Source of the DNA: Pseudomonadota bacterium
Lineage (GTDB): Bacteria > Bdellovibrionota_B > Oligoflexia > Oligoflexales > CAIYRB01
Length of the DNA: 64,000 nt
Reading direction: 5' to 3'
Assembly (NCBI GenBank): GCA_031416315.1
Contig: JANOTL010000094.1
Location: forward strand, 32,001-96,000
Shown here: positions 1 to 64,000 of the stretch, piece by piece
How positions within the stretch are numbered: position 1 is the first letter of the stretch
Layout: each line of letters opens with the position of its first letter
The notes under the pieces: generated by a model
The model's database searches: none
The model's input: the letters and a program-made list of their open reading frames with translations, nothing else
Told to the model about the DNA's origin: nothing
Position numbers and translations under genes: made by a program

Positions 1-963
1 AAGGCTTTGATCGACGACCTCCTTGATCTGGCGAAGCTCGACGCCGCGAAATTCGGCTTCGTTTGGCGCGAGGAGGCGCTGGTGCCCTTGTTCGAGGCGG
101 CGATCGACGTCGCGCAGCCGGCATTCAGGTCGAAAGGCGTCGCCTTGACGTCGTGCTTTGCCACCGATCTGCCGCCGACGCTCGAAAGCGACCGGCAGCG
201 CGTACGGCAGGTGCTCGACAATCTTCTCAGCAATGCGCTGAAGTTTACCGATGCGGGCGGTCACGTCCGCATGAACGTGGCCGTCGATCGAAGGGCGTCC
301 GCCTTGGTCGTAACCGTCGCGGACGACGGCTGCGGAATCGCCGCGGCCGCTCATGACCGGCTTTTTCTGCCATTTTCCCAGGTCGGCGGTGGCGGCCAAG
401 GCGGAACCGGGCTCGGATTGAGCCTCGCCCGTCGTCTCGCCGAGGGGCTCGGCGGCGAGCTCGAGCTGGTCTCCAGCGCCCCCGGCCGCGGCTCGGTCTT
501 TCGGTTCACGCTCGCGACCTCGGCGCCGGTCTTGTCCGTCGCCGGCTCACTTGCCGGTCTGCGCGTCCTTCTGATCGATGACTCGCATGACGCCTGCCTC
601 GTGTCCCGCAAGATGCTGGAGGCAGACGGTGCGGTCGTCGAGAGCGCCGGCGATGGGCGCCGTGGCGTCGAGATGGCGCTCTCGGAGCGCTTCGATGCGG
701 CCGTTCTCGACCTCGAGATGCCGGGCATGGGTGGTCTAGAGGCAGCACGCACTTTGCGCCGAAGCGGCTCGGTGCTGCCACTGCTCGCGCTGACGGCGCA
801 CCGCAATGGCGTCGTGGAGACGGTTTGCCGCGAAGCCGGTTTCCGCCAGGTGCTGAGCAAGCCCGTCTCCCGCGAGGAGCTGGCGCGAGCCGTCGTCGCT
901 GCCGGCGGAAAGGCCACCGCGAAGAACACGGTAAGCGGGGCGGAACGCGGCAATGGCAGCTGA
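1..963 (+). CDS. Hybrid sensor histidine kinase/response regulator, 5'-truncated by window edge (HATPase + REC)
   Basis: LDNLLSNALKFT N-box, DDGCG G1, GTGLGL G2, then REC (LIDD...LDLEMP...KP); frame open from base 1. Confidence 0.9.
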   Translation, partial: KALIDDLLDLAKLDAAKFGFVWREEALVPLFEAAIDVAQPAFRSKGVALTSCFATDLPPTLESDRQRVRQVLDNLLSNALKFTDAGGHVRMNVAVDRRASALVVTVADDGCGIAAAAHDRLFLPFSQVGGGGQGGTGLGLSLARRLAEGLGGELELVSSAPGRGSVFRFTLATSAPVLSVAGSLAGLRVLLIDDSHDACLVSRKMLEADGAVVESAGDGRRGVEMALSERFDAAVLDLEMPGMGGLEAARTLRRSGSVLPLLALTAHRNGVVETVCREAGFRQVLSKPVSREELARAVVAAGGKATAKNTVSGAERGNGS

Positions 964-1010
964 GGCGAAGGTTCGAGGATGCTTTCACCGCCGAGGAGAC
1001 GTCGCAAGTC

Positions 1011-1955
1011 ATGGTTAACAAGCCGAACGTGCCGGAGGGACGGAAAATCGTAGGCGCCCCCCTGCGCGCTAAGCTCGCGAGCTTCGCGCGGCACTTGCCG
1101 GTGTTGCCGGTCGTCGCGCGCGAGCTCGAGGCGCTACGGGAGGCTCACGACCCGACGGTCGTCGAGCGTGTCGAGCGTCTGGGCGGCATCGATCCAACTT
1201 TAGCCTTGCGCATCCTCTTCCTCGCGCGTCGACGCCTGTTGCCTTCGACCCGGGTGATCACCTTGCCTCACCTGATGGCGCGCGTCGGTGCGGACGCCAT
1301 CGTCGAGGACCTACGCACGATCACCGACGCGTCCGGGTCGGACTTGCCCGTCGCGGCGCAAAGCCTGTGGCTCCATTCTATCCAGGTCGCGATCGCGGCC
1401 AAGTACTTCGCCAATTCGCTTTCGGCTTTCGGGGTTCAGGGAGACGAAGCCTACCTTTGCGGCCTTCTGCACGACGCCGGCCGCTTCATCGAGCTCGCGG
1501 AAGATCCGGCGCGGTTCCAGTTCGTCGAGGCGAAACGCGGCGAGACGGCGGACGAGCTGACGCGGTCCGAGGCTTCCGTTTTCGGCATCGATCACGCCGA
1601 GATCGGCTCGGTCGCCTGCGCTCTTTGGGGCTTGCCTGCCCGCCTCGCGACGGCGATCGGCCGCCATCACGGCGATGCGGTCGTCCCGGAGGGGATCGAC
1701 GCGCGCACTCTCCATCTTTTACGGATCATCATCCTGGCCGATGCGACGAGTTTCGCGTTGATGGACCATGCCGACCTGCCGACCTACGATGCGTCTAGTC
1801 GTGCGCTGGCCTTCGAACAGCACGGCGTCGACCGGGCGGCTCACGCTCTCGGTTTGACCGTCGGCGCCGTGAGCATCACCCTCTCGGCGCTGCGCTACAA
1901 GAGCGCTGCGCTCGTTCTCGAGCTGTTCGCACCTTCGGAAAGACACGCGCTTTGA
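1011..1955 (+). CDS. HDOD domain-containing protein
   Basis: LPVLP, DPTLALRIL, WLHS, AYLCGLLHDAG, FGIDHAEIG, W.LP...AIGRHH; ATG at 1011 after GAGGAG. Confidence 0.85.
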   Translation: MVNKPNVPEGRKIVGAPLRAKLASFARHLPVLPVVARELEALREAHDPTVVERVERLGGIDPTLALRILFLARRRLLPSTRVITLPHLMARVGADAIVEDLRTITDASGSDLPVAAQSLWLHSIQVAIAAKYFANSLSAFGVQGDEAYLCGLLHDAGRFIELAEDPARFQFVEAKRGETADELTRSEASVFGIDHAEIGSVACALWGLPARLATAIGRHHGDAVVPEGIDARTLHLLRIIILADATSFALMDHADLPTYDASSRALAFEQHGVDRAAHALGLTVGAVSITLSALRYKSAALVLELFAPSERHAL

Positions 1956-3052
1956 GCGAAGACGCCATGTTTCGCAGCCTGCTTGAAGCGTCGCCGGACG
2001 GGATCCTGATCGTCGAGTGCGATGGTCTAATCAGCTTGGCGAATCCGCAGTGCGAGAAGCTGTTCGGCTTCCGCGTCGACGAGCTCGTCGGCCAGCCGCT
2101 CGAGATGCTCGTTCCTCGCTACGTTCGCGCGCAGCACGCGGGTCTTCGTGAGGGTTTCTTCGCCAACATGACCTCGCGACCGATGGGCGTCGGCCTGGAG
2201 CTCGTCGCCGAGCGCAAGGACGGCTCTTGGATCCCTGTCGAGATCTGCCTCAATTCATTCGCGCGGGAGGGACAGCGTCCCGCGGCGATCGCGATCGTTC
2301 GGGACACGAGCGAGCCGCGGCGCGTCGATCGGGAGATTCGACGGTTCAACGAAGAGCTCCGGCGCTCGAACGAGGAGCTCGAGAACTTCGCGTTTGTGGC
2401 GTCGCATGACCTGCAGGAACCGCTCCGGATGGTCTCGGGTTACGTGCAGCTTTTGGCGAGCCGAAACAAGGAAACACTGGACGCCGCGTCGAAGGAGTAC
2501 GTCGCGTTCGCGGTGGACGGCGTCAAACGCATGCAGGACTTGATCCGCGATCTTTTGAGTTACGCCAGAGTGGGGACGCGGTCCCAGGCTTTCGCAACCT
2601 TCGATCCAGCGGCCGCGGTCGCCATGGCGCTACGCAACCTCGGCGCGATGATTGAGCGATCTGGCGCCAACGTGAGAGTCGACGCGATGCCCGCGCGCGC
2701 CTACGGCGACGAGAGGCAGATTGTGCAAGTCCTTCAAAACCTCGTCGGCAACGCGCTGAAGTTCCATCGCCCGGGCGTTCAGCCGCAGATCTCGATCAGC
2801 GCGGAGATCGTGGAAGGCGAGCTTCGCGTCTCGGTCGCCGACAAAGGGATGGGCATCGAGGCGGCCTACGCCGAGAAGGTCTTCGTGATCTTCCAACGGT
2901 TGAACGGCCGTGACGATTATCCGGGGACCGGCATCGGCCTCGCGATCGCGAAAAAGGTGGTCGAGCGGCACGGTGGGACGATCTGGTTCGACTCGACCTT
3001 GGGGGAGGGCGCGACGTTCCATTTCACCCTCCCACTCGGCGATGAGAGCTAG
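1952..3052 (+). CDS. PAS sensor histidine kinase (Cph1-like kinase core)
   Basis: PAS (LEASPDG...RKDG...PVEI), ASHDLQEPLR H-box, NALKF, GTGIGL; start may be ATG 1967. Confidence 0.92.
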   Translation: MSEDAMFRSLLEASPDGILIVECDGLISLANPQCEKLFGFRVDELVGQPLEMLVPRYVRAQHAGLREGFFANMTSRPMGVGLELVAERKDGSWIPVEICLNSFAREGQRPAAIAIVRDTSEPRRVDREIRRFNEELRRSNEELENFAFVASHDLQEPLRMVSGYVQLLASRNKETLDAASKEYVAFAVDGVKRMQDLIRDLLSYARVGTRSQAFATFDPAAAVAMALRNLGAMIERSGANVRVDAMPARAYGDERQIVQVLQNLVGNALKFHRPGVQPQISISAEIVEGELRVSVADKGMGIEAAYAEKVFVIFQRLNGRDDYPGTGIGLAIAKKVVERHGGTIWFDSTLGEGATFHFTLPLGDES

Positions 3053-4308
3053 AGATACGCTGCCTGCCGCGCTTGCCACAGCAAGCGCTCCCTGGCGTCC
3101 GCCGGCGCCAGCGCCACCATGGCCCGCACGCGCCCTTCGACCGACTTGCCGCCGAGCATCGCGACGCCGTGCTCGGTCACGATCGTGTCGACGTCGTTGC
3201 GGCTGATGCTTACTTTGGCGCCGGGCTTGAGCTCGAAGACGATCTTCGACGTGCCGTCGCGTGTGGAGCTGCGGAGCGCGACGATGCCGCGGCCTCCCGT
3301 CGAGCGCTGGGCGCCGATGTGCGTCTCGGCCGCCCCGCCCACGCCGCTCAGCTCGTCGTGACCGATCGACTCGGAGCATACTTGCCCGGTCAGATCGACT
3401 TCGACCGCCGTGTTCACCGACACCATCGCGTAGTTGCGGCCGATACGGTAGGGATCGTTTACGACCGAGGATGGCTGGAGCTCGACGATCGGGTTGGCGT
3501 GCAGGAATTCGTAGAGCGCGGCCGAGCCATAGGCGAACGAGCCGACGACCTTTCCCGGCCAGAGCGTTTTGCGTCGGCCGGTTACGACGCCTTGGAGGCA
3601 GAGCTCCATGATCGTGTCGTTGATCATCTCGGTGTGCACGCCGAGGTCGCGCTTGGCCGAGAGCGCGCGCCCGAGCGCGTTCGGAATGCCGCCGATCCCG
3701 AGTTGGATCGTGCTGCCGTCTTTGATCAAGGCGGCGACGTGGCCGGCGATTTGATGCTCCTCTGCGCTCGGCTCGACTCTGGTGACGGTCGGCAAGGCGT
3801 GCGGCGCCTCGACGAAGGCGTCCACCAAGCCGATTGGAACGTGGGTCGCGCCGAAGGTCACCGGCATGTTGGGATTGATCTCGAGGATCACGGCGCGGGC
3901 GCAGCGCAGGATCTCCGGCTCGTAACACGCTCCCGGCCCGAGGCTGACGAAACCGCGTTCGTCGGGGGGCGTACAACTCCCCCAAAAAATCGGCGCCGGG
4001 TCCTGCAGCAGGAGGTTGCGGACCCATTGCGACAGATGCTGGGGAACGTAGTGCACTCGATCCTGTCCTTGGCGACGGCGCATCGCCGCCGTGAGGAACA
4101 TGACGCGGATCTCGAGGCGTCCGGCCAACTCCGCGTCGCCGAAACATGGGTAGTCCCGCGTGGGGTTCGCACAGTGAAGCCGCACCCCGCTCAGGGAGCG
4201 GCAGCGCGCGCCGATCGCGCTAAGGAAGGCCTGGGGCTCCGCAGCCGCCATCGAGGCGACGACCGTAGAGCCCGACTCGACGAAACCCAGCGCCTGTTCG
4301 ATCGGCAT
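3049..4308 (-). CDS. Acetyl-CoA hydrolase/transferase (4-hydroxybutyrate CoA-transferase family)
   Basis: IKDGSTIQLGIGGIPNA, LGVHTEM, EVDLTGQVCSES, SGVGG, VTEHG; start taken at ATG 4308. Confidence 0.9.
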   Translation of the reverse strand: MPIEQALGFVESGSTVVASMAAAEPQAFLSAIGARCRSLSGVRLHCANPTRDYPCFGDAELAGRLEIRVMFLTAAMRRRQGQDRVHYVPQHLSQWVRNLLLQDPAPIFWGSCTPPDERGFVSLGPGACYEPEILRCARAVILEINPNMPVTFGATHVPIGLVDAFVEAPHALPTVTRVEPSAEEHQIAGHVAALIKDGSTIQLGIGGIPNALGRALSAKRDLGVHTEMINDTIMELCLQGVVTGRRKTLWPGKVVGSFAYGSAALYEFLHANPIVELQPSSVVNDPYRIGRNYAMVSVNTAVEVDLTGQVCSESIGHDELSGVGGAAETHIGAQRSTGGRGIVALRSSTRDGTSKIVFELKPGAKVSISRNDVDTIVTEHGVAMLGGKSVEGRVRAMVALAPADARERLLWQARQAAYL

Positions 4309-4337
4309 GGTGGCAATGCGGCTTATGACACGTCTCC

Positions 4338-4353
4338 TGCGTGAAATGACACT
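4338..4353. promoter_or_regulatory. Island palindromic box (TGCGTGAAATGACACT)
   Basis: Matches recurring TGCGYSA-NN-TSRCGCA; 9 nt upstream of sigma-54 GG at 4363. Confidence 0.65.
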
Positions 4354-4360
4354 GGCCGCC

Positions 4361-4377
4361 CTGGCCTCGTGCTTGCA
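4361..4377 (+). promoter_or_regulatory. Sigma-54 promoter of USP gene
   Basis: CTGGCCTCGTGCTTGCA, GG-N10-GC, 46 nt before ATG 4424. Confidence 0.75.
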
Positions 4378-4423
4378 AACCTGAACTCGATCCATTCCAG
4401 CTCGAGATTGCAAGGAGCTCACC

Positions 4424-5455
4424 ATGTCTTCCCCCTCGCTCAACCCTAAAGGCCTCGCCGTCGTCTGCGTGGCGTTCGACGATGAGACGCCCGCGCTCGT
4501 TGCCAGCGCGCTCGCGCTCGCGCGACGAACCGGCGTCGAGCTTCGGCTCGTGACCGTGCTCGAAAACATCTTCGACGAGACTTGGGTGCTCGATAGCCCA
4601 ATGTACGGCGTCTCGAGCAGTTTCCTCAGGAAGGCCCAGGATGAGACCCGGAATCAACGCAAGGAACAGATGCAGGCGCTCGTCTCGAGCCTGCCGTCGG
4701 ACGTACCGACCAGCTGGGGTATCCTTTCAGGTGACATAGCCCCCGCCGTCGTCGCCGATGCGCGCGCGCACGCCGCGAACTTCATCATGACGGCCGCCAA
4801 TCTCGAGACCTATGGATCGCTGATGCCCAAGGGCTTTTCCGTGGCCCTGCGCCTGATGGCGGAGGCGCCGTTGCCCGTGCTCGTCACCAGCCGCGCTCAC
4901 CCGCTCTGTTTCGACGCGGTAAAGCCGTTCTCGATCCTGTTTGCCGACGACCTGCAGGCGGGGACGGAGGAAGCGGCGCGAAAGGTGTTCGAGCTGGCCA
5001 CCTGCCTAGGGCGCAGCCGCGTTCGCCAGGTGCATGTGCACGGCGATTTTCGTGAAGTGTTGAAAGGAGCATGGCACGATCTGAAAGAGCGTCATCCCGC
5101 GCTTGGCGGCGCTGACGCGTCGCCGGATTCGTTCTTGCGCGCGGAGTACGACGCGCGTCTGACGGCGCTCAAGGCTCGCGGCGGCGCTCAGCGCCAGGCG
5201 GCGTTGGCCGCCGGCGCTACGATCGGTCTCGAGGTGCTCACCGGGAACGTCAACGAGGGTCTGCAGCAAGAGATCGAGGCGAACCCGCCCGACCTCGTCG
5301 TATTCGGACGTCACCAGGCCATGAAGGCGCGGCCGTACCTGATCGGCAGAGTCGGTTTGCGCGCGATGCTCGGAGCTCGGCGCGCGGTCCTCGTCGTACC
5401 GCCGCACGAGCAGCTCTACGCGCCGATGCCGTTTCCGGTGCGCCGGGACGCATAA
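4424..5455 (+). CDS. Tandem universal stress protein (paralogue 1)
   Basis: Two USP-like halves; ADDL, VHVH, DLVVFGRH, VLVVP; AAGGAG RBS. Confidence 0.85.
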   Translation: MSSPSLNPKGLAVVCVAFDDETPALVASALALARRTGVELRLVTVLENIFDETWVLDSPMYGVSSSFLRKAQDETRNQRKEQMQALVSSLPSDVPTSWGILSGDIAPAVVADARAHAANFIMTAANLETYGSLMPKGFSVALRLMAEAPLPVLVTSRAHPLCFDAVKPFSILFADDLQAGTEEAARKVFELATCLGRSRVRQVHVHGDFREVLKGAWHDLKERHPALGGADASPDSFLRAEYDARLTALKARGGAQRQAALAAGATIGLEVLTGNVNEGLQQEIEANPPDLVVFGRHQAMKARPYLIGRVGLRAMLGARRAVLVVPPHEQLYAPMPFPVRRDA

Positions 5456-5481
5456 GGCAGCGGCCCGGCGCACGCCGGGGC

Positions 5482-5949
5482 TCAGATCGCGGTCGCTCCC
5501 GGACGAGCGGCCGTGATCACAGCATAGTGAAAGGGAATCGGCTTCGTCATCGCCGCCCGCTCGTTGCTGCACAGGCACTCGATCAGATCCGACGAGGTGA
5601 CGAGGCCGACGAGGCCGTGCTTGTGGTCGACGATCGGGATCGAGTCGATCTTCATCTCGAGCATCAAGGCGCCGATCTCCGCCAGGGTCGCGCCGGTGTC
5701 TCGCGTCATCGGCTTCGCCGTCATGGCCTCCGCGACCGTCACCGCCTCGATCTCAAGGCCGTCTGCGTCCTTGCCGCGTCGCGCGTGCAAGAGAACGTCT
5801 CGGTCCGAGAGGATCCCGACAAGCAATCCCTCGCTGAGGACCGGCAGATGGCGTACCTGCCATTCGGTCATCAGCGCATAGGCGTCGACGAGGGTGTCTT
5901 CGGGACAGATGCAGATGACGTTACGGGTCATGATGCTGGTGGCTTTCAT
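5482..5949 (-). CDS. CBS-pair protein (paralogue 1)
   Basis: IMTRNV, VRHLPV, GILSDRD, IDSIPIVD...LVGLVTSSD; GAGGAG RBS before ATG 5949. Confidence 0.88.
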   Translation of the reverse strand: MKATSIMTRNVICICPEDTLVDAYALMTEWQVRHLPVLSEGLLVGILSDRDVLLHARRGKDADGLEIEAVTVAEAMTAKPMTRDTGATLAEIGALMLEMKIDSIPIVDHKHGLVGLVTSSDLIECLCSNERAAMTKPIPFHYAVITAARPGATAI

Positions 5950-5984
5950 CTTCCGGCTCCTCTTTGTGTGGACAGTCGAAGGGT

Positions 5985-6001
5985 TGCCAGAAGCGTTCCA
6001 C
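5985..6001 (-). promoter_or_regulatory. Sigma-54 promoter of CBS gene
   Basis: Minus strand GTGGAACGCTTCTGGCA, GG-N10-GC. Confidence 0.6.
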
Positions 6002-6008
6002 GACACCT

Positions 6009-6024
6009 TGCGCGATCTCGCGCA
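6009..6024. promoter_or_regulatory. Island palindromic box (TGCGCGATCTCGCGCA)
   Basis: Perfect palindrome (extends to TTGCGCGA-TC-TCGCGCAA) between divergent sigma-54 promoters, 9 and 19 nt from their GG. Confidence 0.75.
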
Positions 6025-6041
6025 AAGAACGCTTTCCGCAA

Positions 6042-6058
6042 ACGGCACGTGATTTGCT
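6042..6058 (+). promoter_or_regulatory. Sigma-54 promoter of GFDDND-1/papain unit
   Basis: ACGGCACGTGATTTGCT, near consensus. Confidence 0.8.
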
Positions 6059-6112
6059 TGGCAGATCGCGAAGTCTCGACTCACGTCCCCATTCGAACCG
6101 AGAGGAACTCTC

Positions 6113-6835
6113 ATGATTGCTGCGCGGCTGCTGACCCTGATGCTGGCTTCGACCGGATTCTCCACCGCCCTCGTCGCCGACGAGATCGTCGCCGTCGCCG
6201 CCGAGCGCGTCTTCGTACCGACTGGGTTCGACGACAATGACGACGTTGAGGTCGTGGTGGACGGCGTGTTTCCAGACACCTGCTATCACATCGTCCCCGG
6301 AACCTTCGAGGTCGACGTCGCGACCGGATCGGTGACCCTCTTCCCAAAGGCGCGTCGCTCGGATGCGCTGTGCCTGATGCTGCCGGTGCCCTACACTTAC
6401 GTCTTCAATCTCGGCAAGATGCCGATGGGCCGCTTCCGGGTGAAGACCTGGGACGGCGCTATCACCCGTGAGCTCCCCGTCGCCGAAGCCGCGAGCGGCG
6501 GCCCCGATAACGAGCTGTATGCCGCCATCGACAACGCGACCATCGAACGTCATCCCGACGGCACGATGCGCGTCGTTCTCGAGGGAATGTACACCAACAC
6601 CTGCATGGGCTGGGACCGGACGGAGGTGATCAACGCGAACGCCGAGGTCTTCGAGATCCTCCCGATCGTGAAGATCGCGGACCGTGCCGACTGCCGTAAC
6701 GAGAAGTTCCCGTTCAAAGGCGTCTCGGTCATTCTGCCGAACGTGCCGCCGGGGCGCTTTCTCGCTCACGTACGGGCGATGCACGGTGGTAGCGTCAACC
6801 GCGTGTTCACGGCCGAGCTTCCGACCCGTCGCTGA
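6113..6835 (+). CDS. Secreted two-domain 'GFDDND' protein of unknown function (paralogue 1)
   Basis: Signal peptide; FVPTGFDDNDD, FPDTCY, NTCM, HVRAMHGGSVNR; 4 conserved Cys shared with 3 other copies. Confidence 0.85.
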   Translation: MIAARLLTLMLASTGFSTALVADEIVAVAAERVFVPTGFDDNDDVEVVVDGVFPDTCYHIVPGTFEVDVATGSVTLFPKARRSDALCLMLPVPYTYVFNLGKMPMGRFRVKTWDGAITRELPVAEAASGGPDNELYAAIDNATIERHPDGTMRVVLEGMYTNTCMGWDRTEVINANAEVFEILPIVKIADRADCRNEKFPFKGVSVILPNVPPGRFLAHVRAMHGGSVNRVFTAELPTRR

Positions 6836-6847
6836 GATTGCGAGACT

Positions 6848-7861
6848 ATGACGAACCTGACTCCCCTGACTCCGTTCCCATGGCTCTTGATTTTAGGGCT
6901 CGGCGCGACCGCGACGGCGGTGAGCGCCGAGCCGCTCACGATGCAAACGCTGCGCAATGCGCTCTTGGAGCAAGGCGCCTCGTGGCAGCCAGCCGCGACG
7001 AGCTCGTTCGACCCGGCAGCCTTCGAGCGCTGGACTGGGCTGATTCCCGAAGTGGACGATCTCCCGCCCTTGGCCGCCGACGATGGCGGCGCCGCGGACA
7101 GCCGACTCGTAGGTCCTCGGCGCCTCGCACGCCGCAATCCGGGTGCTCCTGTGGCGCGACCCGCGCTCCCCGCGAGCCTAGATTGGCGCAACGCCGAGGG
7201 GGCCTCCTTCATGCCGCCGGCGACGACGGCCCAAGGAAGCTGCGGCAGCTGCGTGGCCTTTGCCGTACTTTCGACGCTCGAGGCTCGGCTCGGCATTGCA
7301 TGCAACGCGCCTCAGGAGCCGTTCGACTTGTCGCGGCAGTTTCTCTTCTCGTGCGGCGGCGGCTCCTGCCGCCAAGGCTTGCGCCTTTCGGCCGCCGTCG
7401 ACTTCTTGACTCGTTCCGGCGTCCCCGATACCGCCTGCATGCCCTATCGGGAAGAAGACGCGCCATGCGCCGAGGCCTGCGAGGACGTCTCCTCACGTCT
7501 CGTCGAGGGCATCGTTGCCGAGCGTCCGACCTCCGGCATCATCGACGTCGACGCGATCAAGCAAGCGCTTTTGCGCGGTCCGGTCGTCTCCAATATGATT
7601 CTGTACGAGGACCTGGCGCACTACGGCGGCGGCGTCTACCGCCACGTCGCCGGCGATCAGCTCGGCGCGCACGCCGTCGTCCTCGTCGGCTGGAGCGACG
7701 CCGACGCCGCTTGGATCGCCCGCAACAGCTGGGGCGACGGCTGGGGCGAGGGCGGCTACTTCAAGGTCGCGTGGGATGACGCGTCTCTTCCGGGCCGCTA
7801 CACCTGGGCTTTCGACGTGAGTGCGGCGGTTGGCGCAGGAAAGTGCGCGACGAGGCGTTGA
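6848..7861 (+). CDS. Secreted papain-family (C1A) cysteine peptidase
   Basis: LPASLDWR, QGSCGSCVAFA (Gln/Cys), HAVVLVGW (His), NSWG (Asn); signal peptide and short propeptide. Confidence 0.92.
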   Translation: MTNLTPLTPFPWLLILGLGATATAVSAEPLTMQTLRNALLEQGASWQPAATSSFDPAAFERWTGLIPEVDDLPPLAADDGGAADSRLVGPRRLARRNPGAPVARPALPASLDWRNAEGASFMPPATTAQGSCGSCVAFAVLSTLEARLGIACNAPQEPFDLSRQFLFSCGGGSCRQGLRLSAAVDFLTRSGVPDTACMPYREEDAPCAEACEDVSSRLVEGIVAERPTSGIIDVDAIKQALLRGPVVSNMILYEDLAHYGGGVYRHVAGDQLGAHAVVLVGWSDADAAWIARNSWGDGWGEGGYFKVAWDDASLPGRYTWAFDVSAAVGAGKCATRR

Positions 7862-7876
7862 GGGGCGCGCGAGACG

Positions 7877-7893
7877 ATGGCGCGAAAGTTGCT
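7877..7893 (+). promoter_or_regulatory. Sigma-54 promoter of GFDDND-2
   Basis: ATGGCGCGAAAGTTGCT; half-perfect box TGCGCGACGAGGCGTT at 7844-7859, 19 nt upstream of GG. Confidence 0.75.
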
Positions 7894-7932
7894 CTTTGGC
7901 AGTCGTACCAAACTTCTGGAGGAACCTGGTCG

Positions 7933-8655
7933 ATGCTCAAGCTCATCTCGCTCTCCGCTCTTGGAATCGCCGCGGTCGCGATTCCCGCCCTCGCCGATAT
8001 GGAGCCCCGCGGAATGCCGGTCCTCGTGGACGTCAAGAGCGTTTACGTCCCGAACGGCTTCGACGACAACGACGAGGTTCAGCTGATGGTCGAGGGCACC
8101 TTGCCCAACACCTGCTACCGCATCTCGAAGACCGAGTCGACCTACGACGACGCGACCAAGACCGTGACCATTAAGCAGTGGGCGCGGAAATTCCGCGCGA
8201 GCTGCCTCGAGATCGCCGTCCCGTTCTCGCTCGAGGTCGACCTCGGCCAGCTGCCCTACGGTGAATTCACCGTGGCGGCCCGCGGCGCGGCGCCGGAGAA
8301 ACTCGTCGTCGCCGAAGCGAGCTCCGCCGGCCCCGATGAATACCTCTACGCTCCGATCGAGAGCATCACCATCTCTGGCGGTGACGGGGCGACACGCCGG
8401 GGCACGCTCGAGGGCCGTTTCGTGAGCTCTTGTATGCGTCTCAAAGAGGTTCGCGTCATCGACTCGGGCAAGACCGTGGAAGTGCTCCCGATCGCCGAGA
8501 TGGCCGAGGGCGAAGATTGCGTCAGCGGCGAGACGCCCTTTACGCAAGACTTCGACCTCCCGGCTGAATTGGCGCCCGGCCGTCACTTGCTGCACGTGCG
8601 CAGCCTGAACGGCAAGGCGTTGAATCAGATGTTCGTGATTGAATCGGTGCCGTGA
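7933..8655 (+). CDS. Secreted two-domain 'GFDDND' protein (paralogue 2)
   Basis: GGAGG RBS, signal peptide, YVPNGFDDNDE, LPNTCY, SSCM, GRHLLHVRSLNG. Confidence 0.88.
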   Translation: MLKLISLSALGIAAVAIPALADMEPRGMPVLVDVKSVYVPNGFDDNDEVQLMVEGTLPNTCYRISKTESTYDDATKTVTIKQWARKFRASCLEIAVPFSLEVDLGQLPYGEFTVAARGAAPEKLVVAEASSAGPDEYLYAPIESITISGGDGATRRGTLEGRFVSSCMRLKEVRVIDSGKTVEVLPIAEMAEGEDCVSGETPFTQDFDLPAELAPGRHLLHVRSLNGKALNQMFVIESVP

Positions 8656-8661
8656 GCCCTT

Positions 8662-8710
8662 ATACGCCCGCCGTTCGAATCCGTTAGCCGGAACCGGAAG
8701 GCGGGCGTAT
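8662..8710. terminator. Inverted repeat between convergent genes, possible bidirectional terminator
   Basis: ATACGCCCGCC...GGCGGGCGTAT, 11-bp arms, 27-nt loop, no U-tract. Confidence 0.4.
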
Positions 8711-8717
8711 GAGCCCC

Positions 8718-9701
8718 TCATAAGCTCGGCACTACCAGGACCGGCCGCTTGAAAGCGAGCATCGAGCGTATCGGCAACCGCCCGAACGCAAACGGCTGGT
8801 GGTGCAGCGCCCGGTGGCGTCCGAAGACGATGACGTCCGGCGCGAGGCTCGTCACGACGTTCGTGAGCTCCGGGCGCACGCCGCCGGCGGTCACCTCGCT
8901 GGTGTAGCGGCCGCCGCCGGCCTCGATGTACTCGCGGTCGTCGCTGAACCGGGCCTCGAGCTTCGCGATCTGCTCGCGGTGCACGGCGTCGAAGACGGCG
9001 CGCGATTCGTCGCCGTCCAAGGCGACGTGCGCGGAGGCGGCGACGTTCTTGAGCGCGACCGCGAGCGTTTCCTGGTTGAAGGCGCTGACGTGGACGTGAT
9101 GCACCCAGGCTTGCCCGAGCCCGTCCGCAAGCGCGGCCGCGTACTCTACTGCCGTAATCGCTTGGTCGGTCAGGTCGTCGGCCACGAGGATTCGCATGCC
9201 CGTGCCGACCTCCGGCGCATGCGTGCCAGGGTCGACGGCGAGCACCGGAATCGGCGAGCCCGCCAGCAAAGAGACGGCGGTCGAGAGTCCTGCGAAGGGT
9301 CCACGACCCGCATTCCCGTCGACGGCGACCACGAGCAACATCGCTCCGAGGCCGGCCGCCTCGGTCCCGAGCGTCGCCGCGACCGGACCGACCGTGACCG
9401 AGCTCGTGACCTCCAGGCCTTTCGGCAAAGACTGCGCGATCTCGGACAAGCGCTCCATCGCCACCGATCTCGCGGAGCTTTCGACCGCAGGGAATGCGTC
9501 CCATAGCGGGGACGGGGTGGTCTGCGAGAAGGCGGGCACGCCGCTCGCCCAGGCGTCGACGACGTGCATCAGCGCGAGCCGCTTGCCGAGCTTCTGCGCG
9601 AGTCCCCCGGCAATTTTGACCAGCGCTTCCGTGTGGCGGTCGAAGCCGACGGCGACGGCGATCGTCGAATGGGACGAAAAATAGGGCACGTGCTTAGTCA
9701 A
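8718..9701 (-). CDS. Tandem universal stress protein (paralogue 2)
   Basis: AVGFD, LMHVV, VADDL, HVHV, DVIVFGRH, PVLVVP; TTG start after GAGGAG. Confidence 0.85.
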   Translation of the reverse strand: MTKHVPYFSSHSTIAVAVGFDRHTEALVKIAGGLAQKLGKRLALMHVVDAWASGVPAFSQTTPSPLWDAFPAVESSARSVAMERLSEIAQSLPKGLEVTSSVTVGPVAATLGTEAAGLGAMLLVVAVDGNAGRGPFAGLSTAVSLLAGSPIPVLAVDPGTHAPEVGTGMRILVADDLTDQAITAVEYAAALADGLGQAWVHHVHVSAFNQETLAVALKNVAASAHVALDGDESRAVFDAVHREQIAKLEARFSDDREYIEAGGGRYTSEVTAGGVRPELTNVVTSLAPDVIVFGRHRALHHQPFAFGRLPIRSMLAFKRPVLVVPSL

Positions 9702-10008
9702 GGCGGCGCTCCTCTTCAAGAAGGGAATCAGGCATGAGCAGGTTAAGCTCGCTCACGCGCTCGGCGCGCATCGCGTCGATGAGCTCTTTGGTGTGCCGGG
9801 AGATCCGTTGGGGATCTTTGGCGACGTCGCAGAGTCGCGACCCTTCCGGGTAATCCCAGCCTTCGCCTTTCAGCGCCGCCAAGATGCGTCGGTACTCTCT
9901 TTCCAGGCGCGGGTGTTGCGCCAGATCGGGCATGGCGCCGACGACTTTGAGCGCCATCGCGAGTCTGCTGCACGGGAATTCGCCCATGCATGTATCGCAG
10001 TGAGACAC
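9694..10008 (-). CDS. Small Cys-containing hypothetical protein
   Basis: AGGAGG RBS, GTG start, HCDTC...C and LCD; overlaps the USP start. Confidence 0.7.
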   Translation of the reverse strand: MSHCDTCMGEFPCSRLAMALKVVGAMPDLAQHPRLEREYRRILAALKGEGWDYPEGSRLCDVAKDPQRISRHTKELIDAMRAERVSELNLLMPDSLLEEERRLD

Positions 10009-10050
10009 GGCATACCTCCTGGCTCTCGTTGTAGCCTCTTCCCCTAAGGG

Positions 10051-10067
10051 AGCAATATTTGGGCCGC
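10051..10067 (-). promoter_or_regulatory. Sigma-54 promoter of small-protein/USP operon
   Basis: Minus strand GCGGCCCAAATATTGCT, GG-N10-GC. Confidence 0.7.
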
Positions 10068-10073
10068 ACGAGA

Positions 10074-10114
10074 CTGCGGGATTTCGCGCAAGCTTCCAGC
10101 GCGAAATCCCGCAG
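10074..10114. promoter_or_regulatory. Two inverted island boxes forming a 16-bp-arm inverted repeat (operator pair and possibly terminator)
   Basis: TGCGGGATTTCGCGCA (10075-10090) and AGCGCGAAATCCCGCA (10098-10113); first is 9 nt from the promoter GG. Confidence 0.7.
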
Positions 10115-10123
10115 CGCAGGGGT

Positions 10124-10852
10124 TTACTTCTCGAACAAGCGGTTCATCGCGTCGCCGTTCAGGCTGCGAACGTGCAGGAGATGGCGGCCCGTGCTCACCG
10201 TCTCCGGCAGGGCAATCGTCTGCTTGAAGCGCATCTCGACCGTCCGGCAATTCGCCCCGGGCGTCGTGTCGAACGCCATGATCGGAAGAATGTTCACCGT
10301 CTTGCCGTTGTCCTCGACGATCGCGCGGCTCCAGCTCATGCAGCGGTTCGTGATGCGACCGTAGATCACGGCCTCGAGGGCGCCGGTGTCCGCGTTGCGA
10401 TCGACGCGCACGTCGTCGACGGGCAAGTAGTCGAAATCGTCGGGAGACGTGCCGATGGCGCGCTTCACCTGGAGGGACTCCGTCAGGCTCGTGGTCACTC
10501 CTTGCACCTCTACGGCATAGGGACCCGGCTCGAGCTGACCTAGCTTAACCTCGAAGAAGTAGGGAACGAGCACTTGGACGCAAGGCGCCCCGAACTGCCG
10601 CGCCATAGGCGTGATCTCGACTGTGCGCGCCGCGTGGTCGATCGTCACCTCGGGCTTCGCCTGACGGTAACAGCCGCTCGGGAGGAAGCCTTCGACGACC
10701 ACCTCGGCTTCGTCATTGTCGTCGAAACCGATCGGCACGAAGACGGTGGTGGCGTCGATGCGGACGAGCTCGCCCGTGCGCGATTCGTCGGCTTGCGCGG
10801 TCGCGAGGCTCGCCATTGCGAGGGTCAGAAGGGACACTTTCTGCATGAACAT
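10124..10852 (-). CDS. Secreted two-domain 'GFDDND' protein (paralogue 3)
   Basis: Signal peptide, FVPIGFDDNDE, LPSGCY, NRCM, GRHLLHVRSLNG. Confidence 0.88.
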   Translation of the reverse strand: MFMQKVSLLTLAMASLATAQADESRTGELVRIDATTVFVPIGFDDNDEAEVVVEGFLPSGCYRQAKPEVTIDHAARTVEITPMARQFGAPCVQVLVPYFFEVKLGQLEPGPYAVEVQGVTTSLTESLQVKRAIGTSPDDFDYLPVDDVRVDRNADTGALEAVIYGRITNRCMSWSRAIVEDNGKTVNILPIMAFDTTPGANCRTVEMRFKQTIALPETVSTGRHLLHVRSLNGDAMNRLFEK

Positions 10853-10873
10853 GAGGACTCCTTACACGAACGT

Positions 10874-12034
10874 TCAGATTTTGCCTGGTTCCTGGCGAAT
10901 GATGCGCTTGAGTTCGCCCAGGAGGTCGCGCACGTCTTGCGGGACGCGCGTTCCGCCCGAGCCGGTGTAGCTTGCCATGAGATTCTCCTCAAGCGTCGCG
11001 TACGCCTTAGGTGCAAAAGAAGCGCCAGGTGCGAGTCGAATCGCGGACTCCAGGAAAAAATCCGAGCGCGAGATCCAGAAAGAGTGCTCGGTCATGGACG
11101 TGCAAATGCCGAGCAGGTAGTAGGCTTCGGCGACTTCGGCCCCGCGATCGGGGTGTCCGCGGATGAACCGGGTCAGGATCGCTTCCGCCGTCAGATAGTG
11201 GATCATCCCGTCGCGGTCGCGCAGAAACTGCATGAATTCATGGCCTTGATCCATGATCCTTTTCGCCGCGGCGAGGTCTCCGGCGGCGAGGACGCCGCGC
11301 GCGTCGAAGTCCTTCAGCGTCTTCAGCCAGCGCTCCAGCTGCGCTTTCACGTGGATCGGCGTCGACGCCTCGGCGATGAGGCCGGCGAGGACGGGCTGCG
11401 GCCGCTTGAAGTCGCTCTTCACGCTGATCGAGACGCGGAGGTAGTCCGTGAACGAGCCCAGCGTCGTCAGGAGCGCCGGATCGACGTCCTTGCTCTTGAA
11501 GATCGTCTCGAAGGTCGAGAGCGCGTCGTCGAACCGCCGGCTGACGAGCTGGAGCGTCGCGCGCTCCAGAGGTTGCAGCGTCTCCCCGTTGACCTTGGTG
11601 AAGAAGGCGTCGGAGCCGGGGAACTTGCGGCCCTCCGGCAAAGTGGAGTGACACGCGATGCAGTTGTCCGTCATGTGATGGAGGACGAAGCGCGCCTCGT
11701 CGAAGCGCTGCTTGCCGTAGTACATCTCGAGGCGGCGCGCGTCGCGCCCCAGAGACTTCGTCACGAACTCGAAAGCCCGGTCCTGCGTCTTTCCGTGCGC
11801 CTCGAGCGCCGCGGCGTTCCGCGACAGCTTCGCGAGCTCCGCGGCGATCCCCGGCCGATTCGTCGCTGCGGTGAACGCCGCGTCGTCGAAGCTCGCGCCC
11901 AAGACCTTCGTCATCGGGTCAAAGAGGCTCTGCATGATGCCTTGGGTCACGGTGGGCTCCGGCGCGTCCCCGGCCGCCCAGGCTGGCGTGCCGAAAAGGA
12001 GATGCACGGCGAGGCAAAGGGCGCGAAGGCTCAT
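10874..12034 (-). CDS. Exported monoheme cytochrome c (helical, c'-like) with TPR-like C-terminus (paralogue 1)
   Basis: Signal peptide from ATG 12034, CIACH after a helical domain, AEAYYLLG TPR-like repeats. Confidence 0.8.
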   Translation of the reverse strand: MSLRALCLAVHLLFGTPAWAAGDAPEPTVTQGIMQSLFDPMTKVLGASFDDAAFTAATNRPGIAAELAKLSRNAAALEAHGKTQDRAFEFVTKSLGRDARRLEMYYGKQRFDEARFVLHHMTDNCIACHSTLPEGRKFPGSDAFFTKVNGETLQPLERATLQLVSRRFDDALSTFETIFKSKDVDPALLTTLGSFTDYLRVSISVKSDFKRPQPVLAGLIAEASTPIHVKAQLERWLKTLKDFDARGVLAAGDLAAAKRIMDQGHEFMQFLRDRDGMIHYLTAEAILTRFIRGHPDRGAEVAEAYYLLGICTSMTEHSFWISRSDFFLESAIRLAPGASFAPKAYATLEENLMASYTGSGGTRVPQDVRDLLGELKRIIRQEPGKI

Positions 12035-12072
12035 GGGGGTGATCCTTGGTGAGGGAGGACGAGCGGTGGTTT

Positions 12073-12089
12073 TGCAGTGAACGTGCCAG
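12073..12089 (-). promoter_or_regulatory. Sigma-54 promoter of cytochrome c-TPR/GFDDND-3 operon
   Basis: Minus strand CTGGCACGTTCACTGCA. Confidence 0.8.
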
Positions 12090-12096
12090 GCGCCGC

Positions 12097-12112
12097 TGCG
12101 CCAACTGACGCA
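12097..12112. promoter_or_regulatory. Island palindromic box (TGCGCCAACTGACGCA)
   Basis: Exactly 9 nt from the GG of both flanking divergent sigma-54 promoters. Confidence 0.78.
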
Positions 12113-12119
12113 TCGACGA

Positions 12120-12136
12120 TCGGCACGGGCCTTGCT
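12120..12136 (+). promoter_or_regulatory. Sigma-54 promoter of CBS gene
   Basis: TCGGCACGGGCCTTGCT. Confidence 0.8.
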
Positions 12137-12164
12137 TTCGTCCCACTTCCGAGGAGGTGGGGCC

Positions 12165-12560
12165 ATGGCGAAGCGCATCAGGACCGTCGGAGAGTTCATG
12201 TCGCCGGCGACGCAATCGATCGCGCCGAAGGAGGCCCTGATTGCCGCGCGCCGCAAGATGGACCGAAACGGCATTCGGCACCTGCCGATCGTCGAGGACG
12301 GTCGGCCCATCGGCATCTTGACGGCGCGCGACCTCTACGCGCTGACGGCGGTCCACGACGTCGACTTCTGTCGCTCCTCCGTCGGCTTTGCCATGCATCG
12401 CGACCCGTTTTGCGTGCAGGCCACGGCACCGATCGACGAGGTGGCGCGCGAGCTCTACCGACGCTGTATCGACTCGGCGCTCGTCGTCGACGAGGACGGG
12501 AACCTGGTCGGCATCTTGACCGAGGCTGACTGCGTCAAGGCGCTCGCCGCGGGCGCGTGA
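12165..12560 (+). CDS. CBS-pair protein (paralogue 2)
   Basis: GAGGAGG RBS; IRHLPIV, GILTARD, LVGILTEAD. Confidence 0.88.
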   Translation: MAKRIRTVGEFMSPATQSIAPKEALIAARRKMDRNGIRHLPIVEDGRPIGILTARDLYALTAVHDVDFCRSSVGFAMHRDPFCVQATAPIDEVARELYRRCIDSALVVDEDGNLVGILTEADCVKALAAGA

Positions 12561-12567
12561 CCGAGCC

Positions 12568-14118
12568 TCAGTCCGCCATCGCGAGGCCGTGCTTCTCGAG
12601 CCGATATCGTAGCGTATGGCGCGAGATGCCGAGGAGCTGAGCCGCGCGCGTCTGGTTGTTGCGTGCCCGGTCAAGCGCTTGCGTCAAAAGGTTGCGCTCC
12701 AGCTCCTCCAGGTTGATGCCGCCTTCGGGCAAAGCGAATGGATCCGATTCGAAGGTGGCAGTCGGCAGCGGCGTCACGACCGGCGAGCCCGTCTGCAGCG
12801 CCGCGAGGGCTAGCGGCGCCGCGGCCGAACCGGGAGTCGGGGCCATCAGCTCGCTCGCGAGCCGAGGCGTCGGCGCGGCCGGCATCCCGACGGGCGCCGG
12901 AGCCCCCTCGGGCCAGGCCTCGATCTCGAGATGCGCTGCGTGCAACGTCGCCGGCTCGTGATAGACCATCGCGCGTTGCAAGACGTTGCGCAACTCTCGG
13001 ATGTTCCCCGGCCAGTCGTGAGTCCGCAAGGCCGCCAGCGCGTCCAGGCCGATCGCCGGCGCCTTGACGCCGAGCTCGGCGGCGATCTTGCCGCACAAGA
13101 AGGCGGCGAGTCGCGGCACGTCTTCCAGACGCTCGCGAAGCAGCGGAATCGTCACCGGCAGGACGTTGAGCCGGTAGTAGAGATCCGCCCGAAACCGCCC
13201 CTCGGCGACCTCGCGCAGGAGGTTTCGGTTCGTCGCCGCGACGATGCGGCCGGTGAACTCGACGTCTTTCGTGCCGCCGAGGCGTTTGAACCGGCGGTGC
13301 TCGAGGACGCGCAAGAGCTTGGCCTGCAGCTTCAGCGGCATTTCGCCGAGCTCGTCGAGGAAGATCGTGCCGTTGCGCGCGACCTCGAAAAGGCCGAGCT
13401 TGCGCTCGCGCGCGTCGGTAAAGGCGCCTTTCTCGTAGCCGAAGAGCTCGCTTTCGAGGAGCGTCTCGGGGATCGAGGCGCAGTTGATCTCGACGAAGGG
13501 TTGGCCGGCGCGATCGGACCACTCGTGCACGGCGCGCGCGGCGAGCTCTTTGCCCGTGCCGCTCTCGCCCAGGATGAGCGCCGTGTTCGCTTTGCTCCGG
13601 GCGATGCGCCGGAGCTGATCCTTGAGGCGCACGATGGAAGGCGCCTCGCCGACGATCTCGACCTCGACCTTGCCGGCGTCGTAAGCTTGCATGCCGCTGA
13701 CTTTTTGCCGGAGCTTCGCCACTTCGGCCGAGCGTTTCACCGAGGCGACCAAGTCCTTCATGTTGAAGGGCTTTTGCAGGTAGTCGAAGGCGCCGAGGCG
13801 CAGGGCGGTGATTGCGGAGTCGATCGCGCCGTGCGCGGTGATCAGGATGATCGGCAGATCCGGGTACTCGAAGCGCCACTTCTTTAGGAGCTCGAGGCCG
13901 TTGCCGTCGGGAAGGCGCAAGTCCGTGATCGCGACGTCGGGCGCCGCCGCCGGAAAGCGCTCGAGCGCCTCGCGCAGGCTTCCGGCGCGCGTCACTTCGG
14001 CGCCGAGGGCACGCAGCTCGTTGTCGATGCTCCACGCGAGCATCTCTTCGTCGTCGACAACGAGGATCCGAATGTCTTTCAACGAATTGGCCGGCAGCTG
14101 TTGGTTCTTATCACTCAT
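12568..14118 (-). CDS. NtrC-family sigma-54 activator (REC-AAA+-Fis HTH)
   Basis: VDDE/DLRLP REC, GESGTGKE, ESELFGYEKGAFTDA, FLDE, WPGNIREL, NQTRAAQLLGISR. Confidence 0.95.
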   Translation of the reverse strand: MSDKNQQLPANSLKDIRILVVDDEEMLAWSIDNELRALGAEVTRAGSLREALERFPAAAPDVAITDLRLPDGNGLELLKKWRFEYPDLPIILITAHGAIDSAITALRLGAFDYLQKPFNMKDLVASVKRSAEVAKLRQKVSGMQAYDAGKVEVEIVGEAPSIVRLKDQLRRIARSKANTALILGESGTGKELAARAVHEWSDRAGQPFVEINCASIPETLLESELFGYEKGAFTDARERKLGLFEVARNGTIFLDELGEMPLKLQAKLLRVLEHRRFKRLGGTKDVEFTGRIVAATNRNLLREVAEGRFRADLYYRLNVLPVTIPLLRERLEDVPRLAAFLCGKIAAELGVKAPAIGLDALAALRTHDWPGNIRELRNVLQRAMVYHEPATLHAAHLEIEAWPEGAPAPVGMPAAPTPRLASELMAPTPGSAAAPLALAALQTGSPVVTPLPTATFESDPFALPEGGINLEELERNLLTQALDRARNNQTRAAQLLGISRHTLRYRLEKHGLAMAD

Positions 14119-14789
14119 GCAGGGATCTCTCGGTGAAGGCGAAGGATGACGCGCGAGCCGCCGAGTGCGGCCGAGCGCTCGAAGGCCAAAAAGCCCCGGT
14201 GCGCGTCGACATATTTGCGTACGAGGGCGAGGCCGAGTCCGGTTCCGGCCTCTTTCGTCGAGTAAAACGGCTCTTCGGCGCGCAAGGCGACCGACGGAGG
14301 AAAGCCCGGACCGTTGTCCTCGATGACGATCTCGACCGAGGTCGCGGCGGCGCGTGCCGAGATTCCGAGGCGCGGGATCGTGGCGACATCTACGGCTTCA
14401 TAAGCGTTGCGGACGATGGCCCGGATGGCGAGCGCCATCTTGGCACGGTCCGCGATCACCAGAAGCGCGGCAGACACGTCGACCGTGACGACGCACGAGC
14501 TGGGAAGCGCAGCGCCTCGAAGCGCCTCCTCGACCAGGCCGAGGACCGAAACGACGCTCGGGTGGATGGCGGCCGGGCGCGCGAAATCGGCGAGCTCGGT
14601 GACGTAGTCGTTGAGGTCGGCCAGACGCCGGCGCACCTGCGCGATCGAGGCCTCGACGACCGCCGGATCGTTCGCGTTCGCTTCGACGACGTCGAGGACG
14701 GCGCCGATGCCGGCGATCGGGTTCTTGACGTTGTCGGCGATCGCGGCGACCCAGTGGGCCATCGACGCGAGAGCGGTTCCAGAACTCAT
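14115..14789 (-). CDS. Sensorless NtrB-like histidine kinase homologue lacking the canonical phospho-His
   Basis: H-box reads IADNVKNPI rather than IAHEIRNPL; intact N (RNA), DNGPG, PFYSTK, GTGLGL; 4-nt overlap with the activator gene. Confidence 0.85.
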   Translation of the reverse strand: MSSGTALASMAHWVAAIADNVKNPIAGIGAVLDVVEANANDPAVVEASIAQVRRRLADLNDYVTELADFARPAAIHPSVVSVLGLVEEALRGAALPSSCVVTVDVSAALLVIADRAKMALAIRAIVRNAYEAVDVATIPRLGISARAAATSVEIVIEDNGPGFPPSVALRAEEPFYSTKEAGTGLGLALVRKYVDAHRGFLAFERSAALGGSRVILRLHREIPA

Positions 14790-14824
14790 GGGCTCTCCGA
14801 AGGCATGCGGGCTGCGAGATGTTG

Positions 14825-14841
14825 AGCAATCGAAGGGCCCA
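14825..14841 (-). promoter_or_regulatory. Possible sigma-54 promoter of kinase-activator operon
   Basis: Minus strand TGGGCCCTTCGATTGCT, GG-N10-GC. Confidence 0.55.
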
Positions 14842-14855
14842 GTTGCTTGGCGCCC

Positions 14856-14868
14856 TAACTATCTGATT
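14856..14868 (-). promoter_or_regulatory. IHF-like site
   Basis: AATCAGATAGTTA matches WATCARNNNNTTR; lies between the sigma-54 motif and a box-like CGCGTGAAATACCACA at 14870-14885. Confidence 0.55.
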
Positions 14869-14913
14869 ACGCGTGAAATACCACACTTGAAGGTACTAAA
14901 TCGCGCAGATTCG

Positions 14914-14929
14914 AGTGCGATTTCACTCA
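14914..14929. promoter_or_regulatory. Island palindromic box (AGTGCGATTTCACTCA)
   Basis: Reverse complement TGAGTGAAATCGCACT resembles the 4338 box; 19 nt upstream of GG 14949. Confidence 0.6.
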
Positions 14930-14946
14930 ATCCTCAGTGAATTCGC

Positions 14947-14963
14947 CTGGTCACAGATTTGCT
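14947..14963 (+). promoter_or_regulatory. Sigma-54 promoter of USP-kinase-RR operon
   Basis: CTGGTCACAGATTTGCT. Confidence 0.72.
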
Positions 14964-14995
14964 CAACTCGTCGCAACCAACTCAAGGAGGCTCCC

Positions 14996-15979
14996 ATGTC
15001 CAAGAAATTCCTCGGCAAGAAAGCCAAGATCGAAGTGGCTCTCGAGCTCGACGGGCGCTGCCCCAACTTGATCGCAGTTGCCAAAAACGTCGCCGCCCGC
15101 ACCGGCATGACCTTGCGCTTGGCCCACGTGGTTGAGCCATTCTCGGACGCGTATCCGCCGACCCTCGTCGATCTCAAAGGCCCTCTCGCGGACGTCGTCG
15201 AGGCGATCGACGCGAGCCGCCAGCTGAGTGCCGAGGCCAAGCTGCGGGCAGCGGCGCCGGGCACGGGCGATGCGGAGACCTGCCTTTTGGTCGGTCGCCC
15301 GAGCCGCGCGCTCATGGTCGACGCGGAAGTCGTCAACGCGGCGATGATCCTGGTCGGCGCCGGCGCCCGGTCGTCGGGCTCTTATTCCGTGATGCCCGCC
15401 GGCATCTCGACGGCATTGCAGTTGATGGCGGAAGCGAATCGTCCCGTCATGGTCGTCGGCGCCAACTGCGAGCGCGACCTCGCGGCTCCACGCCTCAAGA
15501 TGCTCATCGCCGACGACCTCACGCCTGGATCGGAGGACGCGGTGCGTGCGGGCCTCGATTTCGCACGCGCCCTCGGCGACGTCGACGTCCTCCACCTGCA
15601 CGTCAATCCGCTCACGGAAGCGCGTCTGGAGGCGGCCGTCGCCGAGATTCGGGCGAGCCCCGCCACATCTGCCGCGCGCGAGGTCGACGCCGCGGAGGTC
15701 TTCGCGCGCACCCAGGCGCATTTGCAGGCGCTCTTGGCCGAGCGCGCCCCAGAGCACCGCGCCTTGCTCTCGATCAAGGGATCCACCTGCGTCACCGAGG
15801 TTGTCGTCGGCGACGCGGCCGACGCGATCGACGCCGCTGCGGCGCGCATCGGCGCCGACATCGTCGTCTTCGGCCGCCACCGCCGGCTGCACCTCGGTGC
15901 GTGGAGCTGGGGCAAGATGCCCCACCGCGAGATGCTGGCGCAAAAGCGGATCGTGCTCCTGGTCCCGCCGCAGTCTTGA
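14996..15979 (+). CDS. Tandem universal stress protein (paralogue 3)
   Basis: AAGGAGG RBS; LAHVVEP, IADDL, LHV, DIVVFGRH, VLLVP. Confidence 0.85.
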   Translation: MSKKFLGKKAKIEVALELDGRCPNLIAVAKNVAARTGMTLRLAHVVEPFSDAYPPTLVDLKGPLADVVEAIDASRQLSAEAKLRAAAPGTGDAETCLLVGRPSRALMVDAEVVNAAMILVGAGARSSGSYSVMPAGISTALQLMAEANRPVMVVGANCERDLAAPRLKMLIADDLTPGSEDAVRAGLDFARALGDVDVLHLHVNPLTEARLEAAVAEIRASPATSAAREVDAAEVFARTQAHLQALLAERAPEHRALLSIKGSTCVTEVVVGDAADAIDAAAARIGADIVVFGRHRRLHLGAWSWGKMPHREMLAQKRIVLLVPPQS

Positions 15980-15995
15980 TGCTAGGCTGCCCTCC

Positions 15996-17093
15996 ATGCA
16001 GGAAGCCGCAGAAATCAAGTTGCAGGAAGCCACGTTTCGCGGTCTTCTCGAGGCCGCGCCCGACGGCATCCTACTCGTCGATCGTTCGGGCGTCATCGCC
16101 TTCGCGAACGCCGCTTGCGCGAGCATCCTCGGCTACACCACGGCGGAGCTGATCGGTCAGCTGATCGAGATCGTCGTGCCGGCCTACATCCGACCGAATC
16201 ACGCAGCGCTGCGCGACAACTATTTCGCGGCGCCGCACACCCGGCCGATGGGGATCGGCCTCGATTTGGTCGCCGCCCGCAGGGACGGCACCAGCGTTCC
16301 CGTCGAGATCAGTCTGAGCCCGTTCACCTTCGAGGGTCACGATGGCGCCGTCGCCATCGTCCGCGACGTCACCGACCAAAGACGGTTGAGCCGGGAGCTC
16401 AAGCGCTCGAACGAAGAGCTCGAGCAATTCGCTTACGTCGCGTCGCACGATCTGCAAGAGCCTCTGCGCATGGTGTCTGGATATACGCAGCTTCTCAAGC
16501 GTCGATACGTGGACAAGCTCGACACCGACGCCAACGAATACATCGAGTTCGCGGTCGACGGCGTCAAGCGTATGCAGTCCTTGATCAGCGACCTGCTCGC
16601 ATTCTCGCGGCTCAGCACCCACGGCAAGAACTTCTCCACCGTCGACTTGCAGGACGTGTTCGAGCATGCCTGCGCCAACCTGCAAGCTTCGATCGCCGAG
16701 ACGCGGGCGCAGGTCGTCATCGAGGCTTTGCCGAAGGCGTCGGGGGACCGGACCCAGCTCATCCAGCTCGCGCAGAACCTAATCGGCAACGCGCTCAAGT
16801 TCCACAAGCCCGGTGTTGCGCCCGTGATCAAAGTGACGGCCGCCGACGAGGACAAGCTCTGGCGCCTCGACGTCGCGGATAACGGCATCGGCATCGAGCC
16901 TCAGTATCGCGACAAGATCTTCGTCATCTTCCAGCGCCTGCACACCCGAGACAAATACGCCGGCACCGGCATCGGACTCGCCGTTTGCAAGAAGATCGTC
17001 GAGCGTCACCACGGGCGCATCTGGATCGACTCCGAGCTGGAAGTCGGGACGACCTTCCACTTTACGCTACTCAAAGAAGGGGTGCGCTCGTGA
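15996..17093 (+). CDS. PAS sensor histidine kinase, paralogue of 1952-3052
   Basis: LLEAAPDG PAS, ASHDLQEPLR, NALKF, DNGIG, GTGIGL. Confidence 0.92.
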   Translation: MQEAAEIKLQEATFRGLLEAAPDGILLVDRSGVIAFANAACASILGYTTAELIGQLIEIVVPAYIRPNHAALRDNYFAAPHTRPMGIGLDLVAARRDGTSVPVEISLSPFTFEGHDGAVAIVRDVTDQRRLSRELKRSNEELEQFAYVASHDLQEPLRMVSGYTQLLKRRYVDKLDTDANEYIEFAVDGVKRMQSLISDLLAFSRLSTHGKNFSTVDLQDVFEHACANLQASIAETRAQVVIEALPKASGDRTQLIQLAQNLIGNALKFHKPGVAPVIKVTAADEDKLWRLDVADNGIGIEPQYRDKIFVIFQRLHTRDKYAGTGIGLAVCKKIVERHHGRIWIDSELEVGTTFHFTLLKEGVRS

Positions 17094-17536
17094 TCCTCGC
17101 GCATAGCGGACGGTCGGTCGAGATCCTCCTCGTCGAGGACAACCCCGGTGACGTGCGCCTCGCGGTCGAAGCGCTCAAAGAGGGGAACGTCCGTAGCAGC
17201 CTTTCCGTCGCCCAGGACGGCGTCGAGGCCTTGCGCTTCCTGCGGCGCGAAGGCCCTTACGCCGCCTCTCCCAAGCCCGACGTCATTCTGCTCGACCTCA
17301 ACCTGCCGAAGAAGGGCGGGCGCGAGGTGCTGGCGGAGATCAAGGCCGACGAGGCCTTGCGACGCATTCCGGTCATCGTGCTCACGACTTCGAACGCGGA
17401 GGAGGACATCCTCCGCAGCTACGACCTTCACGCAAACTGCTACATCACGAAGCCGGTCGACATGGATCATTTCATCACGGTCGTGAAGTCGATCGACGCG
17501 TTCTGGTTCAACGTCGTTACGATGCCGACGGCGTGA
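17090..17536 (+). CDS. Single-domain response regulator (Rcp1-like)
   Basis: ILLVEDNPGD, LLDLNLP, LTTS, ANCYITKP; GTG overlapping the kinase stop. Confidence 0.92.
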   Translation: MILAHSGRSVEILLVEDNPGDVRLAVEALKEGNVRSSLSVAQDGVEALRFLRREGPYAASPKPDVILLDLNLPKKGGREVLAEIKADEALRRIPVIVLTTSNAEEDILRSYDLHANCYITKPVDMDHFITVVKSIDAFWFNVVTMPTA

Positions 17537-17540
17537 CGGC

Positions 17541-18719
17541 CTAAAGGTCCTCGATCTCCGCAAGGTAACGCGCCACCTCGAACTCGTCCGCCGTCGGCGC
17601 GCTCGTCCGTACGAGCATCAGAGTCGCCTCGGCGCCCTCGCCGACCCCCGACGAGCGCAAGGTGAGGCGACCGCCCATGTTTTGCGCCAGGGTCGCGCAG
17701 AGCCAAAGCCCCAAGCCCTGTCCGCCACGGAGCTTCTTGGTCGTGGCGAAGGCTTGGAACGTGGCGCGCTCGCCCGGGGGATCGAAGCCGATGCCGTCGT
17801 CTTCGACGCGAACGGCCGCGTGCTCCGCCTCGTGGCTCAAGGCGATGCGGATCGCGCCGCCGATGGGCGAGTCGAGCTCGTCGATCGCATCCTTCGCGTT
17901 CAGGATCAGGTTGATCAGCACCTGTTTGACGCGCACCGAGTGCGCCATCGCCCACACTTCGCCTTCGCATCCAGACAGCGCCAAACGGGTGGGTTTGACC
18001 CTCTCGCGCATGAGGCTGACGACATCGCGGACCAAGGCGCCGACGTCCGTAGCCCTCGCCGTCGCGGCTTCGGGTTGCAGGAGGCTCGAGACGTTCCGCG
18101 AGACGTCGGTGAGGAGCTCGGCCGACTGCGTCAAAGCCCGCAGCGCCTCGGTCCCGAGCGCATCGGTCTTGCCGCTGAAGAGCCGCACGATGTGGGTCGA
18201 GGCTAAGTTGACGAGGCCGGCCAAGTTGCGGATCTCGTGGTGGGAAGCGGCCAGGAGGCGTCCGACGATCGCCAGATTCTCGGAGTCCTGGAGGCTCGCC
18301 TCCAAGTTCCGCACCTTCTTGAAGTTGGCGATCGCTTTCATCGTGCGCAGCACGAGCTCCGACAGCTCGATCGGCCGTACGACGTAATCGACGGCGCCCA
18401 TCGCCAAGCCTTTGACACGATTTTCCGCCTCGGGAAGGTGGGCCGTCGTGAGGAGCACGGGCAAGTCGGGCCGTGGCGAGCCCTCGCGCTTGATCCAGGA
18501 GAGGAGATCGAAGCCGGATTCGCCCGGCATCGAGATGTCGGAGAGCACCAGGTCGAAGCCCCAGCCGGCGCTTTCGAGGGCCGCTCTGGCTTCCGGAACG
18601 CTCTGCGCGAGCGAGACGGAGAGGCCTTGCTCCTCGAACAGCGTGCCCAAGAGCTTCAAGACGCCCGGGTTGTCGTCGACGACGAGGATGCGGTCATGGT
18701 CTGCGGAAGACTGCGACAT
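17541..18719 (-). CDS. REC-HisKA-HATPase hybrid kinase
   Basis: N-terminal REC (VVDD, SDISMP), HHEIRN H-box, NLILNA, DDGIG, GQGLGL. Confidence 0.88.
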   Translation of the reverse strand: MSQSSADHDRILVVDDNPGVLKLLGTLFEEQGLSVSLAQSVPEARAALESAGWGFDLVLSDISMPGESGFDLLSWIKREGSPRPDLPVLLTTAHLPEAENRVKGLAMGAVDYVVRPIELSELVLRTMKAIANFKKVRNLEASLQDSENLAIVGRLLAASHHEIRNLAGLVNLASTHIVRLFSGKTDALGTEALRALTQSAELLTDVSRNVSSLLQPEAATARATDVGALVRDVVSLMRERVKPTRLALSGCEGEVWAMAHSVRVKQVLINLILNAKDAIDELDSPIGGAIRIALSHEAEHAAVRVEDDGIGFDPPGERATFQAFATTKKLRGGQGLGLWLCATLAQNMGGRLTLRSSGVGEGAEATLMLVRTSAPTADEFEVARYLAEIEDL

Positions 18720-18753
18720 GAGACTACCTTAAGCCTTCGCGGGGACAACGCAA

Positions 18754-18770
18754 GTGGCACGATCATTGCT
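18754..18770 (+). promoter_or_regulatory. Sigma-54 promoter of CBS-transporter operon
   Basis: GTGGCACGATCATTGCT, consensus. Confidence 0.85.
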
Positions 18771-18811
18771 CAACCCACCGTATACGAAACCATGGCTCCC
18801 GAGGAGATCGC

Positions 18812-19282
18812 ATGCGCGCCGAAGAAAAGATGACCCGCAAACTGCATCTGACCAGTCCCAAGGAGTCGGCAGGGGTCGCCTTCGGACGCATGCTGGAGCT
18901 GGCCGTCCGGCACTTGCCCGTCGTCGACGACGGGAAGCTCGTCGGCATCGTGTCGGACCGAGATCTCCTCCTTTATTGCCGGGCGGGCCAAACCTACGAC
19001 TTTCCCGTCGGCTTGGACGTCGACGGCGTGATGACCAGGAAGGTCGAGACCGCGAGCTGCAAGGCGACCCTCGCGGAGGTCGCCAAGAAGATGAACGACC
19101 GCAAGATCGACGCCCTGCCCATCGTCGACGGCGAAGGCAAGCTCGTCGGCCTGATCACCGCCTTCGATCTCCTGGAGGTGCTCGCCGCCGGCGGTGCCGA
19201 TCCCATGGGCGTCGACCGGAGCGATCAATTCCTCGAGCGTTATCGCTGGGACTTCCCGACGAGTTTTCCGGGCATGCTGTGA
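18812..19282 (+). CDS. CBS-pair protein (paralogue 3)
   Basis: GAGGAG RBS; VRHLPVV, GIVSDRD, IDALPIVD...LVGLITAFD. Confidence 0.88.
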   Translation: MRAEEKMTRKLHLTSPKESAGVAFGRMLELAVRHLPVVDDGKLVGIVSDRDLLLYCRAGQTYDFPVGLDVDGVMTRKVETASCKATLAEVAKKMNDRKIDALPIVDGEGKLVGLITAFDLLEVLAAGGADPMGVDRSDQFLERYRWDFPTSFPGML

Positions 19283-19289
19283 GCGTCGC

Positions 19290-20390
19290 TTGAGCCCTTT
19301 GGCTCTCCTTCTGACGATCGTCAGCGTCGCCCTGCTCTTCGCTTTGGTCACCGAGAACGGGACTAGCGCCGCGATCGCCGAGAAGCTCTTGTCGCGCCTC
19401 GGCAGTCGCATGCATCTCGCACCGCTGGCCTTGTTCGTCATCACCGCCGTGATCTCGGCAGCAGGCGCCGGCAACATCACGGCGACCCTGCTGATCGCCC
19501 CGCTGGCGATGCGGTTTGCGGCGCGGATCGGCCTCAGCCCGTTCTTGACGACGCTTTTGGTCATTGGCGGCGCGAATGCCGGTTCGCTGTCCCCCGTATC
19601 GATGACCGGAATCTTGGCGCGCGAGCTGCTCTCGGGCCCTCAATGGAGCGAAGCCGCGTTGACGTCGCTCTCGTGGCGCATGTTTTTGACGGTTTTCGGG
19701 AGCGTGACCGCCCTGCAGGCGATCGGCTTCCTGATCTTCGGCGGCTATGCCTGGTTGCGAGCCCACGCCCGGAAGGGCGTCGCCAAGACCGGCGAGCCGC
19801 GTCTTTTGAATCGTGCGCAGCTCGTGACGACGCTCGTCGTCGCGATGTTCTCGGTTCTCGTGCTCGCCACGCCGCTGTCGCCGGGACTGATCGCGGCCGT
19901 CGCGGCGATCGTCCTGATCTCGTCGCGCCTCGCCTCGCTCCAAAAAGCTCTACGCCTCGTGCCTTGGAAGTCGGTCGCTTTGATCGCCGTCATGCTCCAG
20001 CTCGCCCACTTCGCCGAGCGTTTCGGCTGGGTCGCTTTGGCCGCCTCGCAGCTGTCCCAGATGGGGACCCCCGCTTCGATGCCGATCTGGATCGCTTTGA
20101 TCGCGGCCGCGCTTTCTACGGTGTCCAGCTCGTCGGGCGTCGTGTTGCCGCTCCTTCTGCCGATGATCCCAGCCTTCGCCGCGGCCGGCGCCGACCCCGG
20201 CGCGACGGCGGTGGCGGTGGTCCTTGGCTCGCATCTCGTGGATTGCAGCCCCTTGTCGAGCCTGGGCGCGATGTGCTTGGGAGCGGTGCATGGAGAAAGC
20301 CGGAAGCAGGAACGTAGGCTTTTCGTCGCGCTCTTGGCTTGGGGCCTGGCGATGGTGCCGGTCTCGGGTTTGATCGCCGCGATGCTCTGA
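19290..20390 (+). CDS. SLC13/CitMHS-like anion (dicarboxylate/citrate) transporter
   Basis: Many TM segments; GANAGSLSPVS and SSSSGVVLP...SPLSSLGA motifs; start approximate (TTG). Confidence 0.75.
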   Translation: MSPLALLLTIVSVALLFALVTENGTSAAIAEKLLSRLGSRMHLAPLALFVITAVISAAGAGNITATLLIAPLAMRFAARIGLSPFLTTLLVIGGANAGSLSPVSMTGILARELLSGPQWSEAALTSLSWRMFLTVFGSVTALQAIGFLIFGGYAWLRAHARKGVAKTGEPRLLNRAQLVTTLVVAMFSVLVLATPLSPGLIAAVAAIVLISSRLASLQKALRLVPWKSVALIAVMLQLAHFAERFGWVALAASQLSQMGTPASMPIWIALIAAALSTVSSSSGVVLPLLLPMIPAFAAAGADPGATAVAVVLGSHLVDCSPLSSLGAMCLGAVHGESRKQERRLFVALLAWGLAMVPVSGLIAAML

Positions 20391-20420
20391 TCGTACAGAC
20401 CATCGCGAAATCCACGCGGC

Positions 20421-21173
20421 TCAGTCGGCGAAGTCGAACAACCGATTGACCGATTGTCCGCCCAGCACCCGCACGTGAGCCAAGTATTCCGTGCGCTCAC
20501 GCGCATCCGTCACGAGCTTCGTCACTTCGAACTTCTTCGACCGGCTCTGATCCCGACAATCTTCTTCCCTTTCGAAGATCCTCGCGATCGGCTGCACGAC
20601 GATGACGTTGCCGGGCGTGACTTGCTCGCGAACCTCGACGATTTTCATGCAGCCGATGAGCATATGCGGGTAAGTCCCCTGTAGGATGAGCGTGTGGTTG
20701 CCGTCGGGGCCGGTCGAGAAGGCGACGTTGTCGACGGGACCGTAGAGGAAGTCGTCCGGGTTGCGCGAGCTGGCCTCCACGATCGACAAGGGGCGCGTCG
20801 GCGTCCCGGGACGGTCGACGACCTCGACCTGATACTCTCCGACCGGCAGGGGCCCGAGCTTCACCGACTCGAGGAAGGGCACCATGATCTGCGCGCAGAA
20901 GACGCCGGCGTAATGCCAGGCCTTCACCACGACGGTGATCTTGTTGGTGTCGAGATCGACGGACGCGGTCGCGGGCCCCATCTTGTAGCAGGTGCTCGGG
21001 AAGTGGCCGTGCACGATCACTTCCGCATTGTCGTTGTCGTCGAAGCCGAGCGGCACGAAGGCGCGCTCGACCGGCGCTGTGACGAGGACTGGTCCGCTTG
21101 CGGCTGCGCTCGCCAATCCCGTGATCGCGAGGGCGGAGAACGCCGCGGAGAACGTCGTAATGAGCTTGAGCAT
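20421..21173 (-). CDS. Secreted two-domain 'GFDDND' protein (paralogue 4)
   Basis: Signal peptide, FVPLGFDDNDN, FPSTCY, IGCM, HVRVLGGQSVNR. Confidence 0.88.
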   Translation of the reverse strand: MLKLITTFSAAFSALAITGLASAAASGPVLVTAPVERAFVPLGFDDNDNAEVIVHGHFPSTCYKMGPATASVDLDTNKITVVVKAWHYAGVFCAQIMVPFLESVKLGPLPVGEYQVEVVDRPGTPTRPLSIVEASSRNPDDFLYGPVDNVAFSTGPDGNHTLILQGTYPHMLIGCMKIVEVREQVTPGNVIVVQPIARIFEREEDCRDQSRSKKFEVTKLVTDARERTEYLAHVRVLGGQSVNRLFDFAD

Positions 21174-21229
21174 GCTTCATCCTTCTCTAGGTATCGGCTT
21201 TGTGAGGACGCTTGTTCTGCCCGTCACAT

Positions 21230-21246
21230 TGCTAGAACCGTACCAA
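21230..21246 (-). promoter_or_regulatory. Sigma-54 promoter of GFDDND-4
   Basis: Minus strand TTGGTACGGTTCTAGCA, GG-N10-GC. Confidence 0.62.
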
Positions 21247-21279
21247 GTCGGAATCGCGCCGATGGCCCTGCGCCTTTGC

Positions 21280-22848
21280 TCATTCCAGAATCGCGAGATC
21301 ACCCAGCGCCGACACGGCCGCCAGCGCGTCGATCGAGTCCGCGGACCGCGGCAACCGCAGCTCGCGCAGATTCTCGAAACCCGCGAGGGGCGCGAGGTCC
21401 GCGGTCGCCACGCCCGATAGGTCGACGTACTGAAGGTTCGTGAACTCGGCGATCGCCGAGAGGTCGGCGATGGCGGTTCGTGAGAGATCGAGCGACCGCG
21501 CTCTCTGCAGCGCATCATTGGCTGAATGGCAGCTACACGCTGTGCCAAAACACGCAGCGCGGCGCAGGATGCCCATTTCTGCTGCAGCCAGAGCGTCTCC
21601 CGTGCTTTGCGCCGCGAGACAACGTTGGACGAAGGCGTTGCGCCGATCGAGCCGCCAGGTCGGAGCCTGCAGCGTCGGACCGGTGACGCGGACTCCCGAC
21701 GCAGTCAGCAGCTCGATGACGTCCTGGTTCGCAAGCGCATTCCATCCGACACGCAGAAATCGCAACGCCGTGAGCCCGCGAAGCGGGGTCACATCGGTGA
21801 GGGCGTTGTCGTCGAGGTTGAGACGCTCGACCGAGCGCAACGCCGCAAGGGGCCGCGCATCAATCAGGAGCGAGCGTGACAGATCGACTTCACGCGCCGC
21901 CCCCGCCCACGCCTGCAACTCCTCGCAGGTGACGTCGCTCTCGAAACGCCGACGCCCGTCGGCGCGCACGAACGCGGTCCGAAGCGCTGCGACCGTGCGG
22001 CGCGCTCCATCATCGCCATTCTCGGCGAGGCAAAGGTCGCTCGCGTCGGCAAGGGCCTCGACTTGCTCGCCGCAGCCGGCGCCGGAGCGCCAACCGGTCT
22101 CCGCCTCGAGCCAACATGCGTACGGCGCGACCAAGGTCCAGATTCCGGGGTAATCGGCGTTGCCACACGGGGCGGGACCTCGAGAAGTGATCCCCAGCAG
22201 GCGAAAACCGCCGTCCGCTGTGCGTCCGAACGCGGGGCCGCCGCTATCGCCATCGCATGCATCGCCCGCGTCGTCGCCAAGCGCGATCTCGCGAGCGCTG
22301 CGGAACTTCAAGCGCGCCTCGCCTTCGAACTTGCGTCCCAAAGCCCGCGTTTCGTTGTCATGGACGCCGAAGCCGACGATCCGCAAGCTCGAGCCTGGTA
22401 GGAGCGCGGCGTCGACCTCGAAGACCGTGGTCGCCACGGGCACGAGCTCGACGTCGTTCTGGGCCTCGGCCAAGATCAGATAGGCGAGGTCACTCGAGCC
22501 CCAAACGCCGCTCGGATAGGCGGGATGCCGCGCGCCGCGTACGACCGCGAGCGCATCGCCGAAGCGGCCGCCGTCCTCGCCGAGGCCTCGGTGCACCGAA
22601 ATCGTGCCGAGATCCGCTCCGGACGGCAGGCAATGTGCCGCGGTCAGCACCACGGTCGGCGCGATCAAGACCCCGGTGCACGTGAGGTTGCCATGCGAGG
22701 TCAAGGCAACGGTGTTCGCCCAGTGCCCGTCCGCGACCGGCGCCGCGTTGGGGCCGACGACGCTCGGATCGGAGAAAGACATCGCGCGACCGCAGCCGAG
22801 GAGTGCCGTTAACGCCAGCAGGACGAGAATCGGGATGTGATTGGCCAT
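21280..22848 (-). CDS. Lipoprotein: trypsin-family (S1) protease + leucine-rich repeats
   Basis: Lipobox LLGC; LTAAHC, SDLA, GDSGGP; internalin-like LRRs (LNLDDNALTDVTPL). Confidence 0.88.
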   Translation of the reverse strand: MANHIPILVLLALTALLGCGRAMSFSDPSVVGPNAAPVADGHWANTVALTSHGNLTCTGVLIAPTVVLTAAHCLPSGADLGTISVHRGLGEDGGRFGDALAVVRGARHPAYPSGVWGSSDLAYLILAEAQNDVELVPVATTVFEVDAALLPGSSLRIVGFGVHDNETRALGRKFEGEARLKFRSAREIALGDDAGDACDGDSGGPAFGRTADGGFRLLGITSRGPAPCGNADYPGIWTLVAPYACWLEAETGWRSGAGCGEQVEALADASDLCLAENGDDGARRTVAALRTAFVRADGRRRFESDVTCEELQAWAGAAREVDLSRSLLIDARPLAALRSVERLNLDDNALTDVTPLRGLTALRFLRVGWNALANQDVIELLTASGVRVTGPTLQAPTWRLDRRNAFVQRCLAAQSTGDALAAAEMGILRRAACFGTACSCHSANDALQRARSLDLSRTAIADLSAIAEFTNLQYVDLSGVATADLAPLAGFENLRELRLPRSADSIDALAAVSALGDLAILE

Positions 22849-22878
22849 CCAGCCAGTTTACCCGCACGCGCTCCTTAA

Positions 22879-22933
22879 TATCAATAGATTTCAACAGCTT
22901 GCGCGAAAACGCGCGGGTGCGTGATACGACGCA
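22879..22933. promoter_or_regulatory. IHF-like sites plus two tandem island boxes
   Basis: TATCAATAGATTT / TTTCAACAGCTTG; TGCGCGAAAACGCGCG (22900-22915) and TGCGTGATACGACGCA (22918-22933, 10 nt from GG). Confidence 0.68.
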
Positions 22934-22941
22934 GGCGAAAG

Positions 22942-22958
22942 GCGGTACGGCCCTTGCT
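22942..22958 (+). promoter_or_regulatory. Sigma-54 promoter of cytochrome c-TPR paralogue 2
   Basis: GCGGTACGGCCCTTGCT. Confidence 0.72.
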
Positions 22959-22993
22959 CAGGAAGAGGGACGATCCCACGTGAAAGGCTCTCC

Positions 22994-24127
22994 ATGACTC
23001 TCCTGCGCTCGGCCCTGGCCAAGAGCCTCGGCCTTCTCTGTCTCGTCACGACCGAAGCCTTGGCCTTCGAGCCACGCTGGCGCAAAGACATGCGCGAGAT
23101 GGCGGAAGTCTTCTCCGAGGCGCTGCCGATCGTCATAAGCGACGCGGCCTATGAGAAGCCTTCGCTGCAGAAAAAATTGGTGAAGGACCTCCGCAAGCTC
23201 TCGAAGACGGCGAAGCGGGTCGAAAGGGCGTTGAGCGAGCAGATCGACGACCCGGTCATCCCCCACGTGACCGTGAAAATGTCGCGAAGCTTCGACCGCG
23301 CCGCGACGCTGCTCGAGAGGGGCGAGGCCGGCACGGCTCGCGGCCTCGTACGCAGCGCGACGGGGTACTGCATCAGCTGTCATACGCGCCTGCCCGGCGC
23401 GGCCGCTTCGGTCGCGGTCGAGCCGCGCGCTCCCAAGGGATTCGTGCTCGGAGCCGCCGACACCGCCGAGTTCTACGCCGCGACGCGCCAGTTCGAGAAG
23501 GCGATCGTCTCGTACGAGGCCGTCATGAAGGACCGCTGGCTTGCCGCGACGTTTCCCCACCGTTGGGCGCTCGCCGCGCAAAAGATGCTGGCGATCGTGG
23601 TGCGCGTCCGCGATGAGCCTCGCCTGGCGCTCGAGATCCTATCGGCCATTCGCGACGAGAAGGCGACGCCCGCGGCGCTTTACCGCGACGCCCTGATCTG
23701 GCGCGGCTCGGTGGAGGAGTGGCTGGCGGAGCCGAGCGCGAAACCGCGCGACCTCGCGCGCGCCAACGAGCTCTACGCCGAGGGCGAGGCCCAGGTCTTG
23801 AAGACCGGGTCGCAGGCAGCGGGATTGATCCCTTTCCTGCGCGCGTCCGCGATCCTTCACGAGCTGCTGCGCGAGCGGCGCAACGACCAGGAATTCGCGG
23901 CGACCCTCGATCTCGCGGGCAAAACGGCCGAATGGCTCGCGCCGATCGTGCTCTGGACCTTGAACGAGTCTTACTTCGAGGCCTGCATTCGGGTCGTCCC
24001 GCACACGGCGCGCGCCGGAATTTGTCTCGAGCACTTCAAGGATGCGCACGTGACGTCGATCGAGCGGGACGAGGCGCGGCTGAGCGAGCTCGAGAGGCTC
24101 GCTTCCGAGGTGGAGTCCGGGAAGTAG
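22994..24127 (+). CDS. Exported monoheme cytochrome c with TPR-like C-terminus (paralogue 2)
   Basis: Signal peptide, CISCHT, ATRQFEKA and YFEACIR segments parallel 10874-12034. Confidence 0.8.
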   Translation: MTLLRSALAKSLGLLCLVTTEALAFEPRWRKDMREMAEVFSEALPIVISDAAYEKPSLQKKLVKDLRKLSKTAKRVERALSEQIDDPVIPHVTVKMSRSFDRAATLLERGEAGTARGLVRSATGYCISCHTRLPGAAASVAVEPRAPKGFVLGAADTAEFYAATRQFEKAIVSYEAVMKDRWLAATFPHRWALAAQKMLAIVVRVRDEPRLALEILSAIRDEKATPAALYRDALIWRGSVEEWLAEPSAKPRDLARANELYAEGEAQVLKTGSQAAGLIPFLRASAILHELLRERRNDQEFAATLDLAGKTAEWLAPIVLWTLNESYFEACIRVVPHTARAGICLEHFKDAHVTSIERDEARLSELERLASEVESGK

Positions 24128-24130
24128 CCA

Positions 24131-24940
24131 ATGAAGCGGCCCAATCCTCCGAGGAGACCCTGCATGATGCGCCCCTTTGCGACCATGATTCTTTGCGTTG
24201 CCGCGACGAGCGCGTCAGCCAACGAGCTCGTGCTTCTTCCCGCGTTTCAGGACGGCCCGCTTGGCGCGTGTCCCGTTTTCGACCGCGCGACGAGCGCCGA
24301 GGCGGAGCTGCGGATCGCGAGCACGGTGCCGCGCACGACGACACTCGCGCTCGGCGCGGCGACGCCTTTGGGACGAGACGTCTCGTTCTCCGCGTCGGCG
24401 CAGACGCTCCAGGACGCGCGGGGGGCCGGTCGGCGCGCCGACGTGAAGGCAGGTCCTCTCGTCTGGTTCGGAGCGCTCGCGGTCGGCGGCGCGGTCGGTG
24501 CTGTTTTTCTCGCCGAGACGCCACGGCCTGCGCCGATGGCGACGGCCTTTGCCGGCTGGCGAGGCAAGGACCTGACGGCCGCGGTGCAACATCGGCTGTA
24601 CGATAACGACGGCAAAGCGTCGCCGCCTCCCCCGACCACAGCGCTACGGGGTCGCTATGCCTTGCTGCAAGAGTTGGATCTGGGATTCGATCTTTCGACG
24701 ACCGATGCGCTCTGGTCCGTCGCCGGCGGCGGCGTCTACAAGACGACGGTCGGCGTCGATCTGGCGACGTCCTACCACTTTGCCGAGCCCAAAGCGGGCG
24801 CTTCGCGGCTAGGCGTCGGCGTCGTCGTCCCCGCAGCGGCGTTCAGGTTGCAGTTGGATCTCGGATACCAGACCAGCAAGCCCCCAGGTTCCGACGCCAA
24901 GGCCTGGGACATCGCTTCGAGCTTGGTCGTACCCCTCTGA
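24131..24940 (+). CDS. Exported hypothetical protein, possibly outer-membrane beta-barrel
   Basis: Signal peptide; alternating hydrophobic beta-strand pattern in C-terminal half; start may be a later Met. Confidence 0.55.
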   Translation: MKRPNPPRRPCMMRPFATMILCVAATSASANELVLLPAFQDGPLGACPVFDRATSAEAELRIASTVPRTTTLALGAATPLGRDVSFSASAQTLQDARGAGRRADVKAGPLVWFGALAVGGAVGAVFLAETPRPAPMATAFAGWRGKDLTAAVQHRLYDNDGKASPPPPTTALRGRYALLQELDLGFDLSTTDALWSVAGGGVYKTTVGVDLATSYHFAEPKAGASRLGVGVVVPAAAFRLQLDLGYQTSKPPGSDAKAWDIASSLVVPL

Positions 24941-25057
24941 AATCAGCTCTTTTCCCTTGCGAAAAAGGCTTCGGCTTGCGATCCGGCGGCCGTGGGATCG
25001 CCAACGACGCGGCCGCCGCGCCGTTGCCGACCCGGCCCAAGCCGGGTACGATGCGGC

Positions 25058-26398
25058 ATGAATTTGCTCGCCGTCTTCGTGCTGGTGTTCGCCAACGGCT
25101 TTTTCGTCGCCGCCGAGTTCGCGCTCGTGACGGTGCGCCGTACACGAATCGCTCAACTGATGGACGAGGGTGTGGGCGCCGCGCGCGCCGTCGACCGCGC
25201 GCTCACCGACCTGGACCGCTACATCGCGGGAAGTCAGGTCGGCATCACGCTCGCGAGCTTGGCGCTCGGCTGGATCGGCGAGCCGACCTTGGCGAAGATT
25301 CTGCAGCCTTTGCTGCAGGACATGTTCCCGAACACCGCGGTCGTCATCGCGCACAGCATCGCGGTTGGCGTGGCCTTCGCGATCATCACCTTCCTCCACG
25401 TGATCCTCGGCGAGCTGGTGCCGAAATCGCTTGCCTTGCAAAAGGCGGAAGAGACCGCTCTCTTCGTCGCGCGGCCGATGCGCGTCGTGGTGGCCCTGTT
25501 CCGCCCGCTGATTTGGAGCCTGAACGGCCTCGGTAACTTGCTCCTGCGCCTCGTGGGCTTGGAGCCGGCCGGCGAGCACGCCTCCGTGCACTCGTCCAAG
25601 GAGCTGGGACTACTCGTCCGCGAGAGCCATGAGGCCGGCGAGCTCGACGACACGGAGCGCCGGCTTCTGCAGCGCTCTTTGCGTTTCAGCGAGACCACCG
25701 TCTCCTCGATCATGGTGCCGCGCGCGGATATGGAAGCGCTCGACCTGTCCCAGCCCACCGAGATCGTGATGCAGCGCGTCGCCAAGCTGAAGCATTCGCG
25801 CTTTCCCGCATACGACGGCTCGCCGGACCACATCGTCGGCATCCTCTATCTGCAGGATCTGTTCGCGGCGCTCGAAGGCGCGCGCGGGAACCTCGCGGCG
25901 CTCGATCTGCAGAAGCTCGTCAAACCGCCGCTGCTCGTCCCCGAATCCGTCCATTTGGACATCCTCATGAAGCGCTTTCGCACCTCGCAGGTGCAGCTCG
26001 CGGTCGTCGTCGACGAATACGGGGGCACGGCCGGCATCGTGACGCTCGAGGACGTCGTCGAGTGCGTCTTCGGTCGCATGAACGACCACAACGAGGTCGG
26101 CGACGAGCCCTTCTCGCCGACCATAGACGGCTTTATGATCAAGGGCGACGCCCGCCTCGTGGAGGTGAGTGAGCTCCTCGGCCACGAGCTCACCGACGAG
26201 ACCTCCGACACCATCGCCGGCTTCGTCGTCGCGAAGCTCGGGCGCCTCGCGAAGGTCGGCGACCGCGTTCGCGTTCACCGCGCCGACTTCGAGGTGACCG
26301 AGGTGGACCATCGCCGCGTCACCGGGCTCAGGCTGCGGTTGCCGCAGTCGGGTATCGATCTGGGCGCGGACCCCCTCGAAGGTGAGCCGGCGCCCTGA
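25058..26398 (+). CDS. Hemolysin-family/CNNM metal transporter (DUF21-CBS-CorC)
   Basis: NGFFVAAEFAL, QVGITLASL.LGW.GE, GELVPKS, HSRFP, VDEYGGTAG. Confidence 0.92.
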   Translation: MNLLAVFVLVFANGFFVAAEFALVTVRRTRIAQLMDEGVGAARAVDRALTDLDRYIAGSQVGITLASLALGWIGEPTLAKILQPLLQDMFPNTAVVIAHSIAVGVAFAIITFLHVILGELVPKSLALQKAEETALFVARPMRVVVALFRPLIWSLNGLGNLLLRLVGLEPAGEHASVHSSKELGLLVRESHEAGELDDTERRLLQRSLRFSETTVSSIMVPRADMEALDLSQPTEIVMQRVAKLKHSRFPAYDGSPDHIVGILYLQDLFAALEGARGNLAALDLQKLVKPPLLVPESVHLDILMKRFRTSQVQLAVVVDEYGGTAGIVTLEDVVECVFGRMNDHNEVGDEPFSPTIDGFMIKGDARLVEVSELLGHELTDETSDTIAGFVVAKLGRLAKVGDRVRVHRADFEVTEVDHRRVTGLRLRLPQSGIDLGADPLEGEPAP

Positions 26399-26404
26399 GT
26401 GCGA

Positions 26405-26833
26405 TTACTTGTGCAGCGCCGAGACGCTCTCGATGACGAGCGAGTCGGGCGTCGTGATCTGCACGGCGCCGGCGTCGTTGTTGCGGACGTCGAGGTAAAC
26501 TTTGCCCTGCGAGTAGCCGTAGGACAAGCAGACCGGCCCCGAGGCGATCGCCAACTCGAACTGCTGGATCTCCGTGCGCGCGGCGGCGCTGACGTTGTTT
26601 TTGATCAGGCTCACGTAGTCGGCGACGCGCGTGTCGTATTGGATCGTGTAGGAGTCGTCGGCCGTCCAAGCGAGCTCGAGGTCGATCGTGCCAGGGCAGT
26701 TGTGCGCCTCGGCCGTGCGGACGTCGAGGACGAGCAGCTCGGCGCTGGGGGCGAGCTCGATGATGCGGGTTTCCGCGAGGGCGGGGGTGGCGAGGGTGGC
26801 GAGGGCGAGGCTCAGAGTTTGGATCGAGCGCAT
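26405..26833 (-). CDS. Secreted hypothetical protein
   Basis: Signal peptide (PALA), 2 Cys, GC3-rich codons. Confidence 0.7.
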   Translation of the reverse strand: MRSIQTLSLALATLATPALAETRIIELAPSAELLVLDVRTAEAHNCPGTIDLELAWTADDSYTIQYDTRVADYVSLIKNNVSAAARTEIQQFELAIASGPVCLSYGYSQGKVYLDVRNNDAGAVQITTPDSLVIESVSALHK

Positions 26834-26979
26834 GGTTTGGAGGTCTCCAAATGAGTTTGTCTGGCAGCCTTCTTTTACGCGAGGCGCTCTTTCCCGGTAA
26901 GCCTTGGCCAGCCAGTTAGCCGGAAATGGTCGTCCTGACTAAGCCTTTCTGCGACGCGGCTGAGGCGTTCGCCAGCTGA

Positions 26980-27008
26980 GCGTTCTGCGAACACAAATCG
27001 CAGAACGC
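26980..27008. promoter_or_regulatory. 11-bp perfect inverted repeat in divergent intergenic region
   Basis: GCGTTCTGCGA-ACACAAA-TCGCAGAACGC. Confidence 0.55.
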
Positions 27009-27078
27009 ACTCCTCGCCGCTATTCAGCGCCCACGGGCTGCGCTATCTTGCGCCTCCACAACCTGGAGCCCGAACCCC

Positions 27079-27471
27079 ATGAAACTCTCGATCCTCTTCG
27101 CCCTCTCGACCGTTTTCGCCGCAGCCGAGGCCATTGCCGGCACGACCGTCTGCTCGTCGGCGGACCAGCGCGTCTCGACCGCGGCCAGCTTCCCCGACGG
27201 CGGCGCGCCGTTCGAGCCGACCTACCGTATCGCCCTCGACGGCATCACCCTCTTCGAGCGTGACGTCTTCAGCGGCGCCGACGTCCAGGACGCGGATTAT
27301 GCCGTCACCGACGAGACCGAGATCTCGTTCGAGCCGATGACGAAAGACCAGCCGCAGACGCGCGTGTTCGCCGCGCGCCTCGATTTACAGAGCCGCGCGA
27401 CGGGCGCGACCCTGTTCTCGGATTTCATGCTGTGCAAGACGGTCAGCCGTCCCTGCCCGCTCTGTCCCTGA
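27079..27471 (+). CDS. Secreted hypothetical protein
   Basis: GGAG RBS, signal peptide, C-terminal CPLCP. Confidence 0.7.
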   Translation: MKLSILFALSTVFAAAEAIAGTTVCSSADQRVSTAASFPDGGAPFEPTYRIALDGITLFERDVFSGADVQDADYAVTDETEISFEPMTKDQPQTRVFAARLDLQSRATGATLFSDFMLCKTVSRPCPLCP

Positions 27472-27483
27472 ACGCGCCGCGAC

Positions 27484-28218
27484 TCACGGCGCTACGGACG
27501 GCGCCGGGTTGTTCTGCTTGAGGCATTTGCGCGCCTTGGCGAGGAGCGCCAGGAGCTGCCCCTTGCTCGGCGACAGGCACTTGCCGTCCTTGTCGATGCT
27601 CGACACCCATTTGATGTAGCCCGAAAGCTCTTTGAAGTCGGTCGGGCAGGCGCCAGCGACCTGGATCGCCGTGAGGCTGCCGCGCCAGATGAACGGACCT
27701 TGCCAAGTGGCGATGGCGAACGCCGCATCCGAGTGCCCGTCGTTCATCCAGCCGAAGAGGCTGAAGTCGCCGCCGAAATCTTGCTTAAGCGAAGCGTACT
27801 CAGGGAGCTCCGTCTCCATCAACGCTTTCAGCGTGAGGCTCGCCGTGTACTGACAGGCCATCGCGACCTTGCTCGGCTTCACGCTGCAGGCGGAGTTGGC
27901 GTTCGCGGTTTCGCCGTTGCAAGCCGCGCCGTTCTGATAGGGCGCGTAGAAGTCGTCGCTGGAGAAGGTCATGTACTTGCCGCGGCTCGAATAGAGCCAG
28001 TACTCGTTGCCCGTCGAGTAGTCCCAGTCCGTCGTCGGATTGACGTCGGCCGGGATCTGCGTCACGGCCGGCTTGTTCTCGAGGATGTCGAGACCGACGA
28101 CGGCGGGCGCGTCGGCCAGCACGGTTTCGTCGGCTTTCAAGGTGGTCTTGCCGTCGCCGGTGCGGCAACCGGTGAGCACGAGGATGGCGAGGGTCGCGGC
28201 GGTCGTCGTCTTCAACAT
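27484..28218 (-). CDS. Cys-rich lipoprotein of unknown function
   Basis: GGAG RBS, lipobox LTGC, six further Cys. Confidence 0.75.
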   Translation of the reverse strand: MLKTTTAATLAILVLTGCRTGDGKTTLKADETVLADAPAVVGLDILENKPAVTQIPADVNPTTDWDYSTGNEYWLYSSRGKYMTFSSDDFYAPYQNGAACNGETANANSACSVKPSKVAMACQYTASLTLKALMETELPEYASLKQDFGGDFSLFGWMNDGHSDAAFAIATWQGPFIWRGSLTAIQVAGACPTDFKELSGYIKWVSSIDKDGKCLSPSKGQLLALLAKARKCLKQNNPAPSVAP

Positions 28219-28301
28219 GGGGATCTCTCCGGTGGGGTGCAGAGAGAGGGATCGGCTGCCACCGGCCCATTCTTGAGGGTAAATTTTCGCAGCAAAAACG
28301 C

Positions 28302-29294
28302 TTAGCCGGCGTTCGGCCGCGGCGTTTCGGCGGTCGACGGCGGCAAAGACGGCAAGGTGATCTGCGGCTGCTTGCCCGTCAGCGTCTTCAAGAAGCTGAC
28401 GATGTTTCGGACCTCCGGCGCCTCCAGCTCGATCCCCAGCTGGTGGCGGGCCATGAGCTCGACCGCGCCCTCCAGCGACCACTGCGAGCCGTCGTGAAAG
28501 TAGGGATAGGTGAGGGCGACGTTGCGCAGGGTCGGCACTTTGAAGACGTTGCGGTCGGCCGGATTCTTCGTCACCGCGCTGCGCCCCTCGATTTTCGAGT
28601 CGGTGACGAAGGGCTTGACCAGGCCCAGCTTTTGGAACGAGTTGCCGCCGACGGCCGGGCCATTGTGGCAGCCGGCACAACCGCGGTTCTTGAAGGATTC
28701 GTAGCCGGAGAGCTCGTCCTTGCTCAGCGCCGCGTCGTCGCCGCCGAGCCATCGGTCGAAGCGGGAGCCCGGCGTCACCAAGGTCTCCTCGAAGGCGGCG
28801 ATCGCCTGTTGGACGCGCGGCATCGTGATCTCGCCGCCGCCGAAAGCGGCCACGAACAGCGGCGCATAGCCGGGAATCGAGTGTAGCACCTTCACCGCGA
28901 GGTCGTGGTTCGAGCCCATCTCGCCTGGGTTCGCCACGGGGCCGCCGGCCTGCTCGATCAGATCTTTGGCGCGACCGTCCCAGAACTGCGCCAGATTGTA
29001 CGAGCTGTTGAGCACGGTCGGCGAGTTGATCGGGCCAAGGTTCCACTTGTGACCGATCGACGAGGTCAGGTTGTCGGCCCCGCCCGTCGCGAGGTTGTGG
29101 CAGGAGTTGCAGCTGATGTAACCGGACTTCGATAGGCGCGGGTCGAAGAAGAGGGCTTTTCCGAGCTCGACGGCGGCGGGATTCGGCGCCTTCTTCGCGA
29201 CGATCGCCTGGATCGGCTCGCCGGCGCGCGTGACCGCGACGGCCTGGGTGGTCGGAATCAAGAGCCAAAATAGGACCGTTAGTAGGCTGCGCAT
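28302..29294 (-). CDS. ccp: Diheme cytochrome c peroxidase
   Basis: LFFDPRLS, CNSCH, NSPTVLN, QFWDGRA, CAGCH, FKVPTLRNV, PYFHDGS. Confidence 0.93.
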   Translation of the reverse strand: MRSLLTVLFWLLIPTTQAVAVTRAGEPIQAIVAKKAPNPAAVELGKALFFDPRLSKSGYISCNSCHNLATGGADNLTSSIGHKWNLGPINSPTVLNSSYNLAQFWDGRAKDLIEQAGGPVANPGEMGSNHDLAVKVLHSIPGYAPLFVAAFGGGEITMPRVQQAIAAFEETLVTPGSRFDRWLGGDDAALSKDELSGYESFKNRGCAGCHNGPAVGGNSFQKLGLVKPFVTDSKIEGRSAVTKNPADRNVFKVPTLRNVALTYPYFHDGSQWSLEGAVELMARHQLGIELEAPEVRNIVSFLKTLTGKQPQITLPSLPPSTAETPRPNAG

Positions 29295-29368
29295 GTCATC
29301 TCTCCAACTTGTTGGCGCCATCCTAGGCGAACTCAACGCTTGAAAATAATTCAATCGCGGCATCATAA

Positions 29369-29387
29369 TGATCGATCAAAACGATCA
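29369..29387. promoter_or_regulatory. LysR-type operator
   Basis: TGATCG-N7-CGATCA containing T-N11-A, between divergent ccp and LysR genes. Confidence 0.7.
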
Positions 29388-29399
29388 CGGGTGCGATGC

Positions 29400-30278
29400 A
29401 TGAGTTTTCGCGATCATCTCGAGAAAGTCCGCTACTTCCGCGCCGTTTGCGACGCCGGCAGTTTTCGGAAGGCCGCGGAGCAGCTGCACTTGTCGCAGTC
29501 GAGTCTCACCGTCGCGATCAAGAAGCTCGAAGGCAGCGTCGGGGAGCGCTTGCTGATCCGCACGAAGAAGGGGACGCGCCCGACCGCCGCGGGCGACATG
29601 GTGCTCGCGTTCGCCAGAGACCTCGGCTTTCGCGTCGAAGATCTCGAGGCTCGGCTCCGCGCCCCCGATGGCACGGCCGCGGCGGGCCGCCTAAGGGTCG
29701 GCGCTTACGACAGCATCGCTGTCTACTGGTTGCCCCGCGTTTTACGCCATCTCCGGCGGGTGCTGCCCAACGTCAGCCTGTCGGTGTCGATCGGCTCGAG
29801 CGGCGTCTTGACCGACCGCGTCCGCGCGGGGGACCTCGACCTCGCGGTCGCCGTGGCGCCGACGGCGAGCGGGCCCTTGCGCATCGACGAGCTCTTCAAG
29901 GATCGTTTCAGCATCTTCGGGACGCGGCAGGTGGGCCGCGACCTCGTGCACCTGATCGGCAACTTCGCGGCGCGCGTCGCGCCGGGCCAGAGCCTTAGCG
30001 ACGTCTTGCACGAGCGAGGGATCGCGACCGCCGAAGGGCTGGAGGTCGAAAGCTTCGAAATCGCCAAGTCGCTGGCGTTGGAGAGCGTCGGACCTGCTGT
30101 TTTACCGCATCGCGTCGCAGAGTTCGGGCCCGCGGCCAAGCGCCTCGTGCGGGTCGGCGGGACGCCCCATTCCTTTGGCGTGCACAGCATCTGCCTGGTC
30201 ACGCTCGACGAGCTGCACGAGCGCAATCGGCTCGTGCGGCGCGTCACTCAGGAGATGAGGGCGGTGCGGCAGGCGTGA
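29400..30278 (+). CDS. LysR-family transcriptional regulator
   Basis: GSFRKAAEQLHLSQSSLTVAIKKLE HTH, GRLRVG, GDLDLAV. Confidence 0.92.
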   Translation: MSFRDHLEKVRYFRAVCDAGSFRKAAEQLHLSQSSLTVAIKKLEGSVGERLLIRTKKGTRPTAAGDMVLAFARDLGFRVEDLEARLRAPDGTAAAGRLRVGAYDSIAVYWLPRVLRHLRRVLPNVSLSVSIGSSGVLTDRVRAGDLDLAVAVAPTASGPLRIDELFKDRFSIFGTRQVGRDLVHLIGNFAARVAPGQSLSDVLHERGIATAEGLEVESFEIAKSLALESVGPAVLPHRVAEFGPAAKRLVRVGGTPHSFGVHSICLVTLDELHERNRLVRRVTQEMRAVRQA

Positions 30279-30421
30279 TCGCCGTCCGCAGCCGCATCCT
30301 CCGCAACGCTCGACTGATTTCGCCGCGTTTTGCGAATGGGCCAAGCGCGCCGGCATCCGTCTTCTCAGGATCTTTTCACACTCTGCATTCTCCCGTCATT
30401 TTGTCCCGGCATCCTCGAAGC

Positions 30422-31117
30422 ATGTTTCTCGCCGACCTACACGTGCACACGAACTGGAGCGACGGCACCCTCTCGCTCCGCGAGGTCGTCGACTTGTACG
30501 GCGAGCGCGGCTTCGGCGCCATCGCCGTCACCGACCATCTCTGCGAGGAGAAGACGTTCCTCGGGCGCGCCGCGCGCCTCCTCGGACGCACGCTGACCCG
30601 CTCGACGCTGCCCGCGTACTATAAGGAGCTCCGGGAAGAGGCAGCGCGGGCCTTCGACCAATACGGAATGATCTTGCTCCCGGGCCTGGAGCTGACGAAG
30701 AACTCCCTGAGCGCCAAAGACTCGGCGCATATCCTTGCGATCGGCCGCGAGACCGCGACTCCCGCCGATCTCGATGTCGCTGACGCGGCTCGCCTCATCC
30801 GCGCAGAGGGCGCGCTCGCCATCGCCGCGCATCCCGTGCACACCCGCCGCGTCGAGCCGCAAACGTATGCGATCTGGAGCCGGCGTCACGAGCTCGCGAC
30901 GGCGTTCGATGCATGGGAGGTGGCGAGCGGGCCGTACTTCTTCGATGAAGTCGCGGCATCGCGCCTGCCGAAGATCGCTTCCAGCGATCTGCACCATCGT
31001 CGGCAGATCACGTCTTGGAAGACGGAGCTCGACTGCGAGCTTCATCCCGAGGCGATCTTGGACGCGGTGCGGCGGCAGGAGGTGCGGTTTCGGTTCTATT
31101 CGGCCGAAGTCGCCTGA
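30422..31117 (+). CDS. PHP-domain metal-dependent phosphoesterase
   Basis: DLHVHT.WSDG, VTDH, GLE, AAHP, SSDLH. Confidence 0.88.
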   Translation: MFLADLHVHTNWSDGTLSLREVVDLYGERGFGAIAVTDHLCEEKTFLGRAARLLGRTLTRSTLPAYYKELREEAARAFDQYGMILLPGLELTKNSLSAKDSAHILAIGRETATPADLDVADAARLIRAEGALAIAAHPVHTRRVEPQTYAIWSRRHELATAFDAWEVASGPYFFDEVAASRLPKIASSDLHHRRQITSWKTELDCELHPEAILDAVRRQEVRFRFYSAEVA

Positions 31118-31131
31118 AACGCTTCCCGTGA

Positions 31132-32166
31132 TCAGGGCGTCAGCTCTTGGGACAAGGTCGTGAACGCGCCGTTCGCTTTCAGCTTGGCGAGCAAGGCTTC
31201 GACGGTCGCCTGAGCCGCGGGGGCGACGGTGTCGGTCGCCTCGCCGGCGCCGGCGTTGTTCTGCACTTCCGACTCGTCTTTCAGCTCACCGATGACGCCG
31301 ACCGCTTGCGCCATCGCCAAGAAAAGGCAGGGCGTGATGCGGGTCGGATTCGTCTCGGACGGCGCCGCCGGAAGCTTTCCGTACTTGCTAGCGGCGATGG
31401 AAGACGTCGGCAACGCGGCGAAATCGGGGCTCGGACAGGCGGAGTCGAGCGGCGCCAGCAGCACGAGGCCGTTGAGAACGCGCGCCTCGATCAAAAACCA
31501 ACGCAGGCGTCGGCGCAGCTCGTGAATGCCTTTGCCTTCTTCCAGGTGGGAAAGGTCCCACGCGGTGGTCTCGAGCTCGTCGAGCTCTTCGCGCAGCACG
31601 GCGAAGCGATCGGCCTTGTCGGCTTCATAGTCCTTCCAGGGGAACGCGGTGAGCTTGGCGAGCACGTCGTCGAGGAAAGGCGTGCCGCCGTCGGTCGGAT
31701 AGTAGCGGCCGTCGACGAGCAGCGTCTCGAGCTCGGTCCTCGCCTCGTCGCGCTTCTTCTTCAGCTTCGTGATGGCGGCGGCGGCGGCGTTCTGTTGCTC
31801 GGCCTTCGCGAGGATCGACGTCCACTTGTCGACGCTGCCGATTTTGTCCTCGAGGTCTTTGAAGCTCTTCCGCCAGGCGGCGAACATCGGGTCGTCGTTG
31901 GCGTAGAGTCGGCCGAGCGCCTGCAAGTTGAAGGCGGCGATCCGATTGTCGCCCTTGACGAGGTCCTTAGCGGCCTTCGCCGCCGTGGCATTCTCGGCGA
32001 TCGTCTTGCTCAAGACGCGCAGCCAAACCTGGAAGCGCTCGATTTGCGGTGCGGGGGTCGAAGCCGCGATGCTGCCTTCTTTCACCTCGGCGACGCTGGG
32101 CGAGGTCGTGCGGCAGCCGGACGACGCGAATGCGAGGGCAAAACCGGCAAAAAGAAATGACTTCAT
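31132..32166 (-). CDS. Lipoprotein with CHAD-like helical domain
   Basis: GGAGG RBS, lipobox SSGC; FKDLEDKIG and IHELRRRLRW...IGELKD CHAD-like motifs. Confidence 0.65.
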   Translation of the reverse strand: MKSFLFAGFALAFASSGCRTTSPSVAEVKEGSIAASTPAPQIERFQVWLRVLSKTIAENATAAKAAKDLVKGDNRIAAFNLQALGRLYANDDPMFAAWRKSFKDLEDKIGSVDKWTSILAKAEQQNAAAAAITKLKKKRDEARTELETLLVDGRYYPTDGGTPFLDDVLAKLTAFPWKDYEADKADRFAVLREELDELETTAWDLSHLEEGKGIHELRRRLRWFLIEARVLNGLVLLAPLDSACPSPDFAALPTSSIAASKYGKLPAAPSETNPTRITPCLFLAMAQAVGVIGELKDESEVQNNAGAGEATDTVAPAAQATVEALLAKLKANGAFTTLSQELTP

Positions 32167-32752
32167 GAGGGCCTCCGGGCTTTCACCGGGGATCGGCGCG
32201 GGCCCAGGCTTGGTGCAGATAGAATTTGCAAGTGCCTGAATTTGCGGGAAAGCCCAGTGCTTTTGCGCGGGGGCAACGACGAGGTGCCCGGGGCCGAAGT
32301 CGGAGTAGCTGTCCAAGCGGTCATAGTAGAGGCGGCGTGAGTTACCGAAACAGCTCATGTAGTAGAAGCCGGTCGCGAGCTCGTACGCCGCTTGCGCGCT
32401 GCCGGGCGAAATCATGCGCGTAGAGAAAGTTGATGCCCTTGAGCTATCACCCGAAATGCTTTCGGGACAGGCACGTTCGTCAGATATCGGAGTTCGCGAC
32501 GCACCTCGAGCGGTGAGGAGGCAACCGCGTCGACGGAGCGAAAGGCTCGCGTTACCGAAGTGAACGTCGCACAGGTGAGTTTCCTCGGCCGCGGCGCGCG
32601 CGAGAAAGTGCATCTGGAGTCAACGGCGCACCTTCGCATCTGCGAGATGCTAACACGCGGACAAGGCAGCAGGACGGGCGCTTTCAGGCTAAAATACTAA
32701 TATCGCTAATTTATCCCAGGATTTCATTGGACCTCGCCCGACGATTTGGGGC

Positions 32753-35700
32753 ATGATCTTTGCGTCTGTTCCTCTGCGTCAGCCGGAGAGCATCACGAAC
32801 GAAAATTCCGAAAATCCGAGCCCTCAGCCATCCGATCCCTATAGCGACGGTCGGAAGCTGCGCGACATCCTCGATACCGCGTACGACGCCTTCGTCGCGA
32901 TCGACGCCGCGTCGGTGGTCACCGACTGGAACCGCCAGGCGGAGGCCACCTTCGGTTGGACGCGCGCGGAAGCGCTCGGTCGGCCGCTGGCGGCGCTGAT
33001 CCTGCCGGCGCGCTTTCGGGCGGCGCACGAGAGCGGCATTGCCCATTTCTTCGCGACCGGCGTTGGTCCGGTCCTCGGCCGCAGGATCGAGCTCCCGGCC
33101 GTGCACAAGTCGGGCGTCGAGATTCCGATCGAGCTCACGGTCTCCGCGATCAAGCGCGAGGACGGCACCACGTTCGCTGCCTTCCTCCACGACATCTCCG
33201 ACCGCAGGCGCGCCGAGCGCAACATGGCGGTGCAGCTCGGCGTCACCCGCATCACCGCCGAGCTCTCGTCCGTCGAGGTCGCACTCGAGCGCACGCTCCA
33301 TCTACTTTGCAGGGATCTGGGCTGGGCCTTCGGCGCGATCTGGACGGTCGAAGGAGACACGTTGCACTGCGTTCAGGCCTGGCACGACGGCAGTGAAGAG
33401 CTTCTTGCCTTCGAAAAGACGTCGCGGAGCGCGCGATTCGGCAAGGGCGGCACGCTTCCCGGTCGCGTGTGGGCATCGGGTGCGCCGTCTTGGATCGCGG
33501 CCTTCCAGGACGACACGAGCTTGCCGCGCGCAAGTGCCGCGGCCTCGGCGGGCCTTTTCAGTGCCGCAGCCTTCCCGATCTGGAATTCGGACGAGTTCGT
33601 CGGTGTCATCGAGCTGTTTTCGGCGCAGGTGGAAGAGCCGGACGAGGCCCTCCTCGCGATGATGGCCGACGTCGGGGCTCGCCTCGGCATGTTCGTCCAC
33701 CGAAGTAAGGCGGAGGCCCAAGTTCGCCTCACGGACGAGCGCGAGCGTCTCTTGGCCGAAATGGAGTTTCGCACGGTCTTCGACCTGACCGCGACCGGCG
33801 CCGCACAGATCGAAGCGCATTCGCGCCGCTTTCTCCGCGTCAACCCGAAATTCTGCGAGATGCTCGGCTATGCCGCGAGCGAGCTGACCGGCCTTTCGCT
33901 CGTCGACGTGACGCATGCCGACGACCGCGCGGAGGTCGGGCGCTCCCTGCGCGACCTCGTCGAGGGCCGCTGCCAGAATCTGACGCAAGAGCATCGCTTC
34001 TTGCGCAAGGACGGTACGTCGGGCTGGGCGATCCTGTCGGCGACCATGGTGCGCGACGCCGCGCGCGGGGCCCACCGCGTGATCACGATCCATCAGGACG
34101 TCACCGAGCGCCGCCTCGGGGAGGAAAGGCAACGTTTTTTGGCCGAGGCCGCGAGCGTCCTCGGCTCCCTCGACTACCAAACGAACCTCACCAACCTGAC
34201 GCATTTAGTCGTGCCGGGGCTCGCCGACTGGTGCGCCATCGACGTCGTCGACGAGACCGGCAAGCTGAAGCGACTCGCGATCGCCCATGTGGATCCCGCC
34301 AAGGTCCATTGGGCACGCGAGCTGCACGAGCGCTACCCGGCACATCAGGATGCAACGTTCGGCCTTCCTCAGGTCATCCGCACGGGGCGCCCGGAGCTCT
34401 ATGCGGAGATCTCCGACGAGCTGCTGCAAGCCTCAGCGGTCGACGCCGAGCACCTGGAAATCATGCGCGCCATCGGCCTGCGCTCCGGCATGATCGTTCC
34501 TTTGGCATTTCGCGACCGCGTCCTGGGCGCGCTGTCCATGGTCAGCGACGAATCGGGCCGCCGCTTCACTCCGAGCGATCTCGAGTTCGCGATTGAGCTC
34601 GGCCGCCGCGCCGGCATGGCGATCGAGAACGCGCGCCTCTATCGCGAGTCCGTCGCGACGAACCGGATGAAGGACGAGTTCCTCGCCACTTTGTCACACG
34701 AGCTGCGCACGCCGCTGAACAGCATCGTCGGTTGGACCGAGCTCATCCGGAACAAGGAGATCGAGCCCGAAGAGGTCGACGAGGCGATCGAGGTCATCTT
34801 CCGCAACGCCCACTCGCAGGTGCAACTGATCACCGATCTGCTCGACGTCTCCCGCATCATCACGGGGAAGCTCCACATCGACCCGGTTTCGGTCGATGTT
34901 TGGACGGTCGTGACCGAGGCGGTCAGCTCGGTCAAGCTCGCCGCCAAGGCGAAAGGGCTCACGTTGGTGCAAGACGGCGAAGCCTTCGCTCTCACGATCG
35001 AGGGCGATCGAGACCGCCTGCGGCAGGTCGTGTGGAACCTCCTGACCAACGCGATCCGCTTCACGCCGAGAGGCGGCGTCGTCACGGTGCGGGCGCGAAG
35101 GCTCGACGCCCAGGTCGAGATCGCCGTCATCGACGACGGCGAAGGCATCGACCCGGGCTTCCTGCCGCACGTCTTCGAGCGCTTTCGGCAGGAAGACAGC
35201 TCAGTGACGCGGCGCCACGGGGGCCTAGGTCTCGGGCTCGCGATCGTCCGCCACATCGTGGAGCTGCACGGGGGCACGGTCGCGGCTGCCAGCGCTGGCC
35301 ATGGCAAGGGCGCCTCCTTCGTCGTGACGCTGCCGCATTGGTGCACGCCTCTGGCGGAGCCGCCCCCGCTGGCGCCGACCGCCAAGCACCTCGCTCCCGC
35401 CGCGATCGAGGCGTTCACTGGGCTTCAGATCTTGGTCGTCGACGACGACCGCGATTCCCGGCTCATGCTCCGCCGCATTCTGCAGAATCAGGGCGCGAGC
35501 GTCCTAGAGGCCGCGAGCGCAGAGGCCGCCTTGGAGCTCCTCCATGCCCACCACTTCGACCTCATGGTCAGCGACATCGGCATGCCCGACATGGACGGCT
35601 ACGAGCTGATCCGCCGGATCCGCGCCGATCCTAGCCCAGCCGTGGCCCAGGTCGCGGCAATCGCCTTGACGGCGTACGCGCGGGACGAGGAGCGGCGCGC

Positions 35701-35800
35701 GGCCTTACGCGCGGGCTTCCAGGAGCACGTCCCGAAGCCTTTGAAGTCCGAGGTCTTGATCGAAAAGATCCGCGCCCTCGCCGCCGCGGCGCGGCGCTGA
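32753..35800 (+). CDS. Hybrid sensor kinase PAS-GAF-PAS-GAF-HisKA-HATPase-REC
   Basis: SHELRTPL, NAIRFT, GGLGLGL, SDIGMP; two PAS and two GAF segments. Confidence 0.93.
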   Translation: MIFASVPLRQPESITNENSENPSPQPSDPYSDGRKLRDILDTAYDAFVAIDAASVVTDWNRQAEATFGWTRAEALGRPLAALILPARFRAAHESGIAHFFATGVGPVLGRRIELPAVHKSGVEIPIELTVSAIKREDGTTFAAFLHDISDRRRAERNMAVQLGVTRITAELSSVEVALERTLHLLCRDLGWAFGAIWTVEGDTLHCVQAWHDGSEELLAFEKTSRSARFGKGGTLPGRVWASGAPSWIAAFQDDTSLPRASAAASAGLFSAAAFPIWNSDEFVGVIELFSAQVEEPDEALLAMMADVGARLGMFVHRSKAEAQVRLTDERERLLAEMEFRTVFDLTATGAAQIEAHSRRFLRVNPKFCEMLGYAASELTGLSLVDVTHADDRAEVGRSLRDLVEGRCQNLTQEHRFLRKDGTSGWAILSATMVRDAARGAHRVITIHQDVTERRLGEERQRFLAEAASVLGSLDYQTNLTNLTHLVVPGLADWCAIDVVDETGKLKRLAIAHVDPAKVHWARELHERYPAHQDATFGLPQVIRTGRPELYAEISDELLQASAVDAEHLEIMRAIGLRSGMIVPLAFRDRVLGALSMVSDESGRRFTPSDLEFAIELGRRAGMAIENARLYRESVATNRMKDEFLATLSHELRTPLNSIVGWTELIRNKEIEPEEVDEAIEVIFRNAHSQVQLITDLLDVSRIITGKLHIDPVSVDVWTVVTEAVSSVKLAAKAKGLTLVQDGEAFALTIEGDRDRLRQVVWNLLTNAIRFTPRGGVVTVRARRLDAQVEIAVIDDGEGIDPGFLPHVFERFRQEDSSVTRRHGGLGLGLAIVRHIVELHGGTVAAASAGHGKGASFVVTLPHWCTPLAEPPPLAPTAKHLAPAAIEAFTGLQILVVDDDRDSRLMLRRILQNQGASVLEAASAEAALELLHAHHFDLMVSDIGMPDMDGYELIRRIRADPSPAVAQVAAIALTAYARDEERRAALRAGFQEHVPKPLKSEVLIEKIRALAAAARR

Positions 35801-35875
35801 CGCCGATCCGAGAAATCGGGGTCTCAAAAAGGCAACATCGGCCCGGCGAAAAGCGAATGATCTCGCGACGGAGGC

Positions 35876-35892
35876 TTGGTCTCGCACTTGCA
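35876..35892 (+). promoter_or_regulatory. Sigma-54 promoter of hemerythrin gene
   Basis: TTGGTCTCGCACTTGCA, GG-N10-GC. Confidence 0.65.
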
Positions 35893-35962
35893 ATTGCGTT
35901 CTCGGGCCGAGCCTCGGCCGGTCCTGACGCGGCGCCGAAGGAGGCGCCGAAAGAGGCATTTC

Positions 35963-36433
35963 ATGATCGCCGACGACGAAATCCTGCCGCACGACGCCAT
36001 AGCCTTCCTGAAAGCTAGGCATCGTGACGTCGCTGATCTTTTCGAAGATCTGACGAAAGGGGGCGCGGTCCCGACCCTGGGCTCCAAGCGCGCGAGCCTC
36101 AAGCTCATCGCGCAGCGGCTCGAGCATCACGCCCAAATCGAAGAGACCCTCGTCTACCCGGAGACGCAGCCGATCGACCCAAGCCGCACCACGGAGGCAC
36201 GCGAGGAGCACGCCGTCGTTCGCGTCCTGGTCGAGGAGCTCAAGGCGACCGATCCGAGCGACGCGCGCTTCATGGACCGGATGATCGTCCTGCAGGAATT
36301 CGTCGAGCATCACGTCGATCAGGAAGAGCGCAATTACTTCCCGAAGATCAGGAAGCGCCTCGACCCGGCGCGCATGCAGAACTTAGGGAAACAACTCGCG
36401 GCATCGTTCGCGGTCTTATCAGGAGGAGTTTGA
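35963..36433 (+). CDS. Hemerythrin (HHE) domain protein
   Basis: H, HAQIEETLVYP, EEH, HHVDQEE..FP. Confidence 0.88.
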   Translation: MIADDEILPHDAIAFLKARHRDVADLFEDLTKGGAVPTLGSKRASLKLIAQRLEHHAQIEETLVYPETQPIDPSRTTEAREEHAVVRVLVEELKATDPSDARFMDRMIVLQEFVEHHVDQEERNYFPKIRKRLDPARMQNLGKQLAASFAVLSGGV

Positions 36434-36912
36434 CCTTGGCCAAGAAATCGAACAAGAAGCAGCCCGTGGCGCCAGCAACCGCAACCGCAACCGTCGCCGC
36501 TTCTTCGCAAGCGGAGCCAGTTTCCTCCGACGAGGCGGAGCCCACTTCGGAGGCAGAGCCGTTCACCCCGGCCGTCATCGTCGGCCACGAGCCGCTCGAT
36601 CCGACGAAGGAAGGCGTCCTGCGCCACCTCGACGGGACGAAGAACATCCTGGCGACGAAGCTCGGCGCCGTCGCAGCCAAGATCGAGGCCGTCGGCCCGA
36701 AGCTCGGCAGCCTCGCGCCGGTCTGCACGAAGATCGCGAAGAGCCTGAGCCACGGCCAGGAAGTGCTCGGCACCCGCACGACGACGCAGTTCGCGTACCA
36801 AGGTCTTTGGTTGGCGCAGCACAATCCCTTGACCCAGCCGATCATCGACGCCGCCGCGCGCGTGCGCTCGGCCGTGTCGAAGAAGCCGCGGCAGTCGCAG
36901 GCGCACGTTTAA
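36430..36912 (+). CDS. Hypothetical protein
   Basis: AGGAGG RBS, TTG overlapping the previous stop, GC3-rich. Confidence 0.65.
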   Translation: MTLAKKSNKKQPVAPATATATVAASSQAEPVSSDEAEPTSEAEPFTPAVIVGHEPLDPTKEGVLRHLDGTKNILATKLGAVAAKIEAVGPKLGSLAPVCTKIAKSLSHGQEVLGTRTTTQFAYQGLWLAQHNPLTQPIIDAAARVRSAVSKKPRQSQAHV

Positions 36913-36934
36913 GGAAGATCGGCTGTGGCTCTCG

Positions 36935-36972
36935 GATCCGGCGCCAGGAACCCCGTTCCTGTGCGCTGGATC
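36935..36972. terminator. Stem-loop between convergent genes
   Basis: GATCCGGCGC-CAGGAAC...GTTCCTG-T-GCGCTGGATC. Confidence 0.45.
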
Positions 36973-37061
36973 TCGTCTTTATCCGGCTCTAACACCGTCG
37001 CCGAGCGCGATGACGGCTTCGACATGGGCCGTCCCTTTGTTGCTGCCGCTCGCTTCTGCCT

Positions 37062-38444
37062 TCAGGAGTGAAGCGCTTGCATCGAATCATAGACCTGCGC
37101 CATCGCCGTTTCGAACGTCGCTTTCCATACAAAAGCCGACCTAAGCTCGGCGCAGCCGATGCCGGCCGAGCGCAGGACAGCGACCGTAGCGAGGCGCATA
37201 TCAACGGCATCGTCGGCGGACGCCGCGCACGGAATGTCCTCTAGGCGCACCAAACGCTGCTCGCGACGGCCGCGCAACTCCACCACCCATCCTCGGGTCG
37301 GCACGTAGGCTGTACCGCCGCGGCGCAGATGCTGCCGAATCAACGGGCGCTGCGCGTCTCGGCAGAAGTAGACGATGTGCTTCGAGACGACGGCGGCGCG
37401 CGTCGCCGCGCAGAACACCGCTTGATCGCGGTCCCGCGCGTTCAGGATGAGCGTTCCGAAACGCCTGACGCGCGCCGCGAACAACTTGTCGACCTCCAGG
37501 ACGTCGGCATCGGTCCACGCGCCGTTGGTGATCAAGCCGATGTCGCACCAATCGTAGCCCAAGCCGGAGCGCGCAACCTCGGCTCGATCCGTTTCCAGGA
37601 CCGCGAACTCGATCTCCGGATCCGCCAGCACGCGGCGGGTCGACTCGGTGTCGACGCGCCAATCGTGCGAGTCGAGGAGCCCAACCTGACGCCCGAACGA
37701 GCGGAGTGTCGACGCGACGAGCTGTGCCACCTCGGCCCTGCCCGTCGTGCCCGCGATCGCGACGATGGGGATGCGGCCGTTGCCCATCGCGCCGAACCAT
37801 TCTTGGATCCGGCAAGGCGCCTCGTCGTCGTTCGGCCAACTCGGGTCGACTTTCGTCGGCAGGATGCGCCTCAGCTTCGACCCATGACCGAGTTGGATCT
37901 CGCCAGTCTCGAGCTGGAGCCAGGGAACCCCGGCGGCCTCCGCCGCTTGCAACAGATCGACGACTTGCGGATGAAACGTCTCACCCGCGACGGCTTCGCG
38001 CGAGACCGCCACGAGCTCGCGGAGATCGCTGGCCGTGTCGCCGTCGTTCTCGCGACTCGCACGGTCGACCAGCGCCAAGCTCAAACGAAGTTGCGACTCG
38101 ACGAGCACGCGATCGTTGCCGTCGACGACTGCGTGCATCGATTCACCCAGGCCGACGACGCAGCGTCCGACGCGACACCCGCGCGCCGAGCGAACGCCGA
38201 GGAGAGCGTGGGCGACGTGTTCCACGAGATGTCCGGAGTTATTTGATTGATGGCGGCAACGGTAGCGCTGCAGGCCGGGAACCGCGGCCTCGAGATGCCG
38301 CCTGATGGTAGCGATTTCGGAGGTCGTCAAGGCCATCAGCGAGCCGGAAATTAGCCTCGCGATCGTAACCGGCCGAGGCGCCAACAGATTCGGTCCCGAT
38401 AGAAACGTGAACGTTGGATCGTTCATCTTGGTCCCCTCAGACAT
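37062..38444 (-). CDS. Degenerate cyanophycin synthetase-like protein (N domain + partial Mur-ligase domain, no ATP-grasp)
   Basis: GPN, GHLVEHVA, QLGHGSKLRRI, GRIPIVAIAGTTGR, AVLET...GLGYDWCDIGLITN, LNARD. Confidence 0.72.
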   Translation of the reverse strand: MSEGTKMNDPTFTFLSGPNLLAPRPVTIARLISGSLMALTTSEIATIRRHLEAAVPGLQRYRCRHQSNNSGHLVEHVAHALLGVRSARGCRVGRCVVGLGESMHAVVDGNDRVLVESQLRLSLALVDRASRENDGDTASDLRELVAVSREAVAGETFHPQVVDLLQAAEAAGVPWLQLETGEIQLGHGSKLRRILPTKVDPSWPNDDEAPCRIQEWFGAMGNGRIPIVAIAGTTGRAEVAQLVASTLRSFGRQVGLLDSHDWRVDTESTRRVLADPEIEFAVLETDRAEVARSGLGYDWCDIGLITNGAWTDADVLEVDKLFAARVRRFGTLILNARDRDQAVFCAATRAAVVSKHIVYFCRDAQRPLIRQHLRRGGTAYVPTRGWVVELRGRREQRLVRLEDIPCAASADDAVDMRLATVAVLRSAGIGCAELRSAFVWKATFETAMAQVYDSMQALHS

Positions 38445-38766
38445 GCATCAAAGGGGTACCAGTTTTGGCCATTTTCATAACGACAAACCTGCTTGAAGCG
38501 AACACGATGTGTTGCGAATGCGGTCAACGTAGCGAGTTCGCTTCATGGGTGCTCACACCCATATCACTGGTCGCGATTGGCCTCGGTGGGCAGTAGGCCT
38601 GCCGTCGGTAAAACAATCTTCGCGGTCCGGAGATTTTCCACCGCTCGGCGCCGTCGCCGACTTGTCCCTCCAAAAGGACCCGACGGAGCAAAGGCGGCGT
38701 GGTCGGTGGCCGTCTCTTTCTGGGCCTCGAACCGGACGACGGCCAAAGGCAAGGTCCTCGCCATCT

Positions 38767-39564
38767 CTAGGAATCCGGCTCCGGCTCGACCTTGGTCACC
38801 GGAAAGAACTGGACGTTGACCTGATAGAGCGCGGTCCGTCGCTCGCTCGCGAGAAAATCGCCGAGCTGCTCCAGGAACTCGCCGATCATCTGCTTCGCGC
38901 GCGGAACCTTGGCGGGATCCATCGCCGTCATCATCGAGGTGATGCAGCGGAGCTCGTAGGGGACCTCGGTGAGCGCCGCGACCGCTTTCTCGCCGATTTC
39001 GCGCTGATGGCATTGCAAGACCATGAGGTCGAGCGCTCTTTCTTGGGTGGAGAACCGCGCCGCGGCCTTAACCCAGCGTTTGCCCACGGGCTCGACGAAC
39101 CCGGCAGCCTCGAGCCGGCGCAGCGCGGCCCGCACGGCGTTGACCGAGAGCCCGAGACGATCGGCGAACCACGCCTCGCCGACGTCGGCGTCATCCAAGG
39201 CGCAGGCCTCGAGGACGCTCATGCAGGTCACGTCGGCGACGCCGTTGAAAATCTCTGGCGAGACCTCGGTCGCGGCGGGCTTCACGGCGGACTCGCCGTG
39301 GTGCGCGAGCTGGCGCTCGACGCGCTCTCTCGAGACCGAGATCAGGAAGAGGCGGCGCGTCTCGTCGGAGACGCCCAAAGCATCGATCACCGTGTGGGAC
39401 GCGGCGATCGAAAGATCTTGTTTCCCCGAGAGCACCCGGCTCAGGGCGCTCGGGTGGAGTCCGAGCTGACGCGCGAAAGCCCGCAGCGAATAGCGCGGAT
39501 TCTTCGCAATGCGTCGCCGAAACTCCGTCGCGAGGAGGCTCAGATGGTAGGGCTTGGTGTTCAA
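38767..39564 (-). CDS. TIGR02147/DUF4423-like HTH protein
   Basis: KNPRYSLRAFARQLG...LS.VL.GK and C-terminal YQVNVQFFP. Confidence 0.8.
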   Translation of the reverse strand: MNTKPYHLSLLATEFRRRIAKNPRYSLRAFARQLGLHPSALSRVLSGKQDLSIAASHTVIDALGVSDETRRLFLISVSRERVERQLAHHGESAVKPAATEVSPEIFNGVADVTCMSVLEACALDDADVGEAWFADRLGLSVNAVRAALRRLEAAGFVEPVGKRWVKAAARFSTQERALDLMVLQCHQREIGEKAVAALTEVPYELRCITSMMTAMDPAKVPRAKQMIGEFLEQLGDFLASERRTALYQVNVQFFPVTKVEPEPDS

Positions 39565-39736
39565 CGCTGCGCCGCCGCCCCTTTTCCCAGCTCATTGCGC
39601 ATTCGGAGTGACGAATATCAGGTCGACTCGACGAGCCGACCGTCCTTCGTTGAGTCTCATGTTTTTTATCTGTTGACGTGAAAAAAAAACAGGCCGTCTC
39701 TCAACCCAACGGCGTAAGGCTATGGATTAAGTGTTT

Positions 39737-40507
39737 TTACTTGCCCGATGCCGGGCGTTCGTTCTTGCGCCGACGCCTTTCGAAAGCCATCAGGCCGTCG
39801 AACTCGTAAGGCCGGAACGCGACGTAGAGGCAGCTCACCTCGGCTCTTTGCGTGGCGTCGCCGGTATCCAGTGCCGAGAGGGCATCCATCTCGGTGAACA
39901 CCTTGAGCAGCTTCTTGTTGAGCGCCGCCTGCGAGGCGACGCCTAGGCGGCGGGTCGCGAACTTCGCCAGGTCGAGCTCGCCGTCGAACTTGCCGGCGAG
40001 GAAGCGGCGTCGAATCTCGTCCTCGTACTCAGCGCGTAGGGGACCTCGCGGCCGCCACGCGATGCTGCGAGAGACCAACATCCTGATCTTGCCTCCAGGC
40101 AGGCGGTCGAGGAGGCGGAGCTCGTCCAGCTCCCGCAGCCAGCGCTCGGCTTCCTGCATGCTGACCGCGTAGGAGGCGACGATCTTCGCGACGGTGCCGC
40201 CGAAGAGCAGCAGGTGAAAGAACGAGAAGAGGCGTCGGTCGGCCGCAAGCGTCGTTTCCTGCTCCAAGGTCAGGAGCCCCGGCTCGGCCGCGGCCTCGGT
40301 CGCCGCCAGCTTCGCGACGTCGAGCATCGTCAGCTCGAGGACCGCGAGGATGTCCTCCAAGCGTTTGAGCGTCAGCGCCTCCCGCGAGAAGAGCCGCTTG
40401 ACGCTCGATTCGCTGAGCTCGAGGCGCGCCGCCAACTCCCCGTAACTCATGCCCTTCGCCTTCAGGCACTGCTTGATCGCGTGAAGGAAGGCGCTGGACT
40501 CGGGCAT
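39737..40507 (-). CDS. XRE-family HTH transcriptional regulator
   Basis: LKAKGMSYGELAARLELSESSVKRLFS, LTLEQE. Confidence 0.85.
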   Translation of the reverse strand: MPESSAFLHAIKQCLKAKGMSYGELAARLELSESSVKRLFSREALTLKRLEDILAVLELTMLDVAKLAATEAAAEPGLLTLEQETTLAADRRLFSFFHLLLFGGTVAKIVASYAVSMQEAERWLRELDELRLLDRLPGGKIRMLVSRSIAWRPRGPLRAEYEDEIRRRFLAGKFDGELDLAKFATRRLGVASQAALNKKLLKVFTEMDALSALDTGDATQRAEVSCLYVAFRPYEFDGLMAFERRRRKNERPASGK

Positions 40508-40518
40508 CGGTACCTCTG

Positions 40519-40535
40519 GTAGCACCAAATGCTAC
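40519..40535. promoter_or_regulatory. Candidate XRE operator
   Basis: GTAGCA-CCAAA-TGCTAC, 11 nt before the regulator start, in a divergent region. Confidence 0.6.
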
Positions 40536-40600
40536 TAAATGAATGAGTATTGTTAAGTGATATGCGACCTCGTATTCTGGGACAAGCAAAAGGAGCCCCG

Positions 40601-40960
40601 ATGCCCCCGCAAATCGTCACCGTCCTAGCCCTGCTGATCGCCGCCGAGCACCTCGGCTTCATGGCCCTGGAGACCCTCTTCTGGACCAAGCCGCTCGGCC
40701 TGCGCATCTTCGGCCAAACCGAGGCTCAGGCCGTCGCCTCAGCGGCTTTGGCCGCGAACCAAGGCCTTTACAACGGCTTTCTGGCCGCCGGCCTGGCCTA
40801 CGCCGTCTTCGTCGGCGACGCGCGCTTCACCAACTTTTTCCTCGGCTCGGTCGCGGTCGCCGGAATCTTCGGGGCGGCGACCGTCAGCAAGCGCATCTTC
40901 TTCGTTCAGGCGGTGCCGGCTTTGATCGCGCTGGCGCTCTCACTTCTGACCAAAGTTTGA
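40601..40960 (+). CDS. DUF1304 membrane protein
   Basis: EH...LE.LFW, AANQGLYNGFLAAGL, FFVQAVP. Confidence 0.88.
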   Translation: MPPQIVTVLALLIAAEHLGFMALETLFWTKPLGLRIFGQTEAQAVASAALAANQGLYNGFLAAGLAYAVFVGDARFTNFFLGSVAVAGIFGAATVSKRIFFVQAVPALIALALSLLTKV

Positions 40961-40976
40961 GTCGCGGTCGCGACGA

Positions 40977-41777
40977 TTACCCGTGCCGCCCCTCGAGATA
41001 AGCCGAAGTAATCGGATGCCGCGGCCCCGAGAAAAGCTGCGCCGTCGGCCCATGCTCCACCAACCGCCCGACGCCATCGGTGGTCCACAGCAAGGCAGTC
41101 AGATCCGAGACGCGCCGCGCCTGCGCGAGGTTGTGCGTCACGATCACGACGGTGAAGCGTCGACGCAGCTCCTTGATGTGGGCCTCGACCACGCCGCTCG
41201 CGATCGGGTCGAGCGCACTGCACGGCTCGTCGAGGAGGATCACGTCGGGCTTCAGCGCGATGGCGCGCGCGATGCACAAGCGCTGCTGCTGGCCGCCGGA
41301 AAGCGCCAGCGCCGAAGTGCCCAATCGGTCCTTGACCTCGTGCCAAAGGCCCACGTCGCGCAAAGCGCCTTCGATGGTCTCGGCGACGAGCGCGCGATCC
41401 TTGATGCCGTGCTGCGCCAGTGTGAGCGCCATGTTCTTCCAGATGGAAAGCGGAAACGGCGTCGGCTTCTGAAAGACCATGCCGACGCGGCGGCGCAGCG
41501 CCAGGACGTCGGTCTTCGGATCGAGGACCTCCAGCTCGCCGATGCGGATGCGACCGCCGACGCGGCTTCCTGGGACGTCGTCCGTCAAGCGGTTGAGGCA
41601 GGCGAGCAAGCTCGATTTGCCGCAACCCGAGGGCCCGATGATCGCGGTGATCGAGCAGGAGGGCACGTTCAGGCTCAATGCTTCGAGCGCGGGGCGCGAG
41701 GCATAGGAGACGGAGAGATTCTCCACGCATATGAACGGCACGTCGAAGACGATGCAGACGCCGCCATCGCATTTCAT
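40977..41777 (-). CDS. pstB: Phosphate ABC transporter ATPase
   Basis: GPSGCGKS, VGMVFQKPTPFP, LSGGQQQRLCIARA, DEPCSALDP. Confidence 0.93.
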   Translation of the reverse strand: MKCDGGVCIVFDVPFICVENLSVSYASRPALEALSLNVPSCSITAIIGPSGCGKSSLLACLNRLTDDVPGSRVGGRIRIGELEVLDPKTDVLALRRRVGMVFQKPTPFPLSIWKNMALTLAQHGIKDRALVAETIEGALRDVGLWHEVKDRLGTSALALSGGQQQRLCIARAIALKPDVILLDEPCSALDPIASGVVEAHIKELRRRFTVVIVTHNLAQARRVSDLTALLWTTDGVGRLVEHGPTAQLFSGPRHPITSAYLEGRHG

Positions 41778-42616
41778 ACCGAAAGCCTCCGTTCCAGGAC
41801 CCGGCGCGCGGTCACCGACGCGAGCGCGTTGATCGTCAGCAGGACGAGAATGAGCGTGAGACTGGTAGCATAGGCGGTCGCATCGCCTCCCGCCACGTTC
41901 ATCGACAGGTCGAAGATGTGGATCGACAGCGAGCGCCCCGAATCCATTAGCGATTCGGGCATGCGGTCGACGTAGCCGCTGGTGTAGACGAGCGCCGCCG
42001 TCTCCGCGATCGCGCGCCCCAGGCCCAGCACGAGCCCGACGATCACAGCCGGCGCGGCGGCCGGCAAAAGCAGGTGCCAAAGCGTCGCGGACCGGGAGTA
42101 GGCGAGCGCGCTCGCGGCGTTGCGCGTCTCGGGCGGGACGGCGCGCAGGCCTTCCTCCGTCGTGCGGATCAGGATCGGCAGGACCATGCAGGCCAGCGTC
42201 AAACCGCCCGACAGGATGGAGAATCCGAGGCCCAGCGTCTTGCAGAAAAAGGCGTTGCCGAAGAGGCCGAAAACGATCGACGGCACCGCCGCGAGCCCGT
42301 CGAGGCTCAGCTGCACGAGGCGGCCGAAGACGCCGCCTCGGCGCGTCAGCTCGGTGAGGAAGACGGCGGTCGCGAGCCCGAGCGGCAGCGCCACCGCCAT
42401 CGTCACCGCGAGAATGAGCCCCGTCGAAGCGAGGATCGGCCCGATGCCGCCTTCGCGCCCGGCGTTGCGCGGCGCGGTCGTCAGGAACGCCCAGTCGAGC
42501 CGCCCAGCGCCGTGGCGCAACAGTTCGAAGACGATCAGCGCGAGCACGACCGTGACGCCGAGCGCGGCCGCCCAGGCAAACGCGGCGAGGACGGCGTCAG
42601 CGCGCCGGCTGCGCAC
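41774..42616 (-). CDS. pstA: Phosphate ABC transporter permease
   Basis: GGIGP, VPSIVFGLFG, TTEEGLRAVP, RAIAETA. Confidence 0.92.
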   Translation of the reverse strand: MRSRRADAVLAAFAWAAALGVTVVLALIVFELLRHGAGRLDWAFLTTAPRNAGREGGIGPILASTGLILAVTMAVALPLGLATAVFLTELTRRGGVFGRLVQLSLDGLAAVPSIVFGLFGNAFFCKTLGLGFSILSGGLTLACMVLPILIRTTEEGLRAVPPETRNAASALAYSRSATLWHLLLPAAAPAVIVGLVLGLGRAIAETAALVYTSGYVDRMPESLMDSGRSLSIHIFDLSMNVAGGDATAYATSLTLILVLLTINALASVTARRVLERRLSV

Positions 42617-43445
42617 GGCTCACTCCTTCCGCGGCGAGCAAGAGAAGAAGAACCACGATCATCAGCAGCAGGCCGCTGACGAAGAGCGCGGCGCGATGAT
42701 CGCCGGTGGCATAGGCCATCTCGAGCGCAATGTTTGCCGTAAGCGTCCGCACCGGGTCGAAAAGGCTCTGCGGAAATTGCACGATGTTGCCGCACACCAT
42801 GAGGACCGCCATGGTCTCGCCGAGCGCGCGGCCCGTCTGCAGGATGCAGGCGGTGCAGAGACCCGAGCGTGCCGACGGCAGCACGGCGAGGCGCAAAGTT
42901 CCCCATTTGCCGAGCCCGAGCGCGCGCGCGTTGGCGACGAGCTCTCTCGGCACGGCCGCGAAGCTCGCGTCGGCGGCAAGCGCCACGGTCGGTAGGACCA
43001 TGAGGGCCAAGATCGCAATGCCGGCGAGGAGGCTCGCGCCGGGAGGGTGCACGGCGTTGATCTTCGGGACCAGCACGACGAGGCCCCAAAAACCGTAGAC
43101 GACGGACGGAATGCCGGCGAGGAGCTCGAGCGCGCGGCGAAAGAGCGTCGCCACGCCCCGCGGCGCGAAAAAATGCGTGAAGACGGCGCACAGCACCCCG
43201 AGCGGCGCCGCGATCCCTACGGCGCCGAGCGTCACGAGGAGCGAGCCCGCGAGCATCGGCGTCATTTGATAGAGGCCCGAGCTCGGAGACCAGAGGGCGT
43301 CGCGGAGGAAGCGGAGGGGTCCGATCTTCGCGACGAGCGGCAGGGCCTCGGTCGCGAGAAAACAGACGATGAGCGCCAAGGTCGCGGCGGCGGTGCACGC
43401 GGCGGCGCGGAGGGCCCAGGTCAGAATCCGGTCGCGGCGCGGCAC
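42597..43445 (-). CDS. pstC: Phosphate ABC transporter permease
   Basis: ELLAGIPSVVYGFWG, GRALGETMAV, RTLTANIA. Confidence 0.93.
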   Translation of the reverse strand: MPRRDRILTWALRAAACTAAATLALIVCFLATEALPLVAKIGPLRFLRDALWSPSSGLYQMTPMLAGSLLVTLGAVGIAAPLGVLCAVFTHFFAPRGVATLFRRALELLAGIPSVVYGFWGLVVLVPKINAVHPPGASLLAGIAILALMVLPTVALAADASFAAVPRELVANARALGLGKWGTLRLAVLPSARSGLCTACILQTGRALGETMAVLMVCGNIVQFPQSLFDPVRTLTANIALEMAYATGDHRAALFVSGLLLMIVVLLLLLAAEGVSRAQPAR

Positions 43446-43523
43446 AATTTGCTCCCATTCTCGCGGCCTTTCATATTACATGGACCCGCCCGCGTCCGAT
43501 CCAGTTTTTTCCGTGGAGCCTCC

Positions 43524-44351
43524 ATGCGCCGTTGCCTCTCGACCGTCTTCCTGGCCGCCAGTTTCGTCGCCGTCTCTCCGATCGTCGCCGCCGCCGAGCC
43601 GAAAAAGCTCGTGATCACCGGCTCCAGCACCGTCGCGCCCTTGATGGCGGAAATCGCGAAAAAGTTCGAGGCGACGCACCCGGGCACCCGGATCGACGTG
43701 CAGTCCGGCGGCTCATCGCGCGGCGTCACCGACGTGCGCCAGGGCACGGCCGACATCGGCATGGTGTCCCGGCCCTTGAATCCGGACGAAAGCGAGCTCC
43801 GGTCCTTCACGATCGCGATGGACGGCGTCACCGTCATCCTGAACAAGGCGAATCCGGTGCAAGTCCTGACGAGAGAGCAGATCGTCGCCATCTACACCGG
43901 CCAGACGCGCAACTGGAAGATGGTCGGCGGCCCCGATCAGCCGATCGTCGTGGTCAACAAGGCCGAGGGGCGCTCGACGCTCGAGCTCTTCCTGCAGCAC
44001 TTCGCTTTGAAAGCCCCCGACGTCAAAGCGGCGATCATCATCGGCGACAACGCGCAGGGCATCAAGACCGTCGCCGGCAATCCGCAGGCGATCGGCTACG
44101 TCTCCATCGGCTCGGCGGAGTACGAGGCCGGTCACGGCGCCGCTATCAAGCTCTTGCCGCTCGGCGGCGTCGCGCCTTCGATGGATTCGGTGCGCGCCGG
44201 CGCCTTCCCGCTCGCGCGCCCGCTCAACCTCGTGACCAAGCAGGAGCCGACCGGCCTCGCGAAGGCGCTGATCGACTTCGCCCGCTCGGCGGCGGCCGAC
44301 GAAATCGTCAAAGAGCAGTTCTTCGTGCCGCTCGCCAGAACTGCGGGATGA
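43524..44351 (+). CDS. pstS: Phosphate ABC transporter substrate-binding protein
   Basis: Signal peptide, GSSTV, GGSSRG, DIGMVSR, AIGYVS, PLARPL. Confidence 0.9.
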   Translation: MRRCLSTVFLAASFVAVSPIVAAAEPKKLVITGSSTVAPLMAEIAKKFEATHPGTRIDVQSGGSSRGVTDVRQGTADIGMVSRPLNPDESELRSFTIAMDGVTVILNKANPVQVLTREQIVAIYTGQTRNWKMVGGPDQPIVVVNKAEGRSTLELFLQHFALKAPDVKAAIIIGDNAQGIKTVAGNPQAIGYVSIGSAEYEAGHGAAIKLLPLGGVAPSMDSVRAGAFPLARPLNLVTKQEPTGLAKALIDFARSAAADEIVKEQFFVPLARTAG

Positions 44352-45641
44352 TCAGAGCTGCGTCCCGAGCAAGGACGCAGCCCACTCGATCGCTTTCTCC
44401 TTCAAAGGCCGCGCCTCCCACTCCTCGAACGTAACGCAGTGAGTCTTCTTCTTGTCGCTCGCGAACGTCGCCGTCTCCCGCGCGCCGACGGCCGGGTCGA
44501 CGACGTTCATGTTCGCCTCGTCGTTCAGGCGAAACGAGCGGTTGTCGAAGTTGGTCGAGCCGACGGAGACGAAGGCGTCGTCCACGATCATCACCTTCGC
44601 GTGGTACATGGTCGGCTGATACTCGCAGATCTCCACTCCCGCGCTCAGGAGCGGGCCCCAAACGGCGCGCGAGGCACGACGCGCGGCGGGAACGTCCGTA
44701 AGAGCGCTGGGGACGATCACCTCGACCGAGACGCCACGCTTGCGCGCGGAGAGAAGGTGCTTGATCGCCAACTCGTCGGGGACGAAGTAGGCGTTGCCAA
44801 TCCGGACGGACTTCGTCGCGCTTGCGATCGCGAGCATGTACATCAGACGTATCGTTTCGTCGCCGGAGCCGGCAGCGCTGGTGAAGACCTGCGCATGGCT
44901 CTGGCCCGCCGCGACCAACGGCGGAAAATACGTATCGCCATGGAGCAGCTTGGGCCGCGTCTTCATCCAGTTGAGCAGGAATGCCGACTGCATCTGACCG
45001 ACCACCGGCCCCTCGACGCGAAAGTGCGCGTCACGCCAGTGCTCGAAGTCCTGGGCGTGACCGCGCCATTTGTCGGCGACGCCGACGCCGCCGGTGAAGC
45101 CGAGCCGCCCGTCGACGACCAGGAGGCGCCGGTGCGTGCGATTGTTCACGCGATCCAGGTCGTACCAGCGCAGCGGCCGATAGGCCTCGACCTCGATGCC
45201 GGCGGCCTCCATCGAGGTGACGAAGGACTCGTCCACCTCCGTGCTGCCGAGCCAGTCGAACAAGAGGTGCACTTTGACGCCGGCCTTCGCGCGGTCGATC
45301 AGGGCCTCCGTGAACCGCGTGCCGATCTCGCCCTTCCAATAGATGTAGATCTCGAACGTGATCGTCTTTTTCGCGCTCTTGATGGCCTCGAGCATCGCGG
45401 GAAAGATCTCGTCGCCGTTCTGCAAGGCGTCAATGCGGTTTCCGGCGACCAGCGGAGCCCCGAGAAGCCGGGTCAAGGCGCGATCGAATTCTTCGGTGCC
45501 GACGGCATACAGCGGCTCGATCTCGGCCACGAGCCGGGGCTTGCCGGACGACAGATTAAAGACCAGGAGCAGAATGAGCGCTCCGCCGATCGCGCCGCCG
45601 ATAATGAGGGGAAGGCGGCGCATCCTAGCGTACAACTTCAC
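44352..45641 (-). CDS. cls: Cardiolipin synthase family phospholipase D
   Basis: NGDEIFPAML, HRRLLVVD (variant HKD1), WRDAH, HAKVMIVD, GSTNFD.RS..LN.E. Confidence 0.88.
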   Translation of the reverse strand: MKLYARMRRLPLIIGGAIGGALILLLVFNLSSGKPRLVAEIEPLYAVGTEEFDRALTRLLGAPLVAGNRIDALQNGDEIFPAMLEAIKSAKKTITFEIYIYWKGEIGTRFTEALIDRAKAGVKVHLLFDWLGSTEVDESFVTSMEAAGIEVEAYRPLRWYDLDRVNNRTHRRLLVVDGRLGFTGGVGVADKWRGHAQDFEHWRDAHFRVEGPVVGQMQSAFLLNWMKTRPKLLHGDTYFPPLVAAGQSHAQVFTSAAGSGDETIRLMYMLAIASATKSVRIGNAYFVPDELAIKHLLSARKRGVSVEVIVPSALTDVPAARRASRAVWGPLLSAGVEICEYQPTMYHAKVMIVDDAFVSVGSTNFDNRSFRLNDEANMNVVDPAVGARETATFASDKKKTHCVTFEEWEARPLKEKAIEWAASLLGTQL

Positions 45642-45694
45642 ATGCTGATGGGACGACCATGGCGATTGCTCCTTGGGGCGGTGTCGCTCCCTAT

Positions 45695-45711
45695 TGCAAG
45701 CGGCTTGCCAA
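45695..45711 (-). promoter_or_regulatory. Sigma-54 promoter of cls
   Basis: Minus strand TTGGCAAGCCGCTTGCA. Confidence 0.75.
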
Positions 45712-45754
45712 ATAGCCGCTGCGCCGTCGCGCCGTTCTGGACTATGCTGTGCGC

Positions 45755-47545
45755 ATGACCTCTCGCATCATATCGCTGCTATGTCTCACGATTTTCTCGG
45801 CGTGCGTCGCGCAAAGACCGGCTGGATCGGCGGCGCTGCGGACGTCCGCGCCGTCTCCCGTCTCGGTCGCCCCTGTCGCATCGAAGCACCAGCTCGGCAC
45901 GCAAGGCGCCGTCGCCACCGCGCACGCCCTTGCCTCGGACGCCGGCCTTCGCGTCCTGCAGCAAGGCGGCAACGCGATGGACGCGGCCATCGCCTCTTCG
46001 TTCGTGATCTCCGTGGTGCGCCCGCAGTCGACGGGCATCGGCGGCGGCGGCTTCATGCTCTGGAGCGACGCGGCGACGGGCGAGGTGGAGGTCTTCGACT
46101 TTCGCGAGCGCGCGCCGCTTGCCGCAACCGAGACGATGTTCGTCGACGCTGCCGCGCGGGGGCTGGTGAAGCCTTCGGTCGACGGCCATCTCGCCGTCGC
46201 GACGCCGGGCCTCGTCGCCGGCCTTCACGAGGCGCACCGGCGCCACGGGAAGCTGGCGTGGGCTGCTCTCTTGCAACCTGCGATCGACGTCGCCGAGAAC
46301 GGTTTTCCCGTGTATGCCGGTCTTGCCGACGCCATGAAGGAGCGCCGTGAGATCCTCGGCCGCTACGCGAGCTCGCGCGCGATCTATTTGCGCGACAGTC
46401 AGCCGCTGGCCCTCGGGGACACACTAGTGCAAGCCGATCTCGCCTGGACTCTGCGCCAGATCGCGGAGCGTGGCGCGAAGGGCTTTTATGAGGGACCGGT
46501 TCGCGAGCTTCTGCTCGCGGAGATGCGACGCGGCGGCGGCCTGGTCACGGCCGAAGATCTCGCGATCTACCGCGTCCGCAAGCGCGCGCCGGTCGAGGGT
46601 GTCTATCGCGGCCGCCGCATCGTCTCGATGCCTCCGCCTTCGTCGGGCGGCATCGCGATTCTCGAGATGCTCAACATGCTCGCCGGCGATAATTTACCAG
46701 CGTTGGGACGCGAAACCTCCCGCGGGCTGAACCTCCTCGCCGAGACCATGCGCCGCGCCTTCGCCGATCGCGCCCGCTGGCTCGGCGACACGGATTTCGT
46801 GTTCGTCCCCGTACAGGGACTCTTGTCCCCGGCGTACGCGCAGGCTCGCCGCCGCTCGATCGATCCCGCGCGCGCCAGCCGCTCCGTCGACGTTCCGGCC
46901 GGCGAGCCGGACGGCATGCCGCTTCGCTCCCGCCGCGAGGTGCCACCGCCGCGCGAGTCGCCGTCGACGACGCATCTCAGCGTCATGGACTCCGCCGGCA
47001 ACGCGGTCGCCACGACCCAAACGGTGAATTACTCCTTCGGCTCCTGCGTCGTCGCCGAAGGCACGGGTGTCGTCCTCAACGACGAGATGGACGACTTCTC
47101 CATCGAGCCAGGCGTCCCGAATGTGTTCGGCTTGGTCGGCGGCGCCTCGAACGCCGTGGCGCCGCTGAAGACCATGCTCTCGTCGATGTCGCCGACCTTC
47201 GTCTACGATTCCGACGGCAAGCTCGTGTTGGCCCTCGGCTCGCCGGGCGGCCCACGCATCATCTCGGCGACCTTGCAGACCATCCTCAACGTCGTCGACT
47301 TCGGGCTCCCCCTCCCCGAGGCCGTGGCGGCGCCGCGGATCCATCATCAATGGCAGCCCGACAAGCTCCGTGTAGAGAAGGCCCGCTTCTCGCCCACTTT
47401 GCTGGCCGCGCTGCGCGCCATGGGCCACGAGGTCGACGAGAGCGGCCCCATCGGCGACGTGCAGGCCGTGGCGCGAAATGCCGCGACCGGCGTCCTCGAA
47501 GCCGCTTCGGATCCGCGCTCGGAAGGCGAGGCGCGGGCGTATTGA
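45755..47545 (+). CDS. ggt: Gamma-glutamyltransferase (lipoprotein-like leader)
   Basis: GGNAMDAA, GIGGGGF, DFRERAP, TTHLS nucleophile, NDEMDDF, SSMSP, GSPGG. Confidence 0.95.
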   Translation: MTSRIISLLCLTIFSACVAQRPAGSAALRTSAPSPVSVAPVASKHQLGTQGAVATAHALASDAGLRVLQQGGNAMDAAIASSFVISVVRPQSTGIGGGGFMLWSDAATGEVEVFDFRERAPLAATETMFVDAAARGLVKPSVDGHLAVATPGLVAGLHEAHRRHGKLAWAALLQPAIDVAENGFPVYAGLADAMKERREILGRYASSRAIYLRDSQPLALGDTLVQADLAWTLRQIAERGAKGFYEGPVRELLLAEMRRGGGLVTAEDLAIYRVRKRAPVEGVYRGRRIVSMPPPSSGGIAILEMLNMLAGDNLPALGRETSRGLNLLAETMRRAFADRARWLGDTDFVFVPVQGLLSPAYAQARRRSIDPARASRSVDVPAGEPDGMPLRSRREVPPPRESPSTTHLSVMDSAGNAVATTQTVNYSFGSCVVAEGTGVVLNDEMDDFSIEPGVPNVFGLVGGASNAVAPLKTMLSSMSPTFVYDSDGKLVLALGSPGGPRIISATLQTILNVVDFGLPLPEAVAAPRIHHQWQPDKLRVEKARFSPTLLAALRAMGHEVDESGPIGDVQAVARNAATGVLEAASDPRSEGEARAY

Positions 47546-47606
47546 GCCTCCGGAAGCATCGTGACTTTTCCCGGTCCACCCCTTAGGCTGGCGCCCGGAG
47601 GACCCC

Positions 47607-48563
47607 ATGCGCGCCAAGATCCTGATTGCTCTCGCTTTGCTGCTCGCCGTCGGCTTCGGTGTCGGCGTCGCCCATTTCGCTGACCCCGACGCGACGCCCG
47701 GCAGCGCCGTCGCCTCGCGCTTGCCCGCGGACGAGGTCAAAGTCGCCACCGTCGAGGAGCTGATCAAGGCCGTTCGCTCGCACCGGACGATCCTCCTGGC
47801 AGAAGGCGACTACGTCTTCAACGACTCGAATCTGATCGGCGGCAATCCGAACGCCGTTTCCTACGCCGGTCTCTCCCCACATTACGAGGCTGCCGTCTTC
47901 CGCGATCTCGAGGACGTCGCGCTCGTCGGCCTTGGCAAAGGCGCGCGCATCCTCCAGCCCGACGGTTACAACTGGGTCCTGAGCTTCATGGACGTGAAGA
48001 AGCTCACGCTGAAGAACCTGGTCCTCGGCCACCACATCGACAAGGGTTATTGTCAAGGCGGCGTCTTACGCATTGTCGGAGGTCACGACATCCTGGTCTC
48101 GGAGGTCGACCTCTTCGGAAGCGGCACTGAGGGGCTCTCCCTCGCCGGCGTGCACGGCATGACGGTGGAGAAATCGGTGATCCGCGACTGCACCGAGAGC
48201 CTGATGTCGATCGCGGCGTCGACCGGCATCAAGTTCGTCGGCACCTCGATCCGTGACAACAACGCCAGCCTTCGCGGCATCGCGGTCGATCATTCCCAGC
48301 TGGAATTCGTGGATTCCGACATCGTCGGCAACGTGACTGACGACGTCGCGATCGAAGGCTACGGCGAGCTGTTCGACCTCGATCCGGGCGAGTATCTTGT
48401 CGACTTCATCAAGAGCGGCCTCAGCCCGAAGTCGCCGGCGGCGCCCGCGGCGAAGACCGTGATCCGCTACACGCGCGGCACCGTCGCCGGAAACAACTTC
48501 AAAGAAGTCACCTACGACCCCGCCGTCGTCTCTTTCACCGACACCAAATTCACGAGACCCTGA
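47607..48563 (+). CDS. Exported right-handed beta-helix protein
   Basis: N-terminal TM/signal, TVEELIKA...ILLAEGDY, parallel beta-helix-like repeats. Confidence 0.7.
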   Translation: MRAKILIALALLLAVGFGVGVAHFADPDATPGSAVASRLPADEVKVATVEELIKAVRSHRTILLAEGDYVFNDSNLIGGNPNAVSYAGLSPHYEAAVFRDLEDVALVGLGKGARILQPDGYNWVLSFMDVKKLTLKNLVLGHHIDKGYCQGGVLRIVGGHDILVSEVDLFGSGTEGLSLAGVHGMTVEKSVIRDCTESLMSIAASTGIKFVGTSIRDNNASLRGIAVDHSQLEFVDSDIVGNVTDDVAIEGYGELFDLDPGEYLVDFIKSGLSPKSPAAPAAKTVIRYTRGTVAGNNFKEVTYDPAVVSFTDTKFTRP

Positions 48564-48565
48564 CG

Positions 48566-48799
48566 ATGGAAATGTTCCCGCTCCGCGGCGATCACGTGAC
48601 CCTAGCCCAAGCTTTGAAGGCTTTGGGCCGCGCCGGCTCGGGCGGCGAAGCCAAGGTCTTCGTCCGCGAGGGCCACGCCTCGGTCAACGGCGTCGTCGAG
48701 ACCCAGCCCGGGCGCAAGCTGCGCGCCGGGGACGTTTTCTCCGTGGTCGACGGCGATGCGAAGCTTGAATGGCAGGTCACGCCGGCGCCGACCGATTAG
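48566..48799 (+). CDS. S4-domain RNA-binding protein (YaaA/YbcJ-like)
   Basis: TLAQALK...SGGEAK...VNG.VET..GRKL..GD. Confidence 0.88.
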   Translation: MEMFPLRGDHVTLAQALKALGRAGSGGEAKVFVREGHASVNGVVETQPGRKLRAGDVFSVVDGDAKLEWQVTPAPTD

Positions 48800-49203
48800 G
48801 CCCCGCAACTCGCCTTGCGCCGCACCGGCACCTCGACCCGATCCTCGTAGTCCCACAAATAGCCCGTCGCCGGGTCGATCAGAAAACCGTAAATGAAGAA
48901 GAGGTTCGCCCAGAAGGCTCGGTGCAGGCTCTTCGGCACCGCGAAGCTGGTCGCGTCGTAGCACGGGTCGATCACCTTGATCTCGATCCCCGTCCAGCTC
49001 GAGCGCCCGACCACGGTGCTCGGCAGCGAGCTGAGGTAGGACCCGTCGGCCGTGACCACCTCGATCTTCACGCCGGTGCGCTGGTCGCCCGCTTTCGCGA
49101 TCAAGGTCTGGGAGCCCTGATTGTTGAGGGTGGCGCAGCCCGCCGCGCCGAAGAGGAGGCCGATGCCGAAAGTGATCGTCCCTAGTGACTGCGCTAGCTT
49201 CAT
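48796..49203 (-). CDS. Small lipoprotein (tandem paralogue B)
   Basis: AGCATL lipobox; SSWTGIEIKVIDPCY, IDPATG.LW.YE. Confidence 0.78.
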   Translation of the reverse strand: MKLAQSLGTITFGIGLLFGAAGCATLNNQGSQTLIAKAGDQRTGVKIEVVTADGSYLSSLPSTVVGRSSWTGIEIKVIDPCYDATSFAVPKSLHRAFWANLFFIYGFLIDPATGYLWDYEDRVEVPVRRKASCGA

Positions 49204-49640
49204 CGGGATTCTCCGCGACAATCTTTGAGACGCGTGACCGGTAGCACCACCATGCTCTCGTAGTTCCACAGCGAGCCGGCGATCGGATCCACCGCGAAGT
49301 AAATCAAGCCCAGCGGTTGACTGAACAAAAGCGCATGACTCCAGAGCGCGTTGCCCCAGTAAGTCGTGTCGATCGATGACGGCACTGCGTACGTCAAGGG
49401 CGCGTAGCATCGATCGACGACGCGGATCTCGACGCCGGCCCAGCTCGACTCGGCGAACACGACGGCCGGCGTCTTCGTCGCATAGGCCCCGGTCGACGTC
49501 GACACCTCGATCGCGACCGCGTGCTCCGGATCGGCGGAGATCACGTTAATGCCCTGCGAGGCGCGATTGAGCATCGTCGCGCAGCCCGAGAGAAGTCCGA
49601 GAGCCGCAGTCAGAAGAAGGAGTCGAAAGCTTCGTTTCAT
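49200..49640 (-). CDS. Small lipoprotein (tandem paralogue A)
   Basis: SGCATM lipobox; SSWAGVEIRVVDRCY, VDPIAG.LW.YE. Confidence 0.78.
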   Translation of the reverse strand: MKRSFRLLLLTAALGLLSGCATMLNRASQGINVISADPEHAVAIEVSTSTGAYATKTPAVVFAESSWAGVEIRVVDRCYAPLTYAVPSSIDTTYWGNALWSHALLFSQPLGLIYFAVDPIAGSLWNYESMVVLPVTRLKDCRGESR

Positions 49641-50863
49641 GGTGTGCGCCCGATTCGCAAGATCTTGTCCCCGCTCGTACAGCTGCCGCGTCCATCGCAT
49701 TCGCTCGTCGTCGCATAGAGAGCGCCGTCCGGACCCATGATCACGTCGCGCAAGCGCCCATAGCCACGCGCTCCTTGCAGATAGGTCTCGCTGATCGTCA
49801 CCTTGTCCCTTTCGAGCCGGATCCGGTGCAGGTGCGGCACATCCTCGGCGAACCCGAGCACGCCGACGAAGACGTCGCCGCGCCACTCCGGGATCTCCGT
49901 GCCCGTATAGATCGCCGTGCCGCCGGGCGGCATCGGATCGGCCCAGCTCATGCTCGGCGCGACGTAACCCGGCAGGGATTCGCAGCCGTACACGATCGGC
50001 CAGCCGAGGTTCGCGCCCTTGCCGCCGACGCTGATCTCGTCGTGACCCTCGCGCGCGCCCTCCTGCGGCAGCCCGGTCGGTCCGTGGTCGGTGACGACCA
50101 TCCGATCCGGCGCGATCCAGTCGAAGCCTTGCGTGTTGCGGATGCCATAAATCCAGGTGCGCGAGCCCGGAAAAGGGTTGTCGTCCGGGACACTGCCGTC
50201 GTCGTTCACGCGCAAGATCTTCCCGGCGAGGCTGAAGGGATCCTGCGCCAAGGTCGGCGTTCCGGCGTCGCCCGTGCCGACGTAGAGCTTGCCGTCGGGG
50301 CCGAAGCGCAGGCGCCCGCCGTTGTGGAACTGCAGCGCGGGAATGCCGTCGACGATCACCTTGTCCGCCGCGGCGCTGGCGCCGTCCGCCGACAGCCGCC
50401 AGCGCTCGACGCGGTTGACCGGCAATCCTGCCGTCTCGCCCGTGTAATAGAGGTAGATCCAGCGATTCGCCGCAAACTGCGGGTGCAAAGCCATCCCGAG
50501 GAGGCCGCCCTCGCCCGAGTCGGCGATCGGCACCGTGGCGACGGGCGCCGGCACCAGCGTGCCGTCGGCCTTGACGCGCCGAATGGCGCCCGAGCGCTCG
50601 GTGACGAGGAGGTCGCCGTCGCCCGGCCACGCGATCGCCCAAGGCGTCTTCAGTCCCGTCGCGACGACTTTCGCGGTGATGGCGACGTCGCCGGCGGGCC
50701 CGTAACCCCGGGACTCCAGTTTGCAGCTGGAGAAGAGCCCGGTTTTCTCGCAGTCCGCCGTCAGGCCGAAAGGGCCGACGCCTGCCTTGCAGCGCGGGCC
50801 GCCGATCCACTGGCAACCGGCGAGGCCCAAGAGCGAGACGAGCGCTATGCGACGGGGAAGCAT
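49637..50863 (-). CDS. PQQ-dependent sugar dehydrogenase (sGDH/YliI-like) lipoprotein
   Basis: GLKTPW, GEGGLLG, HNGGRLRFGPDG, GIRNTQG, GRLRDV. Confidence 0.9.
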   Translation of the reverse strand: MLPRRIALVSLLGLAGCQWIGGPRCKAGVGPFGLTADCEKTGLFSSCKLESRGYGPAGDVAITAKVVATGLKTPWAIAWPGDGDLLVTERSGAIRRVKADGTLVPAPVATVPIADSGEGGLLGMALHPQFAANRWIYLYYTGETAGLPVNRVERWRLSADGASAAADKVIVDGIPALQFHNGGRLRFGPDGKLYVGTGDAGTPTLAQDPFSLAGKILRVNDDGSVPDDNPFPGSRTWIYGIRNTQGFDWIAPDRMVVTDHGPTGLPQEGAREGHDEISVGGKGANLGWPIVYGCESLPGYVAPSMSWADPMPPGGTAIYTGTEIPEWRGDVFVGVLGFAEDVPHLHRIRLERDKVTISETYLQGARGYGRLRDVIMGPDGALYATTSECDGRGSCTSGDKILRIGRTP

Positions 50864-50933
50864 GAGACATCCTACCTCATTCCGGACGCCGCCGAAGCTT
50901 GCTCTGGCCCGGAATAAGCCCTATGTACGGGGG

Positions 50934-51554
50934 GTGGACTCCCCGATCGAAAAGCGCCTGCGCGCGCTGCACCGCGAGCTCGAGCGCTGCAAATCTTGTC
51001 CGAAGGTGCAAGGCCCGGTCGTGCACGGCCCGCCGCTCGCGACGAAGATCCTCCTCGTTGGCCAAGCGCCTGGTCCGCATGAAGGTAGTATCGGCCGGCC
51101 GTTCGCCTGGACCGCCGGCAAGACCATGTTCCGCTGGTTCGAGACGGCGCTCGGCATCTCCGAGGCGGCCTTCCGCGCGCAGATCTACATGACGGCGGTC
51201 GCGCGCTGCTTTCCGGGCAAGGCCGCCGGCGGCGGCGACCGCAAGCCCAACGCCCAAGAGATCGCGGCCTGCGGCCGATTTCTCGCGCAGGAGGTCGAGA
51301 TCCTGCGCCCCGAGCTCGTCATCCCCGTCGGCACCTTGGCCATCGATCAAGTGCTCGGCCGCAAGGCGCCGCTCGTCGAGACGATCGGCCATGTCTTCAC
51401 GGTCGACTGGCAAGGCAACGCGGCCGACGCGATCCCGTTGCCGCACCCGAGCGGCGCCTCGCCCTGGCACAAGCTCGAGCCCGGAAAAACCCTCCTGAGC
51501 CAGGCGCTCGCGCTGATCGCGCAGCATCCGGCCGTCGTGAAAGCCTTTTGCTGA
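50934..51554 (+). CDS. Uracil-DNA glycosylase family protein
   Basis: CKSC, GQAPG, RCFPG, LPHPSG. Confidence 0.85.
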   Translation: MDSPIEKRLRALHRELERCKSCPKVQGPVVHGPPLATKILLVGQAPGPHEGSIGRPFAWTAGKTMFRWFETALGISEAAFRAQIYMTAVARCFPGKAAGGGDRKPNAQEIAACGRFLAQEVEILRPELVIPVGTLAIDQVLGRKAPLVETIGHVFTVDWQGNAADAIPLPHPSGASPWHKLEPGKTLLSQALALIAQHPAVVKAFC

Positions 51555-52375
51555 TGCTCCACCTCGTCGAAAAGGGCGATCCCGCGGGAACGCCCATCCT
51601 CTTCCTCCACGGCTTCCCTGACTTCCACTACGGCTGGCGTCGTCAAGTCCCGTTCTTTGCCGGCCACGGCTACCGCGTCCTCACGCCCGACCTCCTCGGC
51701 TACGGCAAGAGCGAGAAGCCGCGTGCCCTCGACCGCTTTCGCCTGAATGCGGTCGCACGCGAGGTCCTCGACCTGCTCGACGCGCGTGGAATCGAGACCT
51801 GTCACCTCGTCGGCCACGACTGGGGCGCCAGTCTGAGTTGGGTCCTCTTGAACGAGCATCCGGAGCGCTTTCGGACCGGCACGGTCATCTGCGTGCCGCC
51901 GCACCCGGTCTTCCAGGATTTCATCGTCCACAACCGCCACGGCCAAACTCTTCGCAGCTTCTACATGGCGCTCTTCCAGCTACCGTGGATGCCGGAGAAG
52001 CTCGTCACCGCGCGCGACGGCCGCGTTCTCGCTGGCATGCTGCGCAAGTCGAGCCGACCGGGAACGTTCACTGACGCCGATCTCGCGCTTTATCGCGACG
52101 CGTGGCGCGAGCCCGGCGCCCCGAGGGCGATGTTCAATTGGTATCGCGCCAACATCCGCAAGCCGCCGGATCGTGCCGACGTCGACGTCAAGGTGCCGAT
52201 GCTGATTCTCTGGGGCGACCGCGACTCCGCGCTCGATCACCATATGGCGGAGGCGTCGCTCGCGCATTGCCGCGATGGCCGCGTGCAGCATTTTCCGGAA
52301 GGCACGCATTGGGTGCACGCCGAGTTTCCGGAGGCGGTGAACGCGGCGATCCACGCGTTCGTCGCCGAGCAGTAG
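51554..52375 (+). CDS. Alpha/beta hydrolase, epoxide hydrolase family
   Basis: HGFP, GYGKS, GHDWGA, WYRA, THWV. Confidence 0.9.
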   Translation: MLHLVEKGDPAGTPILFLHGFPDFHYGWRRQVPFFAGHGYRVLTPDLLGYGKSEKPRALDRFRLNAVAREVLDLLDARGIETCHLVGHDWGASLSWVLLNEHPERFRTGTVICVPPHPVFQDFIVHNRHGQTLRSFYMALFQLPWMPEKLVTARDGRVLAGMLRKSSRPGTFTDADLALYRDAWREPGAPRAMFNWYRANIRKPPDRADVDVKVPMLILWGDRDSALDHHMAEASLAHCRDGRVQHFPEGTHWVHAEFPEAVNAAIHAFVAEQ

Positions 52376-52538
52376 TTCCCAAGCCGAAGTCGAAGTGGAC
52401 ATCGACTTGTGCCTATGCGTCTCGCTTGTGCGTGCTCGTGATCTCTCACGCGAGGCCTAGCCCGTTTACGCTCACGTCCCCGTAAACGTCGACGAACCTC
52501 CACGAGCCCAAGCGCGCCGTCGCCCGAATGCACGAAAC

Positions 52539-53159
52539 CTACGTCGAGCTCCGCCGCAAAATCCCCGCCAACACTCCCACGATCTCAACTTGATCCGCCG
52601 CCACGCGACGCACGTCGAACGCCGGGTTCGACGGAATCAAATGCGCCAGATCGTCATGGATCTGCACGCGTTTGAGAGTCACCTCGGCGCTCTCGACGCG
52701 AACGGCCGCGATCTCGTTCGGCCGGGCTTCCTTTTGAAGACGGATGATGGCCACGTCGCCGTCGGCGATCGCGTCGCCGCTCATGCTGTCGCCGCGGACG
52801 CTGACCGCCGCGAGGGAGCCGCGGCCGAACCAGTCCGGCATGAAGTCGACGTAGCTGTCCGGCATCTCGTCGACCGCGATCGGAGTGCCGGCGGCAATGG
52901 CCGAGACTAGAGGAATGCGGGAAGGCGGCGCGGGCGGAGCCAGAGCCTCGCCGCCGATGACGGTGAGTGCCCGCCCGCCGCGACCGCTGCGCTCCACGAA
53001 GCCTTTGCTCTGCAGAGCCGCGAGATGTTGCTGTGCCGTCGGGACGATGATCCCGAACTGAGCGGCGATCTCTCGGAGCGAGGGCGGATAGCCGCGCTCA
53101 TCCACCGAGGCTTCGATGTACTCTAGGATGGCGCGTTGCTTTTGGGTCAAATCCTTCAT
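52539..53159 (-). CDS. lexA: SOS repressor LexA
   Basis: LTQKQ, GYPPSLREI, IAAGTP cleavage site, GDSM Ser, TLKR Lys. Confidence 0.93.
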   Translation of the reverse strand: MKDLTQKQRAILEYIEASVDERGYPPSLREIAAQFGIIVPTAQQHLAALQSKGFVERSGRGGRALTVIGGEALAPPAPPSRIPLVSAIAAGTPIAVDEMPDSYVDFMPDWFGRGSLAAVSVRGDSMSGDAIADGDVAIIRLQKEARPNEIAAVRVESAEVTLKRVQIHDDLAHLIPSNPAFDVRRVAADQVEIVGVLAGILRRSST

Positions 53160-53175
53160 CCATATATTTGTATGG
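53160..53175. promoter_or_regulatory. Candidate LexA operator
   Basis: CCATAT-ATTT-GTATGG palindrome abutting the lexA start. Confidence 0.6.
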
Positions 53176-53197
53176 CATCCGGATCGATTTGGCAAGT

Positions 53198-53540
53198 CTA
53201 TCGCGCCGCTGCGTCCAAAGCGAAGGCCGCGTTGATCACGCCGAAGTGAGAATAGGTCTGCGGGAAGTTGCCCCAAAGCTCGCCCGTCGTCGGGTCGATA
53301 TCCTCGCTCAAAAGGCCGACGTCGTTCGCATGCGACAGGACGAGCTCGAAGAGTGTCCGCGCATCCTCCTCCTTGCCGATGCGGGCCAAGGCCTCGACCA
53401 TCCACAAGGAGCAGATCGTGAAGGCGCTCGTCGTCTCGCCGAAGCCGTCGTCGAACGAGTACCGTCGTAAGAGCCCCGAAGGCGTCGCCAAGCTCTTCCG
53501 GATCGCCTCGACCAACCGCGCCGCGCGCGGAGATCGAGCC
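53198..53540 (-). pseudogene. C-terminal remnant of GH15 glucoamylase/trehalase
   Basis: RY..DDGFG...AF.ICS.W, NDVGLLSEDID...GNFPQTYSH; in-frame stop shortly upstream, about 110 codons only. Confidence 0.8.
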
Positions 53541-53586
53541 GCATCGCTTTGCGGCTGCGGCGCTCCTCCACTAGACTCGTCGGTCT

Positions 53587-54276
53587 ATGGTCTTCAAGCG
53601 TTGGCACTCCTTCGACGTCCGCTTCCTCTGCCTCTTCGCCGCGACGCTGGCGCTCGGCTGGGGCTTCTTCGAGCTCGCCTCCGACGTGAGCGAAGGCGAC
53701 ACGCAGGCCTTCGACGAGAGCATCCTCCGCTATCTGGCCGCGCTCATGACGCCGACGGTCGTCGAGATCGCGCGTGACGTCACCGCGCTCGGCAGCTTCG
53801 TCATCCTGACGTTCTTGACGGCGTGCGTCACCGGCGGCCTCCTGCTCGCGCGCCGCTTTCGCGCGGCGCTGGGCCTCGCGACGAGCATCGCCGTGTGCGG
53901 CATTCTCAACGGGGCGCTGAAATCCCTGTATGCGCGCCCGCGTCCTTCCGTCGTGCAGCACCTCGTGCAGGCCTCCGGCGAAAGCTTTCCAAGCGGTCAC
54001 TCGATGGCCGCGGCCGCCGTTTACCTGACGCTCGCGACATTCGTCGCCTCGACGGTCAAAGCGCGCCGCTTCAAGGTCGGCATCATGACGCTCGCCGTCT
54101 TCCTCACGGTCAGCGTCGGCGTGAGCCGCTGCCTTCTAGGCGTTCACTATCCGTCCGACGTCTTCGGCGGCTGGCTGGCGGGCTCCATCTTCGCCCTGAT
54201 TTCCCGCCTCGTCAGCGCGAGCGTGCCGCACAAGGCGAATCCGGCCGCCACCGCGAACGCGACGCGCGATCCGTAG
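53587..54276 (+). CDS. PAP2-family membrane phosphatase
   Basis: K...ARPRP, SFPSGHS, SRCLLGVHYPSDV. Confidence 0.9.
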   Translation: MVFKRWHSFDVRFLCLFAATLALGWGFFELASDVSEGDTQAFDESILRYLAALMTPTVVEIARDVTALGSFVILTFLTACVTGGLLLARRFRAALGLATSIAVCGILNGALKSLYARPRPSVVQHLVQASGESFPSGHSMAAAAVYLTLATFVASTVKARRFKVGIMTLAVFLTVSVGVSRCLLGVHYPSDVFGGWLAGSIFALISRLVSASVPHKANPAATANATRDP

Positions 54277-55358
54277 GCCGTCATCAACCATCCGGTCAAG
54301 ATGCTCGACGGCAAGGCAGCGACGCCCAGGACGAGCTGCAGCGAGCCGAAGCCGGTGCCCCGTTTCTCCGGCGGCAGGAGGTCGGCGAGCATCGCTTTCT
54401 CCGTCCCGTCGGTGAAGCCGTAGAAGGCGCCATATGCGAAGAGCGCCGCCGCGAACCCGGTCGTCGACTCGACCAGGCCGAACGCGAGGTAGGCGCCGGC
54501 GTAGACGAGCCAGCCGAGGACCAGGATCCTGAGCCGCCCGATGCGGTCGCTCAACCTGCCGACGGGGATCGCGAGCGCTGCGGCGAGCCCGTTGAACGCG
54601 AGCATCAAGAGCAGAATCTCTTGAAAAGAGTAGCCGAGCTCGCTCGCGCGCAGGACGAGGAACGCGTCGCTCGAGTTGCCTAAGGCGAAGATTCCCACGG
54701 CCAAGAGATAGCCGCGTGCCTCGCGCGGCACCTCCCACGCGATGTACTTCTTCGCCTTCGTCGCGCGCGTGATGCGCGGCACGGCGAAGACCAAGAGCGC
54801 CACCGAGGCGAGCCCAAAGGGGATCGCGATCATCACGCAGCGTCGAAACGTCTCCTCGTCCACGGTGCCCGGACCGACGCCGACGAGAAGGACGACGACG
54901 ATTCCCGTCATCGCGCCGAGGGTGTCCAGGAACCGCGTGATGCCGAAGGCCCTGCCGCTCATGCCGACCGCGGCCGCATCCGCGACCATGGCGTCGCGCG
55001 GCGCGGAGCGCAGGCCCTTCCCCGTGCGGTCGAAGACGCGCGCGAGTCCGAAGAGGATTGGGACGTTGATCGCCAATAGGCAGATCCGCGCCAAGGTCGA
55101 CAGCGCATAGCCGCCGACCACCAGCGGCTTTCGCGACGCCATCCGGTCGGAGAGCCAGCCGGAGAATCCGCGCAAAAGGATCCCTACCGCCTCCGCCAAG
55201 CCCTCGACGACGCCGACGAAGGCGGGCGTTAGGCCGAGACTCGCCGTTAGATAGAGCGGCAAGGCGCGGGCGACGACCTCGCTCGAGCAGTCGTTGAGGA
55301 ACGCGACCCAACCGAGGCGCGTCGGAATCGACGGCGAGCCTTCCGACGCGTTTTTCAT
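54147..55358 (-). CDS. MFS transporter
   Basis: D.SSE, GWLSDR, DRTGKGLR.APRDA, GNSSDAFL, GRLSDRIGR. Confidence 0.9.
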   Translation of the reverse strand: MKNASEGSPSIPTRLGWVAFLNDCSSEVVARALPLYLTASLGLTPAFVGVVEGLAEAVGILLRGFSGWLSDRMASRKPLVVGGYALSTLARICLLAINVPILFGLARVFDRTGKGLRSAPRDAMVADAAAVGMSGRAFGITRFLDTLGAMTGIVVVLLVGVGPGTVDEETFRRCVMIAIPFGLASVALLVFAVPRITRATKAKKYIAWEVPREARGYLLAVGIFALGNSSDAFLVLRASELGYSFQEILLLMLAFNGLAAALAIPVGRLSDRIGRLRILVLGWLVYAGAYLAFGLVESTTGFAAALFAYGAFYGFTDGTEKAMLADLLPPEKRGTGFGSLQLVLGVAALPSSILTGWLMTAYGSRVAFAVAAGFALCGTLALTRREIRAKMEPASQPPKTSDG

Positions 55359-55520
55359 GAGATTTTTGATACAGATTCCTGATCCGATGCGCAAGGGAAG
55401 GTAACCAGCGTCCGGACTTAAGAGAAATCGATTGAATCGATCCATCGATAAGAAAAATCGATGGTCGCCGCGTTGAGCGCTGTCTCTTCACGCATTCGCG
55501 ATCGGCTCTTTTTCCTCGCC

Positions 55521-56243
55521 TCAACGAGCCTCGAGGAATTCCCGGCTGGCCGGTGCCGTCAGATCCACGTACCGCGTGATGTGCTCGTCTTGCGCCGCCA
55601 CTTCTTCCATGGTCTGCGCGTCGCCTTCGAGCGAGTCGATGTTGGAGGCGATGCCGATCACGGCACCGATCGCGTCGAAGAGCGGGCCGCCGGAGTCGCC
55701 CGGCAAGCCGCCGACGTGCGTTCCCTCGGCAAACCGCGATACGGCGCGATTCAGCCCTTGCACCGTAATGATGCCTTCCGCGACGGTCTTCACCACATTC
55801 GTTCCAGCGCGAAGCGTCCCACTCGTGCTCGCGTCGTTGATGTCGGCGCGGCCGCAGCCGACGAGGCGCACGGGATCTTCGGCTTCGGGGGCCTCAGTGG
55901 CGACCCGCGGATACCGCGATACCGCGGGGGAAGCCGCGAACGTGAGGACCGCCAAGTCCAGAGCGTACGAAACGCGCCGCGCCGTCGGCCGGAATCCGCC
56001 GACTTCGACTTCGAGCGGCGTCCAATTCGCTTCGGCGCAATGCGCGGCCGTGAGGAGGGTGCTTTCCGAAATGAAGACGCCGGTGCACGTGCCCGATCCT
56101 GAGACCCGCAGACACCGGCTCGCCTCGCCGGAAGTTGTCACGACGATGCCCGCGCCGATAAGCGTGCGCGAGCCATCATGCGTCCCAGAGCCGCAACCGA
56201 CTGCGAAACATACGAGGAAGGGGATCGATGGAAATCGAGGCAA
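55521..56243 (-). CDS. Trypsin-family serine protease, probable lipoprotein
   Basis: AVGC lipobox, CTG, TAAHC, DLAV, GDSGGP. Confidence 0.85.
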   Translation of the reverse strand: MPRFPSIPFLVCFAVGCGSGTHDGSRTLIGAGIVVTTSGEASRCLRVSGSGTCTGVFISESTLLTAAHCAEANWTPLEVEVGGFRPTARRVSYALDLAVLTFAASPAVSRYPRVATEAPEAEDPVRLVGCGRADINDASTSGTLRAGTNVVKTVAEGIITVQGLNRAVSRFAEGTHVGGLPGDSGGPLFDAIGAVIGIASNIDSLEGDAQTMEEVAAQDEHITRYVDLTAPASREFLEAR

Positions 56244-56323
56244 GGCGGCGCTCCAATGACGGCATTCGCTTAGTCATCGCCGCCTTTGGCGCAATTGTCC
56301 ACAAAGGATCCCGCAGACAGCGC

Positions 56324-56590
56324 TTACACGCCGTTGGCAGAGCGCCCGCGCCGACTCACCGGCTGCTCCGGCAGCTCCGGCGGATCCTCGACCATTGGCG
56401 GCGGCATCGGATGCGGCTGGGGATCGCTCTCGGGCGTGCGCGTAGGTAGCGGCTCTTGCTCCGGCGGCGCGTGCGGTTCCGGATTGCGCTCCGGCGGCAT
56501 TGGCTCCGCATCCGGCAATCGCGGATCGCGAGCGGGGACCGGATCGGTGGAAGGACGAACGGGGGAATCATGATTCTCATGAGCGCTCAT
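56324..56590 (-). CDS. Small Pro-rich disordered protein
   Basis: AAGGAGG RBS before ATG 56590; own sigma-54 motif. Confidence 0.65.
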   Translation of the reverse strand: MSAHENHDSPVRPSTDPVPARDPRLPDAEPMPPERNPEPHAPPEQEPLPTRTPESDPQPHPMPPPMVEDPPELPEQPVSRRGRSANGV

Positions 56591-56619
56591 GGGACACCTC
56601 CTTGGCTGACCAGGAAGCG

Positions 56620-56636
56620 TGCAACACGCGTGCCGC
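56620..56636 (-). promoter_or_regulatory. Sigma-54 promoter of Pro-rich gene
   Basis: Minus strand GCGGCACGCGTGTTGCA. Confidence 0.72.
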
Positions 56637-56639
56637 GGA

Positions 56640-57629
56640 CTAACGCCGGCGACGCCGCGCTTTCGAAGGCGTGCGCAGCCGCACGATCTGTTCCTCGAGC
56701 TCGTCATGCTGCATACGGACGAGCGCCATGTCGTGCGCCAGATCTCGACCGATTTCACGACGCAACTTCGTCAAGCGCGCAGCGCTACCTTTTGCCTTGC
56801 GAAATCCCCACGCGACGTGCTTTTGCAATTCGCGGATCTTCGTGCGGGCGCGCGTGAGGCTTTTCTCGACGGCGCGCCGGAGGGCCATCACGTCGCCGAT
56901 CGGCGCCGCCCTTAAATTGAGGGGCGCGCTCGCGTCCTGCGCGACGCCCGTGAGAATGCGCTCGAGGCGCGCGAGGTCGCCCTCTTCGTAGGCGTCCTGA
57001 ACCTCGTGCCAGAGCTCGCGCTTCTCACCGGAGGGATCGGCGTTGAAGTCGGGATGCAGCGCGCGCACCAGACGGCGGTAGACGACTTTCAGATAGCTTT
57101 GGGCGGTCTCGTCTTCCGCGTCTTTGAGCGTCGCGCGGCTTGCGCCGCGGCGGTCGCCCTCGCGTCCGGAGCTGCGCTCGTCGCGCTCGCGCCTTTCTTC
57201 GTACGCCTCGCGGAACCGGTCGAAGTAGTCGTCGTCATCGTCATCGTCATCGTCGTCTGGTTCGGCCTCGGCTTCGGCCGCTTCCGCGGCCGCCGCAGCC
57301 GCTTCGACGTCCGCCCAGAGCTCTGCGAAAAAGCCCTGCGCCTGCGCATCCTCCAGCACGGTCAAAGCCACGCGCCGCGAGCATCCCTTCCACTCCGCGT
57401 AAGTCTCGACGTCCTCCAGCAGCCGGCGCAAGGCCGATGCGGCCGCGCTGACGCGATGGAGCTCCTCGACCTCGGCCGCGAACTCCGCGTCGACCCAGCG
57501 CTGAAAGTCGGGGAGATCGCCGTCCTCGAATTGCTTCAGGCGCTTGGTCTCGCGATCGAAGACGCGACAGGCCTCGTGGTATCCCCTCAGCTCCTCGTCG
57601 CGGCGCTCTCGCGCGTCGACCAGGATCAT
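56640..57629 (-). CDS. J-domain-containing coiled-coil protein
   Basis: GGAGG RBS; YRRLVRALHPD...AYE; poly-Asp tract. Confidence 0.82.
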   Translation of the reverse strand: MILVDARERRDEELRGYHEACRVFDRETKRLKQFEDGDLPDFQRWVDAEFAAEVEELHRVSAAASALRRLLEDVETYAEWKGCSRRVALTVLEDAQAQGFFAELWADVEAAAAAAEAAEAEAEPDDDDDDDDDDYFDRFREAYEERRERDERSSGREGDRRGASRATLKDAEDETAQSYLKVVYRRLVRALHPDFNADPSGEKRELWHEVQDAYEEGDLARLERILTGVAQDASAPLNLRAAPIGDVMALRRAVEKSLTRARTKIRELQKHVAWGFRKAKGSAARLTKLRREIGRDLAHDMALVRMQHDELEEQIVRLRTPSKARRRRR

Positions 57630-57876
57630 CGCGACCTCCGTCGACCGAGGTCCGCGCGAGCGTAGTGATGGAGTGCGGGACGAGGCCATGGTTCGGGATC
57701 CTACCCGAAAACGCGCGTCCACGGGCCAGCTGCAGGCTAAGCGGCGGATCTACCGTCAGTTCCTCGGATCTCGGAGCCGCGCCGCCGGTCCAAAAAAGCG
57801 TGCACCCGCCCGCGCCCCCGCGCATACTGGAACTCTCCCAGGATTCCCCGCGATTGCATGAACCTTAGGAGGTCCA

Positions 57877-58692
57877 GTGCGCCGCTTCCTCGCTCTGCTG
57901 CCTATGCTCTTTCTGTCCTTGATGGTCTGGGGTTGCTCGAGTCCCGAGAACTCGCTGAAGGAAGCTCGCGAGAAACTCGACGTGAAGGATTACGCCACGG
58001 CCCTCAAGGCGGTCCGTGAGGCGCGCCATCTCCTCCTGAAGGAGGACAAGCCCAACCCCAAGATGCTTGGCACGGCGCGCTACCTCGAGTTCATGTCCCT
58101 CTACGACAACAAGAAGCCGAAGGAGGCCTTGGCGCTCCTCGGAAGAAAGGAGCCAAAGCCTTACGTGATCCCGCCGAAGGATGCCGGCTGGATGGGCTCC
58201 GCCGGCGCCGAGCTCGCGGCCGAGGCAGGCGACGCCGAGCTCACGAAAAAATACTCGAACGACTGCATCACGCATCGGCGCGCCGAAAAGGACGCGAAAG
58301 CCGAGATTTTTTGCAGCACGAACGCGTGCTCTCTTCTAGGCAAAGCGAAAAAAGTCGAGATGAAGACCGAGTTCGGTCTCAAAGCGCTCGACGTGGCCGT
58401 AACCTCCAACGCTGCGCCGCTCGTCGTCACCGACGCCGTCGCTTGCGTCCTCGACGGCGTCGAAGCCGGGAAAGCCCCGAAAAAGTTGCCGCCGGAATTC
58501 ACCAAGCACGACGTCGCCGTCAAGAAAGCGCTCGCCGCGGACACGAGGGGAAAAGGTTTGCTCGCACGCATGGAGGCGCTCGCCGAGCCGGCCGTCGCGG
58601 CCGCGAAGGGCAAGGGGAAGGCCAAGGGAAAAGCGGCGGCGAAAAAGGCGCCGCCCGGCAAAGGCAAGAAGGTCGCGACGAAGAAAAAATGA
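57877..58692 (+). CDS. Hypothetical lipoprotein with Lys/Ala-rich tail
   Basis: AGGAGG RBS, VWGC lipobox, helical/TPR-like body. Confidence 0.72.
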   Translation: MRRFLALLPMLFLSLMVWGCSSPENSLKEAREKLDVKDYATALKAVREARHLLLKEDKPNPKMLGTARYLEFMSLYDNKKPKEALALLGRKEPKPYVIPPKDAGWMGSAGAELAAEAGDAELTKKYSNDCITHRRAEKDAKAEIFCSTNACSLLGKAKKVEMKTEFGLKALDVAVTSNAAPLVVTDAVACVLDGVEAGKAPKKLPPEFTKHDVAVKKALAADTRGKGLLARMEALAEPAVAAAKGKGKAKGKAAAKKAPPGKGKKVATKKK

Positions 58693-58926
58693 GCCTCCCT
58701 GCATTCAAGACGACCTTCTCCCCGGCCTAGGCCTCACCGCGCCCCTGAGCTCGAAGACCCTGCGCGACCGGACGAAACGACGCCTTTCGGCACGATCCGA
58801 CCCCGGCCGGCTCTGGCCGAGGAAGAAACATGAATAAATTCAATGACTTTGATCTCTGTGGCCTCGCCGCGGCGAATGTCCTACTGTAAGGCCCTCGTAA
58901 CGCGCGTCTTGGAGAATCTGCCTGCT

Positions 58927-59331
58927 ATGACCTCACCTCTGAAGCCGACTCCGCAAACCGTGGAATTGATCAAGCACAAGGACGGCACGGGTCCCTGGAT
59001 CAGCATCACCAGCCAAAGGCCGAATGCGACCAGCGTCGAATGCATGGGCCGCCGCGGCGACGTCTGCATGATCCCGCAAGCGATGCTCGTGGGCGAGCCG
59101 TACGAAGTGCCTTTCAACGAAGTGCCGCAAGCGCAGCAAAAGGCCTACTGCCAACGCTTCGGCTTCGAGATCCCGCACTTCGAGCCGCCTGCCAAGCCGG
59201 TGAAGAAAAAGGCCGCCCCCAAGAAGGCCAAAGCCGGCGGCGCCAAGCTCGCCGCGCCGAAAGCCGCGCCGAAGCCGAAGAAAGCCAAGGCCGAAGACGA
59301 AGAAGGCGAAGCGTCCGGGGACGACGACTGA
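58927..59331 (+). CDS. Hypothetical protein with Lys/Ala/Pro-rich tail
   Basis: GGAG upstream, GC3-rich, first gene of a three-gene run. Confidence 0.65.
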   Translation: MTSPLKPTPQTVELIKHKDGTGPWISITSQRPNATSVECMGRRGDVCMIPQAMLVGEPYEVPFNEVPQAQQKAYCQRFGFEIPHFEPPAKPVKKKAAPKKAKAGGAKLAAPKAAPKPKKAKAEDEEGEASGDDD

Positions 59332-59333
59332 GC

Positions 59334-59765
59334 ATGGCTCTCGATCAGGACAACTTGATCCGCGTCACCAAGACCTTCAACGCGCCGAAGGGCGCCGTGT
59401 ACGAGACCTGCGCCGACGAGGATTTCTTCGATTTTTGCGGCGTCGACATCGACTCGGGCGATTGCGAGCTCGCCGTCGGCGGCGCCTACTCCTACGTCGT
59501 CGACGACGACGACTTCGTCAAAGGCGAGTTCCGCGAGATCAAGCCGAACGAGCGCCTCGTCTTCACTTGGCTGACGCAGGGCTTGGACGGCCCGACGGGC
59601 GAGACCCTGGTCACGCTGTCATTCTCCGGCGAAGGCGCGCGCAGCGAGCTCGTCCTCGAGCATTCGGGCATCAAGCATCGCAAAACGGCGAAAGCGCACG
59701 AGGAAGCCTGGGTCGAGATCCTCGAAGCGATCGCCGAGGATCTCGCCGAGCGCGCGAAAAAGTGA
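59334..59765 (+). CDS. SRPBCC/AHSA1 domain protein
   Basis: FNAP...VY, VGGAY, GEFREIKPNERLVFTW, T.VTL.F, H...W. Confidence 0.85.
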   Translation: MALDQDNLIRVTKTFNAPKGAVYETCADEDFFDFCGVDIDSGDCELAVGGAYSYVVDDDDFVKGEFREIKPNERLVFTWLTQGLDGPTGETLVTLSFSGEGARSELVLEHSGIKHRKTAKAHEEAWVEILEAIAEDLAERAKK

Positions 59766-60463
59766 GCGACGGCGCCCCGTGGTCTCTTTTCTTCGACGGC
59801 GGCTCCGTCGGCAATCCGGGCCCCTCCGCCGGCGCTGCCGTGCTCACGCGACCGGACGGCGAGATCCTGCGCGCGAGCCAGTTCCTGGCCCGTGCCACCA
59901 ACAATCAGGCTGAATACACCGGCCTTCTCTGCGGCCTCCGACTGGCGCGCGAGGCCGGCGCCGCGCGCCTCGACGTAAAGGGCGACTCCAAGCTCGTCGT
60001 CTGCCAGTTCACCGGCGAATGGCGGGCGAAGGAGCCGCCGCTGCAAAAGCTCCTCGCCGAGGCGAAAGACCTCGCGCGCGCCTTCACGGCGGTCGACATC
60101 GCTTGGATTCCGCGCGCCGAGAACGCCGAGGCCGACCTCGAGGTGCGGCGCTGCCTCGACGCGCACGTGCCGAAGAGCGTCCTGGCGCAAGCCTCGTTCC
60201 AAGAGCTGGCGAAGCTCAAGGTCGGGGGCCAGGACGAATTCTCCCGTATGAAACGCGACGTGCTCCTCGAGCGGCTTGGCGACAGGAAAGTCGAGGCCCT
60301 CGCGACGATCGCGACCGCGTTCCAAGACCTCCCCGAAGGCAGAGAGAAGCTCGAGCTCACCGCCCTCCGCTGGATGGGCCGCGGTCTTCCGCCGGTCCAG
60401 GCCGCGCAAAAGGTCCTGGTCGACCTCGAGATCAGCCGCGCCGCGGCAAAACGCCGTCGCTGA
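59762..60463 (+). CDS. rnhA: Ribonuclease HI family protein with C-terminal extension
   Basis: FDGGS.GNPGP, TNNQAEY, GDSKLV, WIPR.EN..AD. Confidence 0.85.
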   Translation: MSDGAPWSLFFDGGSVGNPGPSAGAAVLTRPDGEILRASQFLARATNNQAEYTGLLCGLRLAREAGAARLDVKGDSKLVVCQFTGEWRAKEPPLQKLLAEAKDLARAFTAVDIAWIPRAENAEADLEVRRCLDAHVPKSVLAQASFQELAKLKVGGQDEFSRMKRDVLLERLGDRKVEALATIATAFQDLPEGREKLELTALRWMGRGLPPVQAAQKVLVDLEISRAAAKRRR

Positions 60464-60875
60464 ACGAAAAATCCGCCGGCACCTCGATCCCGACACTTTG
60501 GAACGCGGCGGCCGACCAACCGTAGTCGAAAGAGATCTCCTCGCCCGCCGCGATCGGCCGCAGCGCGATGATCAGGATCGAGTCCTGCATCAGCACGAAA
60601 TGCGCGTTCGGATCGAACGAGTGATTGTAGAGCGAGACGTAGCCCAGTGCGATCAGCTCGTAATCGTCGCGATGCGAGAACGTGTAGTTCGTCAGGAACG
60701 ACTCGCTGAGCCGGCCCACGTCCCGGGCCGGGATCGTCAGGGCGGGGGCCGACTCCGCCGCCTCGCCCTGCTTGATCGGCTCTTTCGCGAAGACGCCGCG
60801 CCCTTTGTGCCCCGCGTCGCCGACGCGGACTTTGTGGCAGTGATAGCTCATCTGGCGGCGCTTACCCTTCGGCAT
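60432..60875 (-). CDS. SET-domain protein (lysine methyltransferase-like)
   Basis: GRGVFA, YNHSFDPN, I.AGEEISFDYG. Confidence 0.9.
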   Translation of the reverse strand: MPKGKRRQMSYHCHKVRVGDAGHKGRGVFAKEPIKQGEAAESAPALTIPARDVGRLSESFLTNYTFSHRDDYELIALGYVSLYNHSFDPNAHFVLMQDSILIIALRPIAAGEEISFDYGWSAAAFQSVGIEVPADFSFSDGVLPRRG

Positions 60876-60892
60876 TTATGGGTCCTCTGGCC

Positions 60893-62377
60893 TCATTCGA
60901 TATCATATTTCCGAGAGTAGACCGAGTAAGACGGCATCCCCTGGATCTTGTCGGGAACGACGGCGACGAGCTCCAGCTTGTAGTCGACTCCGGCCGTGAA
61001 AATATGCTCAGGAATCGCCATCGTGCGGTTCTGGCCGGAGCTGTCGACGCTGGTCCAGACCACTTTCCCGTCGGCGGCGTTAGAGACGATCGCGTGCCAT
61101 TGAAACGTCTGGAATTCCCCGAAGGGATTGCCGACGAGGAGCGCCGTGCGGGTCGAGGCGTCGTACTGCGCCGAGATCGCGTCGAGGCGCAGGTCCGGGA
61201 AGACGAAAGGAAACTCGAGGTGCCACGGCGACTCGCGGGGGCCGAAGGCGAGCTGGAAGAAGAGGGTCTCGTGCGCGCGCGGCTCTTTCCCGTCTTGGAG
61301 GATGACCTTTCTTCCGAAGATGCCGTCGCCGGCACGGCCGTCGTGGCTCTGGCCGTCGTCGGCGAGCAGACGATTGAAGGCGGTCATCAAGGGATCGCCG
61401 CTGGCGGATGTACTAATGAAATACGAGCCGTTCAGAAGCGAGGGCGCCCCCCGCACCGCGACCGCTACCGGCGTGACGTCGTCGCGCACCTTCGTTATGA
61501 ACGTGAGCGAGGTCTCGAAGCCGTCGCCGTCGTCGCGTGGGCGCATCGCAAACTGTGTGCTGATCCACTCCGTCCCCTCGACGAAGAAAGGATCCGTATC
61601 CGCCTCACCCGGCGTCGCGTCCGCCACGTAGTCGCCGTTCGCGTCCGGATCGAAGATATCGAGCACCCCGTTGCCGTTGTCGTCGGGGTCGAGCACGTTC
61701 ATGATGCCGTCGCCGTCGATGTCGGTATCCCGCTCGTTGGGAACGCCGTCCATGTCGAAGTCGACCGACGAATCGCGGCGGCCGTCGAGGAACGCCATGC
61801 TTTCGAGCGGCCGCTCGCCGATGCTGACCGAGCCGTCCGGGACGCCGTCGCCGTTTTGGTCGGAGGCCAGGTCCCGCGTCACGCGCAGCCCGTCTAAGTT
61901 ATGAAACGTGATGATCGCGCCGCGGTTGATCAAGATCGGCAGCTCGCGGGCGGACGTGGTGAAGAACTGGCGGATCGTGCTCGGCGTCCTGTTCGGGATG
62001 GAGAGGACGGCGCTTAGCTGATAGTCCGGCGTGAGCAGCGCCAAGGTCTGCGGCCGGTGCGTACTGACCCGGGGCAAGGTGAAGAGGCCGGCCGCATCGA
62101 TCTCGCCGACGCGCGCGATCCTCGTGTCACGCTCGATGGCCGCGACGATCCAGCCCTGCAGCGTGCGCGCGCCGCCGCCGTTCTCATCGTGGATGGCGCC
62201 GCGCAGCGTGGTGTTCGCCGTGGCCTCGAGCGTAAGCGGCGCCGGCCGCGACGGCTCGTCGCGAAATTTGCCGGACGTGCCGCTGCCCTGCAGCAAGAGA
62301 TGGCGCGCGACTTCGAGCGGCGTTTCGCCGATGCCGCAGCCGGAGACGAGAAATGCCAAAGCGAGGAGCTTCTTCAT
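60893..62377 (-). CDS. Lipoprotein with Ca-binding DxDxDG repeats and a choice-of-anchor-X-like motif
   Basis: VSGC lipobox; DQNGDG, DMDG, DIDGDG, DDNGNG; LADDG...D..AGDGIF. Confidence 0.75.
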   Translation of the reverse strand: MKKLLALAFLVSGCGIGETPLEVARHLLLQGSGTSGKFRDEPSRPAPLTLEATANTTLRGAIHDENGGGARTLQGWIVAAIERDTRIARVGEIDAAGLFTLPRVSTHRPQTLALLTPDYQLSAVLSIPNRTPSTIRQFFTTSARELPILINRGAIITFHNLDGLRVTRDLASDQNGDGVPDGSVSIGERPLESMAFLDGRRDSSVDFDMDGVPNERDTDIDGDGIMNVLDPDDNGNGVLDIFDPDANGDYVADATPGEADTDPFFVEGTEWISTQFAMRPRDDGDGFETSLTFITKVRDDVTPVAVAVRGAPSLLNGSYFISTSASGDPLMTAFNRLLADDGQSHDGRAGDGIFGRKVILQDGKEPRAHETLFFQLAFGPRESPWHLEFPFVFPDLRLDAISAQYDASTRTALLVGNPFGEFQTFQWHAIVSNAADGKVVWTSVDSSGQNRTMAIPEHIFTAGVDYKLELVAVVPDKIQGMPSYSVYSRKYDIE

Positions 62378-62493
62378 GGACGGGAGACCTCGTGGTGTTA
62401 AGTACGATTTTACTCGGTACTCGCGCCGTAGAGGCCAGCCCGTCGCGCACGAAGTGTAGACGCCAAAAACAATAATTGAATTAAATCGATTGG

Positions 62494-63045
62494 TTACATC
62501 TTTCGGCGGTGCAGCGCCGTGAGCTCGATAGCGACGCTGTTCTCCGCGTCGTCCGTCAAGAGCACCTGACCGTCCTCGATCAAGCAGTGAAGCTTCATCG
62601 AGCGGTCGATCATCGCTGCGAGGCCGCTTTCGTCGCTGACGCCGAGGTGCGTCACCTCGAGGTGCTCGAAGCGCTCCATCTTATCCTTCATCCCTTCGTA
62701 CCAAACCTTGGACGCGCCCTTTTGGTAGGTGTAAACGGAGACCCGCCGCGCCTTGCCGCAAGACTGGCGCAGCCTTTTCTCGACCGGTTGCCCCAACTCG
62801 ATCCAGTGCTGGATCTCGCCCGTGAGATCGACCTGCCAGAGATCCGGCTCCTCCGCCGCGCCGAGCCCCTTCGTGAACGCCAAATGCTCGTGAGCGTTCA
62901 AGGCGAAGGCCACGAGCCGCAGCACCATCCGCAGATCCGTCTCCGAGGCGTGGCGCGCCACCGTCAGCTCATGCTCCTCGTAATACTGGCGCCTCAGGTC
63001 CGAGATCCCCAGATGCACTTTGAAAATCGTCGATTTTATGGCCAA
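62494..63045 (-). CDS. yaeQ: YaeQ family protein
   Basis: AIKSTIFK, ARH.SETD.RM..RL.AF, FTKGL...EPDLW, WIELGQP; TTG after GGAGG. Confidence 0.9.
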   Translation of the reverse strand: MAIKSTIFKVHLGISDLRRQYYEEHELTVARHASETDLRMVLRLVAFALNAHEHLAFTKGLGAAEEPDLWQVDLTGEIQHWIELGQPVEKRLRQSCGKARRVSVYTYQKGASKVWYEGMKDKMERFEHLEVTHLGVSDESGLAAMIDRSMKLHCLIEDGQVLLTDDAENSVAIELTALHRRKM

Positions 63046-63072
63046 CTCGAGCCTCCATCGAGGGAAGCCTAT

Positions 63073-64000
63073 ATGAAATTGAAGCTGATCGACGAGCTGA
63101 ACCAGCGCTACCTGCAGCTGCACGGCGCCAAGGAAGACGCCTTCTGGGCGAAAAAGATGGCGCACGCCGGTTACGTCGAGGGGGCGTTCGAGAAGCACGA
63201 GATCGCCCTCAAGGATTTCGTCGGCACTTCCAAGGAGCTGCCGCGGCTGCGTACTGAGCTGGCGCGGCCGGATCTCGCGGCGGACGAAAAGACCGGCCTC
63301 GAGGGCTGGCGCCGCTTTTTCGAGGTGAACGCCGTCGAGTCCGCCGAGGCGCGCGCCCTGCAGGGGAAGATCATCGCGATGGAAGGCGAGCTGGAGCGGG
63401 CCCGCGGCTCCATGCGGCTCGGCTACGTCGACCCCGTGAGCGGTGCGCACGTCGATGCCGGCTCGGAGAAGCTCACGCTCTTGCTCGAGACTGCGCCCAA
63501 CGCGGCCCTGCGCCGCGCTGCCTGGGAAGGCCTAGGCAAGATCGAGACGCACGTCCTCGCCAACGGCTTTCTCGACGTCGTCCGCGAACGCAACAAGCTC
63601 GGCCGGATGCTGGGCTTCGAGGACTACTACGACTACAAGGTCAACTTGAACGAGGGCTTCTCGAAGAAAACCCTGTTCGGCCTCCTCGACGAGCTCGAGC
63701 GCGAGACGCGTCGCGCCGCGGACGCTGCCTTGTCCAAGCTCGCCGCCGAACGCGGCCCAGCGGCGCGCGAGCCGTGGAATTTCGTCAACGCCATCGCGGG
63801 CGACCTCACCGCCAAGCTCGACCCGTACTTTCCGTTCGAGCTGGCTCTCGAGCGCTGGGGCCGCTCCTTCGCGGCGATGGGCATCGCCTTCCGCGGCGCC
63901 ACCTTGGGCTTGGACCTCATGGCGCGCCGCGGCAAGGAAGAGAACGGCTTCATGCACGGCCCCGGCCCGGGCTTCATGGACCACGGCACGTTCCGCCCCG
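63073..64000 (+). CDS. M3-family oligoendopeptidase, 3'-truncated by window edge (absent from ORF track)
   Basis: Open frame from ATG 63073: LH..KED.FW, RRAAW, RN...R.LGFEDYY, YFPF, RRGKEENGFMHG; HEXXH not yet reached. Confidence 0.78.
   Translation, partial: MKLKLIDELNQRYLQLHGAKEDAFWAKKMAHAGYVEGAFEKHEIALKDFVGTSKELPRLRTELARPDLAADEKTGLEGWRRFFEVNAVESAEARALQGKIIAMEGELERARGSMRLGYVDPVSGAHVDAGSEKLTLLLETAPNAALRRAAWEGLGKIETHVLANGFLDVVRERNKLGRMLGFEDYYDYKVNLNEGFSKKTLFGLLDELERETRRAADAALSKLAAERGPAAREPWNFVNAIAGDLTAKLDPYFPFELALERWGRSFAAMGIAFRGATLGLDLMARRGKEENGFMHGPGPGFMDHGTFRP

Follow-up and report, generated by a model that had tools for sequence, protein, structure and literature searches.

A dense sigma-54 promoter cluster as the likely core of a low-oxygen response in an uncultured Oligoflexia-type bacterium

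Positions 4338..24940 of the window (the whole 64,000-nt stretch analysed, from contig JANOTL010000094.1, here C94; bare coordinates are window positions) hold the densest sigma-54 promoter cluster in the genome of an uncultured Oligoflexia-type bacterium. This island of 20.6 kb probably forms the core of a broader low-oxygen response. With somewhat better than even confidence, we favour a sigma-54 regulon core that the resident NtrC-type activator would switch on when oxygen is limiting; the activator's predicted binding site is a 16-bp palindrome. A sequence-only reading of this DNA had described the island as wired on sigma-54, and this held: 20 of the 22 island genes belong to transcription units with a sigma-54 site at the head, and the genome carries a single rpoN. 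Pfam searches and translations also bore out the gene content it had given, namely three tandem universal stress proteins (USPs), three CBS-pair proteins, four GFDDND proteins, two CxxCH proteins and a complete REC-AAA+-HTH_8 activator encoded after a kinase-like gene (Table 1).

Table 1. Features of the island and its surroundings (offset, palindrome first base to -12 C)
Feature	Position	Strand	Remarks
Hybrid kinase, 3' part (REC-HisKA-HATPase-REC)	7..963	+	gene starts before the window, at C94:31428
HDOD/HD-domain protein	1011..1955	+	same operon as hybrid kinase 7..963
Soluble PAS histidine kinase 1	1967..3052	+	FixL-like PAS, haem-ligand histidine aligned
Acetyl-CoA hydrolase/CoA-transferase family gene	3049..4308	-	start 4308 set by homology
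Degenerate palindrome TGCGTGAAATGACACT	4338..4353		13.1 bits; offset 38 to 4376 promoter
Sigma-54 promoter	4362..4376	+	14.8 bits
Candidate sigma-54 promoter	4410..4424	-	15.0 bits; overlaps opposite-strand USP1 ribosome site
Tandem USP 1	4424..5455	+	Pfam/translation
CBS-pair protein 1	5482..5949	-	Pfam/translation
Sigma-54-like site, weak	5986..6000	-	7.3 bits; palindrome at canonical offset 38
Perfect palindrome TGCGCGATCTCGCGCA	6009..6024		common to divergent promoters 5986- (offset 38) and 6057+ (offset 48)
Sigma-54 promoter	6043..6057	+	14.0 bits
Secreted GFDDND protein 1	6113..6835	+	two beta-sandwich domains, 4 conserved Cys
Secreted papain-family (C1) protease	6848..7861	+	operon of GFDDND protein 1
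Sigma-54 promoter	7878..7892	+	14.8 bits; TGCGCGA 34 nt upstream of TGG (half palindrome, about offset 48)
GFDDND protein 2	7933..8655	+	paralogue
Tandem USP 2	8718..9701	-	Pfam/translation
104-aa cytoplasmic protein, N-terminal CxxC-x5-C	9694..10008	-	first gene of USP2 operon; behind sigma-54 site in relatives too
Sigma-54 promoter	10052..10066	-	11.4 bits
Two palindromes	10075-10090, 10098-10113		offsets 38 and 61
GFDDND protein 3	10124..10852	-	downstream of CxxCH1
Secreted monohaem CxxCH protein 1	10874..12034	-	coding gene
Sigma-54 site internal to CxxCH1/GFDDND3 unit	11013	-	13.5 bits
Sigma-54 promoter	12074..12088	-	14.0 bits
Palindrome TGCGCCAACTGACGCA	12097..12112		exact midpoint of two back-to-back sigma-54 promoters; offset 38 to both
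Sigma-54 promoter	12121..12135	+	17.5 bits
CBS-pair protein 2	12165..12560	+	Pfam/translation
NtrC-type enhancer-binding protein (REC, sigma-54 AAA+, HTH_8)	12568..14118	-	loop GAFTDA
Sensor-less kinase-like protein	14115..14789	-	Asp in place of phospho-accepting His; co-transcribed with activator
Sigma-54 promoter, kinase-like/activator operon	14826..14840	-	10.2 bits; upstream IHF-consensus-like AT-rich stretch; strong palindrome absent
Sigma-54 promoter	14948..14962	+	13.9 bits; upstream palindrome-like sites weak (9.1-9.4 bits)
Tandem USP 3	14996..15979	+	Pfam/translation
Soluble PAS histidine kinase 2	15996..17093	+	FixL-like PAS, haem-ligand histidine aligned
Single receiver-domain protein	17090..17536	+	coding gene
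Hybrid kinase, N-terminal receiver, C-terminal kinase core	17541..18719	-	NmpS-like architecture; upstream sigma-54 site absent
Sigma-54 promoter	18755..18769	+	17.6 bits, perfect consensus; clear palindrome absent
CBS-pair protein 3	18812..19282	+	Pfam
CitMHS/MatC-like membrane transporter	19299..20390	+	operon of CBS-pair protein 3
GFDDND protein 4	20421..21173	-	paralogue
Sigma-54 promoter	21231..21245	-	13.0 bits; clear palindrome absent
Secreted trypsin-like protease with leucine-rich repeats	21280..22848	-	sigma-54 site absent; upstream, the island's only sigma-70-like consensus match
Two palindromes	22900-22915, 22918-22933		offsets 57 and 39
Sigma-54 promoter	22943..22957	+	16.3 bits
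Secreted monohaem CxxCH protein 2	22994..24127	+	coding gene
Secreted protein, no known family	24131..24940	+	operon of CxxCH protein 2
Weak palindrome and sigma-54 promoter	35852..35891 (promoter 35877-35891)	+	palindrome 9.1 bits, offset 39; promoter 16.3 bits
Hemerythrin gene	35963-36433	+	behind 35877-35891 promoter
160-aa unknown gene	36430-36912	+	behind 35877-35891 promoter, after hemerythrin gene

Promoters were scored with a home-made weight matrix, trained on the same genome minus the island (87 seeds, 280 sites after iteration) from TGGCAC-N5-TTGC as a seed consensus; scored sites are named by the position of the -12 C, and genes and start codons come from our own codon-bias caller. 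All twelve GG-N10-GC motifs of the sequence-only reading were recovered at its coordinates and strands, 29–63 nt upstream of start codons with a GGAG-type, Shine-Dalgarno-like stretch in front of them. Eleven scored at least 10 bits and one was weak (7.3 bits); a 13th site that it had missed, 4410- (15.0 bits), lies 101 nt before the start of the acetyl-CoA transferase gene. Genome-wide, 300 sites of at least 10 bits lie 15–100 nt before starts, whereas the frequency within coding DNA predicts ~41; with a threshold of 13 bits, 188 sites compare with ~6 expected. The island's density is far above this background, with 12 promoter-positioned sites scoring 10 bits or more versus 0.81 expected (Poisson P 8e-11; binomial P 3e-11) and 5 in the second-densest 20.6-kb stretch. 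The three motifs previously spotted elsewhere in the window correspond to 35891+ (16.3 bits), 45696- (19.7 bits) and a weak 62779+ (8.0 bits).

Sigma-54 wiring alone does not prove one regulon, since the genome encodes ~18 enhancer-binding proteins (bEBPs), and USP and GFDDND paralogues elsewhere in it have sigma-54 sites without the palindrome described here. At eight island promoters, a 16-bp palindrome, TGCGYG-N4-CRCGCA (six clear copies, two degenerate), lies 8 bp upstream of the -24 element, at an offset of 37–39 nt or one helical turn more. The pattern was spotted by eye and then tested, post hoc, on the same genome. TGCGCGA occurs within 120 nt upstream of 6 of 12 island promoters versus 9 of 251 elsewhere; TGCG-N8-CGCA is found only 29 times in all intergenic DNA, and the five copies that abut sigma-54 promoters are all on C94. 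Across the 300 promoters, the offsets of.GCG-N8-CGC. peak at 37–39 (10 cases, nine on C94), with 0–3 cases at other offsets. Because the palindrome is common to eight promoters at a fixed offset, a single regulator is likely behind them. The idea of a single regulon is borne out only in part, as a clear palindrome is absent (none, or only a 9-bit match) at five other promoters: 4410-, 14826-, which is that of the activator's own operon, 14962+, 18769+ and 21231-.

The proximal palindrome could also be the site of a factor other than the activator, because it is centred ~31 nt upstream of the -12 C, whereas known enhancers usually lie 70–150 bp upstream. Within the island, no DNA-binding protein other than the activator was found. 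The activator's loop reads GAFTDA, not GAFTGA, which we count against the activator reading; orthologues with 59–69% identity have GAFTDA in six of six cases and lie in a syntenic module (REC<-PAS-kinase / kinase-like->activator->CxxCH).

The 20-kb limits drawn earlier proved too narrow: the palindrome-marked set covers at least C94:21.9–68 kb, with weaker candidates on other contigs. On C94, palindrome and sigma-54 site also pair before nrfHA, a CBS/cytochrome c'-like operon, a hybrid-kinase/HDOD/PAS-kinase operon (16.0 bits, offset 39, for the hybrid-kinase gene starting at C94:31428) and a hemerythrin gene. The cbb3 oxidase operon (ccoNO-P-G and a P-type ATPase) has two distal palindromes (offsets 115 and 146), separated from the promoter by an AT-rich stretch; by its sequence, this is a classical enhancer layout. 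On other contigs, weaker pairs stand before another two tandem USPs, a Zn alcohol dehydrogenase, a GFDDND paralogue and a multicopper NirK-like protein that has a cytochrome c domain. Of the nine tandem USP genes in the genome, eight have a sigma-54 site before the gene itself or before its operon.

A hypoxia reading is likely, since these pairs mark nrfHA, cbb3, cytochrome c'-like and hemerythrin genes and FixL-like haem-PAS domains occur in two kinases; the hypoxia idea of the earlier reading was thus strengthened by genes outside its interval, and its mention of dormancy and envelope stress drew no direct support. Both PAS kinases match the haem-PAS domains of FixL and DosP (E 1e-15 to 1e-9), and the proximal His aligns in each. 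No CRP/FNR-type HTH scored above the Pfam cut-off in the 93%-complete genome. In FixL, Arg206 and Arg220 contact bound O2; these positions are not conserved in the PAS-domain alignment, and what the domains sense may thus be NO, CO or redox state instead of O2.

In the mechanism that we propose for an oxygen-limitation regulon, the two soluble kinases would sense O2 (or NO/CO) and, via receiver domains, control the REC-kinase hybrid 17541-18719, which may phosphorylate the activator when oxygen falls, by analogy with NmpU, NmpS and NmpR of Myxococcus (PMC11841059). The phosphorylation route is guesswork, because the activator-adjacent kinase lacks the phospho-acceptor His. Once phosphorylated, the activator would assemble at the palindrome, where it would remodel the sigma-54 holoenzyme bound alongside; the palindromes at 6009 and 12097 would each serve two divergent promoters. 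Predicted outputs are high-affinity respiration (cbb3), nitrite reduction (NrfAH, NirK-like protein), CoA-transferase and alcohol-dehydrogenase metabolism, O2/NO-binding proteins, and nucleotide-sensing USP and CBS proteins. A periplasmic output would comprise the papain-family protease, the two-domain beta-sandwich GFDDND proteins and monohaem helical proteins, of which CxxCH protein 1 is modelled as a four-helix bundle whose helix 4 ends with CxxCH, with helical repeats after it.

Conservation in relatives (10 loci from nine relatives, 38–62% GC) agrees with sigma-54 control: 28 of 38 orthologues have a site scoring 11 bits or more in the 220 nt upstream (GFDDND 12/15, USP 5/9, CBS 2/4, CxxCH 4/5, small Cys protein 2/2, kinase-like/activator operon 3/3), and those lacking one are mostly second genes of operons. 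The palindrome recurs at offsets 38–40 and 49 at 6 of 63 promoters in these loci, all in two same-family genomes, and the relatives back it independently only in part.

The likeness to DosR that had been suggested holds by analogy; neither a NarL-type regulator nor a close sequence relation was found in that comparison. Nor can the system be called undescribed, as had been proposed, since Myxococcus xanthus NmpRSTU, reported in 2025 as the NmpR oxygen-utilisation regulon (PMC11841059), is of the same kind. NmpR is an NtrC-like regulator that needs sigma-54, is induced by hypoxia, receives its input from a haem kinase via a REC-HisKA-CA hybrid, and has CBS, USP, P-type ATPase plus cbb3 and hemN-hemerythrin genes in its regulon. 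The island shares with Nmp an NtrC-type activator, sigma-54 and CBS, USP, cbb3 and hemerythrin genes; unlike Nmp, it would combine a different sensor and operator with a predicted promoter-adjacent enhancer, a histidine-less kinase and a periplasmic arm.

Genes of the source draft genome (6.36 Mb in 226 contigs, 93% complete, ~65% GC) were predicted with our own codon-bias caller, which returned 5,475 genes and 90% coding sequence. rpoN is present in single copy genome-wide (PF04552, 223.8 bits), together with ~18 full-length sigma-54 activators (bEBPs), one of which lies inside the 22-gene island at window positions 4338..24940. To score sigma-54 promoters we used a matrix trained on the promoter-positioned sites of this genome with the island left out, which reproduced the classical TGGCAC-N5-TTGCW; sites are named below by the position of the -12 C and the strand. 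Genome-wide, 300 sites of ≥10 bits lie 15–100 nt before a start codon compared with ~41 expected from the rate in coding DNA, and at ≥13 bits the same positional class comprises 188 sites versus ~6 expected. All 12 GG-N10-GC motifs that the sequence-only reading had listed in the island were recovered, 11 of them at 10.2–17.6 bits and one, 5986-, at just 7.3 bits. A thirteenth site, 4410- (15.0 bits), absent from that list, is located upstream of an acetyl-CoA transferase gene whose start was set at 4308 using homology. Twelve of the 13 sites score ≥10 bits, compared with 0.81 expected over 20.6 kb, so that the claimed excess over background is real; in a window scan, the second densest stretch of the genome holds five. 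Chance as the origin of the motifs was rejected: 69 matches were counted against 50.2 ± 7.4 after shuffling, none of 100 shuffles reached 69, and the coding-DNA background rate, the window scan and conservation in relatives contradict it as well. The sigma-70 consensus, which may not suit this phylum, matched once in the island against 1.7 expected. Twenty of the 22 genes belong to units headed by a sigma-54 site, the exceptions being a REC-kinase hybrid and a trypsin-LRR protease. We consider the predicted sigma-54 wiring of the island to be firm, as solid as sequence alone can make it.

Three further observations concern individual sites. Site 4410- (4410-4424) shares DNA with the Shine-Dalgarno stretch and the start codon that the first tandem USP gene (USP1, 4424, +) has on the opposite strand; the overlap is either a chance by-product of that sequence or a source of mutual interference between the two units. 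A 13.5-bit site at 11013-11027 (-), inside the 3' part of the first CxxCH gene (CxxCH1) and 160 nt before the third GFDDND gene (GFDDND3), may be an internal promoter. The top-scoring site of the window, at 45696-45710 (-) with 19.7 bits, stands 72 nt before a gene for a PLD-like protein with two PLDc domains, and TGCGCGA occurs 102 nt upstream of this promoter's TGG (45696-).

Pfam matches and translations bore out the gene inventory of the sequence-only reading, comprising three tandem USPs, three CBS-pair proteins, four GFDDND and two CxxCH paralogues, both families secreted, and the activator (see the table). A mobile or foreign origin of the island was rejected, as GC is even at 0.64–0.675 over the window and the module is syntenic in relatives. 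The only ARAGORN match, a 91-nt tRNA-Arg at 21-111 (+), falls within a hybrid kinase gene and is probably false, and no Rfam family reached its gathering score within the window. Among sequencing records, no RNA run was listed as containing the stretch, and the one DNA record covering it in full may be its source. Between the island and a hemerythrin operon lie genes for a di-haem cytochrome c peroxidase and a large GAF-PAS-GAF hybrid kinase, both with no promoter-positioned sigma-54 site of ≥10 bits.

Features of the island and of the wider regulon. Plain numbers are window positions; numbers with the prefix C94: are positions in contig JANOTL010000094.1 (C94), of which the window covers 32001-96000.
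Feature	Position	Strand	Remarks
USP1, tandem USP	4424-5455	+	Pfam and translation
USP2, tandem USP	8718-9701		Pfam and translation
USP3, tandem USP	14996-15979		Pfam and translation
CBS1, CBS pair	5482-5949		Pfam and translation
CBS2, CBS pair	12165-12560		Pfam and translation
CBS3, CBS pair	18812-19282		Pfam and translation
GFDDND1 to GFDDND4, secreted	6113, 7933, 10124, 20421		invariant PxGFDxND, four conserved cysteines
CxxCH1, secreted	10874-12034		invariant CxxCH
CxxCH2, secreted	22994-24127		invariant CxxCH
104-aa cytoplasmic protein	9694-10008	-	N-terminal CxxC-x5-C
Activator, REC-AAA+-HTH_8	12568-14118	-	downstream of kinase-like gene
Kinase-like protein	14115-14789	-	
PAS kinases, soluble	1967-3052; 15996-17093		
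Lone receiver domain	17090-17536		148 aa
REC-kinase hybrid	17541-18719		
Di-haem cytochrome c peroxidase	28302-29294	-	
GAF-PAS-GAF hybrid kinase	32753-35800	+	
Hemerythrin gene	promoter 35891	+	palindrome and sigma-54 pairing, downstream of island
PLD-like protein	44352-45623		
nrfH-nrfA	promoter C94:21954	-	palindrome and sigma-54 pairing
ccoNO, ccoP, ccoG, P-type ATPase nearby	promoter C94:22122	+	palindrome and sigma-54 pairing
Unknown gene, CBS-pair gene, cytochrome c'-like gene	promoter C94:31282	-	palindrome and sigma-54 pairing
Hybrid kinase, HDOD protein, PAS kinase (window start)	promoter C94:31344	+	palindrome and sigma-54 pairing

The most over-represented 7-mer in the intergenic DNA of the island is TGCGCGA (6 copies versus 0.31 expected), which occurs no more than 120 nt upstream at 6 of the 12 island promoters compared with 9 of 251 elsewhere. 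It constitutes one half of a 16-bp palindrome, TGCGYG-N4-CRCGCA, whose core, TGCG-N8-CGCA, has just 29 copies in the whole intergenic DNA of the genome; five of these adjoin sigma-54 promoters, and all five are on C94. When the offset of the -12 C from the first base of.GCG-N8-CGC. was measured over the 300 promoters, a sharp peak appeared at 37–39 nt (10 promoters, nine of them on C94, compared with 0–3 at other offsets), which puts the end of the palindrome 8 bp before the TGG. The palindrome starting at 12097 is exactly midway between back-to-back promoters, with an offset of 38 to each, and that starting at 6009 is common to 5986- (offset 38) and 6057+ (offset 48, one extra helical turn). 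Promoters 10052- and 22957+ have a second site further upstream, at 23 or 18 bp, paired palindromes starting 18, 23 or 31 bp apart, while degenerate palindromes precede 4376+ and 7892+ in the same register. A symmetrised palindrome matrix built from ten sites gave 26 intergenic matches of ≥13 bits genome-wide, nine of which lie within C94:20-70 kb; since it was trained on C94 sites, scores on C94 are circular and those of off-contig matches are not. This putative promoter-adjacent operator, sometimes serving both directions, is the most unusual feature of the system.

The sequence-only reading had confined the regulon to about 20 kb. The island itself stands, but the pairing of palindrome and sigma-54 site also occurs outside these limits, both up- and downstream. 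The cco promoter has two palindromes, with offsets of 115 and 146 nt, and an AT-rich stretch separates them from the promoter; as a predicted arrangement, this is the textbook enhancer layout. Off the contig, weaker palindrome matches lie 39–100 nt from sigma-54 sites and precede two further tandem USPs (one followed by a PAS protein, the other by a Zn alcohol dehydrogenase), a GFDDND paralogue, a collagen-repeat protein, an OsmC/DUF302 pair and a multicopper NirK-like protein that includes a cytochrome c domain. Of the nine tandem USP genes, eight are preceded, by themselves or as part of an operon, by a sigma-54 site, and the ninth has a 15.2-bit site ~490 nt upstream; five of eight GFDDND paralogues have a site of their own of ≥13 bits. 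The genome has no USP genes other than these nine tandem ones, which are confined to three contigs, including C95 (2.3-9.9 kb and 32.6-34.7 kb) and C24 (2.6-5.8 kb). Since C95 carries four tandem USPs and a GFDDND paralogue, it resembles a further, smaller cluster of the island's kind.

Both soluble PAS kinases have the haem-PAS domains of FixL and DosP as the best PDB matches for their PAS part (FixL at E 1e-15 to 1e-12). The proximal haem-ligand histidine aligns with that of FixL in both, and haem binding is predicted; in the same alignment, the columns of the FixL arginines that touch bound O2 differ. The REC-kinase hybrid has an N-terminal receiver (REC, residues 11-124), an H-box-like SHHEIRN and a C-terminal kinase core (HATPase, 261-369), and a second hybrid kinase begins at C94:31428. 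The kinase-like protein aligns to the FixL kinase core with an Asp at the phospho-acceptor position (AIADNVKNP versus ALAHELNQP in FixL) that is kept in relatives (ADRVNNP, ADRVRNP). Its ATP-binding boxes are intact and its gene is apparently co-transcribed with that of the activator, of which the protein may be an ATP-dependent modulator; alternatively, it may be a pseudokinase or a phosphatase.

The activator combines REC, Sigma54_activat (PF00158, 223 bits) and HTH_8 domains; NCBIfam yielded sub-threshold matches only, to NtrC/AtoC/NtrX. In its residues ELFGYEKGAFTDARERK, the sigma-54-contacting loop reads GAFTDA instead of GAFTGA, as it does in 6/6 activator orthologues. Elsewhere in the genome, one other bEBP has GAFTDA and one GSFTDA, and activators beside CxxCH genes in other phyla have GAFTGA or GSFTGA.

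Two beta-sandwich domains make up the GFDDND model (pLDDT 90.4). It has no Foldseek match at E≤0.001, and its best VIA-align hits (Z 7.0) are generic beta-sandwich domains without functional information; likewise, the family profile found no match by sequence in the PDB and the local Pfam copy gave none. A language-model feature search (Atlas) placed GFDDND beside clusters with 96–100% PF27154 (YB1M_beta) members at scores of 0.93–0.94, and our literature search found no paper on YB1M/PF27154. The CxxCH model (AF2, pLDDT 78.5) shows a four-helix bundle (helices 28-48, 60-81, 86-107 and 111-130, with C125xxC128H129 at the C-terminal end of helix 4), after which come helical repeats. Profile searches weakly matched cytochrome b562, small soluble cytochrome c and cytochrome c' (E 0.02–0.3), which would fit a class II (four-helix-bundle) cytochrome as the N-terminal domain; Foldseek gave no match at E≤0.001, the weak rows being TPR or other helical repeats. 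Because of these weak matches of both kinds, the label 'cytochrome c-TPR' in the sequence-only reading is reasonable but unproven. A contig search with CxxCH1 alone found no loci, and a profile from a 4-sequence alignment found 36, none from Myxococcus xanthus. CxxCH and GFDDND genes are neighbours in eight of these 36 (L026, L027, L032-L036, L042), and a CoA-transferase gene often accompanies such neighbours. As a guess, this periplasmic arm might serve redox or ligand handling linked to a respiratory switch. The gene for the 104-aa cytoplasmic protein, which has no family match, always opens the USP2-type operon; two same-family relatives have this gene behind a sigma-54 site with a palindrome at offset 38.

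The GFDDND family occurs in 30 of the 41 genomes searched, the source genome included. Promoter conservation was assessed in ten loci from nine relatives (38–62% GC), counting sites of ≥11 bits within 220 nt upstream. A conserved site precedes 28 of 38 orthologues: GFDDND 12/15, USP 5/9, CBS 2/4, CxxCH 4/5, the small Cys protein 2/2 and the kinase-like/activator operon 3/3. Orthologues with no site are mostly second genes in operons. The palindrome was found at offsets 38–40 or 49 in 6 of 63 promoters of the relatives' loci, all from two same-family genomes. Beyond the Oligoflexales, the CxxCH gene mostly has no directly upstream sigma-54 site, and overall 8 of 34 CxxCH loci have one of ≥10 bits. 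Synteny, which the sequence-only reading had proposed as a check, is evident: the block REC<-PAS-kinase / kinase-like->activator->CxxCH is kept in three further loci, and the remaining island families cluster around it. The named relatives with the module are MAGs of Pseudobacteriovorax or Oligoflexales.

Judging by the statistics of the operator together with the cargo of genes, the haem-PAS sensors and a Myxococcus precedent, our best reading is that the island and its outlying promoters probably form a single low-oxygen regulon driven by the resident activator. A bolder version, which is possible but which we advance only tentatively, is that the activator occupies a fixed operator centred ~18 bp upstream of the -24 GG and acts with no DNA looping, that a single dimer site fires two back-to-back sigma-54 promoters, and that this arrangement runs the whole low-oxygen lifestyle switch of the Oligoflexia, including every USP of the genome and a new periplasmic haem/beta-sandwich module, replacing the FNR/FixK logic of other Gram-negatives.

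The same wiring might instead respond to nitrite, to nitric oxide or nitrosative stress, or to a redox/energy deficit, with the oxygen genes riding along, which we regard as unlikely. NrfHA and the NirK-like, cytochrome c'-like and hemerythrin proteins are typical nitrite/NO-handling or NO-binding proteins, and the arginines by which FixL contacts O2 are not kept in the alignment. Moreover, in the portion of the Desulfovibrio study available, nitrite induces nrfHA in a sigma-54-dependent manner through NrfS-NrfR (PMC5701242), and adenine nucleotides are described as the usual ligands of USP and CBS domains in the available part of the M. xanthus study (PMC11841059). Nevertheless, O2 is the signal first suggested by the cbb3 oxidase with its Cu-ATPase and by the FixL/DosP-like haem-PAS kinases, hypoxia induces the closest system described so far, and NorR-, NsrR- or HcpR-type regulators were not seen in the island.

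It also seems improbable to us that real sigma-54 promoters here answer to two or more bEBPs or signals, with the palindrome set as one module and the rest under other activators. Five of the 13 island promoters (4410-, 14826-, 14962+, 18769+ and 21231-) have no palindrome or just a 9-bit copy, the ~18 bEBPs of the genome are accompanied by ~260 genes (5%) with a promoter-positioned site of ≥10 bits, and USP and GFDDND paralogues off the contig have sigma-54 sites with no palindrome. However, the palindrome-free promoters serve the same families (USP3, CBS3, GFDDND4) as well as the module's own signalling genes, and the gene set travels together in relatives. Furthermore, weak palindrome-like sites (9.1–9.4 bits) and half sites are present between 14826- and 14962+, a spacer that also contains an AT-rich stretch matching the IHF consensus.

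We hold it to be quite unlikely that the palindrome is the operator of some other protein (a repressor, an anti-activator target or an architectural factor) that gates the promoters while the enhancers lie elsewhere. Its centre is so close to the -24 GG that it abuts the holoenzyme, at a distance atypical for bEBP sites, and when read 5-6-5, as TGCGT-N6-ACGCA, it has the geometry of CRP/FNR-type sites, which centre near -41.5. An FNR/CRP-type operator was nonetheless rejected, as no HTH of that type (PF13545) exceeds the cut-off genome-wide, three weak matches reaching 23–26 bits, whereas 14 of 14 control genomes have one over the Pfam cut-off. Besides the activator, no other DNA-binding gene was found in the island, the cco promoter carries the palindrome twice at classical enhancer distance, and the palindrome-bearing divergent spacers, of 130 and 163 bp, are too short for other upstream sites. 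The GCGCA/TGCGC half-site is, in addition, shared with the NmpR site of M. xanthus as given in the available part of its description (PMC11841059). Finally, an envelope-stress or predation-related secretion programme with accessory USP/CBS genes is very improbable: signal peptides occur in 9 of 22 island products, a papain-like and a trypsin-like protease among them, but neither an envelope-stress sensor nor sigma-E or Psp genes came to light in the island, a sigma-54 site is absent from the trypsin-LRR gene and the co-regulated genes outside the interval are respiratory.

Taken as a single low-oxygen regulon, the system provides a nearly complete and testable wiring diagram, drawn solely from DNA sequence, for an uncultured sediment bacterium of a little-studied class. 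The diagram spans sensor kinases, relay, activator, operator, promoters and ~40 target genes, with falling oxygen as its theme. The 8-bp gap between operator and -24 element, together with one operator for two divergent promoters, would offer a compact test of how near an enhancer-binding protein can stand to the holoenzyme. Oxygen limitation would also give a physiological context to the GFDDND/YB1M and monohaem helical CxxCH families and to the histidine-less kinase paralogue.

Literature searches found nothing on sigma-54 with Oligoflexia, cbb3 or microaerobic, and nothing on the subject of Bdellovibrio RpoN/sigma-54 among the matches listed. The DosR/DosS/DosT system of Mycobacterium tuberculosis employs a NarL/LuxR-type regulator, sigma-70-type promoters and haem-GAF kinases. 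The DosR likeness drawn by the sequence-only reading survives as an analogy, both being haem kinase-controlled hypoxia programmes rich in USP-domain proteins with a CBS-pair protein, but not as a close sequence relation: the regulator here is a bEBP acting with sigma-54, and the kinases carry haem-PAS domains. A search of PDB sequences with USP3 gave none at E≤1e-3, and among 37 CBS matches no entry was titled as the mycobacterial protein. In the FixL-FixJ-FixK cascade of rhizobia, a haem-PAS kinase with a proximal histidine exerts low-oxygen control over the cbb3 oxidase; the predicted sensor and its cbb3 target are alike here, but a sigma-54 activator forms the output where rhizobia have FixJ and then the CRP/FNR-type FixK. 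NrfS-NrfR, in the portion of its description available, is a dedicated nitrite-responsive system with very few targets (PMC5701242), whereas nrfHA is here one of many operons.

The system had been put forward as a candidate undescribed one, but one of the same kind, NmpRSTU, is on record in M. xanthus. According to the available part of that study (McAllister et al. 2025, PMC11841059), the REC-HisKA-CA hybrid NmpS is under the control of the haem (protoglobin) kinase NmpU and phosphorylates the NtrC-like NmpR as oxygen falls, and NmpT, with two receiver domains, is thought to be a phosphate sink. NmpR binds GCGCA-N5-TGCGC, with two sites 14–15 bp apart and a sigma-54 site required, and activates 7 promoters comprising 23 genes: a CBS protein at the head of a separate operon, a USP, a P-type ATPase with cbb3 oxidase, hemN-hemerythrin, nmpUTS and pilR, with one target shown to be hypoxia-induced (PMC11841059).

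Compared with Nmp as described there, the predicted system likewise has a soluble haem kinase on top, a REC-kinase hybrid in mid-chain, a receiver-only protein alongside and a sigma-54-dependent, NtrC-like response regulator as output. Its predicted regulon also includes CBS-pair and USP proteins, a P-type ATPase with cbb3, hemerythrin and its own signalling genes, and its operator is made from GCGCA/TGCGC half-sites, often paired; neither hemN nor pilR turned up in the regions examined. The parts differ. The sensor is FixL-like haem-PAS rather than protoglobin, for which no match (PF11563) was found in the 93%-complete genome, the receiver protein has one receiver domain instead of two, and the activator is co-transcribed with a kinase paralogue that lacks the His. 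The half-sites of the operator face inward, unlike those of the NmpR-type site, of which none was seen by eye in nine island intergenic spacers, the nearest such element being GCGCA-N8-TGCG at 14903-14919; the proximal site keeps a constant 8-bp distance to the -24 element and is common to back-to-back promoters. The regulon is larger, with at least 12 promoters on the contig having a proximal or distal site versus 7, and adds nrfHA, CoA-transferase, tandem rather than single USPs and the periplasmic arm. What is new relative to the available account of Nmp is thus the sensor and the operator, and the histidine-less kinase and two uncharacterised periplasmic families raise further questions. 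The present system would work like Nmp, with the same logic, much shared cargo and different parts. It would extend the use of an NtrC-type activator instead of FNR/FixK for cbb3, USP and CBS genes from Myxococcota to Bdellovibrionota. Since Nmp-like logic recurs there with a different sensor and operator, these comparisons suggest that the sigma-54 route to hypoxia adaptation is widespread but overlooked.
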